Both the position numbers and the translations under genes were made by a program. From the IMG/VR virus record IMGVR_UViG_3300045988_054096, positions 55,944 to 119,943 of that record: a stretch of 64,000 bases of DNA, one strand, 5' to 3'. The DNA is from a virus. The notes below the pieces were generated by a model that was given only the letters and a program-made list of their open reading frames with translations, was not told the DNA's origin and did no database searches. This document shows positions 1 through 64,000 of this stretch, piece by piece (the first letter of the stretch is position 1; each line of letters starts with the position of its first letter).

Positions 1-310
1 CAGGAGTATTGATTACAGTTAATCCTTTCTTAATAGCCATACCACTTCTAGGACGGACCTGTACCTCATACCCTTCTGGAATCGCTCCGAATATGCCAGT
101 AGGGATAACAGTACGTGCCATAGGTTCTAACCTTAGCATGGTTAGTGGATGTCCTTCACCTGCGAATATAATTCCACCATCTCCATAAATCTTTAAGGGA
201 TTATCTGGAGATACTCTACTAAAATCAGCTCTCAAATCGCAGCCTGCATCAGTTGGGCAGGTATATTCCGGATTCTTGTTATTAGAATTGTTGTAAATAG
301 GTACTTTCAT
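1..310 (-). CDS. dut: dUTP diphosphatase (dUTPase), N-terminal part; gene continues past window start
   Basis: minus-strand translation from ATG 308-310: MKVPIYNN...[35 protein letters not shown], with dUTPase motifs RPRSG and the G-rich uracil-binding beta hairpin; ATG overlaps stop of upstream gene. Confidence 0.65.
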
Positions 311-1017
311 TGTTCAAAAGTTTTAGGTTGAAATTTATTATTATCTATCACTAAATACTGTTTAACACCCAAAGCATCACAAAACCATATCTCACTCTGT
401 CCAATCGTATTATGAGTATGATATATCCCTTTTTGGACTGGAGTGTGTCCAACTACTTGGTTCCATTCTTCAATATTACATTTACATAATGTTTGTGGCC
501 TAATCCATACTGGAGGTTGTGTTTCTGAGTCACCATAGCAATCCCCGTAATAATTTGGAGTAAATCCAAATAGTTCTGATGGTTCTAGGGAGTTTATATC
601 ATGAACAGAATCTATCCCGGAGTTTTTCATCCAAACGTCTGATACTCCAGCATGAGAGAAGATAGTTTTCAGTTCCTCATCAATGTAAACCCACTGAGTT
701 AGTTTCAGGAACCTTTCTTTAAACTCGGGTTGAGCCATAACATTCCAAACCTGACCATTCCATCCAGAACATTCTGCCCAATAATAGCCAAGATGCTGAG
801 TATCGTGATTACCTCTCAGGAGGATAACTTTATCTGGATTACTCCCCTTATATGTCAATATTTCTTCCAAGTTACTCAGCTGTTGTTCAGCACTAATGCC
901 TTCATGTGTTGAAACATAGTCTCCTAGAAAGATAATCTTATCTGGATTCTCCTTCTCAATTATTTCTTTCCAGAACGGTCTGCCATGTGTATCTCCTAAT
1001 ACAAGAATCTTACTCAT
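307..1017 (-). CDS. calcineurin-like metallophosphoesterase (Ser/Thr phosphatase family)
   Basis: ORF track 236 aa; GDTHG...GDYV...GNHD phosphoesterase motifs. Confidence 0.65.
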
Positions 1018-1303
1018 ATTGTTTATTATTTAGATAATTAAGTAATTCCTCAGAAACGTTTCCACTTTCTGAATAGAATGCCTTAATTGGTTTTCCACTC
1101 TTAAGTACAATTGCAAAAGGATCTAAGGATGCTCCCCAATAGTTCTTTAGAGCCCATCCATCTTTCCTTCCTTTCTTAGTACTAATATCAATAAAGTTAA
1201 AGGTTAGAGAATCATTACTAAACTCTCTAACCTTCTCAATTTGTTTCTCGTCACTATAGACAACTGATACTTCTATCATAGTAATAATAGATATACTCCG
1301 CAA
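1010..1303 (-). CDS. hypothetical protein
   Basis: 97 aa ORF, overlapping start/stop with neighbours (operon packing). Confidence 0.3.
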   Translation of the reverse strand: MRSISIITMIEVSVVYSDEKQIEKVREFSNDSLTFNFIDISTKKGRKDGWALKNYWGASLDPFAIVLKSGKPIKAFYSESGNVSEELLNYLNNKQYE

Positions 1304-1650
1304 AATATTCCTACCAATCCATCCAGAATTAAGAAGTTGATAGCTCCTCTTTTAAATTCTTCTGGATTAATAGGAAGCATAATTGAAATGTTTGGTATCT
1401 CTGACTTATTTAGCGTATGAGCCATTACTAATTTAATGATACTCAATACTACTAAAACTACTGCCAATAAACTCATGCATCCGTCCTCATTTTTAAACTT
1501 TCTCGTATATTACAGTTATAGAGCCTTCTCCCCCTCTGGTAATGAAGGCTGGCTTATAACCCTCTACTATCATAGCATTGAGAGCCTTTTCAAGCTCTCC
1601 TGCTGTTCTATAAGTACTTACTTTGTATTGTTCCATATTATTTAATTTAT

Positions 1651-3897
1651 TTATTCACAACGAGACCAAGAACACTTACTACAATGTTCACAACCTCCTT
1701 CTCTTATAATATCTGAGCCACACTCAGGACACTTACCCTCTACTTCTGCAGGTAAATATTTACTCAAAACTCTACACATCGCTGAGGAGAATGATGTAAT
1801 GTTCTGATTTACTTTTTTAGCAGTCTTGATAATGTACTTGATACTTATTCCATGTCTTAATAGCATAGAACTGTACAAAGTTGCAGCTTTCTCTTCAACA
1901 TTTATATCGGTATCTAGTAGATTATCAATATGTAAGAACTCAGAATTAAGGCTATACTTACCTTTTTCAATCTTAGTGATGGTACCTTTATGTTGAGGCA
2001 ATTTCACCCAATTAGTAAGTCTGAATACAAACACTTCATATGGCTGATTGTCAAGTAATCCTACACAAACTACAAAGTGTTCTCCTTGAGATTTAACTGT
2101 ATAACAATCGCACTCTAAGTCCTTTGGTCTTTTCGGAGCCAAAGTATTCGGAATGTCTATTGGCTTCTCAGTTGTTAGGATGCCTTCTCGATAACATCCA
2201 GATCTGTAGACAGTTACTCCCTTCAGCCCGTTCTTCCAGCCCTCTATATAAATGTTATACACATCATCAATAGTAGCTTCTTTGGGAAGATTGATAGTAG
2301 AACTAATACTCGCATCAGTGTACTTCTGCAATACACCTTGCATCTTAATCCTATCAATAGGAGCTATATCCTTAGACTCTACAAAGTAGTCAGGTAGTGT
2401 AGCTAATCCTTTTGCAGGTACTGCAAAGAAATCCTCTACTATTTTAGCATCCACTTCATAATAGGTATCCTCACCATTAAGAGATTGAGTTCTTCTTGTA
2501 TAATGCAAGGCAAAGTTAGGTTCTACACCAGTACTTACCTGCAACATAGTAGCTATACTACCTGTAGGAGCACAGGTTAATAACTGACTATTATGAAGTC
2601 CATACTTACTTATATCCTCTATCACAGACTGTGGTAAACCTATACTGTTAATAAAGGAAGATTCTGCAAGTAATTTCGGATTACATTCAGGATACATTCC
2701 CTTATCTATCGCCAGAGATAAAGACTCTCCAACAGCTGCCTGTGCTATCGTCTTGTAGACTTCCTGAGTCATTCCTAGAGCAGAAACTGAACCATAGATA
2801 AGTCCTAATTTGATAAGCATATCAGCCAATCCCATAGTTCCTAGACCGATTTGTCTCCAGTTTCTAACAGAGTTCCTCTGTTCTTCTAGAGGATGTAGAG
2901 CAGCTCCTTCGTCCAGCACATCATTCAGGGCCCTCACGGCTTTCTTTACAGCATCAACAAGAGAAGGATAATCAATTGTAGCTTCATTAGTAAAGGGATT
3001 CAATACAAATTCACTAAGATTGATGCTACCTAACAAACAGGAACCTCCTGCTGGTAATGGCTCCTCAGCACACGGATTAACCCCAGCATAGCTAAATCGC
3101 TCATCATTGTTAAGCATATTATATCCAGTGATTCTATCCCAGTAAAGCATACCTGGTTCTGCCCATTCCCAATTCCTTTTGGCTAAGAGCTTTAATAAAT
3201 CTCTTGCCTTAAAAGCCTTGGTAATAGTGCCAGTTTCTTCACTTGTAAATTCAGTTATCCAGTCTTCGTCATGTATAGCAGCCTCCATAAAATCATCAGA
3301 AACTCTGATACTAATATTGGCCTTTTCACACACTCCTTGCTTGGTCTTGAGGTTAATAAACTCCTCAATATCTGGATGTTTACAGCTAATACTAATCATC
3401 AAAGCCCCTCTTCTTCCAGCTTGACCAATGAGTCCTGTTACTTGACTATATAAGTCCATGAAGCTCACAGCACCAGAAGTACTCTTAGCCGCATTATGTA
3501 CAATAGCTCCTTTAGGTCTTAGGTTACTGATGTCAATTCCGCATCCGCCTCCATAGCTATATGTTCTAGCTAGTTTAGCAGCAGTGTTAAATATGGACTC
3601 TATATTGTCCTCTGGAGGAGTAATTACATAACAATTACTGTAAGTAACTCTTCTTCCAGTGACTCCTCTACTAGCCAGAATCCTACCTCCAAAGATAAAT
3701 TTCTTATCTTTTATAAGCTCACGAACATCTTTGTTACCTCCACTTACTCTATCTAACCATTCTTCAAATGTTTCTCCATTCACTTGGTACTTTTTATGCC
3801 AAATGTCAAGAGATAGTTGATTTTCACTAAGCCATTCTTTCTCTGTCATAATTTGTAAATTAGAGTACAAATATAAGCAAAAATATTGAGAAATCAA
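1651..3897 (-). CDS. nrdJ: ribonucleotide reductase, class II (adenosylcobalamin-dependent, NrdJ-like)
   Basis: 748 aa; active-site finger loop GVNPCAEEPLPAGGSCLLGSINL matches RNR NPCGE...C.LGSINL; C-terminal CPECG...CEHCSKC zinc ribbon typical of class II; no in-frame TAG; TAA stop. Confidence 0.75.
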   Translation of the reverse strand: MISQYFCLYLYSNLQIMTEKEWLSENQLSLDIWHKKYQVNGETFEEWLDRVSGGNKDVRELIKDKKFIFGGRILASRGVTGRRVTYSNCYVITPPEDNIESIFNTAAKLARTYSYGGGCGIDISNLRPKGAIVHNAAKSTSGAVSFMDLYSQVTGLIGQAGRRGALMISISCKHPDIEEFINLKTKQGVCEKANISIRVSDDFMEAAIHDEDWITEFTSEETGTITKAFKARDLLKLLAKRNWEWAEPGMLYWDRITGYNMLNNDERFSYAGVNPCAEEPLPAGGSCLLGSINLSEFVLNPFTNEATIDYPSLVDAVKKAVRALNDVLDEGAALHPLEEQRNSVRNWRQIGLGTMGLADMLIKLGLIYGSVSALGMTQEVYKTIAQAAVGESLSLAIDKGMYPECNPKLLAESSFINSIGLPQSVIEDISKYGLHNSQLLTCAPTGSIATMLQVSTGVEPNFALHYTRRTQSLNGEDTYYEVDAKIVEDFFAVPAKGLATLPDYFVESKDIAPIDRIKMQGVLQKYTDASISSTINLPKEATIDDVYNIYIEGWKNGLKGVTVYRSGCYREGILTTEKPIDIPNTLAPKRPKDLECDCYTVKSQGEHFVVCVGLLDNQPYEVFVFRLTNWVKLPQHKGTITKIEKGKYSLNSEFLHIDNLLDTDINVEEKAATLYSSMLLRHGISIKYIIKTAKKVNQNITSFSSAMCRVLSKYLPAEVEGKCPECGSDIIREGGCEHCSKCSWSRCE

Positions 3898-3901
3898 AAT
3901 A

Positions 3902-4684
3902 TTAAGATAACCTCAATATCTGCTTTAATAGCAAGGTTTTCTCTGTTTTGTTTAGTATATCCCTAGTATCTGCGTTAGATATTAACTCGGTAAAGGCATT
4001 GTAAACATTAAACATATTCGTGGTCTCTCCAGGACGCACATAATATGGAGAGTCTTCCTTCTCATACAAGAGTTTATATGCATCAATGGCAACACTAGTT
4101 GCTAACTTTACTTTACCATATCCAGAGCTATAAGAATCTACAAGGGTATGTCTAACCCACGATCCAAGGCTTTCATTTATGAGCTTAGTGTCATATGGAA
4201 CCTCAATTCCTGATAGCTTGTCAAGCCATGCCTTAATATCAGATGTTTGTTCCATTAGAGGTTGAACACATTTAAAGCTAAAGGGTTTTTCAGGCTCGAC
4301 TTCCTGCACGTTCAAGAATGTAGGATTGAAGACACACAGATTAAGACAAGCCATATTAAGTGCTCCTCTATAGATCTTGGCGACAGGTTTTCTAGCATCA
4401 AGACCATACACTAATCCTATTACTTCCTGGTGATTATCAAAGCTATATTCCTCTGGCATTACGGCCTGTACCCAGACACGGTTAAATACAGTATCTTCTA
4501 GGTTCAAATCCTCCTTCTTTGTAATACTTATTTGGTCAGGCAACTTAGCTTGGATCCTAAAGTCGTTTGTAAACTTAGACATTCTTTCTAAGAAAGGAGT
4601 AACATATGCTTCAGTGCTAAGATACTCCTTTCCTTTTATAATAGTTGCCTTACCTTTTAAAAGTTCATCAATCGTCAATTCCAT
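3902..4684 (-). CDS. hypothetical protein
   Basis: 260 aa ORF. Confidence 0.3.
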   Translation of the reverse strand: MELTIDELLKGKATIIKGKEYLSTEAYVTPFLERMSKFTNDFRIQAKLPDQISITKKEDLNLEDTVFNRVWVQAVMPEEYSFDNHQEVIGLVYGLDARKPVAKIYRGALNMACLNLCVFNPTFLNVQEVEPEKPFSFKCVQPLMEQTSDIKAWLDKLSGIEVPYDTKLINESLGSWVRHTLVDSYSSGYGKVKLATSVAIDAYKLLYEKEDSPYYVRPGETTNMFNVYNAFTELISNADTRDILNKTEKTLLLKQILRLS

Positions 4685-5135
4685 TATTAGATATATCAGA
4701 CAATTCTGTGTAAAAGTCTATCTCTCTTACTACAACTCCTCCCCAATCTAGATAGTCATCATACAACTTCATAGCCTGCTTAATATCTTCCTCAGAATAT
4801 TCTGGAAATAATCCTTTTATTCCAGAAACAGTATCCTCATACTCGTACCCTGACTCCTCAGCTTCATATAGACGATCAGATATACTTTCCCAATCCTCTT
4901 CACTGATCACACAGTTAGAAGGATCGTGCTCTTCCTCTATTTGAGCTTTTAATTTGTCAGCTAGTTCGGAGGTAGAGCACACCCCAATGGTATGCTCCCA
5001 TGCGTCTTCATAAAATCCTCCAAACTCTACTACTACGTATACCTTAGAACGCATCGTCATCAAATACACCAAGGTCGTTAATAGGATCAACTCGCTCAGG
5101 TACAGCTTCTGGCTCAGGAACCGGAGCAGGATCAT
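4668..5135 (-). CDS. hypothetical protein (acidic)
   Basis: 155 aa ORF. Confidence 0.3.
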   Translation of the reverse strand: MILLRFLSQKLYLSELILLTTLVYLMTMRSKVYVVVEFGGFYEDAWEHTIGVCSTSELADKLKAQIEEEHDPSNCVISEEDWESISDRLYEAEESGYEYEDTVSGIKGLFPEYSEEDIKQAMKLYDDYLDWGGVVVREIDFYTELSDISNNGIDD

Positions 5136-5304
5136 TTACTTCACCTTTTAGATATGCATCCAGCTCTTTACGAGTAATTCCTTCTAATGCCATACATTGA
5201 GCCTTAGATAGATACTCTGTTCCCTTATAAGTTACAGGAACAGCATTTTTGTTTGGTTTGTAGTTCTCAAAGCTGTAGAACTTTTTTAAGTCTTTCTTGT
5301 TCAT
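5044..5304 (-). CDS. hypothetical protein
   Basis: 86 aa ORF. Confidence 0.25.
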   Translation of the reverse strand: MNKKDLKKFYSFENYKPNKNAVPVTYKGTEYLSKAQCMALEGITRKELDAYLKGEVNDPAPVPEPEAVPERVDPINDLGVFDDDAF

Positions 5305-5316
5305 AATACGTACAAA

Positions 5317-6867
5317 TTAGAGATTTTCAAATGTTCCTCTTAATAAACTTCCTCCAACCATAAGGTCATAAGACAATCCATAAGAGTTTCTACTAAAGTT
5401 ATAGTTTGCATAATCTGAAGCTCCAAATAGACTCAATACATTTCTATAATCTAATCTCTTACATGAGTTTAGAGAATTAGAGTGAAGGTCACCTTTAATG
5501 AAATGTACTTTATCTGAATGAATACCTTGATCATGCAGCCATTCATACAACATCACCTTAGATTTATCATCTAAGTTCAGAGGCAATCCTTTCTTCATAT
5601 ACTGATCATCTTTACCATGACAGCATATAAAGGTCTCTCCATCTTGCTCAAATATTCCAAAGAACTCTTCCCAGAACGTAGTAGTAACATTCGGGAATTG
5701 AGCATTTATGAGAGCAAGTAATGCCTTATTACACATATACTCGAAGTTACCTCCATGATTACCACATGGAACAGAGAAAACATTCAGCTTAGAGCAGAAC
5801 TTATTCTCCTTAGCAGCTAGAGTTCCTATAAACCACATCATCAATTCTATGAATTTATTGGCTTGTTCTCTAGCATCCATGTTTTCTGGCATATCATGGT
5901 CGAGCCTAGCAGTCTTTCCAAAGAATCCAGAACAGTCAATATTATCCCCCATAAGGACCACATTAATTGTTCCATAGTCGCTAAGACGTTTAAGTCTCAC
6001 TAAAACTTCAGACAAACGTCTCTTAGCTTCATCAAATCCATAGCCTTTGTTCTCCTTATACATTGCTCCAGAGGTTACAGCTGCCCCAAGATGGAGATCA
6101 GATATATAAAGATTAATGCTTGGATTGGAATTCGGAACCTCCTCTATTATAGTAGGATTTATATTCTCAGGCAAATTAATAACGAACTCAGATGCCATTC
6201 TTAGTTGCCTCTTCAAATCAAGATTTTCCTGAGCATACTTCTTTAACAGCTTCTCATTATTCTTGATTTGATCCTCCTCTGCCTTTCTTAAGAAACTATT
6301 CTCTTTCTCACGAAGTTGAATATCTCTCAATTCATCTTCTGAACATTCCTCAAACATATGAGGAGCAAATGGAGCAGATGCTTTGGTAATATTAAAGGCT
6401 CTAAGAATCCTCTTAAAGTCTACAAGAGACAGATCGACAAAATGTCGAGACACTACTCGTTGAGTAAGGGCATCTCCATAGTATGAATACAACCTGTGGA
6501 TTGTGTTCATTTCCTCTCTAGTCAGTCTGCCACACAACGGAGCTTTATCCCTTCTAAAGATTTGGTACTTATAGTACTTTATCCTTCCATGCTCATCTCG
6601 TATATAAGATGTTTCAGCACGATCATCTGTCTCAACTTCCTCTTCAACAGGAGCTTCCCTATGCCTAGCTACTACCTCATTATAGAGGCTTATCAAGTCT
6701 CGTACATCTTCAGATTCTTCATCATTCTGCCTTTTCAATGCAGAAATAGTGTTTACTATACTGTTATAGCTAAGACCATTATCCAAACAAAATTGGGACA
6801 ATCTTTTTCCACTATCTCTGACTGCCAGCAAGATGTCTGTGTACTTCTTTACTGTAGATTGTTTCAT
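5317..6867 (-). CDS. metallophosphoesterase-domain protein (SbcD/MPP-like) with N-terminal helical region
   Basis: 516 aa; DLHLG...GDNID...GNHG motifs in C-terminal half. Confidence 0.45.
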   Translation of the reverse strand: MKQSTVKKYTDILLAVRDSGKRLSQFCLDNGLSYNSIVNTISALKRQNDEESEDVRDLISLYNEVVARHREAPVEEEVETDDRAETSYIRDEHGRIKYYKYQIFRRDKAPLCGRLTREEMNTIHRLYSYYGDALTQRVVSRHFVDLSLVDFKRILRAFNITKASAPFAPHMFEECSEDELRDIQLREKENSFLRKAEEDQIKNNEKLLKKYAQENLDLKRQLRMASEFVINLPENINPTIIEEVPNSNPSINLYISDLHLGAAVTSGAMYKENKGYGFDEAKRRLSEVLVRLKRLSDYGTINVVLMGDNIDCSGFFGKTARLDHDMPENMDAREQANKFIELMMWFIGTLAAKENKFCSKLNVFSVPCGNHGGNFEYMCNKALLALINAQFPNVTTTFWEEFFGIFEQDGETFICCHGKDDQYMKKGLPLNLDDKSKVMLYEWLHDQGIHSDKVHFIKGDLHSNSLNSCKRLDYRNVLSLFGASDYANYNFSRNSYGLSYDLMVGGSLLRGTFENL

Positions 6868-6913
6868 TTATTTTTAATTGATTTATTCAACTTTATTTAG
6901 GTAGTTACACCGG

Positions 6914-6951
6914 TATAAAAAAAAATAAGCGGCTGTCCGAAGACAACCGCT
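6914..6951 (-). terminator. rho-independent terminator (hairpin AAGCGGTTGTCTTCGGACAGCCGCTT followed by T9 on minus strand)
   Basis: GC hairpin 6926-6951 with A-run 6916-6925 on plus strand = U-tract after the hairpin on minus strand, immediately downstream of gene 6981..7532. Confidence 0.55.
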
Positions 6952-6980
6952 TTCTAGATTTATAAGTTTAGAGTATGGAA

Positions 6981-7532
6981 TTAACCTCTCTCGATACCGA
7001 ATACGAGATAAGTTCCAACACGAGAACTCTTAGATGGAGTATATGCAGCATGGAATGCAACAGGCTGACCCTCAACAACTTGCTTAGTATAAGTACAAGT
7101 CAAACTTCCCTTATATCCCTTCTTAGCATAGAGTTCCTTAGCAAGCTCCTTAGCTTTAGCCTTAGTTTCATCAGTTTCAGCAAGCACTGCACCAGTTGCA
7201 TCGTCAATAAGCTGATAAATAGTCTTATACTTACGTGTCCCCTTCTCGTTCTTAACATCGTCAATACGATAAGGACGTTCACGAGTATCAGCTACAGCAG
7301 CCTCTTCAGTGATTACAAATCCTACACCAGCAACATTCTTAGACTTCTTAGCAAGATAGTCTAGCATAAACTGCTTCTTATCAGCATCAGTAATTCCGTT
7401 TACTTGTTTCTTACGGAACATCTTATATGCTTGTGTTGCATCACCCATAATGTCAAACGGAGCTTTTGCCAATGCCTCTTCTTTAGTTACTCCAGTTACT
7501 TCCATTCTCTTAAAGTTCATAATTTGTGTCAT
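6981..7532 (-). CDS. hypothetical protein
   Basis: 183 aa ORF. Confidence 0.3.
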   Translation of the reverse strand: MTQIMNFKRMEVTGVTKEEALAKAPFDIMGDATQAYKMFRKKQVNGITDADKKQFMLDYLAKKSKNVAGVGFVITEEAAVADTRERPYRIDDVKNEKGTRKYKTIYQLIDDATGAVLAETDETKAKAKELAKELYAKKGYKGSLTCTYTKQVVEGQPVAFHAAYTPSKSSRVGTYLVFGIERG

Positions 7533-7814
7533 AATTCAATAGATTTTAAAAGGTTTATATTTCAAAAAACATTAATTCGTATCAACATCTTTCATCTAAC
7601 ATCACAAAATTACTATTTCTTATTGAATTACCAAAATAATAACCTGTAAAATTATCTTAAACCTCTAAATCTTTATCTCTTGCTTTCTCAAACCTTGGTA
7701 CTGCAAATATAGTTATAATTTGAAGTGTCCCAAACGTGAGGAAGTTACAAATCCGTTAAATAGTGTTAATGGATTTTATCTACACAAATTCTCTAACCTT
7801 ATCTATTGCTGCCG

Positions 7815-8153
7815 TTAGAACGGCAACCAGCAAGATAAAATCTCTTTCACCTTAGCTGGAATTTTTTTGTCCTCAATCCCAAATGTTGGGAATTGCTTGC
7901 ATCCATATGCAAAATCAGAACATACTACTGCCAGGCCTTTTATTTGGTCTTCTGGAATACCATCAGCCAACTTTCGTATTACTTGATAGTGAGTAACATC
8001 TGGTTTCTTTTCCTTCAGCTTTTCCGTAAGATAGCACACTAAGGAAATCAAGGCAAACTTGGTATTTATGTCAGTATTAAGATACCCTGTGGTAAAGTAC
8101 TGACCATACATCCTTTGCATTTCTTCATACGGAGGAGTTTTAATTATGTCCAT
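7815..8153 (-). CDS. hypothetical protein
   Basis: 112 aa ORF; stop overlapped by an imperfect hairpin TTGCTGCCGTTAGAACGGCAACCAGCAA (7806-7833). Confidence 0.3.
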   Translation of the reverse strand: MDIIKTPPYEEMQRMYGQYFTTGYLNTDINTKFALISLVCYLTEKLKEKKPDVTHYQVIRKLADGIPEDQIKGLAVVCSDFAYGCKQFPTFGIEDKKIPAKVKEILSCWLPF

Positions 8154-8156
8154 AAG

Positions 8157-9233
8157 TCAATCAAAACGATAACCTTTACTGTAATAATGAGCAGCTAATC
8201 TTAAGAGGAACTTAAATTCATTCCATCCTTTATTAAAATCTGCTTTAGATAGCTTATAAACTTTGGTGTAATAATCCGGAATAGTCGATACTACAAGGCA
8301 ATTAGATTGCACACTACAGTTCTTCATTCCATAGAACTTATCAGCTACCAAAGTCATCAACCAGCTGTACAAGGAAAGTTCCCTGTGATAATGGAATTTC
8401 TCAAAGTTGTTACCAAACTCTGAGAGTATCTTTCCGATAGTTTTAACATCATTGACAACTACAACATTAGACTCGGTATCAATGGTATAATTATCTAACT
8501 TAGCTTTAATTCTAAAGATAAATGGTTCATATTCGGGAACTTTGACTTGGACATCAAGCAAAATTGCTTGCTCGTTTTCAGAAATTGGATCTACCACAAT
8601 ACCTTTTGGATGTAGCAATTTTTGGATAGATTTATTTCTTTTCAGGGCTTCAACGCATTGTAATACCCTTTCCCTACTCTTAGGATCAAGATATATGGGA
8701 ACCTTGTCATCCACATACTTGCTTCCCCATTCATAGGCTCTTCGTTGAGCATAATAGTCCTCACACTTAATACGGAGAGTTTCCATTTTATCAGCATCCA
8801 TCTTTCCCTTGTAGTAGTCAATCTTATTAGATGCTGCAATTATTTCGTCAGCGGTTACAACACCATTAGCTTCAAACAAGGGATATAATTCGTCAGCCAT
8901 GAAACCAGCTTTAGCTGTAGGTCTATTTACATTATCTACTAAGATAAAGCTTTCAGGTTGTAATACTAATTGATGAACTGCTGATCCAAAGATCAGTGCA
9001 TCACTATACTTATTATGTTTACTCAATCCTTCAAAGAAGGCTTCTGGATCATTGTCTTGATATGGATTTAGCAAGGAGAGTCTAGAATTACTGATATATC
9101 CACTAAACTTTTCACTAAAGTATTCGGCATCATCAATCTTCTGCAACCTTAGTGTATCCATTAGTGGGATAATTTCAATACTATCTAAGTACTTCTCGTC
9201 TATAATCATCCACGAGGTCTTTAAAGTAATCAA
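8157..9233 (-). CDS. putative nuclease (PD-(D/E)XK-like), function uncertain
   Basis: 358 aa; GSAVH and D...E.K-like segments; weak. Confidence 0.25.
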   Translation of the reverse strand: MITLKTSWMIIDEKYLDSIEIIPLMDTLRLQKIDDAEYFSEKFSGYISNSRLSLLNPYQDNDPEAFFEGLSKHNKYSDALIFGSAVHQLVLQPESFILVDNVNRPTAKAGFMADELYPLFEANGVVTADEIIAASNKIDYYKGKMDADKMETLRIKCEDYYAQRRAYEWGSKYVDDKVPIYLDPKSRERVLQCVEALKRNKSIQKLLHPKGIVVDPISENEQAILLDVQVKVPEYEPFIFRIKAKLDNYTIDTESNVVVVNDVKTIGKILSEFGNNFEKFHYHRELSLYSWLMTLVADKFYGMKNCSVQSNCLVVSTIPDYYTKVYKLSKADFNKGWNEFKFLLRLAAHYYSKGYRFD

Positions 9234-9726
9234 ACATGGTATCTTTAAACAGAAAATAACTCTCTTCTATTTCCTCCTTATCAAGACTGAAAATTCGGCC
9301 AACTGGTCCCCACTTACGATTATGTTTACCATCTATAAGCAGACATGGTACACCATTAAGATTTAGGTCAATGAAATTGGATATACTATCATCTACAAAT
9401 ACATCAACCCTTCCTTTAATGCGAGGAGCTTTACTAGAAAGCTGGCAAGGAATTTGATATATTGGAGCTGGAGGTAATCCGTTCTCTACTAGAAACTGTC
9501 TTGACCATGTTTTTGGATGCACCCTCTTAGTGCAATACAGGGTAGGAACGAAATTAGGCCTATGGATGATTGGAAGATTCATCCAAAAGTCCTTATCGTT
9601 TATAAGTATTCTACTAACATTCTTGGTAATTTCACTATCTCTCTTAGGAGTTCCAAACCTCTTAAGGTAGGGACCAATGAAGTCACATATTGTGTCATCA
9701 ATGTCCAATCCAATCTTTAATCTCAT
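9181..9726 (-). CDS. 5'(3')-deoxyribonucleotidase (HAD superfamily, NT5C-like)
   Basis: 181 aa; N-terminal IGLDIDDTICDF = HAD motif I DxDxT as in NT5C family. Confidence 0.55.
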   Translation of the reverse strand: MRLKIGLDIDDTICDFIGPYLKRFGTPKRDSEITKNVSRILINDKDFWMNLPIIHRPNFVPTLYCTKRVHPKTWSRQFLVENGLPPAPIYQIPCQLSSKAPRIKGRVDVFVDDSISNFIDLNLNGVPCLLIDGKHNRKWGPVGRIFSLDKEEIEESYFLFKDTMFDYFKDLVDDYRREVLR

Positions 9727-9932
9727 AATTCTTCAACGTCTGTTATTCTTCCTATTAAAATGTCGTTGTTGTTAAGGTCATCCTTAAAGGTATCCCAATC
9801 GTCACTATCAGAATAGTCTTCGTACATAAGCATCAACTTCTCCTTACAATCAGCAAGGGAGGTAGCCATAATTATGTGCTTATCTACTTTGGATTTCTGA
9901 ATGTCACAATACGGGACAATGTATTTGTTCAT
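9723..9932 (-). CDS. hypothetical protein
   Basis: 69 aa ORF. Confidence 0.25.
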   Translation of the reverse strand: MNKYIVPYCDIQKSKVDKHIIMATSLADCKEKLMLMYEDYSDSDDWDTFKDDLNNNDILIGRITDVEEL

Positions 9933-10414
9933 TTTCTCGTGCTATGGTAATTTTCTAATAACTTATAAAAAAACTCAACGTCTATAACAGCAACAGTTCC
10001 CTTGCTGTTTTCTCCAGCTTGTGCTGCTTTCTTCCAGATCAGAACAAAGTCTCTAGGGTCTGGACACTCAGATTTTATGTTGAAATAATTTGGAAAATTC
10101 GCGCAGTGTTTGGATTGTATAGCAACCTCTAGTTCACCGGAGGGGTCAGCAATATCTACCTTATTCGCATCTAACTTCTTAGACTCTCCGGCAGATCTAC
10201 ACACGTTCTCATATCCTATGTTTTTAAGTCTTTCAACAATTTCATACTCCAAGTCCTTACCTTTATTTTTAGATTTCTTGGCACGATAATACCTTGCAGT
10301 ATAATCATCAAGCCATTCAAACTTTATTCCATCCTTACCACTACCTCCAGGCTTATTGCATCTAATTTTAATAGCTGCTATAGATACTCCCGTTTCTTGA
10401 CTAGCTTCCTCCAT
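9929..10414 (-). CDS. hypothetical protein (possible nuclease/resolvase-like)
   Basis: 161 aa; basic, E..D..ExK-like segment DIADPSGELEVAIQSKH; weak. Confidence 0.25.
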   Translation of the reverse strand: MEEASQETGVSIAAIKIRCNKPGGSGKDGIKFEWLDDYTARYYRAKKSKNKGKDLEYEIVERLKNIGYENVCRSAGESKKLDANKVDIADPSGELEVAIQSKHCANFPNYFNIKSECPDPRDFVLIWKKAAQAGENSKGTVAVIDVEFFYKLLENYHSTRK

Positions 10415-10467
10415 AGAGTTAAAGTCCTTAGTAGTTCCGTCTTTAAAAGTAGCTCTACAAGCTGTGT

Positions 10468-11499
10468 TTAAGTCTTTCTTCTATCCCTTAGCCATAAAAC
10501 AAATTTTTTAATTAAGTTCAAAGTTTCTTTTCTTCCGTGATCCTTGTAAAAGTCAGAAATGTCTTTACTCCCGCACTCTTTTGGAATGCAGACATATACA
10601 AGTTCTGGATGTTCTCTTCTAATTTTAGCCATGTTATATAAGCCTGGTCTATCATTATCATAGAACACTACTATGTTTTCGAATCTACTCTTTAGTTCTT
10701 CAAGCACAGCATCCGAGATAAACAAGTTCTCACTATTAGGTGCACACGCAGTAATACCACATGAATATAAGCACATAACATCCTTTAGCGACTTGGTAAT
10801 CACTAATAACTTCCCACTTTTTGGAAGCTGATCGTATCCCTGAATCTTCTTACTCGGCCAATTAGTAATAAATCTAAAGGATGTTCTTTTAGGAAAATAA
10901 CATCTCCAAAGCTCAATCCCCTGATACTTCTTACCATAATAGCCAAAGATAGGGCAGTGTTGTTGTGATTTGGCAACCAACTGTCCATTCAAGAAGACGT
11001 GTTTACAGGAATAAACATTAAAGCGTTTAAGGGTTTCCAGAGTTATTCCATACTTTCCCCACCACTTCAGTTCTAAGTCAGTAAAATCTTGTACCTCTAC
11101 CTGTATCTTTGACATTTCCTTATCCTGCATTCTGACAGGGTGTTCATTAATCTTTCCAGAGTTTTTCTGAAGAGACTTATCTCGCACAATCCCCATGTCA
11201 TTGGCAATTATTCTAAGAGCCTCAAAATAATCACAATGAAACATCTCTTGGACTACCCCAAATATATTCAGATGTTGTCCAGTAGCGAAGTCCTTAAAGA
11301 TTAGAGTGTTAGATCCATTCCTATAGAAGCTACAAGTAGGTCTTCTATCCTTTCTTAGAGGAGATCTAAACAATCCTTTCTTTACAGGCACATGAAGATA
11401 ATACTCCATAAGTTGCTCCTCAGAAAACCTAGACAAGATCAACTCTTTTGTAATCTTAGGTTTAAACGAGAAATCCACATTCATATTCCTTATTATCAA
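10468..11499 (-). CDS. DNA primase (TOPRIM domain, DnaG-like)
   Basis: 343 aa; TOPRIM DxD motif VVFYDNDRPG, N-terminal Cys/His zinc-binding-like region. Confidence 0.5.
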   Translation of the reverse strand: MIIRNMNVDFSFKPKITKELILSRFSEEQLMEYYLHVPVKKGLFRSPLRKDRRPTCSFYRNGSNTLIFKDFATGQHLNIFGVVQEMFHCDYFEALRIIANDMGIVRDKSLQKNSGKINEHPVRMQDKEMSKIQVEVQDFTDLELKWWGKYGITLETLKRFNVYSCKHVFLNGQLVAKSQQHCPIFGYYGKKYQGIELWRCYFPKRTSFRFITNWPSKKIQGYDQLPKSGKLLVITKSLKDVMCLYSCGITACAPNSENLFISDAVLEELKSRFENIVVFYDNDRPGLYNMAKIRREHPELVYVCIPKECGSKDISDFYKDHGRKETLNLIKKFVLWLRDRRKT

Positions 11500-11569
11500 A
11501 ATACAAATTTAGTAAATTTCTAGTAAAACCCAAAACAGAGCGACCTACTTGATAAATAGGTAGCTCTAA

Positions 11570-12328
11570 TTAATTATCAAGCAGTGATTCGAAGTCTAAG
11601 TCCTCAGAACCTCCTGATACTCCATCTACGTCAGCGGCTGTAGCAGAATCAGCATCGCTCATATCAGTCGGCTTGGCAGAAGCCAACTCAGATTTCTTTG
11701 CTTCCTCATAGGAAGAGAAAAACAGATTTGGACCAAACGGAGTCACCATCCATGTATACCATTCTCCGACCTGTACTCCATTAGAAGCAGCTCTCTTTTC
11801 GTCAGTAGCCTGAGCAATACCAACACAGTTAGGAAGTGTAGCATACATATGTCCCTTGCTGTTTCTTCCAACAAGCTTCATGCTTGTAGTAGTCTTATTA
11901 GCAACTTTGTCTATCATGGCCTTAAATGCCTTGATAAATTCATCGAATGTCTTACACTTATCTACCACTGAGCTAAACTTCTCAATAAGATCTGGAGCGA
12001 AGGCATGACCAATAGCAGCCAATTTATAACATGTTTGTTCCCATCTACTCGGTAACTGACGCTTACCTCCATTAGGCATATCAGAGCTACCTCTTTCTAC
12101 TGCCTTAGGGTCATTTATATCAAAGAAGAAGGTGCTATCGTTATAGATACCCTCGTCGTTACCAAAGGTAATAACAAGACTCTTCCACGGATTTCCGTCG
12201 GCACTAGTACCTTCCTTTATTTCAGTTCCTTTAATGGTTACATTGTCGTTAATTGTATAGGGCTTAAGATAAGATACGCTGTTAGCTGGTTTTACTTGTG
12301 CAAATGAATTAAAATTGAATGCAGACAT
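11570..12328 (-). CDS. hypothetical protein with acidic C-terminal tail (possible ssDNA-binding protein)
   Basis: 252 aa ending SEDLDFESLLDN, resembling acidic tails of phage SSBs; speculative. Confidence 0.3.
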   Translation of the reverse strand: MSAFNFNSFAQVKPANSVSYLKPYTINDNVTIKGTEIKEGTSADGNPWKSLVITFGNDEGIYNDSTFFFDINDPKAVERGSSDMPNGGKRQLPSRWEQTCYKLAAIGHAFAPDLIEKFSSVVDKCKTFDEFIKAFKAMIDKVANKTTTSMKLVGRNSKGHMYATLPNCVGIAQATDEKRAASNGVQVGEWYTWMVTPFGPNLFFSSYEEAKKSELASAKPTDMSDADSATAADVDGVSGGSEDLDFESLLDN

Positions 12329-12339
12329 ATTAAATCAAA

Positions 12340-12963
12340 TTAGAGTTTGAAAAAGTTTGAATCTATCTCAGTGATATTTGCATCTTCGTCATCTACTAAT
12401 TCTTTTACATCTAAATCAAAGGGGAGATCCTCATCCTCTCCTCCTTCTACACTAACATTATCATCTCCAATTAACTGCTCTGGTTTAACAGACTCGGATG
12501 TGAGTATAAATAACCCTGGCTTACTTGGATGAGGAACAAGAATAAATTCCTCTCCATACTTGACTAGCTCTTCCCTATTATGTCCTCTACAAGCAACTGT
12601 ATTGGATTTCGTGAGCTTATTTCCTGAGCTTATCCCAAAGGCAACACTTGTGCCTATAACTGGAACATCACCTCCCTTTCCTTGCTCATATCTGATGTTG
12701 AGCTTAGAATCTGTGTCAAGTCCCATGAGTTCAACAGCAGCATTGTTCAATCTATACTTATTGCCCTCCAAAATTAACTTTGGCTCTTTATCTTCGTCTT
12801 GTACAACCTTCTTCTTAGCAGAAGGTTTCACTGCTTTGAGATCAGAATTATCAATACTTCTATCAATAAGTCTTGTTTCCAAAATCTCACCTGTGTCCGT
12901 ATTAACGGACATTTCATAGGTGAGCTTTACAGTGAAAGTTTCTTTCTTAATTGTATCAGCCAT
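12340..12963 (-). CDS. hypothetical protein (acidic C-terminus)
   Basis: 207 aa ORF. Confidence 0.3.
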   Translation of the reverse strand: MADTIKKETFTVKLTYEMSVNTDTGEILETRLIDRSIDNSDLKAVKPSAKKKVVQDEDKEPKLILEGNKYRLNNAAVELMGLDTDSKLNIRYEQGKGGDVPVIGTSVAFGISSGNKLTKSNTVACRGHNREELVKYGEEFILVPHPSKPGLFILTSESVKPEQLIGDDNVSVEGGEDEDLPFDLDVKELVDDEDANITEIDSNFFKL

Positions 12964-13655
12964 TAATCTTCCTCGTTATATTCCTTGATTCTATTAATAA
13001 CTAGATCTAAGTCATTGTCAATTAATATCTCAGGGAACAGTCCCATAGGAGTCTTGGCTGTACAAGTTCCGTCAGAATTGGTAACAAACTTATACTCGGT
13101 CTTGTTATCTTCATTCTGTATAACTCTAGTAAACAAAACATAGGTAAACAATCCTTCAAGTGTAATTACACTATCCAACATCTTACCTTGAGTTTTTATT
13201 TTGTAGTAAGGATTGATATTGTCTCCAGTATTCTCACTATGAGTAAGAACACACACTGTTAGGTCATCACGCATACTCATAGCAGCCTTAAGAGCCTCAT
13301 ATGCGTGCTTAGCCATGTCGGTAAACTTACCATATCCCTTTTCATCTACTCTAGCCATTGCCTCAAAAGCTTGAAGATACTGATAATCGTCAATAATCAG
13401 AGTCTTAATATGTGGCATCTTCTTATCAACAATTGCCATTATCTTCTTTATGTTGTCAATATTAGCAGTGGTGTAGAAGTTACCAGAAATCTCATTACCT
13501 GCAATCTTTAAATCAGGATACTTCTTCTTAGCGCCCTTTATTCCAGGTCTCTTACCAGTAGTACTGATGATAAACGTTTCCTCTGGATTAAGATTCCTAA
13601 TACTAGAGGTCTTTCCACTTCCACTTTCGCCAACGATTGCTATTAATTCTGCCAT
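12963..13655 (-). CDS. RecA-like P-loop ATPase (Sak4-like recombination ATPase candidate)
   Basis: 230 aa; Walker A GESGSGKT near N-terminus, Walker B LIIDD. Confidence 0.4.
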   Translation of the reverse strand: MAELIAIVGESGSGKTSSIRNLNPEETFIISTTGKRPGIKGAKKKYPDLKIAGNEISGNFYTTANIDNIKKIMAIVDKKMPHIKTLIIDDYQYLQAFEAMARVDEKGYGKFTDMAKHAYEALKAAMSMRDDLTVCVLTHSENTGDNINPYYKIKTQGKMLDSVITLEGLFTYVLFTRVIQNEDNKTEYKFVTNSDGTCTAKTPMGLFPEILIDNDLDLVINRIKEYNEED

Positions 13656-14728
13656 TATAAGATAAATTTAGATTTTTGAGTGATTTGTACATTATCTTCT
13701 ACATCTAATAGCCAATCTGAATTACTATACTTTTCATAATCATATATCTCTTCAGGCCTAGGTAATTCTGCAAATAAACCAGTCCGACCATAGAAGGCAC
13801 AACCCACTTCTACATCGGCTTCGCCATACCTATTCTTCAACACAGTGATTACTCTGAAATTCTGCTGAAGTGCCTTAATATCATATCCTCGATAGCTAGT
13901 TAGCTTTTCTCTATGAGGATTAAATATTGAGATGATTACTTCACTATCCTGAGCTGGAGCTCCAGTATCCTTAGTATCATCAATCCTAAGATTATTCAAA
14001 CCTTCCTTTCTTCTATCCATAGAAGTAGAACTTCTATTAGCCTGCATAATAACTACAGGACTAATCTTACACATATTTCTAAGTGTAACGAGGTAAGAGG
14101 ATATTAAGTCCATTTCCTCCTTTAAAGTTCTTCCATTTGTTCTTCTTGCTAATGACAAGTGGTCAATAATCACAAGGTGAACCAGGTTCTCATTATTAGG
14201 ACGATAGATCTTTCGGTTCTCTATTTCTTCAAATGTTCCTCTCTTTTGTAGCTCTTTCATAAGAGTAGAATATAGACTATCAGCGCTAAGAGACTTATCA
14301 TATACCTTAACAACCTGCTCTACTTGATGTAACCAGGGCAGGCACTCTTTAACTATTTGATAGTTTTCATCACTTAGTCTATAATTCTTCTTTCTTGACA
14401 ATAGCTCTTTTACAGACAATTCTACATGATACTTCTCAAAGATATACATACTCAAGAGCTTAGCGTAAAGCATTTCGGCAGACATCTCTAATGAGAAATA
14501 GGTAACTGCGAAGTTACCATCGTCTAGATGCTCCATCAATGGCTCGTATATATAAGAATACAAAACCAATGAAGTCTTACCAGAGCCAGTTGGAGAAAAT
14601 ACGAGAGTATAAGTAGATTGTGTTACTCCATCAATCACCTCTTCGAGTTTAGGTAAGCCCATAGAATAACCCCAGTTTTTACCTTCTCTACCAAAAGTGA
14701 TTTGGTGCATAAGAGAGTTAGTAATCAT
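13655..14728 (-). CDS. DnaB-like replicative helicase (RecA-fold C-terminal domain)
   Basis: 357 aa; Walker A SPTGSGKTS, Walker B VIIDHLS, DnaB-type arginine finger region. Confidence 0.55.
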   Translation of the reverse strand: MITNSLMHQITFGREGKNWGYSMGLPKLEEVIDGVTQSTYTLVFSPTGSGKTSLVLYSYIYEPLMEHLDDGNFAVTYFSLEMSAEMLYAKLLSMYIFEKYHVELSVKELLSRKKNYRLSDENYQIVKECLPWLHQVEQVVKVYDKSLSADSLYSTLMKELQKRGTFEEIENRKIYRPNNENLVHLVIIDHLSLARRTNGRTLKEEMDLISSYLVTLRNMCKISPVVIMQANRSSTSMDRRKEGLNNLRIDDTKDTGAPAQDSEVIISIFNPHREKLTSYRGYDIKALQQNFRVITVLKNRYGEADVEVGCAFYGRTGLFAELPRPEEIYDYEKYSNSDWLLDVEDNVQITQKSKFIL

Positions 14729-15366
14729 AGCATTTTGACGGATTCATAATTAATATTACCTTCTCCATCTTTTAATGCTTGTAATTCCAGCCACCTTTGG
14801 TCTATAATGAAGCTGGCCAGAGTATAGTTGATGATGTTGTGCTCTTTTGCCCACCTAACTAACTCTATGATATGATTATGACGTTCAGGGTTCCATCCAA
14901 TGTTTCTTCCATACTTGAAATAAGCATCTTCCAATGAGTCGAACTTTTTGCTAACAGACCTTAATCCAACTACATTGCCCTGAACCGATCCAAATTGAGG
15001 ATATTCCTCGAACAGTTCCTTTCCTAACTCAAAAGAACATTTATATAATGTCTTGATGAATATTTTGTTAAACGGGATGGAGTATGGATCGAATGCTTCC
15101 CCTTCCTCTGGAATCTTATATGATTTTAGAATGATACCCTTCTCCTGTAAAGACAGTAATATCTCCCTTAGCTTAGTTCCACAGTCATAGAGCAGTTCTA
15201 TATAACTCTTAAAGAGTTCTTCCGTATCTTCGTCCTGCAGTATGAGCAAAGTTCTTACAATCATTAGCTCATTGGGAGTAATTCTGTACTTAGTGAGTAA
15301 GGCAATCTCCTCCTCTAAGTTTAATGTCAAATTTTTCAATATCAGTTTACAGTTATAATTGCACAA
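14725..15366 (-). CDS. hypothetical protein
   Basis: 213 aa ORF overlapping stop/start with helicase genes. Confidence 0.3.
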   Translation of the reverse strand: MCNYNCKLILKNLTLNLEEEIALLTKYRITPNELMIVRTLLILQDEDTEELFKSYIELLYDCGTKLREILLSLQEKGIILKSYKIPEEGEAFDPYSIPFNKIFIKTLYKCSFELGKELFEEYPQFGSVQGNVVGLRSVSKKFDSLEDAYFKYGRNIGWNPERHNHIIELVRWAKEHNIINYTLASFIIDQRWLELQALKDGEGNINYESVKML

Positions 15367-15580
15367 GGTACATCTGTAAACTGTAATACGGTACTACTCT
15401 TTCGAGTTTTTATTAATTACATACGGGCTAAGAAACTCTGACATTAATTCACATCCCCTTTCTCGCATTTTAACAATATCATATAACTTCCCTTCATATT
15501 CAATTGGTTCATTTCCTTCGTAACTTCCTAATATCATTAATAATGCCAAGAGTTCCACTTGCTTTTCTTGAATCATGTTT

Positions 15581-16864
15581 TTAATATCTAAATGTAAAAT
15601 CCTTTATCTTTTTAACATACGGTTTAGGCTCATCACCTTGCAATACTGCATCAAGTCCATTCTCATCTATGGTGATAAATGGGCTATTTTTATGAGAATT
15701 TGCAAACCACTTAGTCTCAATCGTTTGATCAATGACTATGTTAAATATTTCTGCAAGTTTATCTCCTTCCTTTCTTATGGTTCTTCCTCTTCTCTGTATC
15801 GACTTTGTTTCTGACGAATCGAGTCCTAGGATAATAGCTACTGACAATCCTTTAATGTCAGCACCCTCATTCAGTTTCACGCAAGAGTTAATAACTCCAG
15901 ATTCTTGGCGTTCAAACTCTTCTAAAGTGATTCTGTTCTTTTTCTTGGAACTATTCTTTCCAGTGTAGACAACCCCATATCCAATGGACTCAGCCATCTT
16001 TACATTACTAGAGAAAGTAATTATCTTAGCACCAGGTCTAGCCTCAATGATTTTCCTAGCTATCTCTAGTTTCTTCGGATGATTATTGATAAATGCTTTT
16101 CTCTGCTGTATGGTTCTTATAAAACCAATTGCATGAATTGTTATCATTCTGAATGCGTGCTTTCTCTCTTCTTCAGAGGCACCAGGTTTGCATATAGCAT
16201 CCCTATATTTAGCACGATTTCTAAAACCATCCTTTCCTATCATAGACATTGCAAGACCAAAATCGTAATTAAAGAACTCAAAATGTTCCACAAATTCACT
16301 ATTCAGAGCTTTATACTCATTTATGTCATCAACATCTATAAGGACTTGATATTCCTTAAAGTTTGATAGCCATCCATTTATGAGAGCTTCTTCTGTTGTA
16401 ACTCTATCAATAACAGGACAATACTTAGCAATGATTTCATGTTTACCATCTAACCTCTCAAAGGTCGCAGTCAATCCAAGAATATATCTATACTCAACGG
16501 TGTTGAATATTTCTTGAAAAGTATCAGAAGCATAACGATGGGCTTCATCAATAATAAGAATATCACATTTCCATTTTCTCTTAATGACAGTGTTAACTAT
16601 CTGTACATCAGAGTTTAAACTAAGCTGATTATTGTCAAGATGTTGTAACCATTGTATCCGTAGGTTATCGGTGGGTACTACTACGAGTACCCTAAGATCC
16701 CGATACTTATTCAATACGGATTTTATACACTTTATGGCTGTCCAAGTTTTTCCAAAACCAGTAGCAAATTCAAAGGTTCCCTTGCATTTGCTCTTAATCC
16801 ACTTCACTCTAGCCTCTTCTTGTCTTTCGTCACGAGTCTGTTGTTTAAACAACATTTCTGGCAT
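15581..16864 (-). CDS. superfamily II DNA/RNA helicase (DEAH)
   Basis: 427 aa; motif I TGFGKT, motif II IIDEAHR. Confidence 0.55.
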   Translation of the reverse strand: MPEMLFKQQTRDERQEEARVKWIKSKCKGTFEFATGFGKTWTAIKCIKSVLNKYRDLRVLVVVPTDNLRIQWLQHLDNNQLSLNSDVQIVNTVIKRKWKCDILIIDEAHRYASDTFQEIFNTVEYRYILGLTATFERLDGKHEIIAKYCPVIDRVTTEEALINGWLSNFKEYQVLIDVDDINEYKALNSEFVEHFEFFNYDFGLAMSMIGKDGFRNRAKYRDAICKPGASEEERKHAFRMITIHAIGFIRTIQQRKAFINNHPKKLEIARKIIEARPGAKIITFSSNVKMAESIGYGVVYTGKNSSKKKNRITLEEFERQESGVINSCVKLNEGADIKGLSVAIILGLDSSETKSIQRRGRTIRKEGDKLAEIFNIVIDQTIETKWFANSHKNSPFITIDENGLDAVLQGDEPKPYVKKIKDFTFRY

Positions 16865-16962
16865 AATCTAACAATATACATAGTAAAGCACTATAGCCAT
16901 CTATATATGTATTAATTAAATTACAGCAGTTTGGAAGAAAATTTATGTACCAAGAATACAGA

Positions 16963-17832
16963 TTAAGCATCAAGAGTAATACCTCTTTCGTTTGCAACGA
17001 GCTCAATCTGACGCATTCTTTCTTGCCACTGTTCAATGTGGAACTGAACCTCGTCCTCTAATCTAAACAATACCTTGTTTCTCAACACAGTAAGCTGATC
17101 AGTAGTAAGGTCAGAATACTTCTTAGGTTTAAGATTAACCATTGCACGCAATTCACTAAAGTTAAGTCCTGTAGGCTTTACAGTAAGTCTAACAGTAGGC
17201 TTAATATTAAGACGTTCCTTAATTACTTCAAGTTTACTACGTGTATTACCGTCTTTGTCCTTCTCATCAAACTCCTTCATTTCTGCTGGAGTCAAATATA
17301 CACCCATGTTCAGAATGAAGCTAAAGGTGATATGTTTGTTGTCAAAGTGTCCCAGTCTATCAAGACCTCCATCCAATACTTCCTCAATAGAAATTCTCTC
17401 AAACTCTCTGGGAAGTCCTCCAGTAATAGTTGCGATAGAAATGCTATCAAGTTCGTTAGAAGGAAACTCATCCTTTCTAGCATTCATACAAGAACGAATA
17501 TCTTGAATATAAAGATGTCTAGGATATGGCTTTCCATCAGCACATAGTGCTCCAGACTCTAACTTACGAAGGAATAACTCAACATTACACTTTCTTCTCT
17601 GGTCCTCGATAATGTTCAGAAGGACATATCTTCCAGGATTTAACTTATCTTCACTATAGAGCATGGACTTACAATGCTTATAGAAAGTATTCAGCTGTTC
17701 AGGAGTAGCATCTACTAGACGTATTTCCTCCTGAGTCTCATCAGACTTTCTGGCAAGTTTCCATACAAAAGATTTAGTGTCGTTATTCTTAGCCTCTATA
17801 GCTTCCATAAGTTTTTCTCTCATCACTGTCAT
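16963..17832 (-). CDS. hypothetical protein
   Basis: 289 aa ORF. Confidence 0.3.
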   Translation of the reverse strand: MTVMREKLMEAIEAKNNDTKSFVWKLARKSDETQEEIRLVDATPEQLNTFYKHCKSMLYSEDKLNPGRYVLLNIIEDQRRKCNVELFLRKLESGALCADGKPYPRHLYIQDIRSCMNARKDEFPSNELDSISIATITGGLPREFERISIEEVLDGGLDRLGHFDNKHITFSFILNMGVYLTPAEMKEFDEKDKDGNTRSKLEVIKERLNIKPTVRLTVKPTGLNFSELRAMVNLKPKKYSDLTTDQLTVLRNKVLFRLEDEVQFHIEQWQERMRQIELVANERGITLDA

Positions 17833-17875
17833 AATCCAATATTATTTCTCATACTAATTAAATTTTATAGGTTAT

Positions 17876-18184
17876 CTACATTATATACTTGTTCTTATCT
17901 TTCTCCTTAGGCTTAGATACAAATTTATCAAATTGTATACCACTGTAATTGTAGGGAATCATTTTCTCTCCATCAAACCACTTGTCTACACCAGCTCTGA
18001 TTTCAAAGAAGTTTAGGTATCCTACCTCATCAATGTCAATCATGCGATGGTTCCAGTTTGGGTATCTAGTACACATGACATACTTTGTATCCTTAAGTAT
18101 CTCTTCATCTAAACACTCAAATACGTAAGTAACATATCCTAGAGTGTCTACTTCCTTAGCGACTAATCGAGCTAATATGGTCAT
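17876..18184 (-). CDS. hypothetical protein
   Basis: 102 aa ORF. Confidence 0.25.
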   Translation of the reverse strand: MTILARLVAKEVDTLGYVTYVFECLDEEILKDTKYVMCTRYPNWNHRMIDIDEVGYLNFFEIRAGVDKWFDGEKMIPYNYSGIQFDKFVSKPKEKDKNKYIM

Positions 18185-18350
18185 GCTTCAGCATTGCAGC
18201 CATCTCTGTAGTAAGTACAGCCATACGCTGCAAAATTAGATGCACATTTACCAATCTCGGGAAAGCAAGGGTATCTTTGGCATTGCTTGCACTTCCTGTT
18301 CGGAAACTTCAGCTTAACTCCAAACTTATCCTTTTCAATCCCAACAGGAT

Positions 18351-18773
18351 TCATTTTAACAATAGCCATACTAATAATCCAACACCAACTGTAACACCAC
18401 CAACCTTCCAAACCAATAGAGCATTGTTCTTTCTCTTTATCTCCTTGTTCAGTTGTTCAATCTTAAGACTATAAGACTCGGTTAGTCCTTCGTAGTTTCT
18501 CAACTGCAAAGTTCTAAGTGAATCTGTTTTAAGCAACAACTCATTGTCTAGCTTATAGTTAGAGATTTGTTTAAAGAGAAGGTCATTCTCTCTTAAAAGT
18601 TTTTGATGTTCAACAAAGATTAAATTTGCTTCCTTTAACTGATTAGGGGTTATCAATACTATCGAGTCTTTCTCTATTCTGCTTGAGATATTCTGTGAAA
18701 AACACGTAGTCGTCATTGACAGAATTAGAAAGAATAATATCACGAATTTCTTCATAGTTCTTTTCGTTATCAC
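18351..18773 (-). CDS. secreted/lipoprotein-like protein with C-terminal TM (u-spanin- or o-spanin-like)
   Basis: 140 aa; signal peptide MKKFVILFFLILSMTTTC, coiled coil, C-terminal TM VGGVTVGVGLLVWLLL; embedded/overlapping arrangement with 18643..19008. Confidence 0.3.
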   Translation of the reverse strand: MITKRTMKKFVILFFLILSMTTTCFSQNISSRIEKDSIVLITPNQLKEANLIFVEHQKLLRENDLLFKQISNYKLDNELLLKTDSLRTLQLRNYEGLTESYSLKIEQLNKEIKRKNNALLVWKVGGVTVGVGLLVWLLLK

Positions 18774-19008
18774 TTATTTTAATAGTAATAGTATTAATTG
18801 AACTCCTAACTGAATCTCGAGTTTGTCGAAGAGTGGAGAGCTCTAACTCTAACGAATCTATCCTCTCAGTATAGATGCTAAAGTCAGGCTCTTCACTCCT
18901 TGGTCTACTTAATAAGATAAACCCTAAAGCAAGATTAATTGTTATAGAAAGAATTAGGACTGCTTTCCATGCTTTTTGCATTTGCCCTTGTTCTGATTGT
19001 TCAGCCAA
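18643..19008 (-). CDS. type II membrane protein with coiled coil (i-spanin-like)
   Basis: 121 aa; N-terminal TM AVLILSITINLALGFILL then periplasmic coiled coil; 3' end overlaps next ORF by ~130 nt in another frame. Confidence 0.3.
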   Translation of the reverse strand: MAEQSEQGQMQKAWKAVLILSITINLALGFILLSRPRSEEPDFSIYTERIDSLELELSTLRQTRDSVRSSINTITIKISDNEKNYEEIRDIILSNSVNDDYVFFTEYLKQNRERLDSIDNP

Positions 19009-19526
19009 GCTAGATAGGTGTTTACATTATCAAGGAATTTCGGATCCTTCTGCACACCTTCTACAACAATCTTCTCTACTTCTGAGAAATTCTCCTTAAG
19101 ACCTTCCATCTTCTTTCTCTTCAGATAACGTTCCTTAGAATCGTTATAGCCCTGAATATAGACATCAGGATTGGCCTTCAGATACTCAGCTTCCTGCTTC
19201 AGGAAAGCCTCTACCAAGGTCTCATTAATATAACCAGGATCAGTTACATACAGTACAGGCACAGAATTTCGCGCTCTAGCTACTGCTTTTAGCACGCCTA
19301 CCTTCTCAACAAACTCGTCTTCAGGATTGCAGATGGAAACACCAATACGGATTCCCTTCTCAACTGTTCCTACACAGTTGGCCTCAATTCCGTCTGGGCA
19401 GATGATAAGAGGAAGTTGACCACTCTCATTAACCAAACCATTAGTTACTGCTGCAACCACAAAGTGATGAGTTCTACCTGCGTAATCAACAAACGAATCC
19501 TTAAGTACATTAACGTGTTCTTTCAT
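18954..19526 (-). CDS. hypothetical protein
   Basis: 190 aa ORF. Confidence 0.3.
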   Translation of the reverse strand: MKEHVNVLKDSFVDYAGRTHHFVVAAVTNGLVNESGQLPLIICPDGIEANCVGTVEKGIRIGVSICNPEDEFVEKVGVLKAVARARNSVPVLYVTDPGYINETLVEAFLKQEAEYLKANPDVYIQGYNDSKERYLKRKKMEGLKENFSEVEKIVVEGVQKDPKFLDNVNTYLAWLNNQNKGKCKKHGKQS

Positions 19527-19805
19527 TTTTTCTTAAATTTTTTCTTTTTGACATTTGGTTCATATACAGGGAGATTATTCTCCCTTATAAATTCGTAAGG
19601 AGCTCCTATAAGAGAGATTTCTTTCTCAATTACATAGTCCTTATAATATTTAAGTGCATTTCGACACTTTATGTGTAATAGTCTATCAGTCTTAAAGAAC
19701 CTACTTCCTAATACACAGAATCCCCACTTCCAATACTTATTTATACAAACTTCGTAGAGGAAATATGGTAGTACCTCTATTCGAGAGCCGTCGTATACAT
19801 ACGTC

Positions 19806-20258
19806 TTAGGTTCCTGGCCAGAACGGTCTTTCATTCGGGGCATAGGTCTTCCCATTATAGACATACTTGGTAACTAGACACTCATTGTATCCAGTTTTAC
19901 GGTTTTTCGAATAGTAATTGAAGAGAATATCTCCAACTTCGTGTTGCATACACTCAGTTGAATATGTAGTGTGAGGAAACTTCTTATTCTTCTTCAGATA
20001 TATAATAAGCTTTGCTCTCACTGGTATACTCTTCCGAGGAACACTGTGGAAATGAATTCTTTCCTTGTGTTTGCAACGTTCTGATCGTAGTACTCTCTTC
20101 TCATATGGAGTCTTTGTCCACACATTCTTGTCTCTCGGAGCAGCGTGTGGAGGACGGATTCCCAACTCAATCATCAGTTCATCGTCGTGAACATCAACCC
20201 AGCGATCTTCTTCACGCTGAGGTGCCTTAGAAGGACTTTTAACATTTTCTTGTTTCAT
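19806..20258 (-). CDS. hypothetical protein
   Basis: 150 aa ORF. Confidence 0.3.
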   Translation of the reverse strand: MKQENVKSPSKAPQREEDRWVDVHDDELMIELGIRPPHAAPRDKNVWTKTPYEKRVLRSERCKHKERIHFHSVPRKSIPVRAKLIIYLKKNKKFPHTTYSTECMQHEVGDILFNYYSKNRKTGYNECLVTKYVYNGKTYAPNERPFWPGT

Positions 20259-20356
20259 GCGTGTATATTACCACACTTAGTACTTTATAAATAACATACT
20301 TGTAATCATACAAGATATGTTGACACACTCGCTTACATCTAGGACAAACCATTGTC

Positions 20357-20830
20357 TTAGTGATTGGATAAATTATTCTTTTCATATTTTGAGAAAAATG
20401 AATTAATCATACCTTTCACATACTCATTGTCATCACGATTATACATCTCATTCCAATCTCCATTCCTATATAACCATTTGAGGTTTCTACTAGTAATGTC
20501 TCTTACAACATACTTCTTGAGATAGGTAACATCACCTTCATTTACAACACCTCCACCAGAGATGGAGATGCAATAATGTTCACAGGTTTGTTTTCCAGTA
20601 ACAGAGTTTGGAAGACACATATTCTGGACTTCGCTGTTAATACAGGCTTCGTCTTTCCTCTTGTAATCGTAGATAACAAGATCATACTTAATCCTTAGTT
20701 TGTCAAGGTGACAAGCAATCAGATATGCAACGTAACAACATCCTCCACTATTTATACTGTAGAGTTTATCAAGACAGCTGCACAGACAATCTAGTGAATA
20801 TTTAAGATCGTGAACGTTTACAAGCCGCAT
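20357..20830 (-). CDS. hypothetical Cys-rich protein
   Basis: 157 aa ORF with many Cys. Confidence 0.3.
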   Translation of the reverse strand: MRLVNVHDLKYSLDCLCSCLDKLYSINSGGCCYVAYLIACHLDKLRIKYDLVIYDYKRKDEACINSEVQNMCLPNSVTGKQTCEHYCISISGGGVVNEGDVTYLKKYVVRDITSRNLKWLYRNGDWNEMYNRDDNEYVKGMINSFFSKYEKNNLSNH

Positions 20831-21086
20831 AAAGCTTTAAGTGAATCTAGTTCCTCTTTAAATTCTTCAAAGTAAGTCAGAAGCCTAATTGACTCCTCAT
20901 TATGCTTACAGCACACTCTGTAGTGCGCTATCTTCTTAATGGCATATTCTAGACCAATGCCATAGGCGACGTTCTTGAACTCTAGCCTAGCTTCTTTTCC
21001 CTTAGGTTGAACCTTGTATAGTAACTCAAGATCATACTTAGGGCAAGAGTCACTAACAGGAGTTAGTCTAAAGTCCTTTTCTTCTA

Positions 21087-21410
21087 TTACCATTCAGGAT
21101 TATAATTGATATAGAACTCCTTATCTATAACATAATCAATAAAGATCTTAGGGCACTGTTTAACGGATCTTAGTAATTCGTTAGAGTCTGGATCATAGAA
21201 GTCCATGACAGGCTTTCCATTCTCATAACGTATTACAACTTTCCTAACAGAGTCAGGAGTTTTTTCTGACGTAAAGGTAATAGTGGCACTATCTCTGCTA
21301 ATCCATTCAGACAGAGCTTCGTCCAACTCGAAAGTGGACTTGTACCCTTTGGCTCCAAGAGATATATACCAACGACCCTTTACAACCTTTAGGTAAATTT
21401 TATGGTTCAT
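21087..21410 (-). CDS. hypothetical protein
   Basis: 107 aa ORF. Confidence 0.3.
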   Translation of the reverse strand: MNHKIYLKVVKGRWYISLGAKGYKSTFELDEALSEWISRDSATITFTSEKTPDSVRKVVIRYENGKPVMDFYDPDSNELLRSVKQCPKIFIDYVIDKEFYINYNPEW

Positions 21411-21649
21411 TTCTCTAACTTCTTACATATAAAGTCAGCAATACTTCCGATTGGTTCTTTCAATATAGAAAGTTCCTCGTCAGTAACTTCAACATCATAC
21501 GTCCTTTCTACATACCCCATAAGGTCTATAGCATCAAGACTGTCTAACCCAGCATCATTAGCTAGACTAGACTTTTCGTCTAGCTCTACTGGATACCCAA
21601 GATCGGAAGTAATGAAGTTGATTATACTAGCTATAACTTCTTCTCTCAT
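21407..21649 (-). CDS. acpP: acyl carrier protein
   Basis: 80 aa; phosphopantetheine attachment motif LGLDSLDAIDL. Confidence 0.75.
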   Translation of the reverse strand: MREEVIASIINFITSDLGYPVELDEKSSLANDAGLDSLDAIDLMGYVERTYDVEVTDEELSILKEPIGSIADFICKKLEK

Positions 21650-22812
21650 GATTCTACACTAATTAACAGAGAGCTATTAGTTCCTCCTAGCCCAAATGAA
21701 TTGCTTAGTATCATTTTAGGTTTGGTTTCTACTAACTCTTTTCTAATATTCAATCCCATTGAAAAGTCAGCAGTATTTATGTTTGGAGGAATAAATCCCT
21801 CTCTAGCTGCAAGAAGAGAATATATCACCTCACTTGCGCCAGCCATCCACATCTCATGCCCAGTTAGTGCTTTAGTAGCACTAATATAGGGAGAGTTTCC
21901 AAACACTACTTTTATTGCATCAGCTTCTATTTTATCCCCTTCCCTAGTACCAGTAGCATGAGCACTTATAAGAGAAACATCTTCCGGATATACATCTCCC
22001 AAAGCTTTCTTCATACAAGATATTTGAGATTCAGTAGTACTAACCACTAACTCTCCAGAGGATGTAGCACCATACCCAATTATTTCTCCGTATATTTTAG
22101 CTCCTCTAGAGAGCGCATAGTCGAGATCTTCTAGAACTAGACAAGCAGCTCCCCCACTAGGAACTAATCCACTTCTCATCTCATCAAAAGGTCTCACTGC
22201 TTCCTCCGGATTTGGACTAACAGAGAAGTTTCCAAGAGCATCAAACGCAAATACTGAATATTCATTGACCTCTTGACATCCTCCACATAGTATTGCTGGT
22301 TCAATTCCTTGCTTTATAAGAGCATATGCAACTCCTATAGCATGACCTCCAGAGGCACAAGCTCCTCCAACAGAGAATGACGTTCCTCTCAACTTAAAAA
22401 GGTTGGTAATAACTGCTGTAGGATTGGAATTTAGAGTCTTAATGACATGAGTTGGTCCAAGTTTTGATGTTTTGGTGTGCTTTCTCCACATATCAATGGA
22501 TTCAGCCATAGCTCTAGAACTACTATCATTTCCAATAATAACACCACAATCTGTAAGACCATCTGAATCAGTAAGTGCTTCTGATGCTGCCACGTAAGCA
22601 TATTTACTTTCATCTGACATGAATCTTTGAAGTGGTCTCGGAATGAAAGGCTCCTGTAACTTACCAGTGAGAGTAGATCGAAATCCTATATCAGTCCTAG
22701 GTGTATCAGCGACAAGTCCACACTTTCCACTACGAAGTGATTTCAGAACTTCCTCCTTACCAACACCAAGACAGGAATATATTCCTATCCCAGTAATGAC
22801 AACTCTCTTCAT
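21646..22812 (-). CDS. fabF: beta-ketoacyl-ACP synthase (KAS I/II, FabF/FabB-like)
   Basis: 388 aa; active-site GGACASG Cys, HATGT His, C-terminal NSFGLGGTNSSLLI; start overlaps ACP stop. Confidence 0.8.
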   Translation of the reverse strand: MKRVVITGIGIYSCLGVGKEEVLKSLRSGKCGLVADTPRTDIGFRSTLTGKLQEPFIPRPLQRFMSDESKYAYVAASEALTDSDGLTDCGVIIGNDSSSRAMAESIDMWRKHTKTSKLGPTHVIKTLNSNPTAVITNLFKLRGTSFSVGGACASGGHAIGVAYALIKQGIEPAILCGGCQEVNEYSVFAFDALGNFSVSPNPEEAVRPFDEMRSGLVPSGGAACLVLEDLDYALSRGAKIYGEIIGYGATSSGELVVSTTESQISCMKKALGDVYPEDVSLISAHATGTREGDKIEADAIKVVFGNSPYISATKALTGHEMWMAGASEVIYSLLAAREGFIPPNINTADFSMGLNIRKELVETKPKMILSNSFGLGGTNSSLLISVES

Positions 22813-23114
22813 CGAACAGGAATTAAATAGTATTTCACTCCATTGATCAGCTTCTTAAAGAAGCCTAAGTCCACTGTTGATTCAATACGAAGTACCTCAT
22901 CAGGGTAAGTATAGACCTTCAACTTGCCATCTTCTTTTAAGAAGTAACACAGTGCCTCTTCATTAGAAGTATCTGTGATTATACAGATCTGGTTATCACT
23001 AGGCTTAAGTATATCCATTATTCCAGAGTCTGACTCCTTTATAGGATATATCTTGCCATCAAACTCCAGATGCCACTTAGAGTTTGCTTTTACAATTTTA
23101 ATAGTTTTAACCAT
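22809..23114 (-). CDS. hypothetical protein
   Basis: 101 aa ORF. Confidence 0.3.
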   Translation of the reverse strand: MVKTIKIVKANSKWHLEFDGKIYPIKESDSGIMDILKPSDNQICIITDTSNEEALCYFLKEDGKLKVYTYPDEVLRIESTVDLGFFKKLINGVKYYLIPVR

Positions 23115-23230
23115 TATGCCCCAGTAATTACCCTCTGTTTGATGCCTCCAGGACGAGTGGTTGCATCTTTATACTTCTGATCTTGTTTATCCCACCAAGC
23201 CTTGGCTAGTTCGAGATTCTTTAACTTTTT

Positions 23231-23950
23231 CTTATACTTCATTTAGTTCTTTATTTAAAAGATTAATAACTTGTTCATCAGAGAGTCTATAATCAACTTC
23301 TATAAGTTTAATATTAGATCTCTTACATAAAGCTCTTAGCAGATTATCTCTAGTCTACTATTTATTGAAATCAGCTACTCCTCCTGAATGAAAGAACGGA
23401 ATATATTGATAATGCTGTACTCCATTGTATTCAATTATATACTTCTTGTTATTAGCAAAAACTACAAAGTCAGGTATAATAATATTTATTCCATTTATAG
23501 TTTTGGGAAGCACTATTCTGACCTAACTTTTATAGGAATACTCATTATCCTCTAGGTATTTCCTAATAAGAGATTCTCCAGAAGTTTCCTAACACCTAGG
23601 GCATCCACATCCCATTAAATGATTATGAGGAGTAACTAGGAAGATACCATGTTTAGGGCAAGTAACTTCAATATAAGAATGCATACCAGTGTATTTCCCA
23701 TATTTAAATCTACTTCCCCATCTAATGTAAGCTCTGCGCTCAAATTCTTCCTAGGAAATTCGGCTGTTTATTCCCCTCTGTTCATAAGAACACTTACGAC
23801 ATCCTCTACCAGACAAATGGTCGCTAGGAGTCTACTAAAATTCTCCATGAATAGGGCAGATTATAGTTACCTTAGTCTTATTCCCCTAATAATTAACTCT
23901 AGAATAATCATAGAAATCTCCATGAACTTTTCTTGCTTTCTCTATAAACT
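23231..23950 (-). CDS. homing-endonuclease-like protein (duplicated CPxHGxF(QQ)TPxxHLxGxGCPxC zinc ribbons + DUF559/PD-(D/E)XK-like C-terminal domain), TAG-recoded
   Basis: single minus-strand frame gives coherent ~235 aa protein ...KVHGDFYDYSRVNY*GNKTKVTIICPIHGEF**TPSDHLSGRGCRKC...CPKHGIFLVTPHNHLMGCGCPRC*ET...PDFVVFANNKKYIIEYNGVQHY...FNK**TRD...NEV with 8 in-frame TAG (incl. two TAG-TAG pairs) and TAA stop at 23231-23233; start codon not resolved. Confidence 0.5.
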
Positions 23951-23979
23951 ACCTGTTTGTTAATTTCTTTTCATCTTTA

Positions 23980-24498
23980 TTATTGATTTTTTGTATTAAG
24001 TAAATCTGCATATTTTACAGCCTCTTTTAGGCTCTTTCCTTCATAGAATCCTTGAAATATATTATTGATGTAAGATTTAGTATTTATATCCATTTTAATT
24101 TTAGGACTATACTTCTTCCACCAATCTATTTCATTTCTAGGATTTCCTCCATAAGTTCTGCAGGCGGCTAGATAATCACAAGCTAACTCTATAGCATATT
24201 TCCTTGGCATCTCAGCAGGAATGCCTCCATCATCAAGACTATGAATCCAATATTCATAGTGATGAGGATTTCTTCCTCTATGATGCAAGAATGTTTCAGA
24301 ATAGCCATTGATGTTTCTCTCATTAGCCAAGAAACTGATTTTATCATCCCAATACTTTATTGAGCGACTAAACTCAGTCCAGTTAAACTTAGACAAATCA
24401 TGCATTATTCCTTGCCAATATAAGCCAACCTGAAAACAATAATAGGCTACCCAAAACTTATGTGTTAATATTCTTTTCAATAGTTTTAATCCCACCAT
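23980..24498 (-). CDS. hypothetical protein
   Basis: 172 aa ORF. Confidence 0.3.
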   Translation of the reverse strand: MVGLKLLKRILTHKFWVAYYCFQVGLYWQGIMHDLSKFNWTEFSRSIKYWDDKISFLANERNINGYSETFLHHRGRNPHHYEYWIHSLDDGGIPAEMPRKYAIELACDYLAACRTYGGNPRNEIDWWKKYSPKIKMDINTKSYINNIFQGFYEGKSLKEAVKYADLLNTKNQ

Positions 24499-24899
24499 GT
24501 CTGCATTCTGTACAGCCTTAACTTATTATATAGGTACCAAGCCTTTGCTTGACGCAAGTAATCTCTCATTGTTGGTTCCTCTAATTTGAGAAAAGTTCCA
24601 AATCTACTAGCATTTTTAATGTTGACGTACTTAACCAGAGTCCATTTGTTGGGATTACCAAGTCCTCCCCATGAAACAGCACTATCTTCCTCCATGATAA
24701 TCCCAAGAAGTTTAATAGCAAGTTTCACTTCTCTAGCAACTCTTTCTGACCCTACAGCTACAGGTTTATCACTAGAATAGAACTCATACATTCTATTCAG
24801 CATTTCTCTCTCAATTTCCAAGTTAAATCCAAAGTCCCAAGGCTGGAACTTCATAGCTGATTTAATTAACTTCTTGTTCTTATTCTTTCTTAGTTTCAT
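24486..24899 (-). CDS. hypothetical protein
   Basis: 137 aa ORF. Confidence 0.3.
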   Translation of the reverse strand: MKLRKNKNKKLIKSAMKFQPWDFGFNLEIEREMLNRMYEFYSSDKPVAVGSERVAREVKLAIKLLGIIMEEDSAVSWGGLGNPNKWTLVKYVNIKNASRFGTFLKLEEPTMRDYLRQAKAWYLYNKLRLYRMQTWWD

Positions 24900-25309
24900 A
24901 ATTTCTGCGAGGCTGCAACAGCCAATTTATCTGCACGTTCATTCCACTTATCACCACTATGTCCTTTAACGTGTTTAAATTCGACATTTGGACATAGTTG
25001 TTTAACACGTTCGAATTGTTTATCGAACTCTTCCCACAGCTTTACATTCTTCTTTCTTTTCCAACCAAGAGATGCACACCCTATGCAATACATACTGTCG
25101 GATATAATAGTGAGAGAGTCAATCGGATTCTTTATGAGTCTAAGCCCAATTATCATAGCAGCAACTTCAGCTTTATTATTAGTACCTTCCAAAAACATTT
25201 TAGAATATTCTAAGATAGGACGGTCATTTTTTAAAATTACTATTCCAATTCCCATTTGGTCTTTGACTGAGCTATAAGCTCCATCTGTGTATATCGTATA
25301 ATTATCCAT
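24896..25309 (-). CDS. rnhA: ribonuclease H (RNase HI)
   Basis: 137 aa; YTDGAYSS...TNNKAEVAAMIIGL...ISDSMY...HVKGHSGDKWNERADKLA matches RNase H catalytic DEDD pattern. Confidence 0.75.
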   Translation of the reverse strand: MDNYTIYTDGAYSSVKDQMGIGIVILKNDRPILEYSKMFLEGTNNKAEVAAMIIGLRLIKNPIDSLTIISDSMYCIGCASLGWKRKKNVKLWEEFDKQFERVKQLCPNVEFKHVKGHSGDKWNERADKLAVAASQKL

Positions 25310-25844
25310 ATTCCCATAAATAATTGTAAGCAGATTTACGTTTTCCAGAGCAACACATAGAAATCAAAGAGTGATTATTTACTCCTATCGTCTTAACAGC
25401 TTCAGCCATACTAGAGTATATTGCTATTACTTCTCCATCAAATGATCTCTGGATAACTTTCTTCTTTCTAGCAGAGTTACCTTTCTCAATTACATTACTA
25501 TAATTTAGATTATTAAGGCTTGTTGACCATTCTAAGTTAGTAGCTCTATTGTTTGACTTATCCTCATCAATATGGTTGACCTGTGGAAGATTCTCTGGGT
25601 TAGGTATAAACGCCTCAGCTACTAACCTGTGAATCTTTGGATTTTTCTTCTTTCCATCCCTCGACAAAGATACGTACAAATATCCTGCACCATCCGAATT
25701 TGGTTTTAAAATCTTTTCTGGGATGGTTCTATGACCAGTTATCTTATGTGAAACGACTCTTGCAAGGCTTTTCACATTACCTATGTTACTAACTTGATAC
25801 AAACCTTCATAATCCTTAATATCCTTCCAAATTTCATTCATCAC
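25302..25844 (-). CDS. HNH homing endonuclease (NUMOD4 + HNH_3)
   Basis: 180 aa; WKDIKDYEGLYQVSNIGNVKSL NUMOD4-like N-terminus; VNHIDEDKSNNRATNLEW HNH motif. Confidence 0.7.
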   Translation of the reverse strand: MMNEIWKDIKDYEGLYQVSNIGNVKSLARVVSHKITGHRTIPEKILKPNSDGAGYLYVSLSRDGKKKNPKIHRLVAEAFIPNPENLPQVNHIDEDKSNNRATNLEWSTSLNNLNYSNVIEKGNSARKKKVIQRSFDGEVIAIYSSMAEAVKTIGVNNHSLISMCCSGKRKSAYNYLWEYG

Positions 25845-25859
25845 ATATCAATGTATAAT

Positions 25860-26096
25860 TCATAATATAGATACGCTCCAGTTAGTTATTACAGTGTATA
25901 ATAGAAATGTTATAACCCAGAATATAATAAAATATCCAAAAACTTCCATTACAGAATCAAGATACTTAATATCAGAAAGATCCCAATATCCTCTACGTTT
26001 ATACTGATTGCGTTTCGACTTGTAATGTAAGTACGCTACTACTAATATTATAACTACTAGTAGTACAATTAGTAAAAATAAACTTCCAACTGTCAT
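25860..26096 (-). CDS. small membrane protein
   Basis: 78 aa, two TM helices. Confidence 0.3.
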   Translation of the reverse strand: MTVGSLFLLIVLLVVIILVVAYLHYKSKRNQYKRRGYWDLSDIKYLDSVMEVFGYFIIFWVITFLLYTVITNWSVSIL

Positions 26097-26100
26097 AATC

Positions 26101-26150
26101 TAAAAAAAAATAGCCCCTGCAAGAGTATATGACTACTCTCACAGGGGCTT
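26101..26150 (-). terminator. rho-independent terminator
   Basis: hairpin AGCCCCTG...CAGGGGCT (26112-26149) followed on minus strand by T9 (plus-strand A-run 26102-26110); downstream of gene 26156..26461. Confidence 0.5.
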
Positions 26151-26155
26151 AAACC

Positions 26156-26461
26156 TTATGATTTGAGATAGTCTACTATTGCTTGTAACTTATTAGCATC
26201 TTCTTTCTTAAATATAAATTCGTCAAAATCCCCATATATGGAACGGTGACCGAAAATATACTTAATAGCATTCTTTATACGTTTCCAGAAGGAGTCTGGT
26301 TTTAAGTGAATCCAAAGATAAACGTCCCCTCCTCTCTCAGGGAAGTAGTTAAATGTTAATTGATGCTCTGGACTATCACATTGACATATAAAAGATTTGC
26401 TTTCCATATCTGCTAAATAATTTACAAGGTAGTATCCATCTACTTTACCTTTATATTTCAT
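26156..26461 (-). CDS. hypothetical protein
   Basis: 101 aa ORF. Confidence 0.3.
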   Translation of the reverse strand: MKYKGKVDGYYLVNYLADMESKSFICQCDSPEHQLTFNYFPERGGDVYLWIHLKPDSFWKRIKNAIKYIFGHRSIYGDFDEFIFKKEDANKLQAIVDYLKS

Positions 26462-26706
26462 ACTAATAAATTAAAAAGCTCCCTAACTGCGCTCTTGACA
26501 TTACATCGTGGACCGTAGGATTTTACACCAGGGGGATTCAGGTTTGGAGCTTAGCTACTATAATCCCTTATTCACCATGTCCTATTCTCTTGAGAGTTTC
26601 AGAAGGTTCCTCATAGAACCTATCTACAGGCACTATGATTTCGTGTCCTGCGCCTTCTTCAACCTTGGAATCAATAATCTTTAAAGACCACAGAGCTTGA
26701 ATAAAT

Positions 26707-27228
26707 CTAAGCTCTGGATTCTTGCACAGAGTTTCCCTCAGAAGCTCCAACAGCTTTTGGTTGGATTTTATTCTTTCGCTTACGTTTTTGTCCATGATAA
26801 AATTCTCCTTTAAACGAATCCTCGTTGAATCCTAGTCTATCACGAGTGATGATATTCAGTTGTTCCTCTTTTTCCTTTCTCTTAGCCTCTATTTTATAGA
26901 GGATCCACTTATTTTCTTCCTCTTTTCGTTTTTCTTGTTCCCTTTCAAGTTTCCTTCGCATCTTTGCTTGTTCAGCAAAGTACCTATAACATTCTTTGGA
27001 ACCTCGCTCACAAGTATAGCTATCACACTTGTACACTGGAGATATATAGTCGTCAGGTTTTATGCCCTTAGAAGCTAGCTCAAACCTTAGTTTTATGGCT
27101 AGTGTTTTATTGATATAACCTCCAGAGTCCATAATATGTCTATATCGTCTGTAACCAATTCTTCCATAGATGTAGGCATTAACTCTCCAACTGGAATCTA
27201 TTATCTTATAAAGAGGGGTTGGGATCAT
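26707..27228 (-). CDS. hypothetical protein; reading frame stays open ~45 codons upstream of its ATG and may be the C-terminal part of a gene continuing from 27347..27616 through a frameshift
   Basis: 173 aa ORF; upstream in-frame sequence LKLLHGYVDEHEETPGERWPNEYYFDDDRVLQKRERKGRKNKL looks protein-like and abuts the stop of ORF 27347..27616. Confidence 0.3.
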   Translation of the reverse strand: MIPTPLYKIIDSSWRVNAYIYGRIGYRRYRHIMDSGGYINKTLAIKLRFELASKGIKPDDYISPVYKCDSYTCERGSKECYRYFAEQAKMRRKLEREQEKRKEEENKWILYKIEAKRKEKEEQLNIITRDRLGFNEDSFKGEFYHGQKRKRKNKIQPKAVGASEGNSVQESRA

Positions 27229-27346
27229 TTTAGTTATTTTTACGAGTTTATTTTTCCTTCCCTTACGTTCTCGCTTTTGTAGAACCCTATCATCGTCAAA
27301 GTAATACTCATTAGGCCAGCGTTCGCCAGGAGTCTCTTCATGCTCA

Positions 27347-27616
27347 TCAACATACCCATGTAGTAGTTTTAATGGACGGAGAGAACCGTTCTCTTATCTT
27401 TTTAAACACGTATTGATAGTCTTTTCCAACAGACTTTTCCAAGAAGTTATCTATCCATCTATAGAAACTTCTATTAAAATGATCCCAGTAACAATAACCG
27501 TACTGATATTTTAGTCTTTTGCTATGTCTATTTACAGAAGACCTCATACTTCTATGTGTTGGAAGACATATATCCTCCCAATCACTACAATTGTATTGAT
27601 TCAAATGAAGTTTCAT
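27347..27616 (-). CDS. hypothetical protein (possible N-terminal part of frameshift-split gene)
   Basis: 89 aa ORF. Confidence 0.3.
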   Translation of the reverse strand: MKLHLNQYNCSDWEDICLPTHRSMRSSVNRHSKRLKYQYGYCYWDHFNRSFYRWIDNFLEKSVGKDYQYVFKKIRERFSPSIKTTTWVC

Positions 27617-27638
27617 ATAAAAATCTTTGGAATATTAG

Positions 27639-27718
27639 TACTGGGACTCAAACCCACACGGGCATTACTGCCCATCAGATTTTAAGTCTGATGCGTCTAC
27701 CAATTCCGCCATCCCAGC
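27639..27718 (-). tRNA. tRNA-Leu (anticodon UAA), type II
   Basis: cloverleaf GCTGGGATGGCGGAATTGGTAGACGC...anticodon loop CTTAAAA...GGGTTTGAGTCCCAGT; long variable arm. Confidence 0.7.
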
Positions 27719-27756
27719 ATAAAGTGCTAAGAATACTCCTAGTACTCAGTAATTTA

Positions 27757-28881
27757 TTAGAATGCAAGACCGCCTCTATACAGCGAAGGTCTGTTCTCCA
27801 AGTTGAGTATCTTGAAGTAATACCTATCACCATCTCCTGTTTCAGTCACAAGAATACCATCTGCAGTAAGAGGTTCAACTACTAAGCCATAACCTCCAAA
27901 CGGGTCTCCGGGTCTTAACAAGTCTGCGGCAGTCATCGAGCTTACTCGTCTACGATAAATATCAAGATCATCTTCATCAAGCGTATATTCTTTACCCTCA
28001 CTGTCCTTATCCTTAGTACCAACCTTAGCCAAAGTATCCCTGAAGATAGCAACAGAGTTTTCTTCACTTGCGTTGTAATAACTATACTGAACAGAATAGG
28101 AATATTGCGCTTGTTCTACGTTTATGAAGTTCTTGAAATCATTGATAGAGCACTTATGAATATTAAGCTCCTCAACTATACTCTTAAGAATGTCAATCGT
28201 AGATATAGCTAAGGAATCAATGAAGGTAAGTACTTCTTGTACTCTACTCTTATCCTCTAGACAATCATTCAAGTACTCCATGATTACGTCTGTGGACAGA
28301 TTTCCAAATGACTTCTTATATCTGATTCTTGAGGGGCGACCAATGAAGTTCTCATTGATGTACAACTTGTTTGTAGTCAAGAGAAAGACTCTCCTATAAG
28401 GACTGTTAAATACACCATCCATTATGGATAGAAGTTCAAGATCATATCCTTTTCCTGTATCAAAATTCTTCTCAAATTCATCAAAGAATAACACACAAGG
28501 ACTGTTAATCTTAGAAATAAAATCAGCAAGTCCAGGATACGGAGCATTAATCAAAATTACAGGAAGCTTAGTTTTATTTGCTATAATTTTAGCAGTAATA
28601 GTTTTACCAGTTCCCTTAACTCTATTGAACAAAATTCCAAGATTGGAAGTTGTGTTCTCGAAGGTAGTCATAATATGTTCTATCAGCTTCGATTCCATAC
28701 CGTAAATCTTGAAATCGAAATGAAATTCATCAGCAAAATCTTCCAAAAAGATTTCATGACGATCGGGATCAAAATTCATAGTGTAAACACGTTTAGGTAA
28801 CTTATCAATTATCTGAATCGTGTCATCAACTTGCTTAAGGACTCTTCCGTTCTTAAGCCAAACAATGTTAGGTGTACTCAT
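27757..28881 (-). CDS. AAA+ ATPase
   Basis: 374 aa; Walker A GTGKT, Walker B VLFFDEFE. Confidence 0.5.
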   Translation of the reverse strand: MSTPNIVWLKNGRVLKQVDDTIQIIDKLPKRVYTMNFDPDRHEIFLEDFADEFHFDFKIYGMESKLIEHIMTTFENTTSNLGILFNRVKGTGKTITAKIIANKTKLPVILINAPYPGLADFISKINSPCVLFFDEFEKNFDTGKGYDLELLSIMDGVFNSPYRRVFLLTTNKLYINENFIGRPSRIRYKKSFGNLSTDVIMEYLNDCLEDKSRVQEVLTFIDSLAISTIDILKSIVEELNIHKCSINDFKNFINVEQAQYSYSVQYSYYNASEENSVAIFRDTLAKVGTKDKDSEGKEYTLDEDDLDIYRRRVSSMTAADLLRPGDPFGGYGLVVEPLTADGILVTETGDGDRYYFKILNLENRPSLYRGGLAF

Positions 28882-28892
28882 TTAAGTTATAT

Positions 28893-29378
28893 TTAGAATA
28901 TACAACACATGGAAGCAATAAAGAACATAATGGAAGTTATACAGCCTATGATCACCCTAGCAGCGGAGGTATCAGTAAAGTCTCCATTGTTTTTCTCGTC
29001 TGTTTCCTTAATTTGGTTCAATACTTTAACCATAATTACAGCAACTGTGATTAATAGGAAGAATCCTACTATAAGTCCAATTATGTCCTTGTACAGGATT
29101 TTCCAAGATAGCATAAAAATAGCAGACTTCCCTAAATTGGACTCTGCTAACTTTATTGTATTGTCACTAATTGCTTTGAATGTCTCATTGACAGCTATTC
29201 CAATTTCGGTTCCTATGCTGGAATCGTCATTGTCATCGCTTACAACAGCATTTTCTCTCACATACTTTTGAGTTTCTTCAGGGAGATTCTTGAAACAATC
29301 CTCTGAAATCGTTACAGTTTCTGCAAACATTCCCACACTACATATCATAGCCATGAAAATAAAAATTAATCTTTTCAT
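28893..29378 (-). CDS. membrane protein with signal peptide
   Basis: 161 aa; N-terminal signal, two C-terminal TM segments. Confidence 0.35.
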   Translation of the reverse strand: MKRLIFIFMAMICSVGMFAETVTISEDCFKNLPEETQKYVRENAVVSDDNDDSSIGTEIGIAVNETFKAISDNTIKLAESNLGKSAIFMLSWKILYKDIIGLIVGFFLLITVAVIMVKVLNQIKETDEKNNGDFTDTSAARVIIGCITSIMFFIASMCCIF

Positions 29379-29400
29379 CTATATTACTATTAAAAGTTTG

Positions 29401-29482
29401 TAGGGCCGGAGGGACTCGAACCCTCACACCCGAAGGCGACAGATCCTAAATCTGTTGCGGCTACCAGTTACGCCACGACCCC
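29401..29482 (-). tRNA. tRNA-Leu (anticodon UAG)
   Basis: GGGGTCGTGGCGTAACTGGTAGCCGC...loop TTTAGGA...GAGGGTTCGAGTCCCTCCGGCCCT. Confidence 0.65.
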
Positions 29483-29644
29483 AAAATTTAGAACACCTTT
29501 GCTAGATTACCTACTTATCTAATCTAACTAAGAGTCAGCTCTCTTTTAACCATCAAAAGAGCAGTAGGAATGTATTAACCTTCAACATCATTGGACTAGT
29601 CCAGCTAGCTATTAACCAACTTAGCTTGATTTATAATGCAAGAG

Positions 29645-29673
29645 AATACTTGCTGCAAGTGTTCTTGTTATGT
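29645..29673 (+). promoter_or_regulatory. variant copy of conserved intergenic motif (ACTTGCTGCAAGTGTTCTTGTTATG)
   Basis: matches consensus aaTTGCTGTnnGTnnTCTTaTta found at 8 other intergenic sites; directly after stop of gene 29681..29971. Confidence 0.3.
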
Positions 29674-29680
29674 CTAGTAA

Positions 29681-29971
29681 TTAGTTCGTGTTAAATCCGT
29701 AACCAAATCCTAGTCTAGTAGTTATATACTTGCCTATGTCACCAAGTTTCTTTCTAAGCCTTGAAACAGTAGTGTCAACTGCTCTTAAGGAAACTTCTGA
29801 GTCCCATACAGCTTGCATAATCTCCTTTCTTGTATAAATTTTATCTCTATTCTTTAGAAAGAATACCAATAGGTTATATACTGTTTTAGTAAGATTTACT
29901 TCTACTCCCTCTAAATAGCACTCTTTCTTGTCCAAATCTACTACCAGAGTTTTAAATTCTATTTTATTCAT
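29681..29971 (-). CDS. winged-helix DNA-binding protein (OmpR/PhoB C-terminal effector-like)
   Basis: 96 aa; YTRKEIMQAVWDSEVSLRAVDTTVSRLRKKL...TRLGFGY pattern of trans_reg_C. Confidence 0.55.
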   Translation of the reverse strand: MNKIEFKTLVVDLDKKECYLEGVEVNLTKTVYNLLVFFLKNRDKIYTRKEIMQAVWDSEVSLRAVDTTVSRLRKKLGDIGKYITTRLGFGYGFNTN

Positions 29972-30594
29972 TTTCCTATCTTAGTTTCTTCATCATATTT
30001 CCGATAACGATAATAACTTCTTTCTCCACATTTATTCTTAGATTTATAAGTATCTAATTGTGAATCACAGTTAGGACATATACATCTAAGATTATCCCTC
30101 TTATTATTAGAAGCGTGACCATCTATATGATCCAGAACAAACACTAGAGGTTTCCCATTCCACTCTGGTTTCATTCCACATATAGCACAAACTCCTCCCT
30201 GTTCTTGAAGTATATCGTCTTTGAAATGTTTAGGAATATAATTGGCTCGCATTATAGAAGGATCCCCATCTAGTATTTTTTGATAGCCTATTTTATGATT
30301 ATATTCTAGTCCACATTCAGCACAACAGAACTTATTGGAATATCCACTTACCTTTTTAAATTCTTTTCCACAGTTCGCGCAGACTCTTGTAGGAACCTTT
30401 ATAACTCCTTTATTGAAAGTTTCTCTATCGTTAACAACTCTTCTTTGTGGAAGTTCAATTCCAAGTCTTAGTGCAACTTTTTTAATATTAGATCCACTGC
30501 AATTATATCTTCTTCCTATTTCTTCATAGCTTAATTTTTCGACTAATATCAATTGTTCTAAGTTTTCTTTCTCTGATTCCCATTTACTTTTCAT
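29968..30594 (-). CDS. HNH endonuclease with N-terminal HTH
   Basis: 208 aa; HTH EIGRRYNCSGSNIKKVALRLG; C-terminal CAICG...VLDHIDGHASNNKRDNLRCICPNC HNH motif. Confidence 0.55.
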   Translation of the reverse strand: MKSKWESEKENLEQLILVEKLSYEEIGRRYNCSGSNIKKVALRLGIELPQRRVVNDRETFNKGVIKVPTRVCANCGKEFKKVSGYSNKFCCAECGLEYNHKIGYQKILDGDPSIMRANYIPKHFKDDILQEQGGVCAICGMKPEWNGKPLVFVLDHIDGHASNNKRDNLRCICPNCDSQLDTYKSKNKCGERSYYRYRKYDEETKIGK

Positions 30595-30706
30595 AATTCA
30601 TATAATTTGTTCAAATATACGAATAATAAATTTCGAATCAAAGTAAGATTACGAATATTTGCTTAAGCTGTTGAACTTAGGAGTAGATATAAGGTCTTAA
30701 ATTTGG

Positions 30707-30781
30707 TACACCCGGTGGGATTCAAACCCACAACCTACGCCTTAGAAGGGCGTTGCTGCTATTCAGTTGAGCTACGGGTGC
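30707..30781 (-). tRNA. tRNA-Arg (anticodon UCU)
   Basis: GCACCCGTAGCTCAACTGAAT...loop CTTCTAA...GTGGGTTTGAATCCCACCGGGTGT. Confidence 0.6.
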
Positions 30782-30883
30782 CTATAAGCAGGGCAATTTA
30801 GTTTTTCAGGTCATTTCGGACTCTCTTCGAAAAGTTTTATAGTGCTATACGCTATAACCACTCGCCCTACTGTCAGAACACTT

Positions 30884-30952
30884 ACTTTTGGGATTCGAAC
30901 CTCTTAATTAGAAATTAAGTGTGCTACCATTACACCACATATCCTATAAAAT
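30884..30952 (-). tRNA. tRNA-like, nominal anticodon UCU, Gln-type D-arm, weak T-stem/acceptor (possible pseudo-tRNA)
   Basis: GGATATGTGGTGTAATGGTAGCACACTTAATTTCTAATTAAGAGGTTCGAATCCC; D-arm identical class to tRNA-Gln and the CUA suppressor; acceptor pairing not found. Confidence 0.3.
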
Positions 30953-31039
30953 GGCGGATAATAGAAAGTAAATATAATAACTCTTAATAACTATCCCAAG
31001 TTAAAAAGTGTTAATCAAAAGATAGCTTGTTGAAGGAAA

Positions 31040-32956
31040 TTACTTCACTTCTTCAAACGTTTCAGGCTTCTCCTCTGACTCTGGCTTTGTCTCGATAGCC
31101 TTCTTGCCAAACATATCCTTGAAGGTCTCCTTCAAAGGAATGCTACGGAGCAGATCCAATGCAGGATTCAAGTTCTCGGCAGTCTTAGCCATGAAGTTAC
31201 CTGCGGTATTCTCGTTACCATACACAGTAACCTCACCAAGATGAACGTGTTCAAACATCTGAGCAGATGCTTCGGCAATACCCTTAAGCTGATCAACAGT
31301 CTTATACTGTACAATCATCTGCGGAGTCATACCACACTCAATCATCTTCTCAACTGCCTTAGCAGGAGCTAACTCAATTGCAGTAATCTTATCAGCTTCA
31401 GCCATAAGAGATGCTCTCTTACCTTCTGCCTCAGCTAACAGTTTCTTCTTGGTACCTTCAGCCTCTGCCTCCATGATTTGCTGAGTAGCTTGAGCTTTCG
31501 CTTCGGCTTCCTTAGTAATCTTAGCTGCTTCCGCTTCTGCTTCCAAGATGGCCTTCTGCTTGATTGCCTCTGCCTCAATTGTAACTTGTTCCTTCTTCTT
31601 CTGAGCAGGAACAATTACTTCGGCGTGCAATTTTGCTTCAGTTGCCTTAGCTGCAACCTCATTAACTTCAACTTGCTTTTCCTCACGAGTCTTAGCAACT
31701 TCCATTTCTGCATTGACCTTAGATACACCTGCTACACGCTGTGCTTCTGCCTCAGCCTTAGCAGCTTCTCCCTTAGCCTTAGATACTTCAATGGTTGCTG
31801 TCTGTTCAGCTACGCCAGCTTGCTTGTCAGCCTCAGCCGCACGCTGTCTCTTCAGAGATTCATACTCTGCAACCTTAGCTTCCTGCTCATTGATAGCCTT
31901 CTGAGTTTCTGCTTCCTGCTCTTGCTCGGCTTTAGCCATACGAATTTGCTTCTGAGCCTCTGCCTCTGCTTGAGCTGAAGCTGCTTCTGCTTCAGATTTA
32001 GCTACAGATGCTACTGCTTCTGCCTTACGAGCTGCTGTAGCTGCTTCTGCTTCAGCCTGTGCCTTAGCTACATTAGCTGCCTTCTCAGCCTGCTGATTTG
32101 CTACACCAGATTCCTTAACCTTGTCAGCTTCTGCCAACTTGATTTCCTTCTCCTGGTTAATTTCAGCTACACGTACCTCTTGCTGTTGCTTAGTTTCAGC
32201 TACCTGAGTGGCTCTTTCCTTCTCTGCATTTGCTACAGCAATTTGACGCTCCTTCTCAGTATCTGCGATCTGGATGTCTCCTTTCTTCTTCTCTTCAGCA
32301 ATGTCAGCAAGTGCCTGAGCTTCTGCCTTAGTAGCAGCTTTCTTACCAAGATTTCTGATGTAGTTTGCATCATCAGTAATATCAGCATTGTTGATATTGA
32401 TGATACTGAAACCAACCTTGTTCAACTCAGTTTCAATATTCTCTTTAGCTTTGCCCAAGAACTTAACACGGTCAGCATTGATTTCTTCAATAGTCATTGT
32501 AGCCATCAGACTTCTTACCTCACCAATAAGAATATCCTTGATTTGGTCAGAAATTTCTTGTGGACTTGACGTTAAGAATCTACTTGCTGCATTCTGCATA
32601 AGAGTGTCAGTAGTTCCAATACCAGTCGTTAAAGTCACAGGAATAGTAACCTTAATCATCTGACTAGAAACTCCTGCTACAGATGCCTGAATTTGAATAG
32701 GTTTAAGAGACATCTTCCTCCAATCCTGGATCACAGGGAATACAAATGTACCTCCACCATGAATAATCTTGGAAGGAAGAATCACAGTTTCACTCTTCCC
32801 AGTAGTGGGATTGGTTACTGACTTCTTGCCAGCTTTACCAAACACTACTAAGATTTCATCACTTGCGCAACGACGATAGCGCGACATCAGACTAATAAGG
32901 GTCAAGATCACGAGAACTACTATAATTCCCGCGATAATTAAACTTGAAGTAAGCAT
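31040..32956 (-). CDS. flotillin-like protein (SPFH/band-7 domain with long Ala/Glu/Lys-rich coiled coil)
   Basis: 638 aa; N-terminal TM, SPFH domain, extended AEAEA/KAEAEA coiled-coil repeats (source of spurious plus-strand shadow ORFs). Confidence 0.55.
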   Translation of the reverse strand: MLTSSLIIAGIIVVLVILTLISLMSRYRRCASDEILVVFGKAGKKSVTNPTTGKSETVILPSKIIHGGGTFVFPVIQDWRKMSLKPIQIQASVAGVSSQMIKVTIPVTLTTGIGTTDTLMQNAASRFLTSSPQEISDQIKDILIGEVRSLMATMTIEEINADRVKFLGKAKENIETELNKVGFSIININNADITDDANYIRNLGKKAATKAEAQALADIAEEKKKGDIQIADTEKERQIAVANAEKERATQVAETKQQQEVRVAEINQEKEIKLAEADKVKESGVANQQAEKAANVAKAQAEAEAATAARKAEAVASVAKSEAEAASAQAEAEAQKQIRMAKAEQEQEAETQKAINEQEAKVAEYESLKRQRAAEADKQAGVAEQTATIEVSKAKGEAAKAEAEAQRVAGVSKVNAEMEVAKTREEKQVEVNEVAAKATEAKLHAEVIVPAQKKKEQVTIEAEAIKQKAILEAEAEAAKITKEAEAKAQATQQIMEAEAEGTKKKLLAEAEGKRASLMAEADKITAIELAPAKAVEKMIECGMTPQMIVQYKTVDQLKGIAEASAQMFEHVHLGEVTVYGNENTAGNFMAKTAENLNPALDLLRSIPLKETFKDMFGKKAIETKPESEEKPETFEEVK

Positions 32957-32972
32957 TAATTAAAAAATTATT

Positions 32973-33470
32973 TTAAGAAATGTAATAAATTCCATCCTTG
33001 TAAGAGGTTATTTTTAGGATTTCTCCAGGCTGTACCTCTCTATCAGCCTTACAGATTATTTCTATATAATCAGGGTTGCAAATAACACAGCTACATAGTC
33101 CATTCTCAAGAGGACAATAAATAGTTACTGACCTCCCCACTAACTCATCGCCTTCTTTCCTAGTAGGTTCTGAATTAAACTTCATACATAGTTTATAGAC
33201 TAGATATAGAATAAACATAAGAGCAATACCAGCAACACAGGCTATAGCAATCGTAATTGCAGTGACTTTACCTATAACCATGAGCCACCCAGAAAATCCC
33301 ATAGCAAAGTGAATCAGTCCCTTAAATGACAGAAGATCACTAACACTGAAATCAACGTTTCCATCAAAGTCCACGTCAAGGTCAGTATCAGAGATTCCAA
33401 GATTAGATAAGATAAACTGAACGATAAATATGCCATAGGATATTATACCCAAGATGTAATACCATTCCAT
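32973..33470 (-). CDS. NfeD-like membrane protein (partner of flotillin)
   Basis: 165 aa; multiple TM helices then C-terminal beta-rich domain; immediately upstream of flotillin as in yqiJ-yqiK pairs. Confidence 0.35.
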   Translation of the reverse strand: MEWYYILGIISYGIFIVQFILSNLGISDTDLDVDFDGNVDFSVSDLLSFKGLIHFAMGFSGWLMVIGKVTAITIAIACVAGIALMFILYLVYKLCMKFNSEPTRKEGDELVGRSVTIYCPLENGLCSCVICNPDYIEIICKADREVQPGEILKITSYKDGIYYIS

Positions 33471-33473
33471 AGA

Positions 33474-33818
33474 TCAAAAGGTTAAATTATTAGGAAACAA
33501 CTCATTCTCGAAATCGACATCATTCCCTATATAATCGCCATTAGCAGACTGATTAGCAACAAGAGCTCTCAGTCTTACTGTACCCATGAATACAGACTTG
33601 GCAATAGGTTCTGGATAAACCCTTTTAAGAAGAGTCTGGATATTTATACGGCTATCTATATAATTACTGAAATCTTCTGCATACATTAAAATAGCATTGA
33701 AGATATATAGCCACAATTCAATCTTCTTAAAATTATAGGTAGGACGAAGCAGTCTAAATTCAATAGTCTTGTTTACTTTGTAACAGATAAGGTTGATGAA
33801 GTTTACCCAATAATACAA
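33474..33818 (-). CDS. hypothetical protein (TTG start in track; true start uncertain)
   Basis: 114 aa ORF. Confidence 0.25.
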   Translation of the reverse strand: MYYWVNFINLICYKVNKTIEFRLLRPTYNFKKIELWLYIFNAILMYAEDFSNYIDSRINIQTLLKRVYPEPIAKSVFMGTVRLRALVANQSANGDYIGNDVDFENELFPNNLTF

Positions 33819-33984
33819 ATGTTATAGCAAGTTCTTTATCTTGCATCCTAGAGTTTCCCCTAGGTATCGGACTATATCATCATCTACATGAGATGTTGGG
33901 CGCTCGTGGGCACATTATATTCTCCTAATAGAGTTTCAGTGCCTAGTCTCTGAACCTTCTAGAGTTGTTAAGCTCTAGCTCGGC

Positions 33985-34461
33985 TTAGGATTGCCTTGTA
34001 AAATCAGCAACTTTGCAACATAAATTTTTGAAATCAGAGTCGGATAATCCATTTTTCATGATATTAATGGGTTTGTATACCCACTGTACATTTCCAATTT
34101 CATATCCTTTGTCAGAATCAATTCTATCAACTGAAGCATTGGATTCCCCTTTCGGAGTATCTACTACTTGTAGGTCTATACCTGTATAAGCACATTTGAA
34201 GTTTTGCTTCTGCAATACTTTATATAGATCTTCCAAGGTCACACTACAATCAATAATTTTACCTCCACGAATAAGATTATCTTTTATAGAGGATAACCAT
34301 ACAACATGCATTCCGTTTTCATCAAAATAGCCTCTGGACTTTCGCTTATCTGGATAATTATTTTTCCTTCCACACTTTCTACAACATTTAAATTGCATTT
34401 TCTCTAGTTCTGAAAGGCGTTTATAATCAATATTTCCACATCTGCATTGAAATTTTACCAT
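33985..34461 (-). CDS. HNH endonuclease
   Basis: 158 aa; N-terminal Cys cluster, C-terminal ASVDRIDSDKGYEIGNVQWV HNH motif. Confidence 0.5.
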   Translation of the reverse strand: MVKFQCRCGNIDYKRLSELEKMQFKCCRKCGRKNNYPDKRKSRGYFDENGMHVVWLSSIKDNLIRGGKIIDCSVTLEDLYKVLQKQNFKCAYTGIDLQVVDTPKGESNASVDRIDSDKGYEIGNVQWVYKPINIMKNGLSDSDFKNLCCKVADFTRQS

Positions 34462-34652
34462 ATATCTATCTTGATGTTTAACAAAATCATCCTCTAAAAT
34501 GGTGATAGCATCTATCCCCTATAATAGGGATATTTTTGATAACTTCCTCGTTTTAATTCTGTATTTTTCATATTACAAATATACTAATTTTATTTAGGTT
34601 TCCCTAAATTCACCCAATTTATTTTTCTAATTGTCTCCAATTAGCCACGCCA

Positions 34653-35549
34653 TTACTTTCGACGTGTAGGTATTCTCCATTTAGCTCTCCTCTCAACGTC
34701 ATTAGGATGAGTGAGATCGCCAAGGAAGGGTCTTCCCACAAGATCCTTGTACATCTGACCAAAGTCACGATATGGTCTCAACTTTGAGCAATAATCCTTT
34801 CCATTAGCTTTGTATTCAGAACTTCTAAAGGTTAATGGTGGGACTAGTTGAGAAATGTCCTTTTCCAATAACCTGCAAAGCGCTTGAGCTCTGATAATTG
34901 CATTGGGATCCAATGGAAACCCTCCAAGGTGGATATGTAGAGAACACTCCTTGTTAAAAGCAGTATACTCTTTTAAACTCTTCAATTCTTGTTTTAGAAG
35001 AGACAATCCATCATTACCATTAAGGACAACCGTAGAGTACTCTAATCCGGAGATTGATCCATCTCGCAAAGGAATTAGTCCGTCCCTGAAACAAATATCC
35101 TCTGGTATGTATCCCATAGAAGTTTCAAATTCTAACCCAAATGTATACTTCAGGTACTTAGACAGAGTGTATTCAGTATCCTTATCAAGCACCCTCTGTT
35201 TTCCATCGAAAAGGCAAAAGCTTTCAACAGCTTCATATCTTTTATCAAAGGAATACGGAAACCCTCCTTGTCCTTTTACATTTGTCTCATAAACAAGAGC
35301 TTCTTCTGGAAAATCAATAGTAGATATGTATATGCCTTTACTCTGACTATACACTAAGTGATCTTTCAAGAGCTCTTTATCTCCCCTAAAGACTTCCGTT
35401 CCACTAGAAGTTTCAATCATAACATCTACCACAGTCTCTCGTCTACTAGAATAACCCAATACGACCAGCCCGGGAAGATGTTTCACTACAACACGTTCAC
35501 ATTCTGAAAGTGGTAGAAATTGTTTAGTTATTTCATCAAAGACTTGCAT
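34653..35549 (-). CDS. amidoligase (glutamine-synthetase-like COOH-NH2 ligase, Pfam Amidoligase_2-like)
   Basis: 298 aa; FGLEFE...RDGSISGLEY...CSLHIHLGG signature. Confidence 0.55.
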   Translation of the reverse strand: MQVFDEITKQFLPLSECERVVVKHLPGLVVLGYSSRRETVVDVMIETSSGTEVFRGDKELLKDHLVYSQSKGIYISTIDFPEEALVYETNVKGQGGFPYSFDKRYEAVESFCLFDGKQRVLDKDTEYTLSKYLKYTFGLEFETSMGYIPEDICFRDGLIPLRDGSISGLEYSTVVLNGNDGLSLLKQELKSLKEYTAFNKECSLHIHLGGFPLDPNAIIRAQALCRLLEKDISQLVPPLTFRSSEYKANGKDYCSKLRPYRDFGQMYKDLVGRPFLGDLTHPNDVERRAKWRIPTRRK

Positions 35550-36871
35550 TCTTCTCGTATGGTTTTGAAATTAAGTTCTAGTTTGTCCTGAAACTTAGAC
35601 TCCAATGGTTCAGTATCTCTACGATAACTTGTTGATTGTCTCATTCCAGAACAAAATTGAGTGGTAGTTACAGATGTTAGCTGTTGAAGTGTACCTGTAA
35701 ATAGAATAGATCCAGTAGGAGAAATGGTCTTATACCATAGATCTCCTCGACAGAAAACTCCATCAACACTAAGGTACCTAATCACATTCTCAAATTTCCT
35801 GCTAAACTTGCTTTCAGACAATCTAGTTTCTTTCCTAAGTCTCGTTAAGAACTTAAAGCAGTTACTATTCTTCATAGCAACTCCATTAAAGAACCAGATG
35901 TCTATTCCTCTTTTTTGTTTAGATTCAACACGACCAAATCTATTGACACACAGCTTGCCATGGATACGTTTCCCTTTATAGGAATAGGTATTATCTAACA
36001 AATTGCAGCTAAGATAATTGTCATAAACAAAAGTGTCATCAGAATAATCATAGTCATCCCACTTTCCGAGATAGTCCCTGCTGTATGGAAAGGCATTGTA
36101 TGTTGGAACTACTGCTACTTCTTTAGTTTGGATACATTTCTCTCTACTATACTCCTTAATAGTTACTAGAGCAGATCCACTAAACTCTAGAAGCTCATTG
36201 CTCCGAACTGAATACGTTGTACAATCTTTCCTCAATGCAAGCAGATAGATTCCAATAGAAGAGAATACTAACTCCCTTTTGGCTTTGTCTATGCAGAAAT
36301 ACAATGGACGCTCTACCTCCGCTTCCTTGGAATAGGTATGCTTTTTAGAAGCTCCCTTAAACAGAAGTACTCTTGGAGAAATTCCTCGATAATCAACAAT
36401 AGCGAACGCTGACCCTCCATTATATTCATCGAGTACATCATAACCAGCGTAATAAAAGATTCTAGCCATGACCTGAGAATCAGTTAATCCAGTAATGTCA
36501 ATATCAGGAATATACTTCTCAGCAAGTTCCTTGTAGTTGTAGATAGTTCCATTGTGGATTACTACAAACTTTACAACCCCACCTTCGGTTAAGACAACTG
36601 GTTGAGCTGTCTCCTTAGATATTACCCCAACAGAGGCTTTTCTACAGTGCAAGAGAGCTATTCTAGCTGTCTTAACATTGTTCAAAAAGTCACTATCCGG
36701 AAAATAGTTAGCGAACAATTTAGTCTTGTCAACACCATAATCACATTTACCGTCTATAAAGACACCACAAGAGTCTCCACCTCGGGCATCATTAGCAATG
36801 CCCAAGGTACAAAACGTAGAATAATCAAACTCCCTCGGAGTTTGATTAATAATTCCAGCAATTCCACACAT
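35528..36871 (-). CDS. class II (Ntn) glutamine amidotransferase
   Basis: 447 aa beginning MCGIAGI (N-terminal nucleophile Cys2); overlaps neighbours. Confidence 0.65.
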   Translation of the reverse strand: MCGIAGIINQTPREFDYSTFCTLGIANDARGGDSCGVFIDGKCDYGVDKTKLFANYFPDSDFLNNVKTARIALLHCRKASVGVISKETAQPVVLTEGGVVKFVVIHNGTIYNYKELAEKYIPDIDITGLTDSQVMARIFYYAGYDVLDEYNGGSAFAIVDYRGISPRVLLFKGASKKHTYSKEAEVERPLYFCIDKAKRELVFSSIGIYLLALRKDCTTYSVRSNELLEFSGSALVTIKEYSREKCIQTKEVAVVPTYNAFPYSRDYLGKWDDYDYSDDTFVYDNYLSCNLLDNTYSYKGKRIHGKLCVNRFGRVESKQKRGIDIWFFNGVAMKNSNCFKFLTRLRKETRLSESKFSRKFENVIRYLSVDGVFCRGDLWYKTISPTGSILFTGTLQQLTSVTTTQFCSGMRQSTSYRRDTEPLESKFQDKLELNFKTIREECKSLMK

Positions 36872-36874
36872 AGG

Positions 36875-37660
36875 TTATATGATGTTATACTCAGAGATAA
36901 CTCTCTTAGCAAGTTCTAAATCACTATTGTTTATTACACTACAAGCAATCGCAGGACTTATGAGAGTACTTCCTTTAGAGCAGTGGTATATTGCTTTTGA
37001 AAGCTGGTCCCATACAAAGTTCAAAGTTTCTACATCCTTCATCATAGCACCGCTCAATACCCTATACTCTACACCATATGGAGTGAGTCTAAAACATCCT
37101 GCCTTACCATACAAAGAACGTCTTCTCTTATCCCTATCCCTCACAACAGATGGAATGCCAAGATACATATCTAAGTACTTAACCAATGCTACAGATGTGT
37201 CAATGTTGTTATTAGCATACCCAATGTGGAAGCCACAGCTCCTGAGGTTAGTTTTGTTTCCTTCTGGTTTAGGATTAGCCTCTTCTGTATAAGCATTGTA
37301 GTCTACATCACATCCAAAGAGTTTAGCCTGAGGACTTCTCAATTGACTAGCGTCTACCGTTTTCGATGCTGCACAGAGTATTCCGAGATCGGGATTAATG
37401 TTCTTAACAAATTTATCAATATATGCCTTCATATACTCAATGTTGTTTATGAAGGATATCCTATCATTAACAGGAGGTATATTAAACTCCGCTACGATGT
37501 TGTCGGTTTCCAACCCAAATCCACTCGGCATATCTGCTGCTACATAAGGATTTCCCTTCTCTCCAGGGATCAATCCAATAGAAGACACAACCTTCTTTGT
37601 TTTCTCATTTATGATAAACAATTCAGGATCTGCTCCTATAGTTATATTATTTATTCTCAT
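36875..37660 (-). CDS. second amidoligase-like / COOH-NH2 ligase-like protein
   Basis: 261 aa; GADPELF...SCGFHIGY...GVEYRVL resemble ligase motifs; weak. Confidence 0.3.
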   Translation of the reverse strand: MRINNITIGADPELFIINEKTKKVVSSIGLIPGEKGNPYVAADMPSGFGLETDNIVAEFNIPPVNDRISFINNIEYMKAYIDKFVKNINPDLGILCAASKTVDASQLRSPQAKLFGCDVDYNAYTEEANPKPEGNKTNLRSCGFHIGYANNNIDTSVALVKYLDMYLGIPSVVRDRDKRRRSLYGKAGCFRLTPYGVEYRVLSGAMMKDVETLNFVWDQLSKAIYHCSKGSTLISPAIACSVINNSDLELAKRVISEYNII

Positions 37661-38367
37661 CTACTAAACGTTTTACAAGATCACTAATCATTTTTGCGAC
37701 AGGAGAGTCCGGTATCATCTCTGGATGTCCTTGTACTGCAAGGCACTTAGGGAAACCCTCTTTGTGATATAGAACAATTTCAGGTTCTCCGTTCTTTATA
37801 ATGGTATCCTGGTCTATTTTTTCTCCTACATACTCATGAGATCTTCTCTGTTGTAAACAACACATCATAATCTACCCTATTCAGATTATAGGGATACTGC
37901 ATTTGATGATGTGTTGATGTAATCTGATATAGTGTATCGCCATCACTAATCTCGTGCGTATATCCTATGGCATGATTCCAACAATGCTGCACAAGAATAC
38001 CACCGTTCATAACACACAAGAATTGAGAACCTCGGCATATTCCCAAACACAATTGTGTAGGTTTGACTGACTCGAAGATTTTCTTTTCAGCAAGGTCACG
38101 CTTCTTATTACTGTGAGTATATCGATCCCTCTCACATCCATACTCTTAGGCATGAATGGAAGATTCGAAGTGTAAATTACAAATTTTACCATTCTTAGGA
38201 GTATAGTTGCTATCCATTGGTTCTGTTAAATAGAACAGATCGACTTCTTTCCAAGTAGCCATCACTAGCTTTTCACCAGGAGGTAATTCTATAGTTAGAG
38301 TACCTCCAAACTGTCTTGCTCTCTGATTTTCAGTACATGAAAAAAAGCGTTGGAAGCAATCCCGCAA
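37647..38367 (-). pseudogene. class I glutamine amidotransferase-like / peptidase C26 (gamma-glutamyl hydrolase-like), disrupted by in-frame TAA (38148-38150) and a frameshift near 37860
   Basis: fragments in track (73, 72, 73 aa) join as ...ESSIHA*EYGCERDRYTHSNKKRDLAEKKIFESVKPTQLCLGICRGSQFLCVMNGGILVQH...HHQ... then shifted ...GEPEIVLYHKEGFPKCLAVQGHPE; conserved GICRG(S/M)Q Cys and HPE His present. Confidence 0.45.
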
Positions 38368-38404
38368 CCAACGCTACAATTAACAATCTTTTCCTCATAA
38401 ATAT

Positions 38405-38478
38405 TAAAAGTTTGCACGGGCTGAAGGACTTGAACCCCCGACATTCGGTTTTGGAGACCGACGTTCTAACCAACTGAA
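38405..38478 (-). tRNA. tRNA-Trp (anticodon CCA)
   Basis: GCGGGCTTAGTTCAGTTGGTTAGAAC...loop CTCCAAA...GGGGGTTCAAGTCCTTCAGCCCGT. Confidence 0.65.
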
Positions 38479-38683
38479 CTAAGCCCGCATGAAGCTGGGG
38501 TTTACTTTTACTTCTAACCCCAGCTGTAAAAGAAGGTCGCTACGCCTGACCCACACCCGACGTAGCCTAGGCAATAAAGATACGCTTAATACAAGGGCTA
38601 AACTTACATGTTATTAATAGACTCTAATAACAAAGCCTCGGTGTTACGTTGTACTCACTTGTGCACCAGCAGTACTTCCTATG

Positions 38684-38790
38684 CGGAGGTGGCAGGACTC
38701 GAACCCGCACGCCGTGTTACCGACTACTGGTGGTTTTCCTACTACTCATATGAGTAGCTCGACTATCTCTTTACCATATCATTACTGACT
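38684..38790 (-). other. tRNA-like 3' module (T-arm GCGGGTTCGAGTCCTGC + acceptor-like CACCTCCGCA) preceded by a 16-nt perfect hairpin; no matching 5' acceptor found
   Basis: seen on minus strand; could be a fourth permuted Y-RNA-like element or a tRNA remnant. Confidence 0.2.
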
Positions 38791-38882
38791 TAGGTAGCTG
38801 GTGTATAGTCTGTACACATTTAGGAATTAATTCCACTTAGCTCGGGATTATTATCATTTATAGGGCTGATACCTTCCCCGAA

Positions 38883-39327
38883 TTAGCCAGCTTCTACTTC
38901 AGAAGTTTCCTCCTGAGCACTCGTACCCCAATCTAATGTTACTATATATTTATCCCACTTGTCTGTTAACGTAAGAGTATTCTTAACATTAATAATACTT
39001 GTAGGAATTTCATACATAGTTCCTTCTACCGTCACTATAAATAGTACATCACAACTAGTATTGTCAAATGGTCTAGTTTTAGAAGTTCCAGAAGAACCTC
39101 CACAATTCTTCAATAGGACCTCATAGTTTCCAGATTCTTTTCTAAACTAAGTTGTTTTTACAGATACTCGTAGTAACTTTCCATCTTTATCCACTACTAA
39201 ATCGTATTTTTGGGTATCGTTAAGTGGCAGTAATACAGGAATACAATTAGCAGTATAATATGCTATTGCTCTTCCTAGTCCCACATTACCCTAATGTGAT
39301 TTGTAATTAGATGTCCAAGGATTCATA
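38883..39327 (-). CDS. hypothetical protein, TAG-recoded (2 in-frame TAG)
   Basis: ATG at 39325-39327; MNPWTSNYKSH*GNVGLGRAIAYYTANCIPVLLPLNDTQKYDLVVDKDGKLLRVSVKTT*FRKESGNYEVLLKNCGGSSG... continuous into track ORF 38883..39113; TAA stop. Confidence 0.5.
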
Positions 39328-39376
39328 ACACTAAATTTTTTTTTTAATTTCAAGACCACTCCCTTACCAATTAGGG

Positions 39377-39655
39377 TTACACCTCCAGCTTTAGTACTGA
39401 CTTATTCCACCAGTCTGTTAAGTCTTTAAAAGTAAATCCAAATTCATCTTCAAATTTTTCTTCTGGGACAGATTCAACATTTAGGTTTACTGCCCAGTGC
39501 CAACAAGCCCTCATTTCTTCTTCGTCTATAGGCTTTTCACACAACCATGTATCATCTAGAACCATGTCTAGAAAGACTTCATGTAATTGTTTAAATACAT
39601 TTATTTTCTCAATAGTTTCCATAAGCGGAGAGGCTGGGTTCCGACCCCAATGCAC
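39377..39655 (-). CDS. hypothetical protein
   Basis: 92 aa ORF. Confidence 0.3.
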   Translation of the reverse strand: MHWGRNPASPLMETIEKINVFKQLHEVFLDMVLDDTWLCEKPIDEEEMRACWHWAVNLNVESVPEEKFEDEFGFTFKDLTDWWNKSVLKLEV

Positions 39656-39712
39656 CGAAATGCACGATCAGATTAGCAGTCTGTCCTTGCTCCATTGCAA
39701 GTTGCTCTCTCC
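39626..39712 (-). tRNA. tRNA-Ser-like (anticodon GCU), type II, non-canonical T-loop
   Basis: GGAGAGAGCAACTTGCAATGGAGCAAG...loop CTGCTAA...long variable hairpin GTGCATTTCGGTGCAT...GGGGTCGGAACCC...CCTCTCC. Confidence 0.45.
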
Positions 39713-39742
39713 AAAAGGTCTGGGTTAATCCAGACCACAAAT

Positions 39743-39973
39743 TTACTGCTTAGCTATATGTGCGACAGTAGCAAGATAAGCCTGTTCAAAGAACTTGCGG
39801 ACTTCCGGGTTGTCTACCATAACTCGTGCAAGCAAGTTACAGAGATCCTCTCCAGTACCAGCAATCATAGTAGAAGTTACTTCACCATTATCTACTACGC
39901 AGAACACGCTTTCAACCTTCGGTTGGCTAGAAAATAATTCAATGCCAGCCTTTTTCAAATCTTTTTCTTTCAT
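39743..39973 (-). CDS. hypothetical protein
   Basis: 76 aa ORF. Confidence 0.3.
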   Translation of the reverse strand: MKEKDLKKAGIELFSSQPKVESVFCVVDNGEVTSTMIAGTGEDLCNLLARVMVDNPEVRKFFEQAYLATVAHIAKQ

Positions 39974-40003
39974 TTTATCTATATTAAAGTGTTAAAGTAC
40001 TTG

Positions 40004-40077
40004 GGTGTTGTACTGGACTCGAACCAGTGACTACAAGTGCCACAAACTTGCGTTCTACCAACTGAACTAATAACACC
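40004..40077 (-). tRNA. tRNA-His (anticodon GUG) with encoded G-1
   Basis: G-GTGTTATTAGTTCAGTTGGTAGAAC...loop TTGTGGC...ACTGGTTCGAGTCCAGTACAACAC-C; extra 5' G pairs with C73. Confidence 0.65.
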
Positions 40078-40083
40078 ATGTGG

Positions 40084-40158
40084 AGGCTAGAGTCAGATTC
40101 GAACTGACGAAACACCGGTTTTGCAGACCGTGGGATTAGACCACTCTCCCATCTAGCC
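40084..40158 (-). tRNA. tRNA-Cys (anticodon GCA), CCA encoded
   Basis: GGCTAGATGGGAGAGTGGTCTAATCCC...loop CTGCAAA...GTCAGTTCGAATCTGACTCTAGCCTCCA. Confidence 0.65.
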
Positions 40159-40209
40159 AATTACAGAGTACAATTTCTAAACATTACAATTTAAAAGATT
40201 GGTGTTTGA

Positions 40210-40238
40210 AATGAGTTGCTGTTTGTACTCTTCTACTA
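40210..40238 (+). promoter_or_regulatory. conserved intergenic motif copy (GAGTTGCTGTTTGTACTCTTCTACTAACG)
   Basis: consensus aaTTGCTGTnnGTnnTCTTaTta; ~57 nt upstream (minus-strand sense) of tRNA-Cys 5' end. Confidence 0.35.
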
Positions 40239-40451
40239 ACGATTTTCTAAACGTAATCACTACGTGTAGTATAGGTTTAAAGATAGTTTAGAATATGCTT
40301 TTGAGCGTGAGCTCCCACCGCCTGAAGCTCTAAGTGTTCTTGGCTCTCAACTCAGATAAGGCTTATCTGTATAGAATCACCGCCTATTCTATATCTAACA
40401 TACTCCCTTATGGACTAACCACTTGGCCTTTTTGAAGTGAAACTATCTTTC

Positions 40452-40646
40452 TTATTCCTTTATGTAAAGCCCACAATGGCATACATCTTTCTCTCTATAA
40501 TCAGAACATGGACAATGTTTATCATAAGATTCATTATGACATGGACATTCCCCATCACAGATATTTATTCTTTTGATAATAGCTTCTGCAATCTTCTGAT
40601 TTACTTTCCATCCTTCCTTACAATTTGCTTTTACCTCCTCTAATGT
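40452..40646 (-). CDS. small Cys-rich (metal-binding-like) protein; track ORF start at 40700 overlaps tmRNA 3' end so internal Met (MTLEEV...) is the likely start
   Basis: CDGECPCH...CPCSD...CHCG pattern. Confidence 0.3.
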   Translation of the reverse strand, partial: TLEEVKANCKEGWKVNQKIAEAIIKRINICDGECPCHNESYDKHCPCSDYREKDVCHCGLYIKE

Positions 40647-40665
40647 CATAACATACAAGTTAAAG

Positions 40666-41152
40666 TGGAGATGGAGGGAATCGAACCCTCGTCCAAACAA
40701 TCCTTAATAATAAGATAACGTGTGTCTCTATTTTATTTATCAGCTGTTGAGGTTCAGCTTATTTAGTTATATGACACTAACAAACTAGGGCTGACCAGAA
40801 TGTCAACGCTCCACCACCTACTTTTTAACGCTAAAGCAGGAAAACGAGTGTTTGTGGTGAGTCAACCACGCAGGCACACATCCCTTCTGTTTAAAGACAA
40901 TAATAGGAGATTCAGCTCTACTAACCTGTGGCTTTCGAGTTAAGCACAGTGGCTTATATCCTTCTGCTGTACACCTCTTCCGTTTCTAGGTCTCTCCCTG
41001 TAACCCGACTCAACACATCAACAGCTGAGCCAGCTGCTTAGGCAGCCATTCTTACTTCATTGTAGTTTGCATTTATTGTTTTCCTTCGTTTAAAGAGATC
41101 GCGCTCTACACGTCTTATTACCTCGTAATCGTTGTCAATACCAAGCATCCCC
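40666..41152 (-). ncRNA. ssrA: tmRNA (ssrA), ~487 nt, tag peptide ANYNEVRMAA
   Basis: 5' GGGGATGCTTGGTATTGACAACG pairs with 3' CATCTCC-A; 3' end TTTGGACGAGGGTTCGATTCCCTCCATCTCCA closely matches tmRNA consensus GGACG.GGGTTC.A.TCCC.CCA.CTCCA; internal frame GCA AAC TAC AAT GAA GTA AGA ATG GCT GCC TAA (41070 to 41038) followed by hairpin GCAGCTGGCTCAGCTG. Confidence 0.6.
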
Positions 41153-41158
41153 AATAAT

Positions 41159-41277
41159 CAGAAATCTATTCAACTTGTCTTTTGCTCTGCCAACTGAGCT
41201 ACCTCCTGTTTATAATGTCTAGTCAGGAGGATGAGACTCGAACTCATGACTCAAAGATCCCTTCAATAGCTTTGCTG
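41159..41277 (-). ncRNA. Y-RNA-like (YrlA-like) RNA with permuted tRNA-like domain
   Basis: minus strand 5'-CAGCAAAGCTATT GAAGGGA TCTTT GAGTC ATGAG TTCGAGT CTCAT CCTCCTG A [CTAGACATTATAAA] CAGGAGG TA GCTC AGTTGGCA GAGC A AAAGA CAAGTTG AATAGATTTCTG-3': T-arm + 3' acceptor precede 5' acceptor + D-arm; AAAGA/TCTTT and CAGCAAAGCTATT/AATAGATTTCTG form a long terminal stem with 7x7 internal loop where an anticodon arm would be. Confidence 0.45.
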
Positions 41278-41298
41278 TTAGATTTCTTATTAGTGAAG

Positions 41299-41372
41299 TT
41301 GGGAGAACGGGATTCGAACCCGCAACCTCTACATCCCAAATGTAGTAGACTAGCCTATTGTCCTATCTCCCA
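41299..41372 (-). tRNA. tRNA-Pro (anticodon UGG)
   Basis: TGGGAGATAGGACAATAGGCTAGTCTACTACA TTTGGGA TGTAGAGGTTGCGGGTTCGAATCCCGTTCTCCCA. Confidence 0.6.
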
Positions 41373-41425
41373 ATAAGTGCAGAATACTTCTTCTTAGCTT
41401 TATCAAATCCCAAAATTGATGCTCA

Positions 41426-41454
41426 AGAAAATTGCTGTAAGTATTCTTATTATT
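41426..41454 (+). promoter_or_regulatory. conserved intergenic motif copy (AAAATTGCTGTAAGTATTCTTATTATTAA)
   Basis: between tRNA-Ile and tRNA-Pro; ~54 nt upstream of tRNA-Pro 5' end on minus strand. Confidence 0.35.
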
Positions 41455-41470
41455 AAATCAAAAAGGCGAG

Positions 41471-41544
41471 TTGGGTGACTGGGACTTGAACCCAGAACCT
41501 CCTGATTATCAGTCAGGTGCGCTGACCAGTTGCGCCATCACCCA
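41471..41544 (-). tRNA. tRNA-Ile (anticodon GAU)
   Basis: TGGGTGATGGCGCAACTGGTCAGCGCACCTGA CTGATAA TCAGGAGGTTCTGGGTTCAAGTCCCAGTCACCCA. Confidence 0.65.
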
Positions 41545-41597
41545 ATATACAGAAGACCTGTTTTAGCGTTTTCAATTTACAAGATTGATGCTTAAAC

Positions 41598-41626
41598 AAA
41601 GTTGCTGTAGGTCTTCTTATTAATAT
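41598..41626 (+). promoter_or_regulatory. conserved intergenic motif copy (CAAAGTTGCTGTAGGTCTTCTTATTAATA)
   Basis: directly after stop of gene 41629..43077 and ~60 nt upstream of tRNA-Ile 5' end. Confidence 0.35.
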
Positions 41627-41628
41627 GT

Positions 41629-43077
41629 TTAGTCTTTATAATCGTCTATTGATCCATCACAATGTTCCTCCATCATCTTAATGAATCTTCTCATCGTTTC
41701 CTCATTCTTCGGAAGATGTAGAATGTCAAGTAAAGAGTCAACAAACTTCTTCTCAGGAGTTACTGACATATCCTTAGTTCTGGATAGCTCTACCTGACGC
41801 AGATAGGATTGAACTGAATACTTAATGTCGTCGGCCTTAACCTCGCACTGATTGGCAAGAACCATCATTGATTTAACTTTCTCGATGATTTCAGCCATAA
41901 ATGCTGGAGCTATATGACTAGCCTCAATAAACTTACATACATCAGTAAGGTCATCAAGAATAGTATAACATCCAATCTCAAATGACTTTCTAATGAATTG
42001 TTCTGCGGTTTCAGCGTCAAGAGGACCCATAGAGATGATAGTTCCTACACGCTTTCCTCTCAGGAAAGTAGGTTCTATAAGCTCAATATGATTAGTAGTG
42101 AACAAAGTAATGACATTCATGTCCTTAGTATCACCACCATCAAGAGTGTTCAGAATATCCTGCATGGCAGAATCACGATTTCCTCTCGTGACTTGATCAA
42201 TATCCTCAACAAAGATTAAGACCCCATGTCCAGACTGATCAATTATCTTGGACATTCTCAAAGCCTCTGCAAGCAACTTTGGATCCTTTAGATAAATAAA
42301 CATCCAATTATTAGCAACAGCCTTCTTAGCCAACTTAAAGGCTAACAAAGTTTTACCTGTACCATAACCACCTTCTAACAAGGCTCCGAACTTCAAAGGA
42401 ATACCTTTCTCCAAGCACATTGTTGGATTCATAATTCTAGCATAGATTGGTCTGAGAGCATATTCAGTTTCTTTGCTAAGAACCATGAGTTGACGGTCAA
42501 TACCGCTAAGGTCGAGTATCTTTGGATCATTAATGTCTGAAATTTCCAAAGCCTGTCCTTTGTAAATGGAATTTGTTCTCAAATTGTGCTTAGTAACCTC
42601 AATAATATCATCCATTAAGGACGAGAAACGGAACTGACACTTACCAGTAATAACCAAGTCATGTGTACTACTATCGTAGTTAATGTTAATGCTAGAGCCT
42701 TCTCCAAGTCCTTCTAATGAGATGTCGCCATATGGAGCTTTAACCCTTGTTCCGTCTGCAAGAGTAATGTCCACGGTCTGAACACTTGATTCACCAGATG
42801 GATTCCGTTGTTCTTTTGAAACAACTGCTCCAAAGACTTGAGAGATAGCTTGGTTAAGCTGATAAATACCATCATTACGAAAGCAACGGATCCTATAGTT
42901 GATCTTTGCCATCTTTTTGGATTGCTTGAGCTCATTGTCAATGTAATCAAGTGCATCAGCATACTTGATTCCAGGCTGAGACATGATCTTCACAAACTTG
43001 TCTTTCATAGCCATTTCATACTGATTTACTTTCTGTTCTAACACTGAACTCTTGCCTCCTTGAATAATTTCTTCCAT
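41629..43077 (-). CDS. AAA+ ATPase
   Basis: 482 aa; Walker A GGYGTGKT, Walker B LIFVEDID. Confidence 0.5.
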   Translation of the reverse strand: MEEIIQGGKSSVLEQKVNQYEMAMKDKFVKIMSQPGIKYADALDYIDNELKQSKKMAKINYRIRCFRNDGIYQLNQAISQVFGAVVSKEQRNPSGESSVQTVDITLADGTRVKAPYGDISLEGLGEGSSININYDSSTHDLVITGKCQFRFSSLMDDIIEVTKHNLRTNSIYKGQALEISDINDPKILDLSGIDRQLMVLSKETEYALRPIYARIMNPTMCLEKGIPLKFGALLEGGYGTGKTLLAFKLAKKAVANNWMFIYLKDPKLLAEALRMSKIIDQSGHGVLIFVEDIDQVTRGNRDSAMQDILNTLDGGDTKDMNVITLFTTNHIELIEPTFLRGKRVGTIISMGPLDAETAEQFIRKSFEIGCYTILDDLTDVCKFIEASHIAPAFMAEIIEKVKSMMVLANQCEVKADDIKYSVQSYLRQVELSRTKDMSVTPEKKFVDSLLDILHLPKNEETMRRFIKMMEEHCDGSIDDYKD

Positions 43078-43341
43078 CTAAAAATAATTTAAAATTTCAG
43101 TTTACTTATTTTCCTTTTCATTGCTCGATAGTTATCAAGCGTAGTTGTTAAACATCCCAAACATAGAGTACCATTATCTTTAGTAATAGTCAAATTCTTT
43201 TCCTCTATGGTAGAACTAATAGTATGACTCTTAACTGCTTCGTCAAGAACAGATAGTCTTATAGCTGTATTCTTGCAAAACACTATATCCTTCTCAGGAA
43301 TATAAATTACGTCATACCCTTGAATTTCTCCTACTACATAC

Positions 43342-43539
43342 CTATCGCACATTTGCATACACCATTATTCCTACTATAAGTAGGATTACCAGAACAAGTG
43401 CTATAGGTATCCACAGAGGTGATAATACCCATAACCAAGACCATGTTATTACTCCACACAATTTTAACACAATGAAGGCTACTAACAAAATAGATAGTAC
43501 ACCTGGACCTTGATAAATTATTTGCTTCTCCATAATCAT
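43342..43539 (-). CDS. small membrane protein
   Basis: 65 aa, two TM helices. Confidence 0.3.
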   Translation of the reverse strand: MIMEKQIIYQGPGVLSILLVAFIVLKLCGVITWSWLWVLSPLWIPIALVLVILLIVGIMVYANVR

Positions 43540-43553
43540 TTAGATATTTCTTG

Positions 43554-43626
43554 AGGCCCCACTCGGATTCGAACCGAGGTTTCAAGATTACAAATCTAGT
43601 GTTCTAACCAACTAAACTATAAGGCC
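43554..43626 (-). tRNA. tRNA-Thr (anticodon UGU)
   Basis: GGCCTTATAGTTTAGTTGGTTAGAACACTAGA TTTGTAA TCTTGAAACCTCGGTTCGAATCCGAGTGGGGCC. Confidence 0.6.
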
Positions 43627-43718
43627 AATTAAGTGAGGAAGAAAAGATTCGAACTTTCAAAACAATCATACCTAGAATTTGATCTGCTTTACCATTTTGC
43701 ATACTTCCTCATTAAGAG

Positions 43719-43791
43719 CGGAGGGTAGGGGACTCGAACCCCTACTCCCAAGATTAGTTATCCTGTGCTTTAACCATTAAGCTAACCCTCC
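43719..43791 (-). tRNA. tRNA with atypical anticodon loop UAACUAA (nominal anticodon ACU with A33; loop contains CUA); identity undetermined
   Basis: otherwise perfect 73-nt cloverleaf GGAGGGTTAGCTTAATGGTTAAAGCACAGGA TAACTAA TCTTGGGAGTAGGGGTTCGAGTCCCCTACCCTCC-G. Confidence 0.45.
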
Positions 43792-43862
43792 AAGGACTAA
43801 CTTGAAAATCCTCAATGATAGCCCTTGGTTGTGAGAAATGCGTTCAATAGACTTATGCTTAA

Positions 43863-44001
43863 GCTCTTTATTTATGCCTTGCGTGTTAAACCACTTCACC
43901 AATGCCCCATGTTAGTAAAATATAAATAGAGGGGCATAGGGGATTCGAACCCCCGATAGCAAGGTTTAATAATTATTCATTATCAGTAAATATCCACTGG
44001 C
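43863..44001 (-). ncRNA. Y-RNA-like RNA with permuted tRNA-like domain (third copy)
   Basis: T-arm GGGGGTTCGAATCCCCT + 3' acceptor ATGCCCC, 22-nt linker, then 5' acceptor GGGGCAT + D-arm TGGTGAAGTGGTTTAACAC; flanking CCTTGC/GCAAGG terminal stem. Confidence 0.35.
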
Positions 44002-44110
44002 TTCTCACTCTAACGCTAAAGCTAAAGCTCTCGACTCAATGCTGACGCTAAAATCTAGGATTATTTTAGGCTAAGTCTTAAGCTAAAGCTCTAGTCGATA
44101 TTTGTCTTAT
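43990..44110. repeat. short direct repeats AAGCTAAAGCTCT(C/A)G(A/T)C and GCTAAAG/GCTAAAA iterations
   Basis: seen at ~44012-44032 and ~44076-44098, between gene 44114..44905 and the Y-RNA-like element. Confidence 0.4.
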
Positions 44111-44113
44111 TTA

Positions 44114-44905
44114 TTATTCTCCGTAGTGTAAGAAGTTAATCATGCCTTCAACATCCAAGTTTGGATCCTCAGATTCCACATCATTAACTTCTTTCAGTGC
44201 TTCAATAACAGCAGCCAAAAGCTGACTTCTACGACGAAGTAACTCAGCACGCTGTCTTTGAGTCCACGCTCCTGTAAACTTCTGAAGAGTATAGTCTCCT
44301 GTTTCCACAGTTCTCTTCTTGATAGTTGTCTTAGCATTGTAGTTTGCAGGCAACTTAGCAGGATCGAGATTCGGATCTTTCAGGATGACTTCCTCAGACT
44401 CAGTAGTACGAGTTACACCTGTCTGCATAGGAGTTTGGAAGATTTCTCTACCAGCATACTCACCATCAGTGCAAGGTTCCCACACTTCTGCATCAGAACG
44501 AACAGGAATGTTGTTGTACATTTCTTCCCACTCTTTCTTAGTGAGAACAGTCTTCAATCTCATAAGGTCAAGAGCAGTTAGGAAACCGAAAGAGACATTG
44601 CCTACTTTCAGTTCTACTTTCTTAGCACCCTTAGAGTTGGTAGATTCTATAGAGAAGAGATTCTTCAGGTAAGGAACAGCATTTTCCTCAAACCATTGTA
44701 ACTTCTCATCTACAGTTGTTGCTACCTTAGTAGTACCCATGTAACGGGCATCTTCTTGATATCCTTCACGAGGTTTGAACGTTTTCTTGATTCCTTCAAA
44801 CATTCCTTGTTTGTTCTTGAAGAATGCGAAGTAATCACCAACCATACGATTGAATTGTGCTGCGCCATGTTCTACCTTGGCCAGCAAAGTGTTCATCTTT
44901 AACAT
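44114..44905 (-). CDS. hypothetical protein
   Basis: 263 aa ORF immediately downstream of Ro60-like gene. Confidence 0.3.
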   Translation of the reverse strand: MLKMNTLLAKVEHGAAQFNRMVGDYFAFFKNKQGMFEGIKKTFKPREGYQEDARYMGTTKVATTVDEKLQWFEENAVPYLKNLFSIESTNSKGAKKVELKVGNVSFGFLTALDLMRLKTVLTKKEWEEMYNNIPVRSDAEVWEPCTDGEYAGREIFQTPMQTGVTRTTESEEVILKDPNLDPAKLPANYNAKTTIKKRTVETGDYTLQKFTGAWTQRQRAELLRRRSQLLAAVIEALKEVNDVESEDPNLDVEGMINFLHYGE

Positions 44906-44907
44906 AC

Positions 44908-46650
44908 TTATTTCTTTTTACTTGTTTTACGTTTCGGTTTATTTACTACGACTTGCAATCTGTTCAACAAGTCCTGATCCATTGCAACCATGAAGAGTTC
45001 TTCTGCATTCTTTGGAGTACGTTTCATAGTACCAGTTCCCACGATGAATGCTACGGCTGATGGATCATAGCCAGACATATAGAAGAAGTTTGGAGCATCT
45101 GCAAAGTCTTCAAACTTAACTGCGTTTCCACTACCATAATAGTAATTAGGAATATCCCACATAATTAATTTGAAGTTCTTCACATACTCTTCGCTGAATC
45201 CAGCTTCCTTTAAGCGTCTGATAGCAGTTTGGAAGTTCGTACTGTCATTCCCACTTCCATATCTAGCAGGATTCAACTCCCCATCAGACACAAGAAGCAA
45301 TCCAGTTGGAAAGTCTTCATCCTTAACTCCTCTCTGTTTAAGATTGATAAACAAATCTATAACAGATTGGAAGTTAGTTCCACCATAGGCTTCACATCTA
45401 TCGTTGATATACTTATCAACTGGTGTGTCACCTTTCCACTGATGTAACTTACATTTGTCTGCAAACTCTGCAAATGAGTTGGTAAACGGACCAGTCAAGA
45501 ACTCAGAGAAATACAACGCCATAGATTTGCCTATATCATAAGCTGATACATTACATCCTCTAGCCTTAGAAGTCATAGAAGAGGAAGTATCTCTTACAAC
45601 AAGGAGTCTAGAATTAGTGTTAACTCCTTCCTTACCAGTCTTTACAAGCTGTGCAAACTGTGCATTGATTGTGTTCTCCTTATAGTCCTCAATGTGGTAA
45701 CAATTATAGCCACTACCAAGAGGAGTGAACAATTCAAATACAAAGCCTGTATACTTCGCAACTGGTTTAGACTGTATCCACTTAGAATACTTCTCAGTAA
45801 GATTGTGATTCTTCAGGAACTCAGAACCAACGAGAATAGCCAATGCTCTACCAGCAATATGATCGAAGTTAATCTTATCATACAACTGTTGAGAAATCAG
45901 CTGTTGCCATTGGTGAGCTTTTCCCTCAGATTTCATCTTACGATAAGCCTTATAAGCAGACTCTTTCTCCAAATCTGGAGAGAACTTACGAGCTATCCAT
46001 CTACCAATTAAGGTATCAGCCTGAGACTCCACAGTCTTACAGTTCTTGTTAGTACGGATAGCAGGCATATACTTTCTTACCAAGTGAGTAGTCTCTGGAT
46101 TTGTGAATCCAGCAGCTATTACAAGGAAGAAGAAATTCCAATCAAGCTTTCTGCCTTCCCACCCATGATACTGTAAGTCAAGGGATAACATCTGGAAGAC
46201 ATCTTTCCAAGAACCAGCGGCAACGAAGTATGCAAAGTTTGCTTTGAACGTCTTCGGTTGGTTGATAGCCAACCACAACATTCTCATAATGCCTTCGTTC
46301 TTCAAACCCTGTCCTCTCTGTACTTCCAACTCTTCGATAGAACCATCATCCTTTACTACCTTTGACTTACGAGTAATCAATCTGATATACACTGCAAGTT
46401 TCAGACACAACTTCGGATCAAGGCTCCAGAGCAACTCCATGTCCTTTGCTACTTCCTTATAAGAGCGAGGCTCTTTAAAGTATGATATGGCAGCGAAGTT
46501 ATCTACAAAGTCATTGCCAGAAGTGTTGTACTTCTTAGCTCCATTTCCAGATTGGACTACAGAAGTTTCCTTCATCCCTTCTTTCAGAAATTGATTTTCA
46601 GTTCCCTTGTTGGTATCCATAAGGGAACTAAGTTTCTTTTCAAATACCAT
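44908..46650 (-). CDS. rsr: Ro60/Rsr ortholog (TROVE-like helical N-terminal region + C-terminal von Willebrand A domain)
   Basis: 580 aa; vWA MIDAS DTSSSM, GGTNF, LLLVSDGE, and C-terminal MSGYDPSAVAFIVG closely parallels Ro60 DVSASM...GGTDCS...MCGFDTGALDVI; no in-frame TAG. Confidence 0.5.
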   Translation of the reverse strand: MVFEKKLSSLMDTNKGTENQFLKEGMKETSVVQSGNGAKKYNTSGNDFVDNFAAISYFKEPRSYKEVAKDMELLWSLDPKLCLKLAVYIRLITRKSKVVKDDGSIEELEVQRGQGLKNEGIMRMLWLAINQPKTFKANFAYFVAAGSWKDVFQMLSLDLQYHGWEGRKLDWNFFFLVIAAGFTNPETTHLVRKYMPAIRTNKNCKTVESQADTLIGRWIARKFSPDLEKESAYKAYRKMKSEGKAHQWQQLISQQLYDKINFDHIAGRALAILVGSEFLKNHNLTEKYSKWIQSKPVAKYTGFVFELFTPLGSGYNCYHIEDYKENTINAQFAQLVKTGKEGVNTNSRLLVVRDTSSSMTSKARGCNVSAYDIGKSMALYFSEFLTGPFTNSFAEFADKCKLHQWKGDTPVDKYINDRCEAYGGTNFQSVIDLFINLKQRGVKDEDFPTGLLLVSDGELNPARYGSGNDSTNFQTAIRRLKEAGFSEEYVKNFKLIMWDIPNYYYGSGNAVKFEDFADAPNFFYMSGYDPSAVAFIVGTGTMKRTPKNAEELFMVAMDQDLLNRLQVVVNKPKRKTSKKK

Positions 46651-46898
46651 TTTGCTTTACTTTTATAAAGTTACTTATTCTTAATAGCTCTTATTATACA
46701 TTCAATACCATCAAACATTACACCCAGGATTATTATAAATCCTATAAAGTGCCAAAAATCTCCTAGTATGTATTGTACTACTTCCATACTTATTATTAAT
46801 TATTAGTTCAGTGTCGAGAATCGAACTCGAATTAACCATTCACCTCAGCGATAGGAGCATACTCCCTTTGAGTATGTCCTTTAAACATCATAATCTTG

Positions 46899-47033
46899 TT
46901 GTCTTTAAGCTGCTTTCTTAGGTTCAACCTTCGGCTGCACATAAGGAATCATGCCGCTTGGAGTCCACACATAAGGATTGGCACTGTTTTCTAAGTACCA
47001 CTTAACTGCTTTCTTCAACAATTTAATCATAAT
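46899..47033 (-). CDS. small peptide (44 aa), paralog of 47068..47160
   Basis: MIKLLKKAVKWYLENSANPYVWTPSGMIPYVQPKVEPKKAA vs MLKYLKKIAKWYFEAYAKMYPNGYYPSTL; each followed by ATCTACAAATCT motif. Confidence 0.25.
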
Positions 47034-47206
47034 GAAAAAAGTTTAATTAATAATGAGTTAATCTACAAATCTTACAACGTAGAAGGATAGTATCCATTTG
47101 GATACATCTTGGCATACGCTTCGAAATACCACTTTGCAATCTTTTTCAAATACTTCAACATACAATTTAGTTTAGTTAATATCAATTTTATCTACAAATC
47201 TAAAAG

Positions 47207-47279
47207 TTGCGGGAGTGGGAGTCGAACCCACGACCATCGGCTTATGAGACCGCTAAGCTACCACTGCTAACATCCCGCA
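47207..47279 (-). tRNA. tRNA-Met/Ile2 (anticodon CAU), elongator-type
   Basis: GCGGGATGTTAGCAGTGGTAGCT...loop CTCATAA...GTGGGTTCGACTCCCACTCCCGC. Confidence 0.5.
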
Positions 47280-47455
47280 ATATAAAGGCTGTATCGTCGC
47301 CTTGTACGGAGGACTTTTATTGCCAGCTCCAGAAGGTTGATCAGACACAACTGTTTGGTATAAGCCATTACGCTGTTATAGTCCAACTTCGAGCGGTTTT
47401 ATCTCTACTTCACTTAGATGCCCAGACTAAGACCCGGTATCAAGTTTTGAACCTG

Positions 47456-47520
47456 CGGTGCATACGGGAATCGAACCCGTGATAGACAGTCACGTATCCT
47501 AGCCGTTAGACCAATGCACC
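47456..47520 (-). tRNA. short (65 nt) tRNA-Asp-like (anticodon GUC); anticodon stem and T-stem share nucleotides, possibly atypical or degenerate
   Basis: GGTGCATTGGTCTAACGGCTAGGATA CGTGA CTGTCTA TCACG GGTTCGATTCCCGTATGCACC-G. Confidence 0.35.
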
Positions 47521-47709
47521 TTAGAGCAGTTCTTGTTCAAACAATTCAACATGGTTATAAGCCCCTCCCCAACTAAGAGGAAATTCATTCTCTTTCTCCT
47601 TTTTATATTCTGCTGCCTGAGTGTAATATGGGAAACTCTTACAAGTTACCTTATAATTTTGAGGAGCATTCATTGGATGAAAGATTACCACTACTGTATA
47701 TACCTTCAT
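47521..47709 (-). CDS. hypothetical protein
   Basis: 62 aa ORF. Confidence 0.25.
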   Translation of the reverse strand: MKVYTVVVIFHPMNAPQNYKVTCKSFPYYTQAAEYKKEKENEFPLSWGGAYNHVELFEQELL

Positions 47710-47766
47710 AATTTACTAAAATTTCAGAAGACTGTTATAATTCCTCCTTTCAAACTAGAACACTGA

Positions 47767-47795
47767 GCAAATTGCTGTTAGTCTTCTTGCAAATA
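47767..47795 (+). promoter_or_regulatory. conserved intergenic motif copy (CAAATTGCTGTTAGTCTTCTTGCAAATAT)
   Basis: consensus match; ~63 nt upstream of ORF 47709 on minus strand. Confidence 0.35.
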
Positions 47796-47864
47796 TAAAA
47801 TGGAAAACTTAAAGTTCAAAAATCAGAATACCATCTTTTTATTCTAAACCACACTTTAGAAATA

Positions 47865-47893
47865 CAAAATTTGCTGTTGGTATTCTTATACTC
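47865..47893 (+). promoter_or_regulatory. conserved intergenic motif copy (CAAAATTTGCTGTTGGTATTCTTATACTC)
   Basis: consensus match. Confidence 0.35.
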
Positions 47894-47899
47894 GTAACG

Positions 47900-48365
47900 C
47901 AAACAGTCCTACATTTCTGCAAGCCTTGATGCAAATATTTTCGTTCTTAGGGTGCTGTTACACCAAATGCTCTAAGGGCGGTTACTGACATTGAACGTAT
48001 ATGTGCATTGACTTATTTACACATTAGCCTAGTTCGTTCTCCTAGTAAAGGCTAAGGGTATCACGTACCCTCTCGATCTTAATTCCAGGTTCCTCTCGTA
48101 CTGTTGGAACTTATCAATAACTGACTCCGACACTTAATATCACATTGAGCAACGTATAGGAACCCTCGCCATTTCAGACTTGGAATACTACTCTCCGAGA
48201 TTAATGCTTATATCTCCCTGTGGTTCTACGGAAGGACCAGTAAGTTCTATACCTTCACGCTTGTCTACATTGTGTTAGCTAGACACAACTTATGGGATTT
48301 CCCATTAACTTCCACTCGCAACTCTTTAAATGATGGCTACTTCCAAGCCTACATCCCCAAGAACT
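47900..48365 (-). other. ~460-nt non-coding region, candidate structured RNA
   Basis: no ORF >30 codons in any frame even allowing TAG read-through; contains sarcin-ricin-like CAGTACGAGAGGAACC and several GC-richer helices; flanked by motif copy and tRNAs. Confidence 0.25.
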
Positions 48366-48800
48366 TTATTCAAATTTCGGAATGTCAGAACGATCATCAT
48401 AATATCCCTCATCTCCAACGAGAGTAGCAAGACATCCATGCATATAAGGAATCAAATCAGGATGATTCTTATAACACATAAATAGTTGCCAGCTCATAGA
48501 AAGGCTGTTACCACTATGACCTTTGTCAAAGAATGGCAGATTGTCCTTTATATTTGTAATAAGTTCAAAGACATCACTACCATATCTCTCATTTATCATT
48601 TTCACAACATCATCTGCTGACACATCCTTAAAGTATTCAGCAAACGACAGAGCTTGTGCTATACAACCCATTTCATATCCATACAAATCATCTTCTTCAA
48701 AAGAATGATCAGTACCTGCTTTGAACAGACGATTGAATCTTTCAATTCTGTCTTGAAACTCCTGTGGGAGTTGATCTTTTGTTAATTTCTCGTAATCCAT
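48366..48800 (-). CDS. hypothetical protein
   Basis: 144 aa ORF. Confidence 0.3.
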   Translation of the reverse strand: MDYEKLTKDQLPQEFQDRIERFNRLFKAGTDHSFEEDDLYGYEMGCIAQALSFAEYFKDVSADDVVKMINERYGSDVFELITNIKDNLPFFDKGHSGNSLSMSWQLFMCYKNHPDLIPYMHGCLATLVGDEGYYDDRSDIPKFE

Positions 48801-48819
48801 AATCTTAAATTTGCTTTAG

Positions 48820-48892
<73 letters not shown>

Positions 48893-48899
48893 ATGTTAG

Positions 48900-48974
48900 T
48901 ACTCCCTGATAGATTCGAACTATCGACCTTTACCTTGTAAGGGTATTGCTCTGAACCAACTGAGCTAAGAGAGT
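48900..48974 (-). tRNA. tRNA-Val (anticodon UAC)
   Basis: ACTCTCTTAGCTCAGTTGGTTCAGAGCAATACC CTTACAA GGTAAAGGTCGATAGTTCGAATCTATCAGGGAGT. Confidence 0.6.
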
Positions 48975-48978
48975 ATAG

Positions 48979-49051
48979 TGCCTCCAGAAGGACTCGAACC
49001 TTCAGTCCACGGTTTAAGAGACCGTTGCTTTAACCAATTCAGCTATAGGGG
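48979..49051 (-). tRNA. tRNA-Lys (anticodon CUU)
   Basis: GCCCCTATAGCTGAATTGGTTAAAGCAACGGT CTCTTAA ACCGTGGACTGAAGGTTCGAGTCCTTCTGGAGGC. Confidence 0.6.
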
Positions 49052-49060
49052 CAATGCTTG

Positions 49061-49131
49061 TTCTCCCACTAGGAGTCGGACCTAGGTCTCAGAATTAAAA
49101 GTTCTGAGCTCTACCGTTGAGCTATGGGAGA
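49061..49131 (-). tRNA. tRNA-Lys (anticodon UUU)
   Basis: TCTCCCATAGCTCAACGGTAGAGCTCAGAA CTTTTAA TTCTGAGACCTAGGTCCGACTCCTAGTGGGAGA. Confidence 0.6.
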
Positions 49132-49599
49132 GAGAGTGTTCCCAGTCTAAAAGCCGTGGCTAATAGGTGGGAACTAGCATATATGCTAGAACTGCCTAGG
49201 AAGGCAGTAAAGGAAGAAAAGAGAGACTAGCTTGTGTAGGCTTACCTCTACCATACATAGTCTTAGTCTCTGTCACTACATAAAGTAGCCTGTACTCGTT
49301 ACATAAATGAGTGAGCCAACTCCAGCAGTTTCTTGTTGAAACTCTTTCAAAGTCACCAGTTTATAGATTACTGGAAACTGAGGTACTTTACTAAAGTGAG
49401 AATACATGAACCTTGTTAGTCTCAAGGTCCTCGTTCACCTGAGCTGCTATTCGCATAGCATCACCGATTTTATCAAATGTTGTAGCCCTGTTAGGGTTAC
49501 TTACAATAATGATTTCTCCGTCTTGTCCTTGCCTTATAAAGGCTTTAGGACTAATCTTTAAAATGTACATATTCTTCTATTTTTAGGTTAATATTGTGT

Positions 49600-49677
49600 A
49601 CTGGTGGAAGGACTTGAACCTTCGACCTTGATGGTATAAGCATCCTGCGCTAACCGACTGCGCCACACAGTGTAGAC
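49600..49677 (-). tRNA. tRNA-like with anticodon UAU (Ile?), imperfect acceptor
   Basis: CACTGTGTGGCGCAGTCGGTTAGCGCAGGATG CTTATAC CATCAAGGTCGAAGGTTCAAGTCCTTCCACCAGT. Confidence 0.35.
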
Positions 49678-49890
49678 ACACACGAAGTGTGCATTGTCTC
49701 TTTAAGGATAGAGACTATCCTGCCAGGTCGGGTCATTGTAATGAGTCTACAGCAAGTGTGTCAGCTGATAGTGTGTCAACAGCTACAGTATCAACCTTTA
49801 CTGAATCAACTTGTTCAACATTCTTTGCAGTGTTACCACATGAAGTGAACATTGCTCCACACATCAGTGCAAAACTAATTAAAAGTGCTT

Positions 49891-50620
49891 TCATTTTAAA
49901 ATATTATTTAATAATGTTATTATTTGATCTTGAGAATAAGTATAAGGAATTTCAACTAGATTTAGTTTCTATTCCTCACAGTATCTTCTAAGATCCTCAT
50001 CTCTTACTTTCTACTTTAGGAAGTCTCTTTCAGCCTTTTCCTAATCCCCTGTAAACGGAATAGGTATATAATGCTATCTACCATTATATTCTATTACAAT
50101 CTACTTGCTTGGAATATAGAAGTCAACAATTATTTTCTTTCTGGATCTAAAGTTTCCTTCTAATTCATACTAAGACAGGTAGTTAATTTGTCCTCCATCA
50201 AGATAGCTTGATATAAGCCTCTCTCCGTGACTTTCTTTACACTTCGGACATCCATGTCCATATATGTGTATGCCTGGTGTCTGAAGGAATGAACCGTGTA
50301 TAGGACATATTATTTCTACCTTTTGATGTTGTCCGCAGTACTTTAGAGTAATCATACTTGTCCTTATGAACCTACTTGGCTTTCCTTATGAAATCTTCCT
50401 AAGTATCAGACTTAGCCTTACGCATCTTCTCCCTTCCACATTTTGGACATCCTGACCCACTCAGGAAAGAATTTGCGCTCTTTTCAAATTGTCCATGTAT
50501 AGGACAAATTACAGTTATTTTATCTCTACTACTAACATAAACGGACTAAGAGTAATCGTAGTCCTAGGTAGGATAAATTTCCTTAGCTTTCTAGATAAAC
50601 TCTTCTGTAGTTAGCTTTCT
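49891..50620 (-). CDS. second homing-endonuclease-like gene (paralog of 23231..23950), TAG-recoded and split by a frameshift near 50345
   Basis: MRKLTTEEFI*KAKEIYPT*DYDYS*SVYVSSRDKITVICPIHGQFEKS...GCPKCGREK...DT*EDFIRKAK*VHKDKYDYSKV / frame change / KYCGQHQKVEIICPIHGSFLQTPGIHIYGHGCPKC (track ORF 50170..50355) then read-through ...NYLS*YELEGNFRSRKKIIVDFYIPSK*IVIEYNGR*HYIPIP... to TGA at 49891-49893. Confidence 0.4.
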
Positions 50621-50631
50621 CATTTCTAATG

Positions 50632-51078
50632 TTACTTAGCTCCATCACACAACGAGAATAAATAGTCAAATTTGTTAACATTTTGAATAAATGTCTCACA
50701 TTCTGACTTCAATCCAGCATATAATGGATTTTCAGGAATTTGTTTGTAGAAGCTAAGAGTTCCTGCTTTTACTTCATCAACGAATTGTTGAGCATTCTAA
50801 GCATTACCTGGATCTCCTTTAACATCACTCGGTCCTAAATGTACACTTAGTACTCCCATGATGCCTTCTGCAACAGTATCCTAATAATCTGAGATAACTT
50901 CTAAGAACTCATCCAAATACACATGGACGTTCTTCTTAGGAGCTGCCCAGTGTAAGTTCTTACATTTTGTTTTCCATCCTTCCAACTTACAGATAAAGTC
51001 GAGGAAAGGTTTAAGGCCTGATACCTATCCTCCATTCTGAAATACTGGAGTTCTTGGAACTAGTGGTACTATACTCAT
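50632..51078 (-). CDS. Dps/ferritin-like protein, TAG-recoded (3 in-frame TAG)
   Basis: MSIVPLVPRTPVFQNGG*VSGLKPFLDFICKLEGWKTKCKNLHWAAPKKNVHVYLDEFLEVISDY*DTVAEGIMGVLSVHLGPSDVKGDPGNA*NAQQFVDEVKAGTLSFYKQI...CDGAK, TAA stop; Dps-like LHW...YLDEF...D.VAE pattern. Confidence 0.55.
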
Positions 51079-51133
51079 TCTAAAAATGCATTTTTAATTG
51101 TTAATAAATAGAATCTATTTGCTACATCCAAAG

Positions 51134-51205
51134 TTGGAGCAAGAGGACTCGAACCTCTACTGTAAGATTCAAAATCTTATGTGCTAACCATTACACCATG
51201 CTCCA
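51134..51205 (-). tRNA. tRNA-Gln (anticodon UUG)
   Basis: TGGAGCATGGTGTAATGGTTAGCACATAAGA TTTTGAA TCTTACAGTAGAGGTTCGAGTCCTCTTGCTCCA. Confidence 0.65.
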
Positions 51206-51272
51206 ATTTATTCTAGATTAGACTTATAATAGTCTATCCAATAATCAGCCTCCATATCTTCGAAGATCTCTT

Positions 51273-51455
51273 TCAGTTCTTCACCGGACAGATTTTCATA
51301 CGGATCGTCCATATTAGGTAACTAATTTGATTAACTAAATAACGTTTAAACCTCTTAAATAGAGATTCTTCTTCATAGCATTCCCATAGTGAACTATACT
51401 CCAAATCATCTAAGTTGGAGCAATGTAGAAGAAAGTCTTTACAATCGTGGTTCAT
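51273..51455 (-). CDS. hypothetical protein
   Basis: 60 aa ORF. Confidence 0.25.
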   Translation of the reverse strand: MNHDCKDFLLHCSNLDDLEYSSLWECYEEESLFKRFKRYLVNQISYLIWTIRMKICPVKN

Positions 51456-51576
51456 TTTCTCCCTTTTCTATGTTTTTTGTTTAAACATTTAACATAAAAT
51501 GGTGTAGTTTTTAATTCCACTACAGGCCTCTCAAGTAACTCCTTTAGACAAGTGAGTTCTAGGTAATCTATTCCAT

Positions 51577-52032
51577 TCATATCTCTAAATTATTTTCTAT
51601 TCGTTTAACTTTATCAACATAGGTTGGATCTGTTGCATACTTGATTCTTATAAGGAAATCATAGTAATCCTCACCATCTCTATGTTTGTACTCAATCATG
51701 TTTTTATATCCTTCTATACAATCAGTCCAGTGATCAAATGAATAATATTCTTTTCTCTTGCTATTATACAATCCGAACAGATTATTTCTTTTGATACAGT
51801 GAGCTGATGTGTAGTTTCCACTCTCTAACTTAGCTTGAGCTAGCACGATTCGTGGGTGCTTTATATTATAATACTCTAAGGCTAAATATAGAGTTGAATC
51901 ACTTAACTCTTTATGCAGAAATGAAGTATCTTGGACTTCAATTCTTGTTTGTTGAGGAATTACCTCAATATCGTGGAAACTCATGGATATGAAGCAAAAT
52001 AAAATTATTAGTAATATTCTTTTCATAAACAC
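51577..52032 (-). CDS. secreted peptidoglycan hydrolase (mannosyl-glycoprotein endo-beta-N-acetylglucosaminidase family) - endolysin candidate
   Basis: 151 aa; signal peptide MFMKRILLIILFCFISMS; VLAQAKLESGNYTSAHCIKRNNLFGL matches glucosaminidase AQAxLESGWG...NNLFGI motif. Confidence 0.55.
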   Translation of the reverse strand: MFMKRILLIILFCFISMSFHDIEVIPQQTRIEVQDTSFLHKELSDSTLYLALEYYNIKHPRIVLAQAKLESGNYTSAHCIKRNNLFGLYNSKRKEYYSFDHWTDCIEGYKNMIEYKHRDGEDYYDFLIRIKYATDPTYVDKVKRIENNLEI

Positions 52033-52041
52033 AAGTTTTAG

Positions 52042-52125
52042 TGGGAGAGGTAGGACTCGAACCTACAGTCCTCGAAAGGAGCGGATTTACAGTCCGCACG
52101 GCTACCAATTACCGGTTACTCTCCC
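52042..52125 (-). tRNA. tRNA-Tyr (anticodon GUA), type II
   Basis: GGGAGAGTAACCGGTAATTGGTAGCCGTGCGGA CTGTAAA TCCGCTCCTTTCGAGGACTGTAGGTTCGAGTCCTACCTCTCCC. Confidence 0.65.
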
Positions 52126-52179
52126 AAATGATAGTTCATTAGTTACGAAGGAGAACTATCAAGCCTTCAAAACGGTTAG

Positions 52180-52779
52180 CTAACCAAAAAGAGTATTCAA
52201 TTGCTCCTTTAACGCATTAAGTCTTTGGATAGTAATTGTTAACTTTTCATGCTTTGCTTTTAAATTACTGTACTGTATTTTCTGCAAAGTTACTGTATTT
52301 TTCAACGACTTATTCTCAGAGAGAAGCTTTTTATTTTCATCCCATATACTATCTGCTAGATTAAATTCTTCAGATCTTTCCTTAATCGTAGCTTCTAGTT
52401 TAGCTATTTTTCCTACTGCCTCTATAAGTTTTTTCTCAGCTTTCTGAGAGGCATTCATAAATGCAGTCATGGAAGAAGAAACCTCTGGATACACTAGAAG
52501 TAAACTTCTTAGATATGGAATAATTGTATCTTCTCCGAGAGTTGCAGATACTCCAATACTAGTTTTTATCACATAAAAGCCAACAGATGTTTTAACAATA
52601 TCAATATCCTTTAGCTTTACTTCTGCATTAAAGTGATCAGCGAATCTTACTATAATTTCAAATTCCTTTCCATAAGATACCTTGTAGTACCTAGAGTTAT
52701 ACAATTTCGATTGATGCTCCAGTTTACCAACACGAGCAAGGTACCTTTTAATTGATTCATCTCTTTTGCTCTTTAACAT
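52180..52779 (-). CDS. hypothetical coiled-coil protein
   Basis: 199 aa ORF. Confidence 0.3.
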   Translation of the reverse strand: MLKSKRDESIKRYLARVGKLEHQSKLYNSRYYKVSYGKEFEIIVRFADHFNAEVKLKDIDIVKTSVGFYVIKTSIGVSATLGEDTIIPYLRSLLLVYPEVSSSMTAFMNASQKAEKKLIEAVGKIAKLEATIKERSEEFNLADSIWDENKKLLSENKSLKNTVTLQKIQYSNLKAKHEKLTITIQRLNALKEQLNTLFG

Positions 52780-53099
52780 ATTATTTAATCTTTTGGGTTA
52801 TCAAAGATAATCCAAAGTAATCCTACAGCTTTGACTAGAAGAGCTGCCTACTGCAAGATCTAGCATATAATAGGTACTACGTTCTGTACTGAACTATATG
52901 ATAGAATTACTTTGGTGATAGTTTTAGGCTAGAAACTAACAAACCTACTCAATCAAAAAGATGGAACCTGTGCGTTTCGCTATACCATCATTACTCTGCA
53001 TCACGTCCACAGGCGACGCTATGGCATATCCCCAATTTTCCATAGTGGTGCTCAGACAGTTTTAGGCCGCAACCTAAGAACTGTGGTGGGTAGCACGAG

Positions 53100-53175
53100 T
53101 GGGAGCTGACTGAATCGAACAGATCGCCTAGGGTTTTTCAGACCCTCGTGCAATAACCATCTACACCAAGCTCCC
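53100..53175 (-). tRNA. tRNA-Phe (anticodon GAA)
   Basis: GGGAGCTTGGTGTAGATGGTTATTGCACGAGGGT CTGAAAA ACCCTAGGCGATCTGTTCGATTCAGTCAGCTCCC; weak T-stem. Confidence 0.5.
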
Positions 53176-53259
53176 TTAAAGACTTACTATCTTCACAGAC
53201 TGTAAGCCAAATAGTTACAAAACAATTTCATGCCAAACAATTCATCAATCGGAAAGAGT

Positions 53260-53331
53260 GGACCGTGTGGGACTCGAACCCCGACTTCAGCTTGCAAAGC
53301 TAACGTGTTAGCCAATTACACTACACAGCCC
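53260..53331 (-). tRNA. tRNA-Ala (anticodon UGC)
   Basis: GGGCTGTGTAGTGTAATTGGCTAACACGTTAGC TTTGCAA GCTGAAGTCGGGGTTCGAGTCCCACACGGTCC. Confidence 0.5.
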
Positions 53332-53549
53332 ATTATAAATGTTAGTACTGTACACTTCTTACGTCTTATATGGAATACTTTTCCGTTGCTTTGAGACTGA
53401 CCTTACACTGTTGTATATTACTGAGCTACAGCAGGCACTCTGAAATTTCTAATCCCTCAAACCATATATGACAGCCACTTACATTTTCGCAATCATAGTG
53501 GACGACATTTCCCTCGCACAGTAGGGTATTACTCTTTCTCTGATTACTA

Positions 53550-53644
53550 ACAGAAAATCAGATATGTATTCATTTAAAGTGCTCTAAACCAGCTGAGCTA
53601 TACCCGACGAATCGGATAGCAGGATTCGAACCTACGACCCCTTG
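53550..53644 (-). ncRNA. Y-RNA-like RNA with permuted tRNA-like domain (second copy)
   Basis: minus strand: TTCATTAATG...GTAGG TTCGAAT CCTGC TATCCGA T [TCG] TCGGGTA TA GCTC AGCTGGTTTA GAGC A CTTTAAATGAA; 3' tRNA half precedes 5' half with 3-4 nt linker; termini TTCATT/AATGAA pair. Confidence 0.4.
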
Positions 53645-53663
53645 CTTGGAAGGCATTAATGAA

Positions 53664-53692
53664 AAACAATTGCTGTTACATATCTTATTAGC
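53664..53692 (+). promoter_or_regulatory. conserved intergenic motif copy (AAACAATTGCTGTTACATATCTTATTAGC)
   Basis: abuts 5' end of Y-RNA-like element and follows stop of gene 53694..53939. Confidence 0.35.
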
Positions 53693-53693
53693 A

Positions 53694-53939
53694 TTATCCT
53701 AAAAACTTTATACCACCTACACACGTATGATATGACTTCTTACCATTCTTTTCTAAGATATAGTAGTAATCCCTATAAGTATAAGACATACCTATAAGGG
53801 TTTTTACTTCTCCTGTAGGCTCTACTACTACTTGCTGGCCAAAATGCTTACCACATTCTCTAAACCATTCTGGGAAGTCTTTATCGAAGCCATCCTTGAT
53901 TTCATTATTGGCTAAGGCAGACCCGTCGTAAATACCCAC
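53694..53939 (-). CDS. hypothetical protein
   Basis: 81 aa ORF. Confidence 0.25.
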   Translation of the reverse strand: MGIYDGSALANNEIKDGFDKDFPEWFRECGKHFGQQVVVEPTGEVKTLIGMSYTYRDYYYILEKNGKKSYHTCVGGIKFLG

Positions 53940-54075
53940 CTCTTCCCCCCCCCATTATCATAATCCTCAATTCTATGAAAATCTTTCTTGTAGTGTTCAT
54001 ATTCCCAAATACAATACCTATCTCTATAAGTTCTATCTTTGGGATCTTTAGCCAAAGCGGGTTCAGCTAATTTCT

Positions 54076-54456
54076 TTAATTCTTCGATAAGCTCCTTTCT
54101 ACCCATGTTGATGATTTAGTTTTTACTGGCTTGGTTTCAACAAGATTTACAAACCGGCATTCAAGCATTTTCACACCAGTTTCTACAAACTCTACATCCC
54201 ACCCTCTGTATCCACTATCTCCAATAATCTTTACGGGAGTTCCAGCAGGATATATAATCATCTCATTAAAATTGTTAGGAGTTTTATACCATTCCTTTGG
54301 CTCTCCTAAATAAACAATATCTCCAATCTTCATTTTGATATAATTTTTACATTTTGCGCACGCTACTGGATTCGAACCAGTGATGGGGCTTTTGCCACGG
54401 CAGATTAACAGTCTGCTGCCTTCGTCCACTCGGCCAAACGTACAGAATGCTACCAA
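54076..54456 (-). CDS. hypothetical protein
   Basis: 126 aa ORF; note 3' region overlaps tRNA at 54357..54443 so true start is probably downstream. Confidence 0.2.
   Translation of the reverse strand: MVAFCTFGRVDEGSRLLICRGKSPITGSNPVACAKCKNYIKMKIGDIVYLGEPKEWYKTPNNFNEMIIYPAGTPVKIIGDSGYRGWDVEFVETGVKMLECRFVNLVETKPVKTKSSTWVERSLSKN
54357..54443 (-). tRNA. type II (long variable arm, Ser-like GCC...GGC D-arm) tRNA carrying anticodon GUU (Asn codons)
   Basis: GTACGTTTGGCCGAGTGGACGAAGGCAGCAGA CTGTTAA TCTGCCGTGGCAAAAGCCCCATCACTGGTTCGAATCCAGTAGCGTGC-G; perfect anticodon stem. Confidence 0.45.
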
Positions 54457-54624
54457 TTAATCAAGATGATCCCAACATCTATTCAGATTAATTGTAGCCG
54501 AGCCATTTTATTCTAGTAAAAATGACTAAACACCTAAGACTCTATCACCTCAAGTCTTACAGAGGTACAGAATTAGCAGTATGTAAACCCGGCAGCTTAT
54601 CGCATAGCCCTTGCGTGGGAATAG

Positions 54625-54696
54625 TAGTGCTACTGAGAATCGAACTCAGATTTCTACCTTGAGAGGGCAGTTACCTAACCGTTAGTAGATAGCACC
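54625..54696 (-). tRNA. tRNA-Glu (anticodon CUC)
   Basis: GGTGCTATCTACTAACGGTTAGGTAACTGCC CTCTCAA GGTAGAAATCTGAGTTCGATTCTCAGTAGCACT. Confidence 0.5.
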
Positions 54697-54877
54697 ATAC
54701 CAGAGTGCAATCACCCACTTGTCTGACCTAACGTCGCAGAGACCAATTTACGGCATTCATAACCCAAAGTATGCGTAGGGCTGCTCTCTAAGAGCAGAAT
54801 CAAAGTAATACAGAGTACATTTAGGGATTTGAACCCATTCCTTTAAAGTGTGACAAACTTCATTGTTAAACCATAGA

Positions 54878-54906
54878 AATTGCTGATGTACTCTTGTTAT
54901 TAACCC
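54878..54906 (+). promoter_or_regulatory. conserved intergenic motif copy, variant (GAAATTGCTGATGTACTCTTGTTATTAAC)
   Basis: consensus match with one substitution. Confidence 0.3.
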
Positions 54907-55013
54907 AAAAACAATCATCAAAGAAATCAGATAGCGTTTTGTGCTAATTATTTTACCTCGCTAACACTGACGAGTCTCTTTATAAAACCCAAAATTATAA
55001 GAAATCAGTATAA

Positions 55014-55042
55014 TTAATTTTGCTGTACGCTATCTTATAATC
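55014..55042 (+). promoter_or_regulatory. conserved intergenic motif copy (AATTTTGCTGTACGCTATCTTATAATCTA)
   Basis: consensus match. Confidence 0.35.
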
Positions 55043-55066
55043 TAATTCAAAAAGTCATGTTTTTGA

Positions 55067-55138
55067 GCGGGGATAACGGACTCGAACCGTCGCCTCAACC
55101 TTGGAAGGGTTTTATGCTACCACTAACACCAATCCCGC
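55067..55138 (-). tRNA. tRNA-Gly (anticodon UCC)
   Basis: GCGGGATTGGTGTTAGTGGTAGCATAAAACC CTTCCAA GGTTGAGGCGACGGTTCGAGTCCGTTATCCCCGC. Confidence 0.5.
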
Positions 55139-55445
55139 GAAAGATTTCAATGCAAAAGTAGTAATAACTCCAGAAACTCCAAATCTAGATTATGTTAATT
55201 TTTGTAAAATCTCTAATCTATTGGTTTTCAGTAATTATTACTACTCTATGCTCAGTATTCCACATAAGGTGGATTGTTATCATCAGAATCATGCTTCTCA
55301 CACAGCCACCAGATGAATGCAGTGGCTAAGATAAAGAGTATTGTTACATACATACTTTTAATTTTTCGTTACAGAAAACAAAGATAGTAATAGATCTGGA
55401 TTGCTCCAAAAATATTACTATCTAAGTTGTTATTTTAGGGTGTAT

Positions 55446-55865
55446 TTAGAGTTTCTTATACAGTCCCTTGTACGGAGCAAAGACTTCAAAGCCGTTACTT
55501 TTCAGTAAATTTACAGCTTCCTCAATTTCCTTACTCTTGAGCACTTCTTCTCTCTTCTTTCGAGCATAATGAGCACTTGCATACCCGTTTGCCTTCTTTT
55601 GATAACGAACATAAATACCCTGAAGTGTCTGATGATGAATTGGAAGCTGATTCTTCCATGTCCACATATCACCTTCCACTCTTACTAAAAGGCCAGAGTT
55701 TCTAAATTCCGCAAAGAACAAAGGATTTGATGGAATGCCACAGGCCTTGAGCGCATTCCGGAAATCTTCCTCAGCTAAGGGAAGATCTCCAGATTGAATA
55801 CTGTGCTTTCTGAACTCGTTTAGTGCCGCTATGTGATCCATGGCGACAAAGGCATTCTTTCTCAT
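55446..55865 (-). CDS. hypothetical protein
   Basis: 139 aa ORF. Confidence 0.3.
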   Translation of the reverse strand: MRKNAFVAMDHIAALNEFRKHSIQSGDLPLAEEDFRNALKACGIPSNPLFFAEFRNSGLLVRVEGDMWTWKNQLPIHHQTLQGIYVRYQKKANGYASAHYARKKREEVLKSKEIEEAVNLLKSNGFEVFAPYKGLYKKL

Positions 55866-56251
55866 AACTCGGCAGTGTTCAAAAGGTTGTACAGTGTGTT
55901 CTTCAAACTCTCAACGATTACCTCGTCGTTAAGCTGCCGACCTTGGAACTTGTCCAAAATGGCATTACGAATGCCCTTTCTCTTTGCCATTTCCTTGTCA
56001 TATTCAGCCTTTCTCTTTGCCATTTCCTTGTCATATTCAGCCTTTCGCGCATCATACAGAACTTTCTCTTTCTTCCTGTCCTCCTTCTGAAGATTGATGT
56101 ATGTTTTCTCTGGCTCTACAGGAGTGCCTGGAAGAACAACATCACAAAGTCCATAGTTCTTATTGGCTTGAACTTGTACTTTGTAGGGAGAAAAGCCATT
56201 CTTGTTGTTTGTAACTTTAAGATTCAAAACGATAGATTTTGCTCCTATCAT
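55862..56251 (-). CDS. hypothetical protein with internal duplicated peptide KEMAKRKAEYDKEMAKRK
   Basis: 129 aa ORF spanning the 33-bp tandem repeat. Confidence 0.3.
   Translation of the reverse strand: MIGAKSIVLNLKVTNNKNGFSPYKVQVQANKNYGLCDVVLPGTPVEPEKTYINLQKEDRKKEKVLYDARKAEYDKEMAKRKAEYDKEMAKRKGIRNAILDKFQGRQLNDEVIVESLKNTLYNLLNTAEL
55978..56043. repeat. perfect 33-bp tandem duplication (TTCTCTTTGCCATTTCCTTGTCATATTCAGCCT x2)
   Basis: two identical adjacent copies 55978-56010 and 56011-56043 inside a coding region. Confidence 0.8.
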
Positions 56252-56379
56252 AGCTATTTACCCTCTAGCAGGATTTATTAGTGCTAGAATTAAATTCCGT
56301 TTACTTTCCTCCGGCAACGTCAACTAAGTTTAACCACGTGTTACTGGTCTTCGCACGAGCTTAGCAAAGGTTAAAATAG

Positions 56380-56465
56380 TGAGAGTGAGACGAGTCGAAC
56401 GTCTCTTTGAGAATCAAACTCCATAGTATTATCCGAGTATAGTCACTAGTAAACTATACACTCCC
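56380..56465 (-). tRNA. tRNA-like, type II length (86 nt), anticodon arm not resolved
   Basis: GGGAGTG TA TAGTTTACTAGTGACTAT...variable hairpin TTTGATTCTCAAA...AGACGTTCGACTCGTCT CACTCTC; good acceptor/T-arm. Confidence 0.35.
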
Positions 56466-56530
56466 TTGATGGCTACAGCTTCGCATTCTGTAGCCTTACC
56501 CAAAATTGGGATTCATGGTTGCAATTGTAG

Positions 56531-56605
56531 TAGGGAGTGTTGGATTTGAACCAGCATCACTACATTATGGACCTGATAGTATGTTCACCATTACACCAAC
56601 TCCCA
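56531..56605 (-). tRNA. tRNA-like, anticodon arm not resolved
   Basis: TGGGAGTTGGTGTAATGGTGAACAT...GCTGGTTCAAATCCAACACTCCCT; acceptor and T-arm present. Confidence 0.3.
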
Positions 56606-56652
56606 TAAAATCCTACTATCTTCACAGACTGTAGGATCGAAACAACCAAAGA

Positions 56653-56901
56653 TTACTCTTTCTCTGTGCTATCAGCAATCATTTTAAGCACAGCCTTAAG
56701 TGCTGCAGGACCAGATCCTTCTTTTCTGAGAATAACTGCTGCCATAGCTGAGAATAATGCCTTCTTAGCTATTTCTTCCGGAAGCTTCTTCAGTGTGTCT
56801 TTGATATCATCTGGAGATAAAATACCTGCACTACCCATTGATGCAAAACGCAATGCTTCATCTAGCTGTTCTTCTGTCAAAATAATTTTCTTTTCGTTCA
56901 T
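56653..56901 (-). CDS. hypothetical protein
   Basis: 82 aa ORF. Confidence 0.3.
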   Translation of the reverse strand: MNEKKIILTEEQLDEALRFASMGSAGILSPDDIKDTLKKLPEEIAKKALFSAMAAVILRKEGSGPAALKAVLKMIADSTEKE

Positions 56902-57169
56902 AATCTTAAATATTTAAGTGATCATTTAAAAGTTAATTCATTAATTTATAGAAGAGCTTATATCCTGATAAAGTATATAACTCTCTGATAGACAAAGTAG
57001 CACGACACAGATAGTATAATACTGTACAAATAACTATCCATGCTAGTGTTACTCCAAGACCCTTATCGACAATACTGTCAATACCTCCTATGAACAACAT
57101 TATCGTAAGTGCTGTTGTCCATAACAGAATACCTTTTAATATCTTCTTCATATTCTTATTGTTTTCAAG

Positions 57170-57634
57170 TTATACAAACTTAAATGTATGAAATTCTTCC
57201 AGTTCGAGTGTTATTAGCTCTTTATAGAAGTGTTCCACAAAGTGTTCTGCTTGTTCTCTTTCTTTAAAAATCCAATGATTTGAAAGTAAGCCATGTCCAC
57301 AATACACGCCATCATTCTCAAACCCTAACTTTCCTTCCCATATTGTTTTAGCAGTATCAATGTAGACGTTAAACATTTGATCATCTATCATTATTTTCCC
57401 AGCATATGTTCCGTGGTTTGGCTTAGAGCAAGGTCGTGCTAAAACGATTTCTGGGACATAATAAAGCCCAGAAGTGAGTTCTACTTTCCTTCCTCTTGAC
57501 ATAAACTTATACACAACAGAAAGTTTGGAGTAAAGATCTGAGCAATTAGCTGGAAGTGATGTAGGAAGAGCAACCATAAGAGTATAATCATTTACAATTT
57601 CCTCTTCTGGAAATGCTCTTAAAGTTATATCCAT
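57170..57634 (-). CDS. hypothetical protein
   Basis: 154 aa ORF. Confidence 0.3.
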   Translation of the reverse strand: MDITLRAFPEEEIVNDYTLMVALPTSLPANCSDLYSKLSVVYKFMSRGRKVELTSGLYYVPEIVLARPCSKPNHGTYAGKIMIDDQMFNVYIDTAKTIWEGKLGFENDGVYCGHGLLSNHWIFKEREQAEHFVEHFYKELITLELEEFHTFKFV

Positions 57635-57799
57635 ATTTTTATTGTTTTTGGATTTGCGTTTTACAGCTTAAACCTTACTGTCTCTAATCTGAGCTGGCCG
57701 ATTAGAGCTTATAAGTAAGGAACTAGCTGTCCTCAACGGCTTGGAAAGTTATTTAAGTTTTTGTGTACATTAGCTATACCAAATCTCTGGATACATGGC

Positions 57800-58090
57800 T
57801 TATTTTGATTTAATGATTAATGTGTAATCATCCGGTATGTCTGGCTCTCCCTCTTGTTCAAAGAATATGATACTGATTTCGTTATCATACTCTTTAAAAA
57901 TACGGTTTGTTAAATACTCTTTCTGCTCTTTGGTCAACTGACCGTTGAAGCAGATAGCATTTGCTGGCGTGTCATCCTCATTGTCATTCTCTAGATTCAT
58001 TTCACCTAAGTAGAGAACTACACTAGCACGGACACTAGGAATGTAATCCAATTTGTCTTCTGTTGCTGTTAAAATAATTAATGTTTTCAT
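57800..58090 (-). CDS. hypothetical acidic protein
   Basis: 96 aa ORF. Confidence 0.3.
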   Translation of the reverse strand: MKTLIILTATEDKLDYIPSVRASVVLYLGEMNLENDNEDDTPANAICFNGQLTKEQKEYLTNRIFKEYDNEISIIFFEQEGEPDIPDDYTLIIKSK

Positions 58091-58119
58091 TGTTCTGGGT
58101 TTTAAATGTTAATAATTAG

Positions 58120-58191
58120 TACCTCTACCAAGAGTCGAACTTGGATCTTATGATTCGTAGTCATACATTCTATCCATTGAACTATAGAGGC
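58120..58191 (-). tRNA. tRNA-Arg (anticodon ACG)
   Basis: GCCTCTATAGTTCAATGGATAGAATGTATGA CTACGAA TCATAAGATCCAAGTTCGACTCTTGGTAGAGGT. Confidence 0.6.
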
Positions 58192-58866
58192 AGGTGAGCA
58201 ACCGTGTTTCACAACAGAGTTACTCTGAATATTGAAAAATATTTTAGAAAATGAAGCAAGCATAGAACTTGCTATTGTAATCGTGTTACAAACATTAGTT
58301 TCGCAATAGCTACTTATCTCCCCACCTCGTAAAGGTTGTTTGCATAGAGAGATTTTTCACCAGCTATATCGGATGCTGGTGATGGAGTTTCAACCATTCT
58401 ACTTAAATATATTGGGATTTAACAGTTCCCTACTGTCAGCTTTCAGAATAAGGCTAGCTACTTATTCCTCCATTACTACTGTCTTGGTTTACTAATTTAC
58501 ACATGACTTTTCCCTACTACTTCCTCTGTCAAGTAATTATCCTCCCAAGGAATGTCCCTATAGTAGTTTTAACTTACAATTAGTTTTAGTAAGTGGTTAA
58601 TCATATAACAGTCAGTTTTGATAGACACTTATTATAGATTCCGGACTCTACGACAGTTATCAATCATGTGTAGGTAGTTTACAGAACTCTACCAAACTCT
58701 AAACGCAGCCTTTTTTCACTTCGGTGGTCTATGCTGCCTAACCACGCCTACATACGTAGGTATTCGCTTTAAATAATCATAATGATGGAAGTTTAAAGTA
58801 TATACGCTTCCAAACTATTTTGTTAAACAATAAACGCCTGTCTATTCCAGGCTGCCAATAGGTATT

Positions 58867-59118
58867 TCACCTACACAAATCTATATCATTGTCTGCTCCA
58901 TTTCGAACATACAACTTATAGATTTCTCGGTCTAACTCCTTTAAGGAATCAATCCGAATTTGAGCCCAAGTATTCCAAGGATCATCGCATAACATCTCAG
59001 TATACCAATCAATCTGGTTACTAATAGATATTAACAACGACTCAATGGTTGTACAATTGAACTCTATGAAAAGGCTTTCAAGATTTTTCATATCTGTGAA
59101 ATTTAAAGGGTGAAACAA
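58867..59118 (-). CDS. hypothetical protein
   Basis: 83 aa ORF. Confidence 0.3.
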   Translation of the reverse strand: MFHPLNFTDMKNLESLFIEFNCTTIESLLISISNQIDWYTEMLCDDPWNTWAQIRIDSLKELDREIYKLYVRNGADNDIDLCR

Positions 59119-59436
59119 TTAATAAACATATTTCCCTACCTTTTTATAAAATTGGTAGTTAACCTATACACTACCAGGTTCCTAACACTTACACTTTGAT
59201 ACCCTTGTTAGGGTATTTCGTATCAATTTTCAGATGCTCGTCAGAAAGTTTTTAGTGCTAAAATATTTTTGTACTCTCTAATTTATGTTTGTAACATATT
59301 TTTGTTTGATACTATTATCTCACAAATTCTGAGTGAAAATTATTTTTGTTCAATTTTCAATGAAAAGTGGGTGTGATTTGTAGAGAGAAAGCCATTTGAT
59401 GCATGGTTTTCACCATCGCAGCTCACTCACATCACA

Positions 59437-59700
59437 TCAATTGAACATCATGTATACAACCACACAAATTGCTACAACACAAAGTATAAAGAATATAGTC
59501 TGTTCTTTCTCTGTAGGCTCGTCCATGATCTAAACTATTAAAACTTTAAGTATCTTCCACCAATCTCCTATACATTTCAACATCCAATATCCTATTATAC
59601 CTTTTGGATAAAAAGTATCAGGATAAATGGATTGGAGACTCCCATCCTCATTGCGAATCAGAGAGTCCCCAACCTTAGTTCCACGAATGCACTTTATCAT
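59437..59700 (-). CDS. small membrane protein, TAG-recoded (1 in-frame TAG), start overlaps upstream stop (ATGA)
   Basis: MIKCIRGTKVGDSLIRNEDGSLQSIYPDTFYPKGIIGYWMLKCIGDWWKILKVLIV*IMDEPTEKEQTIFFILCVVAICVVVYMMFN, TGA stop; C-terminal TM. Confidence 0.35.
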
Positions 59701-60170
59701 GCAGCAGCTACTACAATGTCAATTGTAGGAATCTGCGTATTCATGAGACTAGTAGTGCCAAAGCGAAGAGTACGAATAGTTTCCATGTTCGTTACCTTCA
59801 CTGTCTTACCGGCCAGTGCACGCATAGCTTCCTCAACAGTACCATGCTTACGATACTCTTCAGCTGCAGTACCAAGAGTAAACTTACGTTCACCTGTACT
59901 TGTACCGTCCTCGTTGTACACAGTACGAGACTTAGTAAACGTGGAAGGATAGAACCTCTTCGCATTGCCGTCAGCCAGAGTTACCCAGATATACTGAGCA
60001 GTATTATCACCAATTTTCTGCTCATATACTTCGAACTCCGTTGGGAATGTAAACTGATCACCAACTTCCAGTGCTACGTTTTCCAAACTACGTACACCAC
60101 CCTTAAAACCAGTGACTTTCTTGTCACCATTTGCGAGAGCTCTTGCTTTCTCGACTTCTAACTTTGCCAT
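59697..60170 (-). CDS. hypothetical protein
   Basis: 157 aa ORF. Confidence 0.3.
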   Translation of the reverse strand: MAKLEVEKARALANGDKKVTGFKGGVRSLENVALEVGDQFTFPTEFEVYEQKIGDNTAQYIWVTLADGNAKRFYPSTFTKSRTVYNEDGTSTGERKFTLGTAAEEYRKHGTVEEAMRALAGKTVKVTNMETIRTLRFGTTSLMNTQIPTIDIVVAAA

Positions 60171-60323
60171 AATACAAAAGTTTTAAATGATTAATAAATA
60201 AAGTTATATTCTCTTTTTAAGTGTGAGAAATATGATTTCACTTTTAAATGAAAAAAGAAAATTTTTGAAGCGAAGTCTATACGCTAAGTTAATGTCGCCG
60301 TCTATACACTTGGCTAGGTTATA

Positions 60324-60340
60324 AGAGTGTAAGTATATTT
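60324..60340. repeat. direct repeat TATATTTGGCTAGGTT (copy 1; related copy at 60297-60312)
   Basis: identical 16-17 nt copy at 61424-61440; the pair brackets the GC-rich ORF 60719..61174. Confidence 0.6.
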
Positions 60341-60372
60341 GGCTAGGTTGTTTATCAGATAAAATTAGTTAT

Positions 60373-60648
60373 TTAGATAATAGTAGAGAAAAGCTAAGGA
60401 AAAGAAAAGGGCAAATCCCACTAATGTGAGAAATGCCCTTTATTCTATCGTTTGAGTTTCAGTTGCTGAAATCTTGCTCTGGCTTTTCTTCCATTATCAT
60501 ATCTTTCAATGATAATAGAAACTGGGGAAGAAATTTCTATTGTATAGGAGAATGCGAATTGTCCAAGAATAGTTATTCTTCTTCCGTATTTGTCGATGAA
60601 TTGTCCACGAATCTGACCAGTGCAATTTGCTTGATTGTAAGTTTTCAT
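60373..60648 (-). CDS. hypothetical protein; track ORF ends at TAG and may continue through 3 TAG codons to TAA at 60373-60375
   Basis: ...QQLKLKR*NKGHFSH*WDLPFSFP*LFSTII then TAA. Confidence 0.25.
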
Positions 60649-60718
60649 AATGTGTAAATGTTAGGAGTGAATGAATAAAAGAGCAGTTTAACGACTTGCT
60701 TAGGTCGGTGGAATTAGA

Positions 60719-61174
60719 TTATTCCATGAAGTTCAGTTCCACAAGGAAGCTGGCAACAGTCCGACCGTCTTTGGTCAGCGATGCGTAAGGCACGCGATTG
60801 ACGACGACCTTCTTGTCCTTGCAGCCATCCACAATGGCTTGCAGGATTTCCCCATTGGTGTTGTGTGCAGCAATCTGCTCACGACAGAACTTGTTGAAAG
60901 TTCCGTCAGGAGTAACTACCGTACCGTCTGCCTTAACACGGCTGCGAAGCACAGTGCTAAGGAACAGACTGCCCACACTAGTGGTCAGCACAGGATTGAG
61001 GTAGGCATCTTTCGACACCTTGCCGTCCATCTCGGCTTTCTCGTAAGAGAAGCCCGAAACGGTGAATTGCACATTGTGCTGGAATGGAGAGTTGCCCCGC
61101 TTGATGCTTGTAGAAGCGTTAGCGGTTTGAACTTCGTTTGCCTCGGCTGTCTGGAAACCAGTAAGTCTTGCCAT
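60719..61174 (-). CDS. hypothetical protein encoded in a GC-rich (about 50 percent) island
   Basis: 151 aa ORF; local composition sharply different from the ~33 percent GC of the rest of the window; no TAG. Confidence 0.35.
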   Translation of the reverse strand: MARLTGFQTAEANEVQTANASTSIKRGNSPFQHNVQFTVSGFSYEKAEMDGKVSKDAYLNPVLTTSVGSLFLSTVLRSRVKADGTVVTPDGTFNKFCREQIAAHNTNGEILQAIVDGCKDKKVVVNRVPYASLTKDGRTVASFLVELNFME

Positions 61175-61423
61175 AATGTAAAGTGTTAGGTCTGTGGTTG
61201 CAGTTAGTGAACCACCAAGTTTAGCCCATTTGCTTTGAAACAGGCAAAGTCGTGCAGTAGCTTAACGTCCGACTGCAAACGGGACGCTACTCGAAGCCGC
61301 TGACGACGAGGACGAGCTGACAGTGCTCGATTCGATATATGTATATATATCTATATAATTATAGTTGTATATATAGGATAGGTTTTATATTTATAGTGTC
61401 ATAAAATTTTCGAAGAAAATTTT

Positions 61424-61440
61424 TATATTTGGCTAGGTTA
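61424..61440. repeat. direct repeat TATATTTGGCTAGGTTA (copy 2)
   Basis: matches 60324-60340 and 60297-60312; adjacent AT-rich TATATA low-complexity stretch 61318-61400. Confidence 0.6.
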
Positions 61441-61666
61441 TAATCATTTTCATTTTCCATTTGAGACCCCGGAGGGGGTGAAAATGGTAGTGTACTCCCC
61501 CGTATATAACATTCTAAAAATTTTATTTATAGAATATTATTCAGCCAATATATAATCTCTACCTTACTGTATATAGAGAATCCTATCTTAAATTCGGAGA
61601 CAAATAATACATTTCATCCGGAGTCATATTATTATCATACATTTCTTTTACCAATGGAATAATTCT

Positions 61667-62002
61667 CTAACGAATTTCGTTTTTATTAGTAAAGTATTGG
61701 TAATCCAATTCACTTTCCAAACCCATAGGGGAGGGGGATTTTAATATCTTATCATTTAAATATTCTACTACATGGAACTCACTTTGATTATATTGTCTAT
61801 GTCCGAACTCGTGCATAATAACATTCTCTATGTGAGAATCGTTTGATTGTTCTCTATTCATATTAATGTTAAGAGCTATGGTTTCTCTCTTAGATATTCC
61901 TTTCTTACTAGTTACATCATCAAACAACTTAAATACATTATCATCTTTAATAGATGTAGTAGCTCCAAGTATTCTGTCTAATTCTATTGGATCATATTCC
62001 AA
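61667..62002 (-). CDS. HEXXH zinc-metallopeptidase-like protein (ImmA/IrrE-like?); apparent TTG start, possibly fused by frameshift with upstream ORF 62003..62158
   Basis: 111 aa with HEFGH motif; upstream 50-codon ORF ends TGA overlapping. Confidence 0.35.
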   Translation of the reverse strand: MEYDPIELDRILGATTSIKDDNVFKLFDDVTSKKGISKRETIALNINMNREQSNDSHIENVIMHEFGHRQYNQSEFHVVEYLNDKILKSPSPMGLESELDYQYFTNKNEIR

Positions 62003-62157
62003 TCCTTCTTCTTCTAAATCTATTTACCCAGAAATCACTATAATAGAATCGTTCTACACTTTCTAGAACTTCATCTAGTCTGCCTCCTAAGTAGCTAGAT
62101 ACCTCCTTATAAGTATCAATACATTGTGGTCTTGAAATAAGTTTATTTAGTTCCATA

Positions 62158-62194
62158 ACAAAAAAAAATGCTAGCCAATAATCTGACTAGCATT
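62158..62194 (-). terminator. rho-independent terminator
   Basis: hairpin ATGCTAGTCAGATTATTGGCTAGCAT followed by T9 on minus strand (plus-strand A-run 62159-62168); downstream of the suppressor tRNA. Confidence 0.5.
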
Positions 62195-62400
62195 TGCTCT
62201 CTAATTTTAATACGCATCAGTACTTAACCGATAGTTCATTTATCTTATCTAACCAATCTAGTACAAATTGCTCATTTTGCAGTTTAGCTTTTTCAATTTG
62301 ACTCATCAATTCCTCTAACATTCCAATAGACAGTTGGCACATATTCCAAAGTCTATTCTTTTCATTTGCATAAATCATAATGTCATAAAAGTATAAGTTA

Positions 62401-62470
62401 GTCCTCCCCCAAGGATTCGAACCCTGACCAAGTGGGTTAGAGCCACCTGTGCTACCATTACACCAGAGGA
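62401..62470 (-). tRNA. amber suppressor tRNA (anticodon CUA), Gln-like body
   Basis: TCCTCTGGTGTAATGGTAGCACAGGTGG CTCTAAC CCACTTGGTCAGGGTTCGAATCCTTGGGGGAGGA-C; perfect anticodon stem, loop C-U-CUA-A-C; D-arm GGTGTAATGGTAGCAC shared with tRNA-Gln(UUG) at 51134-51205. Confidence 0.65.
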
Positions 62471-62506
62471 GAATAAGGTTGCAGGAATTTCACCTGCAAA
62501 GTATTA

Positions 62507-62947
62507 TTAGAATCTGTTATAGACATCAACCAATTCATTGATTTTATCTTTAAGATGATCACAAATTATTTGTGAAGATTGGCCAATCATTTCACTAACT
62601 TCAGCAGCTTCTTCTTCAGTAAAAGTATCCTGATTTAGAAGTTCATCAAATCTTTGTATATCAAAGTACTGATCCATTTCTTCAGCAGCTTCAACGAATA
62701 AGCAATCATCAAGCTCTTCAATACGTTCTTTATATTCTTTGATAATCTCCTTTATGCAGGAATCATCAAATCCTTCAACAGCATCTTCATTGTCAGAAGT
62801 TATACTAATGTTAATAACTCCATCTTTCTTGTTTAGAGCAATTTTAGTGCCATTCACTTCTAAACTCTCTTCAGCCCCATCTGGAATTGCTACATTAAAT
62901 ATATTGATGAGGTCAAATAATGCTTTAACTTCTTGTAGATTTTTCAT
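62507..62947 (-). CDS. hypothetical acidic protein
   Basis: 146 aa ORF. Confidence 0.3.
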   Translation of the reverse strand: MKNLQEVKALFDLINIFNVAIPDGAEESLEVNGTKIALNKKDGVINISITSDNEDAVEGFDDSCIKEIIKEYKERIEELDDCLFVEAAEEMDQYFDIQRFDELLNQDTFTEEEAAEVSEMIGQSSQIICDHLKDKINELVDVYNRF

Positions 62948-63109
62948 GTTGTTTTATTTTACACTGCAAATATATACAGTATTTCAGTAAGTAAAAAGTT
63001 AATTATTGTTATTTCTTATTATCTTTTGTTTCACTACTGCAAGTATAGTAACTAAATCTAGAATATAAAAGTGAATTTATCTTAAAAGATATTAATCTTA
63101 CTCTCGTTC

Positions 63110-63310
63110 TTATAATTGATATTCTCTTAGATTATTATAGGAGATTTCTACACCTCTATCTATATAGAATCTTACATCTCCATCTTTAGAAAGATGTCTA
63201 TCACATTCTTCCTCAGAAGGGAAATGATCAAGTTCAAATCTAATAGTTTTTAAAGGTCTAGAATGTTTACCTTTAGTCCAAATCCATACGTCAATCATAA
63301 AATTTCTCAT
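63110..63310 (-). CDS. hypothetical protein
   Basis: 66 aa ORF. Confidence 0.25.
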   Translation of the reverse strand: MRNFMIDVWIWTKGKHSRPLKTIRFELDHFPSEEECDRHLSKDGDVRFYIDRGVEISYNNLREYQL

Positions 63311-63340
63311 AGTAATTAAGTTTTAAAAATCGTTAGTTAT

Positions 63341-64000
63341 AAGTTTATCTACAAATCTATAGTATACCTCCATTCTTTAAAGTGAATCCCTATGCTGTCC
63401 ATTCAGGAACAGTCTACATATTAAAATCTATCATCTTTGGTCTTCTTAGCCAGTCTAGACCAACATTACCAGGAGCTACATCGTCTACAACTACTTGTCC
63501 ATTTGTGTAAGCTCTATACTATACATTTGGGTCGTTAACTCTTCTAAATCCAGACCTCTCCATAGCTCTATCTAATTTACTAGCGTACTTTGGAAATGTC
63601 TATTCAGTTAAGATTCTTAGTTTTCTCTAAACATAAGTAGGTAATTTGGTTCCTCTGTCTTTTACATATCCTATATACTTACTCGGAACTGTGTTAGGTA
63701 TCTAGTTCCTAGCAGCCATTTCTTCTACTGGAATTGAAGTCATTTTACCAACAGTAGTTGGAGTATTATCAACAACTACAGCTTCTGCACCTCCGCCTAT
63801 AGGATTCTTAGAATACTATTTAAGAGTTCCTAAAGCTCCATTCTTAGAAGGAGCTCTGAATACTCCTTTAGTAAGTCTATTATAGAGCTATGCAGACTTT
63901 CTTCCAGCTGTACCGACTGCTCCTGCTATTCCCGCACCTGCCACATTACTAGCATAATCAAAATTAGATTGTATAGCAGCCTAACCTTCTGGAGTTGTAT
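63341..64000 (-). CDS. Gly/Ala-rich structural-like protein (tail fibre/virion protein candidate), heavily TAG-recoded, 5' part beyond window end
   Basis: one minus-strand frame reads ...NVAGAGIAGAVGTAGRKSA*LYNRLTKGVFRAPSKNGALGTLK*YSKNPIGGGAEAVVVDNTPTTVGKMTSIPVEEMAARN*IPNTVPSKYIGYVKDRGTKLPTYV*RKL...GGIL*ICR then TAA; 10 in-frame TAG, no TAA/TGA. Confidence 0.5.

Follow-up and report, generated by a model that had tools for sequence, protein, structure and literature searches.

Suppressors of the supE type in E. coli are tRNA-Gln molecules with the anticodon CUA, by which UAG is read as Gln in competition with RF1. In gut phages that use genetic code 15, TAG stands opposite Gln, tRNA(CUA) genes are present and a fraction of the genes is recoded, with a replication module compatible with the standard code and a heavily recoded structural and lysis module (Ivanova 2014; Devoto 2019; Borges et al., 10.1101/2021.08.26.457843; Peters et al., PMC9523058). 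Lak megaphages of Prevotella have mostly recoded replication genes (Borges et al., 10.1101/2021.08.26.457843) and introns in tRNA genes (PMC8346664), the latter shared with the DNA described here. A recoded intron homing endonuclease has been reported in another clade, and the Agate intron endonuclease is recoded at TGA and located in an early gene (Borges et al., 10.1101/2021.08.26.457843).

In the 64-kb stretch of viral DNA analysed here (the window), sequence comparisons show that TAG is read as Gln (code 15) in a minority of genes, the rest of the window being compatible with the standard code. An earlier note on this DNA had claimed that coherent, TAG-bearing ORFs lacking TAA and TGA are present and that only some of the genes use TAG as a sense codon; both claims were borne out, with corrections to individual genes.

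Genes that contain TAG in frame

All genes are oriented on the minus strand (Table 1). Six recoded genes held 36 in-frame TAG versus 0 TAA or TGA across 1,158 codons, so that TAG made up 3.1% of their codons overall and 1.4-5% in individual genes. Since the wrong frames of real genes yield TAG-containing "ORFs" of comparable length by chance (31852-32388 on the minus strand, 26701-27372 on the plus strand), ORF length alone is no proof of recoding; ORFs overlapping tRNAs received non-coding scores. What raises the real ones above chance is the combination of full-length homology across the TAGs, interchange of TAG with CAA or CAG, and the excess of TAG over TAA and TGA. In orthologues of four different genes, CAA or CAG stood opposite TAGs of the window, and TAG stood opposite CAA or CAG of the window. 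The earlier note had suggested aligning the read-through proteins to homologues, and the residue found opposite TAG was Gln. Because TAG, CAA and CAG replace one another in orthologues and one TAG falls on an invariant Gln of a homologue from a standard-code contig, Gln is the meaning of these codons.

Table 1. Features of the window discussed in the text, all on the minus strand.
Feature	Position	Details
Replication and nucleotide-metabolism module	1-23230	TAG-free
Homing-endonuclease-like gene, free-standing	23232-24011	259 codons; 9 in-frame TAG; ends TAA
tRNA-Ser(UGA), class II, intron-split	38683-39386	ARAGORN with introns allowed; 91 nt spliced
Group I intron in anticodon loop of tRNA-Ser(UGA)	about 38738-39350	613 nt
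Intron-encoded PD-(D/E)XK homing endonuclease	38883-39326	147 codons; 2 in-frame TAG; ends TAA
tRNA(CUA), suppressor candidate 1	43633-43710	ARAGORN; 78 nt; 35% GC; 3-bp D stem
Standard-code gene ending in TAG	49391-49570	TAA immediately after
Other TAG-terminated genes	9181-9726, 15394-15576, 17876-18184, 26707-27228, 52180-52779	
Second DUF723-type endonuclease gene, paralogue of 23232-24011	49891-50623	11 in-frame TAG; two frames
Conserved DUF5856/Dps-like gene	50632-51078	148 codons; 3 in-frame TAG; ends TAA
Ordinary tRNA-Gln(UUG)	51133-51205	ARAGORN
TAG-free gene broken by frameshift	53707-54106	G9 run at 53945-53953
Small ORF	59437-59700	87 codons; 1 TAG; hydrophobic C-terminus
HExxH-motif gene	61541-62156	about 215 codons in relatives; 2 genuine in-frame TAG
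tRNA(CUA), suppressor 2, Gln-like	62401-62472	ARAGORN
Edge gene, C-terminal 217 codons	63345-64000	10 in-frame TAG; ends TAA; about 300 codons in relatives

The product of the free-standing endonuclease gene combines two DUF723/CapR zinc-ribbon repeats with a nuclease-like C-terminal domain and matched annotated homing endonucleases of standard-code phages by tblastn (E 2e-32, 92% of its length), in which Q occupies the column of TAG60. In orthologues from contigs L007 and L008, TAG was swapped with CAA or CAG. The earlier claim of a recoded gene at 23231-23950 with eight TAGs holds as to recoding; its extent does not, as 20 codons at the beginning of the gene and one of its TAGs had been missed. 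The TAG-TAG pair reported within the zinc-ribbon motif was recovered as described (CPIHGEFxxTPSDHL, where the second repeat has CPKHGIFLVTPHNHL). For the paralogue, previously placed at 49891-50620, recoding was likewise substantiated and the single intact frame was not, as an indel near 50340-50350 splits the gene. It matches an endonuclease in L008 and is absent from L018, where the homologue of 49733-49894 comes immediately after the Dps-like gene.

The Dps-like gene, with more than 1,000 homologues, also proved to be recoded as claimed. Its TAG66 corresponds to the invariant Q of the SDYQD motif, encoded by CAG in the standard-code contig L015 and by CAA in L017 and L018, and its CAA132 is TAG in L018. 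The name itself is tentative: the product matched DUF5856 at E 0.0024, and a family profile searched against the PDB retrieved Dps chains only (E 0.002-0.15), which weakly suggests a Dps-like protein. This recoded gene does not obviously belong to the late genes.

The two-TAG ORF claimed at 38883-39327 was corroborated and can now be placed within the group I intron of tRNA-Ser(UGA). The Rfam model Intron_gpI scored 61 bits at 38742-38945, the intron has G at its 3' end and U34 can be the last nucleotide of the 5' exon; L018 carries an intron-less allele of the tRNA (17938-18030 in its own coordinates) with compensatory stem changes. The ORF product matched Pfam PDDEXK_5 (1.7e-14) and phrog_5018 (5e-23), and its sole PDB match was 2OST (E 1.5e-4 over 58 residues), which we take to be I-Ssp6803I, encoded by the group I intron of Synechocystis tRNA-fMet. 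With two in-frame TAGs, the intron ORF depends on amber suppression.

The edge gene, described earlier as a Gly-rich structural gene with ten TAGs and no TAA or TGA, indeed shows this composition over 217 codons (63345-63998), and had no match in family searches. Orthologues in IMG/VR contigs are 53-63% identical and carry 14-16 TAG each, while the L019 protein is 99% identical, with CAA opposite one TAG. The edge gene closes a heavily recoded module that continues past the window; in relatives the adjoining genes contain 6-17 TAG each, among them an NlpC/P60 tail lysin (10-17 TAG) just past the right edge, among the upstream neighbours of the edge gene. The HExxH gene, missing from the earlier list, is also recoded, judging from its homologues: both TAGs are TAG in L019, one CAA of the window is TAG there, and at the first TAG position distant homologues conserve Q (EIRQRI). 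Two frameshifts, near 62007-62017 and 61565-61580, break this gene in the window. Recoding is unproven for the small ORF at 59437-59700, which could instead end at its TAG; coding scores were weak on either side of that codon, family searches gave no match, and no homologue was found in L019, where the region is variable. A further candidate, 53804-54106, was rejected, its four TAGs being out of frame owing to a frameshift at the G9 run. Frameshifts thus affect three recoded or neighbouring genes, and some of these may therefore be decaying genes or assembly errors.

Two uses of TAG and the tRNAs that may decode it

We consider it highly probable that the window derives from a phage of an abundant ~170-180 kb lineage in which TAG is used in two ways. 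Most genes avoid in-frame TAG and can be translated by the standard host machinery, some of them with TAG as terminator: those for replication and for the metabolism of nucleotides and lipids, many small ones, and the tRNA/tmRNA array. The two zinc-ribbon endonucleases, the intron PD-(D/E)XK enzyme, the Dps-like and HExxH genes and the edge gene use TAG as a frequent Gln codon, which would be decoded by phage tRNAs with the anticodon CUA. Following the published model, full-length recoded proteins would appear only once suppressor tRNA accumulates and outcompetes host RF1, and in-frame TAG could act as a translational timer that delays late proteins and potentially harmful endonucleases.

This regulatory part is disputed by a possible, though less probable, account in which recoding reflects neutral drift or shared ancestry, CAG-to-TAG changes accumulating in genes not needed before the suppressor is present, and mobile endonucleases carrying TAG simply from circulating among code-15 phages; such drift is compatible with TAG as Gln. 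In its favour, orthologous endonucleases elsewhere are recoded with TAG and CAA/CAG freely swapped, and relatives differ in whether they have the second zinc-ribbon endonuclease and the tRNA intron, as is usual for mobile elements. Recoding is also not cleanly aligned with function: the description of the recoded genes as late or accessory is borne out only in part, fitting the tail-lysin module of relatives, but a glucosaminidase (51577-52026) and the NUMOD4+HNH endonuclease (25302-25841) are free of TAG. Against drift, many TAG positions are conserved (nine of ten in the edge gene relative to L019, eight of nine in the free-standing endonuclease relative to L007), a conservation that sequence closeness could explain.

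A second class is formed by 80 TAG-free, standard-code-compatible genes (14,938 codons), including RNR, helicases, primase, KAS and SPFH. The earlier statement that large genes of replication and metabolism lack TAG was upheld, with Pfam matches to RNR, DnaB_C, ResIII/Helicase_C, ketoacyl-synt and Band_7; the protein labelled Ro60-like there matched DUF2828/DUF7788 only. Because the 80 genes were called as standard-code ORFs, the absence of TAG from them is partly built in, and the weight of the argument lies in their length and in the 93% coverage by standard-code ORFs of the 1-23230 module, which is syntenic with L008. TAG is both a stop and a sense codon within this one genome, because six standard-code genes terminate at TAG and the ends of relatives agree for three: relatives of 49391-49570 and 15394-15576 have TAA at the homologous position, and the ends of 17876-18184 and its homologue lie no more than a few residues apart. 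We regard as improbable the alternative of a genome-wide code 15, in which TAG would never terminate, TAG-free genes would result from codon preference and the six TAG ends would be read through. It draws on the rarity of TAG as a terminator (6 of 80 genes, the rarest stop) and on a TAA or TGA lying 0-11 codons past the terminal TAG in five of the six; however, two TAG ends lie exactly opposite a relative's TAA, read-through of 15394-15576 would enter the next gene in frame, and 14,938 TAG-free codons, set against 3.1% usage in recoded genes, are hard to explain without selection for standard-code compatibility.

Two tRNA(CUA) genes, absent from the earlier note, are present in the window. With the tRNA-Gln(UUG) gene as reference, suppressor 2 shows a U1 start and a matching D arm, features that point to a probable origin from tRNA-Gln; it follows closely downstream of the heavily recoded module, between the latter and the tRNA array, and L010, L013 and L019 each have an orthologous tRNA(CUA) at this position. 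Suppressor 1 departs from the usual form and could be non-functional or charged with something other than Gln: it scored 38.5 bits against the Rfam tRNA model, has an anticodon region of 11 nt versus 9 nt (an arm 2 nt over consensus), resembles no particular isoacceptor, and yielded no orthologue. These traits, together with the label "Pyl" that ARAGORN gave both genes because of their CUA anticodon, and the occurrence of E, K, A, S, T or L opposite some TAGs in more distant homologues, would suit decoding that is ambiguous or of another residue, by suppressor 1 or as pyrrolysine. We judge this very unlikely, as Q aligns with TAG at conserved columns (in the Dps-like and HExxH genes), close orthologues replace TAG by CAA or CAG only, or by other codons at variable sites, and the GG and TTCGA loops of both tRNAs are canonical, which sets them apart from tRNA-Pyl; no pyl, RF2 or GlnRS genes were found among the scanned window proteins. 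Pseudogenes or sequencing error, to which the three frameshifted genes might lend some credit, are scarcely credible given frames interrupted by TAG alone, identical TAG positions in independent assemblies and proteins conserved across them.

Relation to described recoded phages

Recoding by phages as a means of delaying some genes appears real here, and it is already well described. The recoded gene set had been put forward as worth documenting; it is less novel than thought, because the pattern of standard early and recoded late genes, including a recoded intron homing endonuclease, has been published (Borges et al.). The window's intron endonuclease differs from the Agate example in using TAG and in residing in a tRNA gene. 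Like code-15 gut phages, the window combines TAG opposite Gln and tRNA(CUA) with recoding of only a fraction of genes, a replication module that fits the standard code and a heavily recoded structural and lysis module; unlike them, it shows no release factor.

The comparison drawn earlier with crAss-like and Lak phages is apt as to mechanism. Shared with Lak megaphages are TAG as Gln, tRNA(CUA) genes and large tRNA arrays, and Lak-B4 has a recoded homologue of the DUF723 endonuclease, whereas the replication genes of the window are TAG-free. Identity with a Lak megaphage was rejected: nucleotide similarity is confined to ~500 nt at 66% identity, in the DUF7873 gene 44114-44905, and relatives are contigs of 165-182 kb versus ~540 kb. 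The source genome is that of a gut-type phage of roughly 175 kb.

The window resembles the Synechocystis I-Ssp6803I system in having a PD-(D/E)XK homing endonuclease within a group I intron of a tRNA anticodon loop; the host gene here is a phage tRNA-Ser(UGA) rather than tRNA-fMet, sequence similarity is low, and the intron ORF contains in-frame TAGs. As in E. coli supE, a tRNA-Gln body is joined to a CUA anticodon, in this case in a dedicated phage gene of conserved position that would serve dozens of sense TAG codons.

Genes that carry TAG in frame

In the window, which has a GC content of 37%, with T exceeding A and C exceeding G on the plus strand, every long ORF, the 27 RNA genes called by ARAGORN and the Rfam hits lie on the minus strand; all of the features listed in the earlier note are therefore minus-strand genes. 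When TAA and TGA were taken as the sole stops, several minus-strand ORFs with multiple TAG codons filled otherwise gene-poor stretches. ORF length alone is weak evidence of recoding, since wrong frames of true genes mimic it, as at 31852-32388 (minus strand, 7 TAG, inside the SPFH gene) and 26701-27372 (plus strand, 7 TAG), and we regard homology conserved across the TAG codons as the decisive evidence. The protein of the zinc-ribbon endonuclease ORF matched annotated homing endonucleases of standard-code phages (with Salmonella, Klebsiella, Acinetobacter, Staphylococcus and Escherichia as hosts) over 92% of its length, with E values down to 2e-32; the Dps-like protein had >1,000 homologues, and conserved orthologues exist for the proteins of the edge gene (the C-terminal 217 codons of a gene cut by the window's right edge) and of the HExxH gene, which we add to those listed previously. 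The validated set of six recoded genes contains 36 TAG and 0 TAA/TGA in 1,158 codons, with TAG making up 3.1% of codons and 58% of Gln codons. Taken together, this count and the homology spanning the TAGs bear out the claim of the earlier note that TAG is a sense codon in a subset of genes; the explanation of the TAG ORFs as pseudogenes was rejected.

Coordinates of protein-coding and RNA features in the window
Feature	Positions	Strand	In-frame TAG
60-codon gene	15394-15576	minus	
Zinc-ribbon endonuclease ORF, recoded	23232-24011	minus	9
NUMOD4 + HNH_3 homing endonuclease	25302-25841	minus	0
HNH-like gene	33985-34461	minus	0
Amidotransferase-domain gene and ligase gene	35528-37660	minus	0
tRNA-Ser(UGA) with intron	38683-39386	minus	
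PD-(D/E)XK ORF, recoded	38883-39326	minus	2
tmRNA	40663-41152	minus	
Suppressor 1 (candidate), tRNA(CUA)	43633-43710	minus	
tRNA with anticodon ACU	43718-43791	minus	
DUF7873 gene	44114-44905	minus	
580-aa gene	44908-46650	minus	
Second endonuclease, two overlapping frames	49891-50355; 50237-50623	minus	6; 5
Dps-like gene	50632-51078	minus	3
Glucosaminidase-domain gene	51577-52026	minus	0
Small ORF	59437-59700	minus	1
HExxH gene	61541-62156	minus	2 (genuine)
Suppressor 2, Gln-like tRNA(CUA)	62401-62472	minus	
Edge gene	63345-63998	minus	10

Several individual assignments were revised. The zinc-ribbon endonuclease, previously placed at 23231-23950 with 8 TAG, is recoded as claimed, with its bounds slightly off. 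The second endonuclease, a DUF723-type paralogue, does have TAG-rich frames but is not one intact ORF, being frameshifted near 50340-50350; it is missing from one related contig (L018), as expected for a mobile gene. For the gene called Dps-like, the recoding stands, with TAG66 at an invariant Q, whereas the Dps identity is tentative (DUF5856 at E 0.0024; the family profile matched only Dps chains, at E 0.002-0.15). The edge-gene protein had no tblastn match in 50,697 phage records, and the edge gene, the HExxH gene and the small ORFs matched no Pfam or PHROGs family, so the earlier description of the edge gene as structural is tentative. Codon-usage log-odds, which give moderate frame separation on short segments, cannot settle the small ORFs 59437-59700 and 60373-60648, and the former is unproven as a recoded gene. 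Both lie within 59152-61522, which fails to align with a contig that is elsewhere ~90% identical (L019) and is a strain-variable accessory region.

A candidate raised in the follow-up analysis and absent from the earlier list, 53804-54106 (4 TAG), was rejected because its counterpart in L018 is one gene free of TAG, which in the window is frameshifted at a G9 run. Also rejected, on non-coding scores, were the TAG-containing ORFs overlapping tRNAs (43307-43708, 47072-47398, 48896-49360, 54757-55146 and 38330-38716). Relative to intact homologues, four frameshifts affect three genes: the one in the G9 run (53945-53953), that in the second endonuclease, and two in the HExxH gene (62007-62017 and 61565-61580), about 450 nt apart, which jointly restore the original frame. 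Either misassembly or true decay of the genes may account for these four.

The amino acid at TAG and the tRNAs with anticodon CUA

DNA-level comparison of orthologues revealed swaps between TAG and CAA/CAG in four genes. In the zinc-ribbon endonuclease, window TAG corresponds to CAA, and window CAG/CAA to TAG, in contigs L007 (91% identical) and L008 (60%). TAG66 of the Dps-like gene falls in the invariant motif SDYQD, the Q codon of which is CAG in L015, where the gene translates under the standard code, and CAA in both L017 and L018; L018 has TAG where the window has CAA132. Compared with L019, the edge gene has nine TAG in common and one TAG opposite CAA, and the HExxH gene has two TAG in common and one window CAA opposite TAG. 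In endonucleases of standard-code phages, Q stands at the second position of the 'GEFxxTP' TAG pair (TAG60), where the homologue in Lak-B4 has TAG. Because orthologue codons swap with CAA/CAG and TAG sits at Q columns, TAG is predicted to encode Gln (code 15); alignment of the read-through proteins to homologues, proposed in the earlier note as a check, thus placed Q, CAA or CAG opposite TAG. The base following sense TAGs matches the background distribution, so no suppression context was seen.

Two tRNA(CUA) genes were identified by ARAGORN and Rfam. ARAGORN labels them 'Pyl', which reflects the anticodon only. Typically, tRNA-Pyl has a short D loop, no GG or T-psi-C and a 3-nt variable loop, and is accompanied by pylS/pylBCD. 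Pyrrolysine at TAG was rejected, as the D loop of each tRNA contains GG and the T loop GTTCGAATC, and the alignments put Gln opposite TAG; the scanned window proteins included no pyl gene products. Suppressor 2 (Rfam 53 bits, first base U1) has the same D arm, TGGTGTAATGGT(T)AGCACA, as the phage tRNA-Gln(UUG) at 51133-51205, and its slot, directly downstream of a heavily recoded module and a conserved 146-codon gene, is kept in L010, L013 and L019, each with an orthologous tRNA(CUA) at the same place. Suppressor 1 (Rfam 38.5 bits) is AT-rich (35% GC) and resembles no particular isoacceptor. Its D stem has 3 bp, and its anticodon arm exceeds the consensus by 2 nt, which makes either the stem 6 'bp' long, with an A-A mismatch, or the loop 9 nt. 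No orthologue of suppressor 1 occurred in the relatives examined, and an exact-pattern search of IMG/VR gave no tRNA, its three matches being due to chance. A Pfam scan of 58 window proteins detected no RF2, other release factor, GlnRS or code-switch protein; RF2 or other code-switch proteins are encoded by some code-15 phages, not all.

Standard-code genes and TAG as a terminator

Eighty genes on the minus strand, with 14,938 codons between them, read as complete ORFs under the standard code, and such ORFs span 93% of positions 1-23230. They include the RNR large subunit, a DnaB-like helicase, a ResIII/DEAD helicase, a primase homologue, a beta-ketoacyl synthase, an SPFH/Band_7 protein, AAA ATPases, RNase H, and a GATase and COOH-NH2 ligase pair. 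The absence of TAG is partly built in because these genes were called as standard-code ORFs; their length and coverage make TAG use at the recoded-gene rate impossible there, in agreement with the earlier description of the replication genes as TAG-free.

At its right edge the window reaches the end of the heavily recoded module, and in L013 and L019 the genes upstream of the edge gene bear 6-17 TAG each, including an NlpC/P60 tail-associated lysin. The glucosaminidase gene and the NUMOD4 + HNH endonuclease have no TAG. Over the window and its L013/L019 neighbours (capsid, terminase and tail genes fall outside the window), the split between recoded and TAG-free genes does not appear to follow function strictly. 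The glucosaminidase-domain protein, with a hydrophobic N-terminus, is possibly a cell-wall hydrolase and an exception to the idea of recoded lysis genes, and the TAG-free NUMOD4 + HNH_3 enzyme differs in this respect from the recoded DUF723 and PD-(D/E)XK endonucleases. The HNH-like gene was recognized by eye and has no Pfam match. The adjacent glutamine amidotransferase-domain gene (447 aa) and phiEco32-like COOH-NH2 ligase gene (261 aa) are both TAG-free. The 580-aa protein, previously described as Ro60-like, had DUF2828/DUF7788 as its sole matches; the ~1.7 kb that follows (46651-48365) is poor in ORFs and contains two weak tRNA-like hits, and no Y-RNA family reached the Rfam threshold near 44908-48365.

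TAG is also the stop codon of six standard-code genes. For 49391-49570 and the 60-codon gene, relatives stop at the same residue, with TAA, and 17876-18184 ends a few residues from the end of its L008 homologue. Because these six genes end in TAG and the recoded genes use TAG as Gln, TAG would be stop or Gln according to the gene within one genome. The codon-61 TAG of ORF 14725-15576 was rejected as a sense codon, as it is the stop of the separate 60-codon gene, the homologue of which ends in TAA. This gene is in frame with the next (14725-15264), with no TAA/TGA between them, so that late amber suppression could yield a fusion protein.

The tRNA intron, the phage lineage and known systems

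The anticodon loop of the class II tRNA-Ser(UGA), a gene missed by default tRNA prediction, is interrupted by a 613-nt group I intron, the core of which matches RF00028 over the full model (61.1 bits vs a gathering score of 50). The junctions read tctt|g...tag|g, such that U34 can be the last base of the 5' exon and G is that of the intron, and the predicted spliced tRNA (91 nt) forms a cloverleaf. L018 has an intron-less tRNA-Ser (17938-18030) in the same place, flanked by tRNA-His and tRNA-Trp; its stem differences are compensatory. The recoded ORF within the intron, listed previously without an identity, contains PD-(D/E)XK_5 (1.7e-14), with 2OST as the sole PDB hit, and is a predicted PD-(D/E)XK homing endonuclease.

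Among the other RNA genes, the tmRNA lies inside the tRNA array (RF00023, 97 bits, full model; ARAGORN tag peptide VQQKDISHCA). The tRNA with anticodon ACU was labelled Ser; its body is class I (74 nt) and lacks a long variable arm, and its amino-acid identity is doubtful. Three more Rfam tRNA hits (35-50 bits) were uncalled by ARAGORN, at 49599-49671, 47456-47520 and 30890-30944 (minus strand), the last being 55 nt, and the ARAGORN 'tRNA-Asn with 1,444-nt intron' at 55067-56605 was rejected as an artefact fusing two tRNAs.

Homology, the TAG/CAA/CAG swaps and the two tRNA(CUA) genes together uphold both the observation and the interpretation of amber recoding put forward earlier. As an example of partial amber recoding, the window is clean and can be checked; it comes from a widespread ~175-kb phage lineage, with hundreds of near-identical proteins public, and adds one case in which the same genome uses TAG as terminator of early genes and as Gln codon elsewhere, the recoding being shared by mobile endonucleases, one of them in a tRNA intron. 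For annotation, the standard code cuts recoded genes short (the JGI call P0282 for the HExxH protein stops at TAG), suppressor tRNAs are mislabelled 'Pyl' and intron-split tRNA genes are overlooked.

In the published model, early genes are in the host code and translation of recoded genes waits for the suppressor (Borges et al., preprint 10.1101/2021.08.26.457843). Timing in this phage would follow that model, with host-coded early genes and recoded genes after the suppressor. This fits, without extending, the published idea that recoding postpones late or harmful proteins (Borges et al., preprint 10.1101/2021.08.26.457843). A further reading, which we consider improbable, is that the suppressor tRNA gates the phage's own selfish elements: three homing endonuclease genes, one inside the tRNA-Ser group I intron in an array with a suppressor, would be made only after tRNA(CUA) expression, TAG would still stop early genes, and the odd suppressor 1 might add non-Gln or context-dependent reading.

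A megablast of 24 kb of the window against 50,697 phage genomes gave only tRNA-sized hits and no close record. Near-identical and related proteins are found on numerous contigs (165-182 kb; from ENA, Logan, JGI and IMG/VR) with conserved gene order, and the lineage is common in public metagenomes. The likeness to alternatively coded crAss-like and Lak-type phages noted earlier holds for TAG=Gln, tRNA(CUA) and partial recoding, but does not extend to membership of the Lak clade: DNA similarity amounts to ~500 nt at 66% with no megablast hit, and the relatives' contigs compare with ~540 kb or more for Lak, and the phage is not a Lak megaphage. Within the tested segment, this nucleotide similarity is confined to the DUF7873 gene.

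One group I intron of a bacterial tRNA gene encodes the PD-(D/E)XK enzyme I-Ssp6803I. Group I introns are known in bacterial tRNA anticodon loops (review PMC3984707), and Lak phages have introns in tRNA genes (PMC8346664). Gut phages are known to read TAG as Gln, with a phage tRNA(CUA) and partial recoding centred on structural and lysis genes, and to carry a recoded group I intron endonuclease located in an early gene (Borges et al., preprint 10.1101/2021.08.26.457843). Each element has thus already been described, and the distinctive point is their combination within one 64-kb stretch; whereas the published recoded intron endonuclease lies in an early gene, the intron here lies in a tRNA gene, in an array shared with a suppressor.

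Follow-up and report, generated by a model that had tools for sequence, protein, structure and literature searches.

The region described here is probably the translation module of a human-gut phage of ca. 170 kb in which TAG encodes Gln in a subset of genes and a type II tRNA with anticodon GUU acts as the phage's tRNA-Asn. The whole stretch analysed (64,000 nucleotides, hereafter the window) is an exact match within a 170,612-bp human-gut scaffold from ENA, and homologs of its Ro-like gene number more than 1,800 in the family, on contigs of 145-180 kb. The module is predicted to comprise about 24 working tRNAs which, counting the type II GUU tRNA, would cover 19 of the 20 amino acids, plus an initiator. 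It would further include two canonical amber suppressors, a one-piece tmRNA, two Y-RNA-like tRNA mimics adjoining a Ro60-like protein and several decaying tRNA genes. Asp is left uncovered in this strain because its sole Asp gene is a deletion allele. Large phage tRNA arrays that also hold suppressors and a tmRNA are of an already known kind, and about 30 tRNA genes are ordinary for large phages.

The tRNA array and its damaged members

ARAGORN called 26 tRNAs and one tmRNA in the window, exclusively on the minus strand (27632-62472); the plus strand gave no calls and five shuffles of the window yielded no tRNAs. Rfam RF00005 at gathering score supports 24 of the 26 tRNAs, the exceptions being tRNA-Phe and tRNA-Leu(UAA) (only 38 bits), and adds matches at 49599-49671 (49.9 bits), 47456-47520 (39.0 bits) and 30890-30944 (35.4 bits). 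A further tRNA-Ser(UGA), split by 613 nt, was found at 38683-39386 using ARAGORN's intron mode. Together, these genes bear out the initial annotation's estimate of about 30 tRNA or tRNA-like genes on the minus strand. All RNA elements located below, as well as the intron ORF and the Ro60-like gene, likewise lie on this strand.

Genes identified by both ARAGORN and Rfam encode tRNA-Leu(UAG) (29400-29482, 51.2 bits), Arg(UCU) (30704-30781), Trp(CCA) (38414-38488), Pro(UGG) (41298-41372), Ile(GAU) (41470-41544), Thr(UGU) (43553-43626), Val(UAC) (48899-48974), Lys(CUU) (48978-49052), Lys(UUU) (49060-49131), Gln(UUG) (51133-51205), type II Tyr(GUA) (52041-52125), Ala(UGC) (53258-53331), Glu(CUC) (54624-54696), Gly(UCC) (55065-55138) and Arg(ACG) (58119-58191), as well as a tRNA(CAU) of elongator Met or Ile2 type (47206-47279, 34.7 bits). 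Three ARAGORN calls show features already pointed out in the initial annotation: tRNA-His(GUG) carries a genomic G-1 (40003-40077), the CCA of tRNA-Cys(GCA) is encoded (40081-40158), and initiator tRNA-fMet (48819-48892) has C1.A72. In addition, G-1 of tRNA-His lies opposite C73, the CCA of tRNA-Arg(UCU) is encoded, and the initiator has three G-C anticodon-stem pairs (GGG/CCC). The irregular tRNA-Phe(GAA) (53099-53175), called by ARAGORN only, has a 6-bp anticodon stem and an A.C in the T stem and is identical in the related locus L104.

Several other genes are damaged. The 65-nt Asp-like gene at 47456-47520 is a tRNA-Asp(GUC) deletion allele from which 7 nt spanning the variable region are gone; the same deletion is present in L105 while L292, L283 and L110 have full-length orthologs. 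The anticodon UAU reported near position 49600 lies in the loop CUUAUAC of a tRNA-Ile(UAU)-like gene (49599-49671) that is missed by ARAGORN and, based on folds and alignments, has a 1-nt register defect in its acceptor stem. Alignment with phage Leu(UAA) genes showed that type II tRNA-Leu(UAA) (27632-27719, Rfam 38.2 bits, two acceptor mismatches in ARAGORN) is defective, the 3' strands of T stem and acceptor having collapsed through a deletion of ca. 6 nt. Three elements had been described as tRNA-like with unclear anticodon arms. Two of them have defective arms: the remnant at 30884-30952 folds into a D arm, a UCU-type anticodon hairpin and a partial T arm with no 3' acceptor strand, and 56530-56605 (Rfam 39.7 bits) is a decayed CAU-type tRNA with a 4-bp anticodon stem, a 12-nt loop and U1.U72, whose L106 ortholog carries UUCAUAA in the loop region. 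The third (56380-56465) folds into an acceptor stem and T arm only, and gave neither a call by ARAGORN (default) or Rfam (E<=1) nor a homolog in the fetched loci. The syntenic Ser(GCU) slot holds a degenerate type II tRNA resembling Ser(GCU) (39625-39712), which ARAGORN called only at -ps80 and for which Rfam gave no match at E<=1. The damaged copies at 47456, 27632, 49599, 56530 and 30890 are probably by-products of deletion and recombination among repeated tRNA genes. The initial annotation had allowed for its odd tRNAs turning out to be canonical or pseudogenes, which applies to four of these (all but the Leu gene) but not to the GUU and UAACUAA genes, both of which are conserved.

A type II tRNA in the tRNA-Asn slot

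The Ser-like tRNA with anticodon GUU noted in the initial annotation is an 88-nt type II cloverleaf (54356-54443, minus strand; ARAGORN, Rfam 51.5 bits) with anticodon loop CUGUUAA, a long variable arm, G73 and U2.G71. It represents a conserved, covarying and almost phage-restricted class. A strict search pattern, which itself fixed the Ser-type D arm, matched in 30 IMG/VR contigs, and every match was an 85-91-nt ARAGORN tRNA(GUU) within a tRNA array. The same pattern applied to 185,579 bacterial species genomes gave 10 matches, all in MAGs, of which four were called as tRNAs and three lay in arrays. Across 27 distinct sequences the anticodon loop is invariant, 97.2% of cells are paired and double changes occur in 19 of 24 pairs; the covariation score was 0.71 vs 0.21 (0 of 500 shuffles), and slid controls paired at 37-46%. 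In Ser-like type II scaffolds whose anticodon is NNU (GCU 95, ACU 16, GUU 6, GAU 2, UUU 1), GUU is the commonest non-Ser anticodon.

At its array position, this tRNA replaces canonical tRNA-Asn: the Asn place in the order Gly-Glu-[Asn]-Ala-Phe is taken by the type II GUU tRNA in the window and in L283, and by a type I tRNA-Asn (canonical, 73-76 nt) in L286/7, L288, L291 and L293/4. No second Asn tRNA was called by ARAGORN in the window. AAY codons make up 55 per 1000 phage codons and coincide with the invariant Asn of the ribonucleotide reductase motifs NPC.E, EPNF and TIN.P. Identity rules for Ser and Asn were taken from a review (PMC9976931) and are those of E. coli and Thermus, which may not be the host's. 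Under these rules, the acceptor stem has mostly lost what SerRS would recognize. The 2:71 pair is U-A in 14, C-G in seven, G-C in four and U.G in two of the 27 members, R4-Y69 is kept in four, and G73 is present in all; 15 of 16 phage tRNA-Ser from the same loci start with GG. We infer that the class would have arisen from a Ser(GCU)-like scaffold, as suggested by its Ser-type D arm, long variable arm and G73, with the anticodon turned to GUU and the acceptor stem shedding its SerRS determinants. Since GUU and G73, both read by AsnRS, are kept, this enzyme most likely charges the tRNA, which would then insert Asn at AAU and AAC. The loss of determinants, the shared slot and the AAY codons at conserved Asn residues thus make it most likely that the type II GUU tRNA is the phage's tRNA-Asn and not a Ser misincorporator.

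The initial annotation had instead considered that it might cause misincorporation of Ser/Leu type or serve as another device for recoding. In such a scenario the tRNA would be charged by SerRS, whose recognition bypasses the anticodon, and Asn codons would be read as Ser. This could be deliberate mistranslation, e.g. for host proteome damage or protein diversification, or ambiguous decoding as Ser and Asn. Features retained are the long variable arm, C72, C11-G24, G30-C40 and G73, as well as the Ser-type D arm, although the latter by construction of the search pattern, and natural mistranslating tRNAs are known, such as the tRNAProA family (PMC10404621). Some serylation is possible given these determinants and the four members with G2-C71. 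Further, 11 of the 30 arrays also hold a canonical tRNA-Asn, so that the type II form is more than a stand-in and may have an additional role. We nonetheless consider Ser charging unlikely, because G2-C71 and R4-Y69 are each gone in 23 of 27 members while phage tRNA-Ser retain them, because the tRNA is the only Asn decoder of the window's array and swaps with type I tRNA-Asn in one slot, and because Ser would then enter at 5.5% of codons, including those for catalytic Asn residues.

The purpose of the long arm is a separate matter. Known anticodon nucleases and PARIS act on the tRNAs for Lys, Asn and Thr, and infection can be rescued by tRNAs of the phage. A long arm could shield phage tRNAs for ANN codons (Asn, Lys, Thr, Ile, Met) from such host nucleases while anticodon-reading synthetases would still charge them, an idea that does not conflict with Asn identity. 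When Ser, Leu, Tyr and GUU are set aside, the long-armed tRNAs of the fetched arrays cluster on U36 anticodons (32 of 340 vs 6 of 498, Fisher p=2e-8), although the loci were gathered via GUU and other patterns and are thus a biased sample. Examples include the Thr(UGU) and the Ile(UAU) of L286, and also Lys and initiator Met. The U36 bias could also be mere descent from Ser(GCU) scaffolds, themselves U36, and we regard shielding as a possible but doubtful explanation. It is highly improbable that the odd tRNAs, the GUU and UAACUAA genes among them, are functionless pseudogenes derived by point mutation from Ser(GCU) and another tRNA. Decayed genes do occur in the array, an Asp/Met chimera is found in L104, and the UAACUAA loop has no U33. 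However, the 27 distinct GUU sequences covary strongly and share an invariant loop, which largely refutes decay for this class, and the Ser(GCU) slot is separate, with its own remnant. The UAACUAA tRNA likewise is a perfect cloverleaf with compensatory acceptor- and T-stem changes in five relatives.

TAG decoding and the tRNA with loop UAACUAA

As judged from aligned genes, TAG is a sense codon for Gln in some genes of this phage and its relatives. Three in-frame TAGs of gene 50632-51093 are kept across relatives, with codon 71 alternating between TAG and CAG or CAA, and TAG aligns with Q of the NG.QH motif between paralogous endonucleases. Two suppressor tRNAs(CUA) would permit translation of TAG-containing genes after expression of the array. 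One (43633-43710, ARAGORN; loop UUCUAGG) has a 6-bp anticodon stem with an A.A mismatch and is 98-100% conserved in L104, L105, L106, L108 and L292. The other (62401-62472, ARAGORN, Rfam 53.3 bits; loop CUCUAAC) has the same D arm as the phage's tRNA-Gln.

The tRNA at 43718-43791 (ARAGORN, Rfam 58.8 bits) directly adjoins the first suppressor and is, as had been proposed, a perfect cloverleaf with loop UAACUAA and A33, nominally ACU and containing CUA. Orthologs in five relatives have covarying stems, A33 and the loop UAAUUAA. Tentatively, it may be a third suppressor-type tRNA with a functional CUA (UUA in relatives) displaced by one position 3', in a loop motif AA-NUA-A. The window's loop departs from that of the orthologs only by C/U at the would-be wobble base of NUA, the same switch occurs with NUA in canonical register and A33 in an unrelated pair (L052, AACUAAC; L234, AAUUAAC), and a tRNA in L112 has the loop AAUUAAU. 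A33 is found in 3 of 14 distinct suppressors vs 13 of 1085 other tRNAs (p=8e-4). However, in the window's family NUA occupies positions 35-37, out of register, and is followed on its 3' side by a single nucleotide. A UUA version would decode TAA, which these phages use as their main stop codon, and U32-A38 pairing could leave a 5-nt loop. Acceptor identity also varies, with G3.U70 in L106 and L108 and A3-U70 elsewhere.

Intron, tmRNA and Y-RNA-like elements

A mobile group I intron of 613 nt (38739-39351; Rfam RF00028 at 38742-38945, 61.1 bits) splits tRNA-Ser(UGA) between U34 and G35. Taking these 613 nt out of the sequence recreates the intronless L105 allele without a difference, with a U at -1 and G as the terminal base. 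The intron ORF (38883-39326) is predicted to encode a PD-(D/E)XK homing endonuclease (Pfam PDDEXK_5 1.7e-14; PDB 2OST 9e-5, deposited as 'putative endonuclease') and contains in-frame TAGs at 39293 and 39149 that are conserved in L104 and L108. A one-piece tmRNA with acceptor G3.U70 lies at 40665-41152 (Rfam RF00023, 97.2 bits); its tag ANYNEVRMAA* is encoded as GCA AAC TAC AAT GAA GTA AGA ATG GCT GCC TAA, and the tag frame was also called by ARAGORN in L104, L106 and L291.

Two YrlA-like Y RNAs each score 33.8 bits in Rfam (gathering score 69). The first (41159-41273) consists of a T arm, a closed acceptor hairpin, a D arm and a terminal stem, with orthologs showing compensatory changes in L044, L283 and L288; the second (53551-53663) has a syntenic ortholog with compensatory changes in L286. 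The Ro60-like protein (44908-46650) combines a TROVE-like helical ring with a vWA domain bearing a MIDAS motif. It matches phrog_850 'RNA-binding protein' (2.8e-33) and, by profile against PDB, RO60 (5e-4), and for its AF2 model (pLDDT 87.5) the top 11 Foldseek matches are all Ro60/TROVE/Rsr. The two CUA suppressors, the tmRNA, the two YrlA-like mimics and the degenerate Ser(GCU)-like gene are array elements additional to the finding of the initial annotation.

A type II tRNA with an asparagine anticodon

The initial annotation had singled out a Ser-like type II tRNA gene with the anticodon GUU. ARAGORN indeed returned a cloverleaf with this anticodon at positions 54356-54443 (minus strand, 88 nt), and the gene passed the Rfam model RF00005 with 51.5 bits (gathering score 29). 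Its long variable arm consists of an 18-nt variable region with a 4-bp stem, and helix 4 covaries within the class. Using a search pattern that combined a Ser-type D arm with the loop CUGUUAA, matches were obtained on 30 IMG/VR contigs, with lengths of 100-435 kb in many cases. All 30 were called by ARAGORN as tRNA(GUU) of 85-91 nt and were located within a tRNA array. When bacterial and archaeal genomes were searched (one genome per species, 185,579 species), the pattern matched at only 10 places, all of them in MAGs. Four of these were callable tRNAs, three of which lie in phage-like arrays. An alignment of 27 distinct type II GUU sequences was 97.2% paired, compared with only 37-46% for slid controls, and showed double-sided changes in 19 of 24 pairs. 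The covariation score was 0.71 versus 0.21 for shuffles, with none of 500 shuffles reaching 0.71. Covariation and pairing across the 27 sequences thus indicate a maintained gene family and not a mutated tRNA-Ser(GCU).

Relatives of the window phage were fetched through a marker protein, the Ro60-like protein encoded at 44908-46650. The tRNA order Gly-Glu-[x]-Ala-Phe is conserved among them. The type II GUU tRNA fills slot x in the window and in one relative (L283), whereas a canonical tRNA-Asn(GUU) of 73-76 nt is found there in others (L286/L287, L288, L291 and L293/L294). The gene at 54356-54443 thus occupies the tRNA-Asn position of related arrays. The Ser(GCU) slot, located between His and Ser(UGA), is separate and contains a degenerate remnant in the window. 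No other Asn decoder was called in the window by ARAGORN. AAY makes up 5.5% of codons, and the invariant Asn residues of ribonucleotide reductase are encoded by AAY.

In bacteria, the Ser identity set comprises G73, C72, G2-C71, R4-Y69, C11-G24, a large variable region and G30-C40, and the Asn set comprises the anticodon and G73 and is transplantable (PMC9976931). The window gene carries the Ser elements G73, C72, C11-G24 and G30-C40. The acceptor elements G2-C71 and R4-Y69 (PMC9976931, Table 1) are replaced by U2.G71 and C4-G69, and each is found in only 4 of the 27 class members, L010 being one with G2-C71; a GG start was seen in 15 of 16 tRNA-Ser genes of the same phage loci. The Asn set (G34, U35 and U36 in the loop CUGUUAA, together with G73) is present in the window gene and in 27/27 class members. 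At 88 nt and with a long arm, the gene lacks the type I body of tRNA-Asn with its 4-5-nt variable loop. Features shared with bacterial tRNA-Ser(GCU) include the D arm GGCCGAGUGG..AAGGC, the long variable arm, G73, C11-G24 and a loop CUGNUAA with U36 and A37, while the two differ in the anticodon (GUU instead of GCU), in both acceptor pairs and in the slot occupied, which is that of Asn and not of Ser.

The simplest reading is that this gene would encode a phage tRNA-Asn on a class II scaffold, charged via its anticodon and thus probably with asparagine. It had been proposed earlier that the tRNA could cause serine misincorporation. The long arm and several core Ser determinants remain, and some serylation is therefore conceivable, but the rarity of the Ser acceptor pairs and the location in the Asn slot argue against this proposal. 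Precedents for such a function exist. The CUG-Ser tRNA of Candida is a natural mistranslating tRNA. Bacterial tRNAs of the tRNAProA type are likewise natural mistranslating tRNAs (PMC10404621), and allo-tRNAs with Ser identity have been described (PMC5389517). Like the type II GUU tRNA, all three combine an anticodon and a body from different isoacceptor families, and in each case insertion of the amino acid of the body has been shown or argued. In contrast, the acceptor of the type II GUU tRNA has moved off Ser identity and its synteny is that of tRNA-Asn. It further differs from allo-tRNAs in its 7/5 branch (7-bp acceptor stem, 5-bp T stem), theirs being an 8/4 or 9/3 branch of 12 bp.

Full-text searches of the accessible papers returned no description of a class II tRNA that has an Asn anticodon, recurs among phages and is restricted to them, and such a tRNA, swapping with canonical tRNA-Asn, appears to be undescribed. 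A class II tRNA-Asn bears on annotation, where it could be labelled Asn, Ser or pseudogene, and amounts to a natural experiment in the discrimination of tRNAs by SerRS and AsnRS. It is also relevant to the phage-host arms race over tRNAs and offers synthetic biology a natural scaffold for orthogonal tRNAs. A different tRNA(GUU) was encountered in the cultured jumbo phage Xanthomonas phage Xoo-sp13 (L297, MN047793.1 45778-51839), whose unannotated array of 11 tRNAs also includes an 89-nt tRNA-Cys. This 87-nt tRNA(GUU) was rejected as a class member based on its U73, its type I D arm and its 15-nt variable hairpin of only 3 bp.

In phage arrays, a long variable arm is often seen on tRNAs beyond the Ser, Leu and Tyr types. 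We pooled 1,181 distinct tRNAs from all fetched loci, which do not constitute an unbiased sample. Outside Ser, Leu, Tyr and GUU, long arms were found in 32 of 340 tRNAs with U-ending anticodons and in 6 of 498 others (p=2e-8, with the same caveat of sampling bias). Within the pooled loci, long arms were carried by 10/57 Lys(UUU), 7/58 Thr(UGU), 7/15 Ile(UAU) and 5/89 Met tRNAs. Examples from the fetched loci are a Thr (L286:11850-11935), an Ile (L286:7474-7563), a Lys (L005:5169-5259) and an initiator Met tRNA (L004:3785-3869). The reciprocal swap, type I tRNAs with Ser anticodons, yielded only 5 doubtful cases among 124 Ser calls. The long-armed U-ending tRNAs either descend from Ser(GCU)-type scaffolds or carry an arm that was selected on readers of ANN codons. 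Hypothetically, the latter would fit evasion of tRNA-targeting defences.

TAG recoding and suppressor-type tRNAs

Most genes of the window are TAG-free and end with TAA or TGA, and a subset contains many in-frame TAGs. In the gene at 50632-51093, three TAGs stay in frame across relatives and one of them alternates with CAG or CAA, while in paralogous endonucleases TAG aligns with the Q of an NG.QH motif. This alternation and alignment point to Gln as the most likely meaning of TAG, as in the known code-15 gut phages (10.1101/2021.08.26.457843; PMC9523058). In this setting of in-frame sense TAG, two tRNAs, at 43633-43710 (loop UUCUAGG) and 62401-62472 (loop CUCUAAC), have U33 followed by CUA at positions 34-36, and these putative amber suppressors would fit the Gln reading. 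A closest-relative search gave no isotype assignment for either of them. In-frame TAGs in a subset of genes, TAG/CAG/CAA alternation and phage-encoded CUA suppressors are all shared with code-15 gut phages. Unlike in these, most genes of the window are TAG-free, the TAG-rich ones belong largely to mobile endonucleases, with a few small genes besides, and there are two, possibly three, suppressor-type tRNAs. The DUF723-type endonuclease genes at 49891-50635 and 23232-24014 contain 9-11 in-frame TAG codons; the former is split over two frames near 50237-50385, where a frameshift, a pseudogene or a programmed event may be involved. UUA (ochre-type) suppressors were seen in more distant relatives and other phages (L112:2187-2257, L112:18468-18539 and L030:6337-6409), so that stop-codon usage may differ within the wider group.

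The third candidate suppressor, at 43718-43791 (minus strand), forms a perfect cloverleaf with an Rfam score of 58.8 bits, and its loop reads UAACUAA as first annotated. Five close relatives possess an ortholog in the same place, beside the same CUA suppressor and Thr(UGU). The loop in all five is UAAUUAA, and compensatory changes are found in the acceptor and T stems. The gene is thus maintained with a conserved A33, and the window differs by a single U-to-C change. This change converts AUU to ACU in the canonical register and UUA to CUA one base further 3'. AUU and ACU, both with A34 and both in split codon boxes, would be implausible anticodons. Going by its sequence, the gene may encode a suppressor-type tRNA with a displaced anticodon, which we consider possible but doubtful. 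CUA is found at positions 35-37 instead of 34-36 and is preceded by A and not U at position 33, an unorthodox geometry, and the UUA version would read the main stop codon of the phage.

The same C/U switch is seen in an unrelated pair from the fetched loci, which carries NUA in the canonical register after A33, with the loop AACUAAC in one (L052:2618-2695) and AAUUAAC in the other (L234:1432-1509). A further A33 suppressor (L112:18468-18539) has the loop AAUUAAU. Overall, A33 was present in 3 of 14 distinct suppressors compared with 13 of 1,085 other tRNAs. When viral sequences were scanned for TAATTAA loops, most matches were 3' ends of tmRNAs, the L234 case being the only informative one. 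The corresponding scan for TAACTAA loops added a single further 7-nt loop (L100), besides four of 9 nt whose reading is Val(AAC).

Both tRNA types could be accommodated in one broader proposal, which we rate as somewhat unlikely. Here, phages would have evolved class II tRNAs for ANN codons, for Asn above all and also for Lys, Thr, Ile and Met, that are charged via the anticodon and whose Ser-type arm would allow escape from host tRNA-targeting nucleases or mark them for phage factors. Suppressors with A33 and an AA-NUA-A arrangement, including the displaced UAACUAA version, would then represent a second phage-specific design.

tmRNA, YrlA-like RNAs and a Ro60-like protein

A long one-piece tmRNA of 488 nt is encoded at 40665-41152 (minus strand). 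It matched RF00023 over the full length of the model (97.2 bits, model positions 1-374), has the alanine identity pair G3.U70 in its acceptor and encodes the tag ANYNEVRMAA* in the canonical frame near nt 81-113. This tag was preferred over the sequence VQQKDISHCA suggested by ARAGORN, which is wrong. A two-piece tmRNA was likewise rejected, since the matches to the Rfam model 'tmRNA_permuted' (48.4 bits in the window and 58.6 in the fetched locus L044) join a YrlA-like element to the 5' part of the one-piece tmRNA.

Two YrlA-like RNAs are located at 41159-41273 and 53551-53663 on the minus strand. Each scored 33.8 bits with RF02553 and thus did not reach the gathering score of 69. Both resemble circularly permuted tRNAs, with a T arm, a closed acceptor hairpin, a D arm and a terminal stem, and both are conserved in relatives with compensatory changes. 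The T arm, the acceptor hairpin and the D arm can be aligned to the YrlA model, the terminal stems only poorly, and conserved 5' AACAGCAA and 3' UCUGAU motifs flank both RNAs. They are encoded 3.6 kb and 6.9 kb from the Ro60-fold protein at 44908-46650, so that a tRNA-like module and a nearby Ro60-fold protein are found together.

This protein matched Pfam DUF2828/DUF7788 and the PHROGs category 'RNA-binding protein'. The Pfam TROVE domain was not matched, and vWA_Ro60 was matched in 6 of 54 relatives. A PDB search with the single sequence returned nothing, and profile and fold searches were needed. The AF2 model (pLDDT 87.5, pTM 0.88) predicts a helical-repeat ring and a vWA domain with a MIDAS motif, and D354, S356 and S358 are invariant in the family. 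Using Foldseek, the best 11 matches were Ro60, Rsr, TROVE domain and phage phiLo Ro60 entries (507-619 columns, nearly the full length, E 9e-8 to 2.5e-5), and RO60 was likewise retrieved with a sequence profile built from the family. This Ro60 homolog has diverged far enough for Pfam to classify it under DUF2828/DUF7788. YrlA Y RNAs beside Ro60 are known from bacteria and mycobacteriophages (PMC4201824). The window RNAs share with them a permuted tRNA-like module that is closed by a terminal helix and encoded near a Ro60-fold protein. They differ from known YrlA in their score (33.8 bits against a gathering score of 69), in a Ro-binding helix whose conservation is hard to recognise, and in that two copies, together with the Ro60-like gene, are embedded in a gut-phage tRNA array.

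Composition of the array, introns and damaged genes

ARAGORN called 26 tRNA genes and one tmRNA between 27632 and 62472, all on the minus strand. No tRNA was called on the plus strand or in five shuffled versions of the window. At Rfam gathering thresholds, 24 of the 26 calls were confirmed and three matches missed by ARAGORN were added (49599-49671, 47456-47520 and 30890-30944). Taken together with an intron-split tRNA-Ser(UGA), these calls bear out the estimate of about 30 tRNAs in the initial annotation. The initiator tRNA with C1.A72, the tRNA-His with an encoded G-1, the tRNA-Cys with an encoded CCA, the UAU anticodon at 49599-49671 and the 65-nt Asp-like gene at 47456-47520 were all found as described. 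What had been observed is confirmed, and its interpretation is only partly supported. In a tRNA-like element reported at 56380-56465, the acceptor stem and the T arm are well formed, but the remainder is not tRNA-like and the element was called by no program.

Several of the irregular genes can be traced to damage. The Asp-like gene (47456-47520) is a normal 73-nt tRNA-Asp(GUC), as present in the fetched loci L292, L283 and L110, that has undergone a 7-nt deletion between ACGG repeats. The same deletion is found in an independent assembly (L105). Its place in L104 is taken by a chimera (L104:5639-5705) of a tRNA-Asp 5' part and a tRNA-Met 3' part, which indicates that adjacent tRNA genes have recombined at the T arm they have in common. 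The lineage's tRNA-Asp loop CUGUCUA has U37 in place of the usual purine, also in the full-length alleles (L110, L283 and L292). About 6 nt were lost from Leu(UAA), which leaves UCCCAG available for the T stem or for the acceptor stem but not for both. In the UAU gene (49599-49671), the CUUAUAC loop and the G27.A43 characteristic of phage tRNA-Ile(UAU) are retained, but the acceptor stem is out of register by 1 nt; relatives carry a canonical Ile(UAU) at this position. Further, 56530-56605 is a decayed CAU tRNA and 30890-30944 a tRNA remnant, and tRNA-Phe is irregular yet conserved.

The tRNA-Ser(UGA) gene (38683-39386, minus strand) was called in ARAGORN intron mode with a 613-nt intron (38739-39351) between U34 and G35. 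At lowered thresholds this mode produced many spurious long-intron calls, among them an 'Asn' at 55067-56605 in which half of one gene was combined with half of another. tRNA-Ser(UGA) was the only call kept because it is supported by Rfam and by an intronless allele. RF00028 matched at 38742-38945 with 61.1 bits (threshold 50), and the intron has the group I hallmarks of a U before the 5' splice site and a terminal G, its excision restoring exactly the allele of L105. This mobile intron also occurs in L104 and L108, whereas L105, L106 and L044 lack it. The intron ORF (38883-39326) encodes a PDDEXK_5 (PD-(D/E)XK) homing endonuclease with two in-frame TAG codons that matches PDB 2OST, deposited as 'putative endonuclease'. 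We take this entry to be I-Ssp6803I, the PD-(D/E)XK endonuclease of the group I intron in cyanobacterial tRNA-fMet. The window intron and the cyanobacterial one are both group I introns in an anticodon loop with a PDDEXK_5 endonuclease and with intron-plus and intron-minus alleles among close relatives. In contrast to the cyanobacterial intron, the host gene here is a phage tRNA-Ser(UGA), the site is U34/G35 and the ORF contains two recoded TAGs. A weak second group I match (33847-34125, 31.7 bits, gathering score 50) overlaps an endonuclease VII/HNH ORF (33985-34461) and may be another intron, within a protein-coding gene.

As a whole, the array is of a known kind, and since there is ample documentation of both TAG suppressors and large tRNA arrays in phages, it adds one more member. 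tRNA arrays that include a tmRNA are known from large and huge phages. Arrays this large with suppressors have been reported in zeta crAss-like phages, which have about 26 tRNA genes and CTA/TCA suppressor tRNAs, and in other large gut phages (PMC12386605). In common with these, the window phage has at least some two dozen tRNA genes near replication genes, a tRNA(CUA) suppressor, homing endonucleases, a genome of about 150-180 kb and a human-gut origin. It differs in lacking nucleotide similarity to any deposited phage, a megablast search with 12 kb having given only short tRNA matches, and in adding the Ro60/Y RNA pair, the putative type II tRNA-Asn and the intron-split tRNA-Ser. The family is abundant. 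Marker protein homologs number more than 1,800, many on contigs of 145-180 kb, one contig reaches 244x coverage in a sample that contains the family (ERZ24773320), and a residue-for-residue copy of one window protein is encoded on a 170,612-bp human-gut scaffold in ENA. An amidoligase-type cluster (GATase_6/7, COOH-NH2 ligase and amidoligase; 34653-37660) lies between tRNA blocks and is kept in relatives. In an unrelated phage contig from IMG/VR, a strong RAGATH-34 RNA match (119.8 bits, L023:13810-13917) was observed next to the tRNA array.

What the first reader, a model, noticed from the sequence alone, without database searches (positions are those of the whole stretch)
29645..55042. Conserved ~26-nt intergenic motif aaTTGCTGTnnGTnnTCTTaTta recurring upstream of tRNA/ncRNA genes
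Nine copies, all in the same orientation on the plus strand, at 29645, 40210, 41426, 41598, 47767, 47865, 53664, 54878 and 55014; weaker variants lie near 46655 and 43690. They occur only in the tRNA-rich accessory region. They are typically 30-65 nt upstream of a tRNA or Y-RNA 5' end relative to the minus strand, or directly after a protein-gene stop. On the minus strand the motif reads TAATAAGAAnACnnACAGCAAtt, which does not resemble the Bacteroidetes sigma-A -33 TTTG/-7 TAnnTTTG promoter. It may therefore be a promoter for a phage-specific polymerase or sigma factor, or an RNA processing or termination signal for the tRNA array.
Basis: seen in the sequence. Interest (0 to 1): 0.55.

Follow-up and report, generated by a model that had tools for sequence, protein, structure and literature searches.

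The report
Y-RNA-like small RNAs in phage tRNA array
The repeated "promoter-like" motif is one strand of a conserved base-paired stem shared by about ten small structured RNAs scattered among a gut phage's tRNA genes, and these RNAs most likely partner with a phage-encoded relative of the Ro60 RNA-quality-control protein.

Summary
All nine copies exist, all lie on one strand, and there is a tenth at 41266-41288 (8 hits at ≤1 mismatch versus 0.22 expected). All genes run on the minus strand, where the motif reads (A)AGA-N6-ACAGCAA.

In every copy the variable N6 is exactly complemented 45-170 nt downstream by N6'-UCU-G. So the motif is the 5' strand of a covarying 9-bp terminal helix plus an internal loop, not a promoter. 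The helix encloses variable "cargo":
- tRNA-like domains in two copies, with sub-threshold Rfam YrlA hits
- anticodon-stem-loop look-alikes
- other hairpins

Five of the ten helices end 6-8 nt before a mature tRNA or tmRNA 5' end.

The family recurs hundreds of times in related ~175-kb gut phages. A 580-aa DUF2828/DUF7788 protein in the middle of the region folds like Ro60; its best PDB match is a phage Ro60. The same RNA module also sits in the 5' UTR of distant bacterial DUF2828 genes.

Best reading: a multi-copy family of Y-RNA-like ncRNAs, released by tRNA processing and bound by a divergent Ro60-like protein. This is a new variant of a known kind. Binding and function are inferred, not shown.

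The parts
29490..29665 (-). Element E1 (176 nt): AGAACACUU-GCAGCAA-[long cargo]-AGGUGUUCU. Its 3' arm ends 7 nt before tRNA-Leu(UAG).
40165..40231 (-). Element E2 (67 nt): AGAGUACAA-ACAGCAA-[3-bp + 5-bp hairpin with loop CUUUUAA, identical to a tRNA-Lys(UUU) anticodon loop]-UUGUACUCU. It ends 6 nt before tRNA-Cys.
41160..41287 (-). Element E3 (128 nt): AGAAAUCUA-ACAGCAA-[tRNA-like domain: T arm, acceptor stem closed by a loop, D arm]-UAGAUUUCU. It ends 7 nt before the phage tmRNA.
   Evidence: (Rfam YrlA 33.8 bits, gathering score 69)
41381..41447 (-). Element E4 (67 nt): AGAAUACUU-ACAGCAA-[hairpin with loop UUUGGGA, like a tRNA-Pro(UGG) anticodon loop]-AAGUAUUCU. It starts 22 nt after tRNA-Ile and ends 8 nt before tRNA-Pro.
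41551..41617 (-). Element E5 (67 nt): AGAAGACCU-ACAGCAA-[hairpin with loop CUUGUAA, like a tRNA-Thr(UGU) anticodon loop]-AGGUCUUCU. It starts about 10 nt after the stop codon of the AAA-ATPase gene and ends 6 nt before tRNA-Ile.
47726..47787 (-). Element E6 (62 nt): AGAAGACU(A)-ACAGCAA-[hairpin]-(C)AGUCUUCU, an 8-bp helix. A 62-aa ORF follows about 16 nt downstream.
47825..47886 (-). Element E7 (62 nt): AGAAUACCA-ACAGCAA-[7-bp hairpin]-UGGUAUUCU. It lies in tandem with E6, 37 nt upstream of it.
53560..53685 (-). Element E8 (126 nt): AGAUAUGUA-ACAGCAA-[tRNA-like domain with T arm, acceptor stem capped by a UUCG tetraloop, D arm]-UACAUAUCU. It starts 8 nt after an ORF stop codon.
54812..54894 (-). 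Element E9 (83 nt): AGAGUACAU-CAGCAA-[hairpins including a T-arm-like GGGUUCAAAUCCC]-AUGUACUCU.
54929..55035 (-). Element E10 (107 nt): AGAUAGCGU-ACAGCAA-[long hairpin]-ACGCUAUCU. It starts 29 nt after tRNA-Gly and lies in tandem with E9.
44908..46650 (-). Gene for a 580-aa DUF2828 + DUF7788 protein (helical repeats plus a vWA domain with a DxSxS MIDAS motif). It is predicted to fold like Ro60/Rsr and is the proposed protein partner of the RNA module.
   Evidence: AF2 pLDDT 88.3; Foldseek top hit 9kop, phage phiLo Ro60, E 4.6e-7; then 1yvr, 2i91, 1yvp and 9nen
40665..41152 (-). Phage tmRNA. Its mature 5' end lies 7 nt after the 3' arm of E3, so RNase P cleavage here would create the 3' end of E3.
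   Evidence: the same YrlA-like-plus-tmRNA pair occurs in L001, L122 and L126
41298..41544 (-). tRNA-Ile (41470-41544) and tRNA-Pro (41298-41372), whose 5' ends lie 6 and 8 nt after the 3' arms of E5 and E4. The arrangement is the polycistronic unit E5-tRNA-E4-tRNA-E3-tmRNA.

Best explanation
The motif is the 5' half of a shared RNA module. Read on the transcribed (minus) strand, the module is 5'-A|AGA-N6|A-CAGCAA ... A-rich|N6'-UCU|G-3'. It has three features:
- a 9-bp terminal helix whose three outer pairs (A-U, G-C, A-U) are nearly invariant and whose inner six pairs covary
- an internal loop directly above the helix, with the invariant 5'-strand sequence (A)CAGCAA
- variable cargo of 35-160 nt closed off by the module: a tRNA-like domain (two window copies, YrlA-like), a mimic of a tRNA anticodon stem-loop (three copies), or other hairpins

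The ten elements are transcribed together with the tRNAs.

Inferred steps:
1. RNase P cleavage at the next tRNA or tmRNA leaves a 5-9-nt 3' tail.
2. Processing of the upstream tRNA's 3' end frees the 5' end.
3. This yields discrete small RNAs whose two ends are paired, which is the architecture of Y RNAs.
4. The common module is the binding site for the phage's divergent Ro60-like protein (DUF2828/DUF7788, 44908-46650).
5. The variable cargo tethers or presents different partners, as in Ro60-Y RNA particles.
6. In some bacteria and one phage locus the same module sits at the very 5' end of the DUF2828 mRNA, next to the start codon. There it would act as an adjacent Y-like RNA or as an autoregulatory operator.

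Shown: the motif, the helix, the covariation, the spacing, the fold similarity and the co-occurrence. Inferred: processing, protein binding and function.
For: 1. Helix. All 10 window copies were picked by the 5' motif alone, and all have a complementary arm ending in UCU 45-170 nt downstream. In 8 copies the nine pairs are perfect Watson-Crick; E1 has one G·U pair and E6 has 8 pairs. The chance of a given perfect 9-mer within 200 nt is about 8e-4 per copy.

2. Covariation. On 55 elements from the window and 13 related loci, the helix is 95% paired, 6 of 9 pairs show double changes, and there are 113 compensatory cells versus 31 in shuffles. Slid registers give 31-55% pairing. Orthologues show compensatory swaps: E3 is AGAAAUCUA/UAGAUUUCU in the window and AGAAAUCCA/UGGAUUUCU in L001, L122 and L123; E8 is ..GUA/UAC.. 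in the window and ..GUU/AAC.. in L122.

3. A test that does not select on pairing. In 79 IMG/VR loci flanking DUF2828 homologues (43-84% identity), the 5' core occurs 349 times on the gene strand and 21 times on the other. The 3' arm is present in 266 of 349 (76%) versus 5 of 21.

4. Unselected flanking positions are conserved: A(-1) 98%, A before CAGCAA 89%, G(+1) 93%.

5. Coupling to tRNA processing. 30 of 55 elements end 5-9 nt (mode 6) before a mature tRNA or tmRNA 5' end, and many start 5-45 nt after a tRNA 3' end.

6. Y-RNA likeness. E3 and E8 carry a T arm, a closed acceptor stem and a D arm, and hit Rfam YrlA over the full model at E 6.5e-4. Related elements score 30-40 bits. Of 252 distinct elements, 90 carry a T-arm motif. 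Published Y RNAs are described as a 5'-3' stem flanking an internal loop or bulge that carries a conserved 5'-strand motif, GNCGAA or CGAA (PMC4201824, PMC12135203).

7. Protein. The DUF2828/DUF7788 protein was modelled at pLDDT 88.3 and pTM 0.88. Its top six PDB matches are all Ro60, full length: phage phiLo Ro60 9kop (E 4.6e-7, TM 0.60), X. laevis 1yvr, 2i91 and 1yvp, and human 9nen.

8. Independent co-occurrence. In 598 kb around distant bacterial DUF2828 genes the module occurs 9 times on the gene strand and 0 times on the other. Eight of the nine lie in the gene's own 5' UTR, with UCUG 4-5 nt before the ATG. The same holds in L214-L217 and in phage locus L125.
Against: - No expression, end-mapping or binding data exist, so processing and Ro60-like binding are inferences.
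- The conserved loop sequence ACAGCAA differs from the canonical Ro60-binding motif GNCGAA/GGUCCGA.
- Rfam YrlA scores are far below the gathering score (30-40 bits versus 69).
- Pfam does not place the protein in TROVE.
- In the phages, association with the Ro60-like gene is confounded with association with the tRNA array, since both lie in the same region.
- Only about 14 of 73 bacterial DUF2828 loci show the leader module, so the link is clade-limited.
- 25 of 55 elements are not next to an annotated tRNA.
- Selection of related-locus elements required at least 8 of 9 pairs, so the percentage paired there is partly circular.
Confidence: 0.68

Rival explanations
1. The elements are cis-acting structured spacers or leaders of the polycistronic tRNA precursor. 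In this view the hairpins position or assist RNase P and 3'-end processing, or block exonucleases. They would have no trans function and no dedicated protein partner.
For: The 3' arm lies a fixed 5-9 nt before tRNA or tmRNA 5' ends in 30 of 55 elements, and elements sit between closely spaced tRNAs. They are confined to the tRNA region.
Against: - A simple clamp does not need an invariant ACAGCAA loop, invariant AGA/UCU pairs, or elaborate conserved cargo such as tRNA-like domains and anticodon-loop mimics with an invariant 7-nt loop.
- 25 of 55 elements are not next to a tRNA. E6 and E7 precede an ORF.
- The same module occurs in the 5' UTR of bacterial DUF2828 genes where no tRNA is near.
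Confidence: 0.15
2. The motif is a DNA-level promoter or other transcription signal for a phage-specific RNA polymerase or sigma factor.
For: The motif shows strict strand bias and intergenic location, lies upstream of RNA genes, and has an A/T-rich conserved flank (nAYA) just 5' of it. A sigma-70-family gene occurs in one related locus (L125).
Against: - The 'variable' motif positions covary with a distant downstream arm, which a promoter does not require.
- Copies begin 5-31 nt after the preceding tRNA.
- In bacteria the module follows a canonical TTTG/TAnnTTTG promoter and is therefore transcribed.
- Tandem copies lie 34-37 nt apart (E7-E6 and E10-E9).
Confidence: 0.04
3. The module is a small self-cleaving ribozyme, or a site for a dedicated endonuclease or ligase that excises or circularises the cargo. 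The paired ends would bring the 5' and 3' termini together.
For: Conserved nucleotides cluster at the base of the helix (A|AGA...UCU|G) and in the adjacent loop. The ends are juxtaposed. Group I introns and homing-endonuclease genes are present in the same region.
Against: No Rfam ribozyme family matches even at E ≤ 5. The conserved core is very small. No RtcB or RNA-ligase gene was found among the window ORFs scanned. The leader copies next to start codons in bacteria fit a binding site better than a cleavage site.
Confidence: 0.05
4. The elements are miniature mobile elements (MITE-like) or recombination or homing sites with terminal inverted repeats.
For: They have multiple copies, inverted terminal arms and variable internal content. 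HNH, GIY-YIG and LAGLIDADG endonuclease genes are nearby in the window and related loci.
Against: - The arms differ between copies but stay complementary within each copy, whereas transposon inverted repeats are conserved between copies.
- All copies share one orientation relative to transcription: 349 versus 21.
- Orthologous elements are syntenic across phages with compensatory changes.
- No target-site duplications are seen.
Confidence: 0.02

Closest known systems
Bacterial and phage Y RNAs (YrlA/YrlB, Rfam RF02553; Yrn1) with Ro60/Rsr
   Same: - The 5' and 3' ends pair in a terminal stem.
- A conserved 5'-strand motif sits in the adjacent internal loop.
- The distal module varies; in YrlA it is a tRNA-like domain with T arm, D arm and a closed acceptor stem, and E3 and E8 have exactly this.
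- Shorter paralogues lack the tRNA-like part, like YrlB.
- They are encoded near a Ro60-fold gene, with several paralogues per genome.
   Different: - The loop motif is (A)CAGCAA, not GNCGAA(N)G.
- Rfam scores are 30-40 bits against a gathering score of 69.
- The protein belongs to DUF2828/DUF7788, not Pfam TROVE.
- There are about 10 copies per genome rather than 1-4.
- The elements are embedded in a tRNA array with a fixed 5-9-nt spacing to tRNA 5' ends.
- Cargo includes anticodon-stem-loop mimics.
Thermus phage phiLo phiRo60 with Yrl1/Yrl2 (PMC12135203; PDB 9KOP)
   Same: It is a phage-encoded Ro60 homologue that binds phage-encoded Y-like RNAs, described as a 5'-3' stem flanking an internal bulge with a short conserved motif. 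9KOP is the best structural match to the window protein.
   Different: phiLo has two Yrls with a CGAA motif directly upstream of the gene. Here there are ten RNAs with ACAGCAA dispersed over 25 kb among tRNAs. Sequence identity to 9KOP is only about 14%.
Small RNAs made by the tRNA-processing machinery, such as the 3'ETS-leuZ sponge in E. coli and the MHV68 tRNA-miRNA TMERs (recalled from my own knowledge, not checked here)
   Same: Non-tRNA small RNAs lie in tRNA precursors, and RNase P or RNase Z cleavage of the neighbouring tRNA defines their ends.
   Different: Those RNAs have no shared protein-binding scaffold and no link to Ro60. The tRNA-processing origin is only inferred here, from spacing.
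Autoregulatory mRNA leaders that mimic the protein's RNA ligand, such as ribosomal-protein leaders and the thrS operator that mimics the tRNA-Thr anticodon arm (recalled from my own knowledge)
   Same: In bacteria and in one phage locus the module lies in the DUF2828 mRNA leader, abutting the start codon. This is the classic arrangement for feedback by an RNA-binding protein.
   Different: No regulation has been demonstrated. The leader copy may instead simply be a Y-like RNA gene adjacent to its protein gene.

Membership tests
Y RNA (general definition: Ro60-bound ncRNA) | The 5' and 3' ends base-pair to form a terminal stem. | tested here: met
   A 9-bp helix is present in all 10 window copies, with strong covariation in 55 elements. 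In 79 further loci, 76% of 5' cores have the 3' arm.
Y RNA (general definition: Ro60-bound ncRNA) | A conserved Ro60-binding motif on the 5' strand: GGUCCGA in animals, GNCGAA(N0-1)G or CGAA in bacteria and phages. | tested here: not met
   The invariant 5'-strand loop sequence is (A)CAGCAA. It holds the same position, but the canonical sequence is absent (PMC4201824 and PMC12135203).
Y RNA (general definition: Ro60-bound ncRNA) | Encoded next to, or in the same locus as, a Ro60/Rsr (TROVE + vWA) gene. | tested here: met
   At the fold level, the DUF2828/DUF7788 protein at 44908-46650 matches only Ro60 structures over its full length. Elements lie 1.1-3.3 kb away on each side. In bacteria the module is directly upstream of the gene. 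At the Pfam level there is no TROVE hit.
Y RNA (general definition: Ro60-bound ncRNA) | Physical association with Ro60 in vivo or in vitro. | not testable with these tools
   This needs RIP/CLIP or EMSA.
YrlA (Rfam RF02553) | Covariance-model score at or above the gathering score of 69 bits. | tested here: not met
   E3 and E8 each score 33.8 bits (E 6.5e-4 in 27 kb) over the full model, positions 1-114. Relatives score 29.7-39.6 bits.
YrlA (Rfam RF02553) | A tRNA-like domain: T arm, D arm, and an acceptor-like stem closed by a loop, joined to the Ro-binding stem through the anticodon-stem position. | tested here: met
   Met for E3 and E8 only. E8 reads GUAGG-UUCGAAU-CCUGC (T arm), UAUCCGA-UUCG-UCGGGUA (closed acceptor) and GCUC..GAGC (D arm). 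E3 is analogous. The other eight window copies lack this domain.
Ro60/TROVE protein family | A HEAT-repeat ring plus a C-terminal vWA domain with MIDAS. | tested here: met
   The AF2 model has pLDDT 88.3. The six best Foldseek hits are all Ro60 (9kop, 1yvr, 2i91, 1yvp A and B, 9nen) over 554-593 aligned columns with TM 0.33-0.60. A DxSxS motif (DTSSSM) is present. Ring closure and the RNA-binding residues were not examined.
Ro60/TROVE protein family | Sequence-level membership in Pfam TROVE (PF05731). | tested here: not met
   Pfam gives only DUF2828 and DUF7788. Sequence and profile searches of the PDB find no Ro60.
Bacteroidetes sigma-A promoter | A -33 TTTG and a -7 TAnnTTTG element at the proper spacing upstream of a transcription start. 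| tested here: not met
   The motif has neither element (sequence). In bacterial loci a genuine TTTG...TAnnTTTG lies upstream of the module.
Intrinsic terminator | A G+C-rich hairpin with a short loop, followed by a U-tract. | tested here: not met
   The arms are separated by 35-160 nt and are A/U-rich. They are followed by G plus mixed sequence and then a tRNA.

The most novel reading that the evidence does not exclude
DUF2828/DUF7788 proteins form a second, unrecognised branch of the Ro60 family, widespread in Bacteroidales and in abundant ~175-kb human-gut phages. This branch has its own RNA recognition code: an AGA/UCU-closed helix plus an ACAGCAA loop. The phages have expanded this scaffold into a toolkit of about 10 Y-like RNAs that display tRNA parts.

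The most striking members display exact mimics of the anticodon stem-loops of tRNA-Lys(UUU), tRNA-Thr(NGU) and tRNA-Pro(NGG). In these the 7-nt loop is conserved, the wobble base may vary while positions 35-37 are kept, and the stem covaries.

Such RNAs could act as decoys or sensors for host anticodon nucleases. tRNA-Lys is the target of PARIS AriB (PMC11455837) and, from my own recollection, of PrrC. Alternatively they could recruit tRNA-specific enzymes to the Ro60-like particle. Either would be a new RNA-based counter-defence or tRNA quality-control strategy.
Probability: 0.2. Interest if true: 0.88.

Novelty: new variant of a known kind. Interest (0 to 1): 0.72.

Why it matters
Ro60-Y RNA particles are conserved from bacteria to humans, but their roles in prokaryotes and phages are poorly understood. 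Known bacterial Y RNAs were found only next to proteins annotated as TROVE.

If this reading holds, it has three consequences:
- It assigns a function class to two large "domains of unknown function". Each of the two searches, with the phage protein and with the bacterial protein, returned about 1,800 clusters.
- It defines a new RNA module that can be searched for.
- It shows that abundant human-gut phages devote about ten genes inside their tRNA arrays to Y-like RNAs.

The anticodon-loop mimics connect this to the active question of why phages carry tRNA arrays and how they cope with tRNA-targeting host defences. The module is short and well defined, so binding, processing and decoy hypotheses can be tested directly.

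Tried and rejected
- Megablast of 40-48 kb against INPHARED phages found no match.
- Rfam at gathering threshold has no family for the elements. At E ≤ 5 only the two tRNA-like copies hit YrlA, and no ribozyme or riboswitch family appears.
- The tmRNA_permuted hits that overlap E3 and its orthologues (48-59 bits) are judged composite artefacts. They combine a permuted-order tRNA-like domain with the 5' part of the genuine standard tmRNA just downstream.
- A possible helix extension beyond the A·G flank (positions -2/-3 with +2/+3) is only 53-64% paired and is not supported.
- Relaxed scans (core with 1 mismatch, any 9-bp stem) gave only background, about 8.6 hits in shuffles, and no extra members.
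- Sequence and profile searches of the PDB with the protein found nothing; only fold comparison revealed Ro60.
- The exact-pattern scan of IMG/VR (AATAAGAN6ACAGCAA) returned mostly chance hits without the 3' arm. The exceptions were L001, L012, L014 and L111, plus L030 on an 11-kb contig with no tRNA. L001 and L014 lie on contigs that also carry a DUF2828 gene; the other three contigs were not checked for one.
- The genome-contig scan returned mainly phage contigs mis-binned in MAGs, plus one genuinely bacterial locus, L214.
- Folding the spacers after E8 and E9 showed no unusual stability, with z of +0.15 and +0.75.
- G·U versus A·C counts cannot serve as a strand test, because my selection allowed G·U pairs.
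- MAFFT plus RNAalifold on full-length short elements recovered only 6 pairs because the cargo misaligns, so I used explicit structures instead.

Full report
**1. Observation**

The pattern TTGCTGTNNGTNNTCTT with ≤1 mismatch occurs 8 times in the window. All hits are on the + strand and all lie between 29.6 and 55.0 kb. The expectation is 0.22, and 0 of 100 shuffles reach 8. A tenth copy at 41266-41288 was missed. The two "weaker variants" are not members: 43690 lies inside a tRNA gene, and 46655 is the leader of a protein gene and has no partner arm. All 27 tRNA genes, the tmRNA and essentially all ORFs lie on the minus strand. The motif must therefore be read as its reverse complement: (nAYA)AGA-N6-A-CAGCAA.

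**2. What the motif is**

On the minus strand, the six "variable" bases after AGA are exactly complemented 45-170 nt downstream by N6'-UCU-G in every copy. Examples:

| Element | 5' arm | 3' arm |
|---|---|---|
| E5 | AGAAGACCU | AGGUCUUCU |
| E4 | AGAAUACUU | AAGUAUUCU |
| E2 | AGAGUACAA | UUGUACUCU |
| E8 | AGAUAUGUA | UACAUAUCU |

Eight copies have nine perfect Watson-Crick pairs. E1 has one G·U pair and E6 has eight pairs. The copies were chosen by the 5' motif alone, and a given 9-mer is expected within 200 nt with probability of about 8e-4, so this cannot be chance. A stem-only search (AAGA-N6 with a perfect complement) on the minus strand recovers eight family members plus two unrelated palindromes.

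Minimum-free-energy folds form the terminal helix in all ten copies and leave ACAGCAA unpaired in an internal loop, opposite an A-rich 3' strand. The motif is thus the 5' strand of a helix-plus-loop module that closes elements of 62-176 nt.

**3. Conservation and covariation**

The protein encoded at 44908-46650 has many homologues on ~150-190-kb contigs from human-gut and other metagenomes. A structural scan found 55 elements in the window plus 13 related loci.

On a pseudo-alignment of their 5' and 3' parts:
- the 9-bp helix is 95% paired
- six of nine pairs show double (compensatory) changes
- there are 113 compensatory cells against 31 in shuffles
- slid registers reach only 31-55% pairing

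The three outer pairs (A-U, G-C, A-U) are essentially invariant.

That set was selected for at least 8 of 9 pairs, so I also ran a test that does not select on pairing. In 79 IMG/VR loci flanking homologues at 43-84% identity, the 5' core AGA-N6-(N)-CAGCAA occurs 349 times on the gene strand and 21 times on the other. The 3' arm is present in 266 of 349 (76%) against 5 of 21.

Positions that my search did not fix are also conserved: A(-1) 98%, the A before CAGCAA 89%, and G(+1) 93%. Orthologous elements in different phages carry compensatory swaps. E3 has ..CUA/UAG.. in the window and ..CCA/UGG.. in L001, L122 and L123. E8 has ..GUA/UAC.. in the window and ..GUU/AAC.. in L122. A two-pair extension of the helix beyond the A·G flank is not supported.

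**4. Cargo**

- **E3 and E8** enclose a tRNA-like domain in the order T arm, acceptor stem closed by a loop (a UUCG tetraloop in E8), then D arm, joined to the module through the position of the anticodon stem. This is the YrlA architecture. Both hit Rfam YrlA over the whole model, but at 33.8 bits against a gathering score of 69. Relatives score 30-40 bits.
- **E2, E4 and E5** enclose a 3-bp plus 5-bp hairpin with a 7-nt loop identical to an anticodon loop: CUUUUAA (Lys UUU), UUUGGGA (Pro UGG) and CUUGUAA (Thr UGU).
- **Across 252 distinct elements**, 90 have a T-arm motif and 125 are short, 50-80 nt.
- **In the anticodon-loop subfamily**, all five pairs of the 5-bp stem show double changes and the stem is 93% paired, while the loop stays fixed.
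- **Loop variants** change the wobble base but keep positions 35-37: CU[U/G/C]GUAA and UU[U/A]GGGA.

**5. Relationship to tRNAs**

30 of 55 elements end 5-9 nt (mode 6) before the mature 5' end of a tRNA or tmRNA. In the window this holds for E1-E5. Many elements begin 5-45 nt after the 3' end of the previous tRNA. The region 41618-40665 reads E5-tRNA(Ile)-E4-tRNA(Pro)-E3-tmRNA with almost no spare sequence. This leaves no room for promoters.

The spacing implies co-transcription. The inference is that RNase P cleavage generates the elements' 3' ends with a short tail usually ending in UU. The pairing of a YrlA-like element with the tmRNA gene is syntenic in the window, L001, L122 and L126.

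**6. The neighbouring protein**

ORF 44908-46650 (580 aa) matches only Pfam DUF2828 and DUF7788. Sequence searches of the PDB find nothing. A first AF2 model (pLDDT 68.7) already had Ro60/Rsr as its eight best PDB matches. A second model, built with a more diverse alignment, reached pLDDT 88.3 and pTM 0.88.

The six best matches of the second model are all Ro60 over the full length:
- 9KOP, E 4.6e-7, TM 0.60. This entry is the Ro60 homologue of Thermus phage phiLo, which binds two phage-encoded Y-like RNAs (PMC12135203).
- Xenopus Ro60: 1YVR, 2I91 and 1YVP.
- Human Ro60: 9NEN.

After these come only isolated vWA domains. The protein has a DxSxS MIDAS motif. It is therefore a Ro60-like protein at the fold level.

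**7. An independent link between RNA and protein**

A distant homologue (33% identity) sits in a sheep-rumen Bacteroidaceae contig next to GH43 and topoisomerase genes, with no tRNAs nearby. About 45 nt upstream of its ATG is an element AAGAA..AGGGGACU-CA-CAGCAA...AGUCCCCU.UUCUU.

I then fetched 80 metagenomic loci around homologues of that bacterial protein. In 598 kb the module (AGA-N4+, CAGCA, 7-bp complement ending UCU) occurs 9 times on the gene strand and never on the other. Eight of the nine lie in the 5' UTR of the DUF2828 gene itself. They sit directly after a TTTG...TAnnTTTG promoter, with UCUG 4-5 nt before the ATG. An example is L268: AGAAAUUUA-ACAGCAA-...-AAAUUUCU-gauu-AUG. Recognising that promoter consensus rests on my knowledge of Bacteroides promoters.

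Phage locus L125 has the same arrangement.

So the module travels with this protein family in two unrelated genomic contexts. That is the strongest argument that the protein binds it. Only about 14 of 73 bacterial loci show the module, so the link is clade-limited.

**8. Interpretation**

The elements match the published description of Y RNAs in four respects (PMC4201824, PMC12135203):
- a 5'-3' stem flanking an internal loop with a short conserved 5'-strand motif
- a variable distal module
- at least one paralogue with a tRNA-like domain, and shorter YrlB-like paralogues
- genes located near a Ro60 gene

They differ in five respects:
- the motif sequence is ACAGCAA, not GNCGAA or CGAA
- the protein subfamily is different
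- the copy number is higher
- they are embedded in a tRNA array
- the cargo includes anticodon-loop mimics

I therefore file them as working like Y RNAs, as a new variant of that kind. I do not file them as members of Rfam YrlA, because that test was not met.

Rival explanations are each contradicted by specific results, set out in the rivals section:
- promoter
- passive processing spacer
- ribozyme or ligation site
- MITE

No paper in the searchable library connects DUF2828 with Ro60 or Y RNA.

**9. Confidence**

| Claim | Confidence |
|---|---|
| The motif is one strand of a conserved, covarying RNA helix/loop module of a multi-copy ncRNA family | ~0.95 |
| These RNAs are excised through tRNA processing | ~0.7 |
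| The module is the binding site of the Ro60-like protein (Y-RNA analogy) | ~0.65 |
| The anticodon-loop mimics serve as decoys or recruiters in a tRNA-centred conflict | ~0.2 |

Noticed in passing
window 40165-40231, 41381-41447, 41551-41617 (minus strand); relatives such as L123 8030-8095, L128 11948-12017, L126 14506-14572: Three window elements, and dozens in related phages, display a covarying 5-bp stem with a 7-nt loop identical to a tRNA anticodon loop: CUUUUAA (Lys-UUU, the commonest), CU[U/G/C]GUAA (Thr) and UU[U/A]GGGA (Pro). Among relatives the wobble base varies while positions 35-37 are kept. They may be anticodon-arm mimics.
   Followed up: partly
L254 1316-1360, L261 1380-1428, L263 3916-3963, L265 3943-3994, L268 3915-3960, L273 3914-3963, L279 61-106, L286 3913-3963; L214 8822-8899; L125 ~9925-9995: The same AGA-stem/ACAGCAA module forms the extreme 5' leader of DUF2828 (Ro60-like) mRNAs in rumen and gut bacteria and in one phage. 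It ends 4-5 nt before the start codon, directly after a TTTG/TAnnTTTG promoter. It may be an autoregulatory operator or an adjacent Y-like RNA.
   Followed up: partly
window 43633-43710 and 62401-62472 (minus strand): Two tRNAs with anticodon CUA, which ARAGORN labels 'tRNA-Pyl'. They would be amber suppressors, hinting at TAG stop-codon recoding in this phage.
   Followed up: no
window 40665-41152 (minus strand); L001 4768-5283, L122 14291-14802, L126 15021-15444: A phage-encoded tmRNA (Rfam 86-99 bits) is always immediately preceded by a YrlA-like element; the gap is 7 nt in the window. Rfam's tmRNA_permuted model also fires across the element plus the tmRNA 5' part at 48-59 bits. This is probably an artefact of the permuted order of the tRNA-like domain.
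   Followed up: partly
window 38742-38945 and 33847-34125 (minus strand): There is one group I intron hit above threshold (61 bits) and one below threshold (31.7 bits). The second overlaps a 158-aa ORF at 33985-34461 that was not scanned against Pfam. A separate ORF at 29968-30594 has weak HNH/endonuclease VII hits.
   Followed up: no
window 34653-37660 (minus strand): A cluster of amidoligase-like (weak hit), class-II glutamine amidotransferase and phiEco32-type COOH-NH2 ligase genes. Related loci conserve the GATase and COOH-NH2 ligase genes and add a Peptidase_C26 gamma-glutamyl hydrolase-like gene.
   Followed up: no
window 41629-43077 (minus strand): A 482-aa classical AAA ATPase gene lies a few genes from the Ro60-like (vWA/MIDAS) gene and is conserved in that position in several related phages (L122, L123, L124, L126). 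It may be a functional partner of the vWA protein.
   Followed up: no
window 30890-30944, 47456-47520, 49599-49671 (minus strand): Rfam finds three additional tRNA hits that ARAGORN does not report. Two are unusually short (55 and 65 nt) and may be truncated or tRNA-like RNAs.
   Followed up: no
window 40281-40448: A perfect 10-nt inverted repeat, AAGATAGTTT/AAACTATCTT, flanks 148 nt in the 432-nt non-coding gap between the tmRNA and E2. It has no CAGCAA and is not a family member. Its function is unknown.
   Followed up: no
window 21646-22812 (minus strand): A beta-ketoacyl synthase (KAS) gene sits inside a phage replication-gene region, alongside RNR, a DnaB-like helicase and a primase-like gene. 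This is an unusual auxiliary gene.
   Followed up: no
window 47888-48365 and 49132-51132: Two long stretches in the tRNA region have little or no convincing coding capacity and no Rfam hit. They may hold further unrecognised ncRNAs.
   Followed up: no
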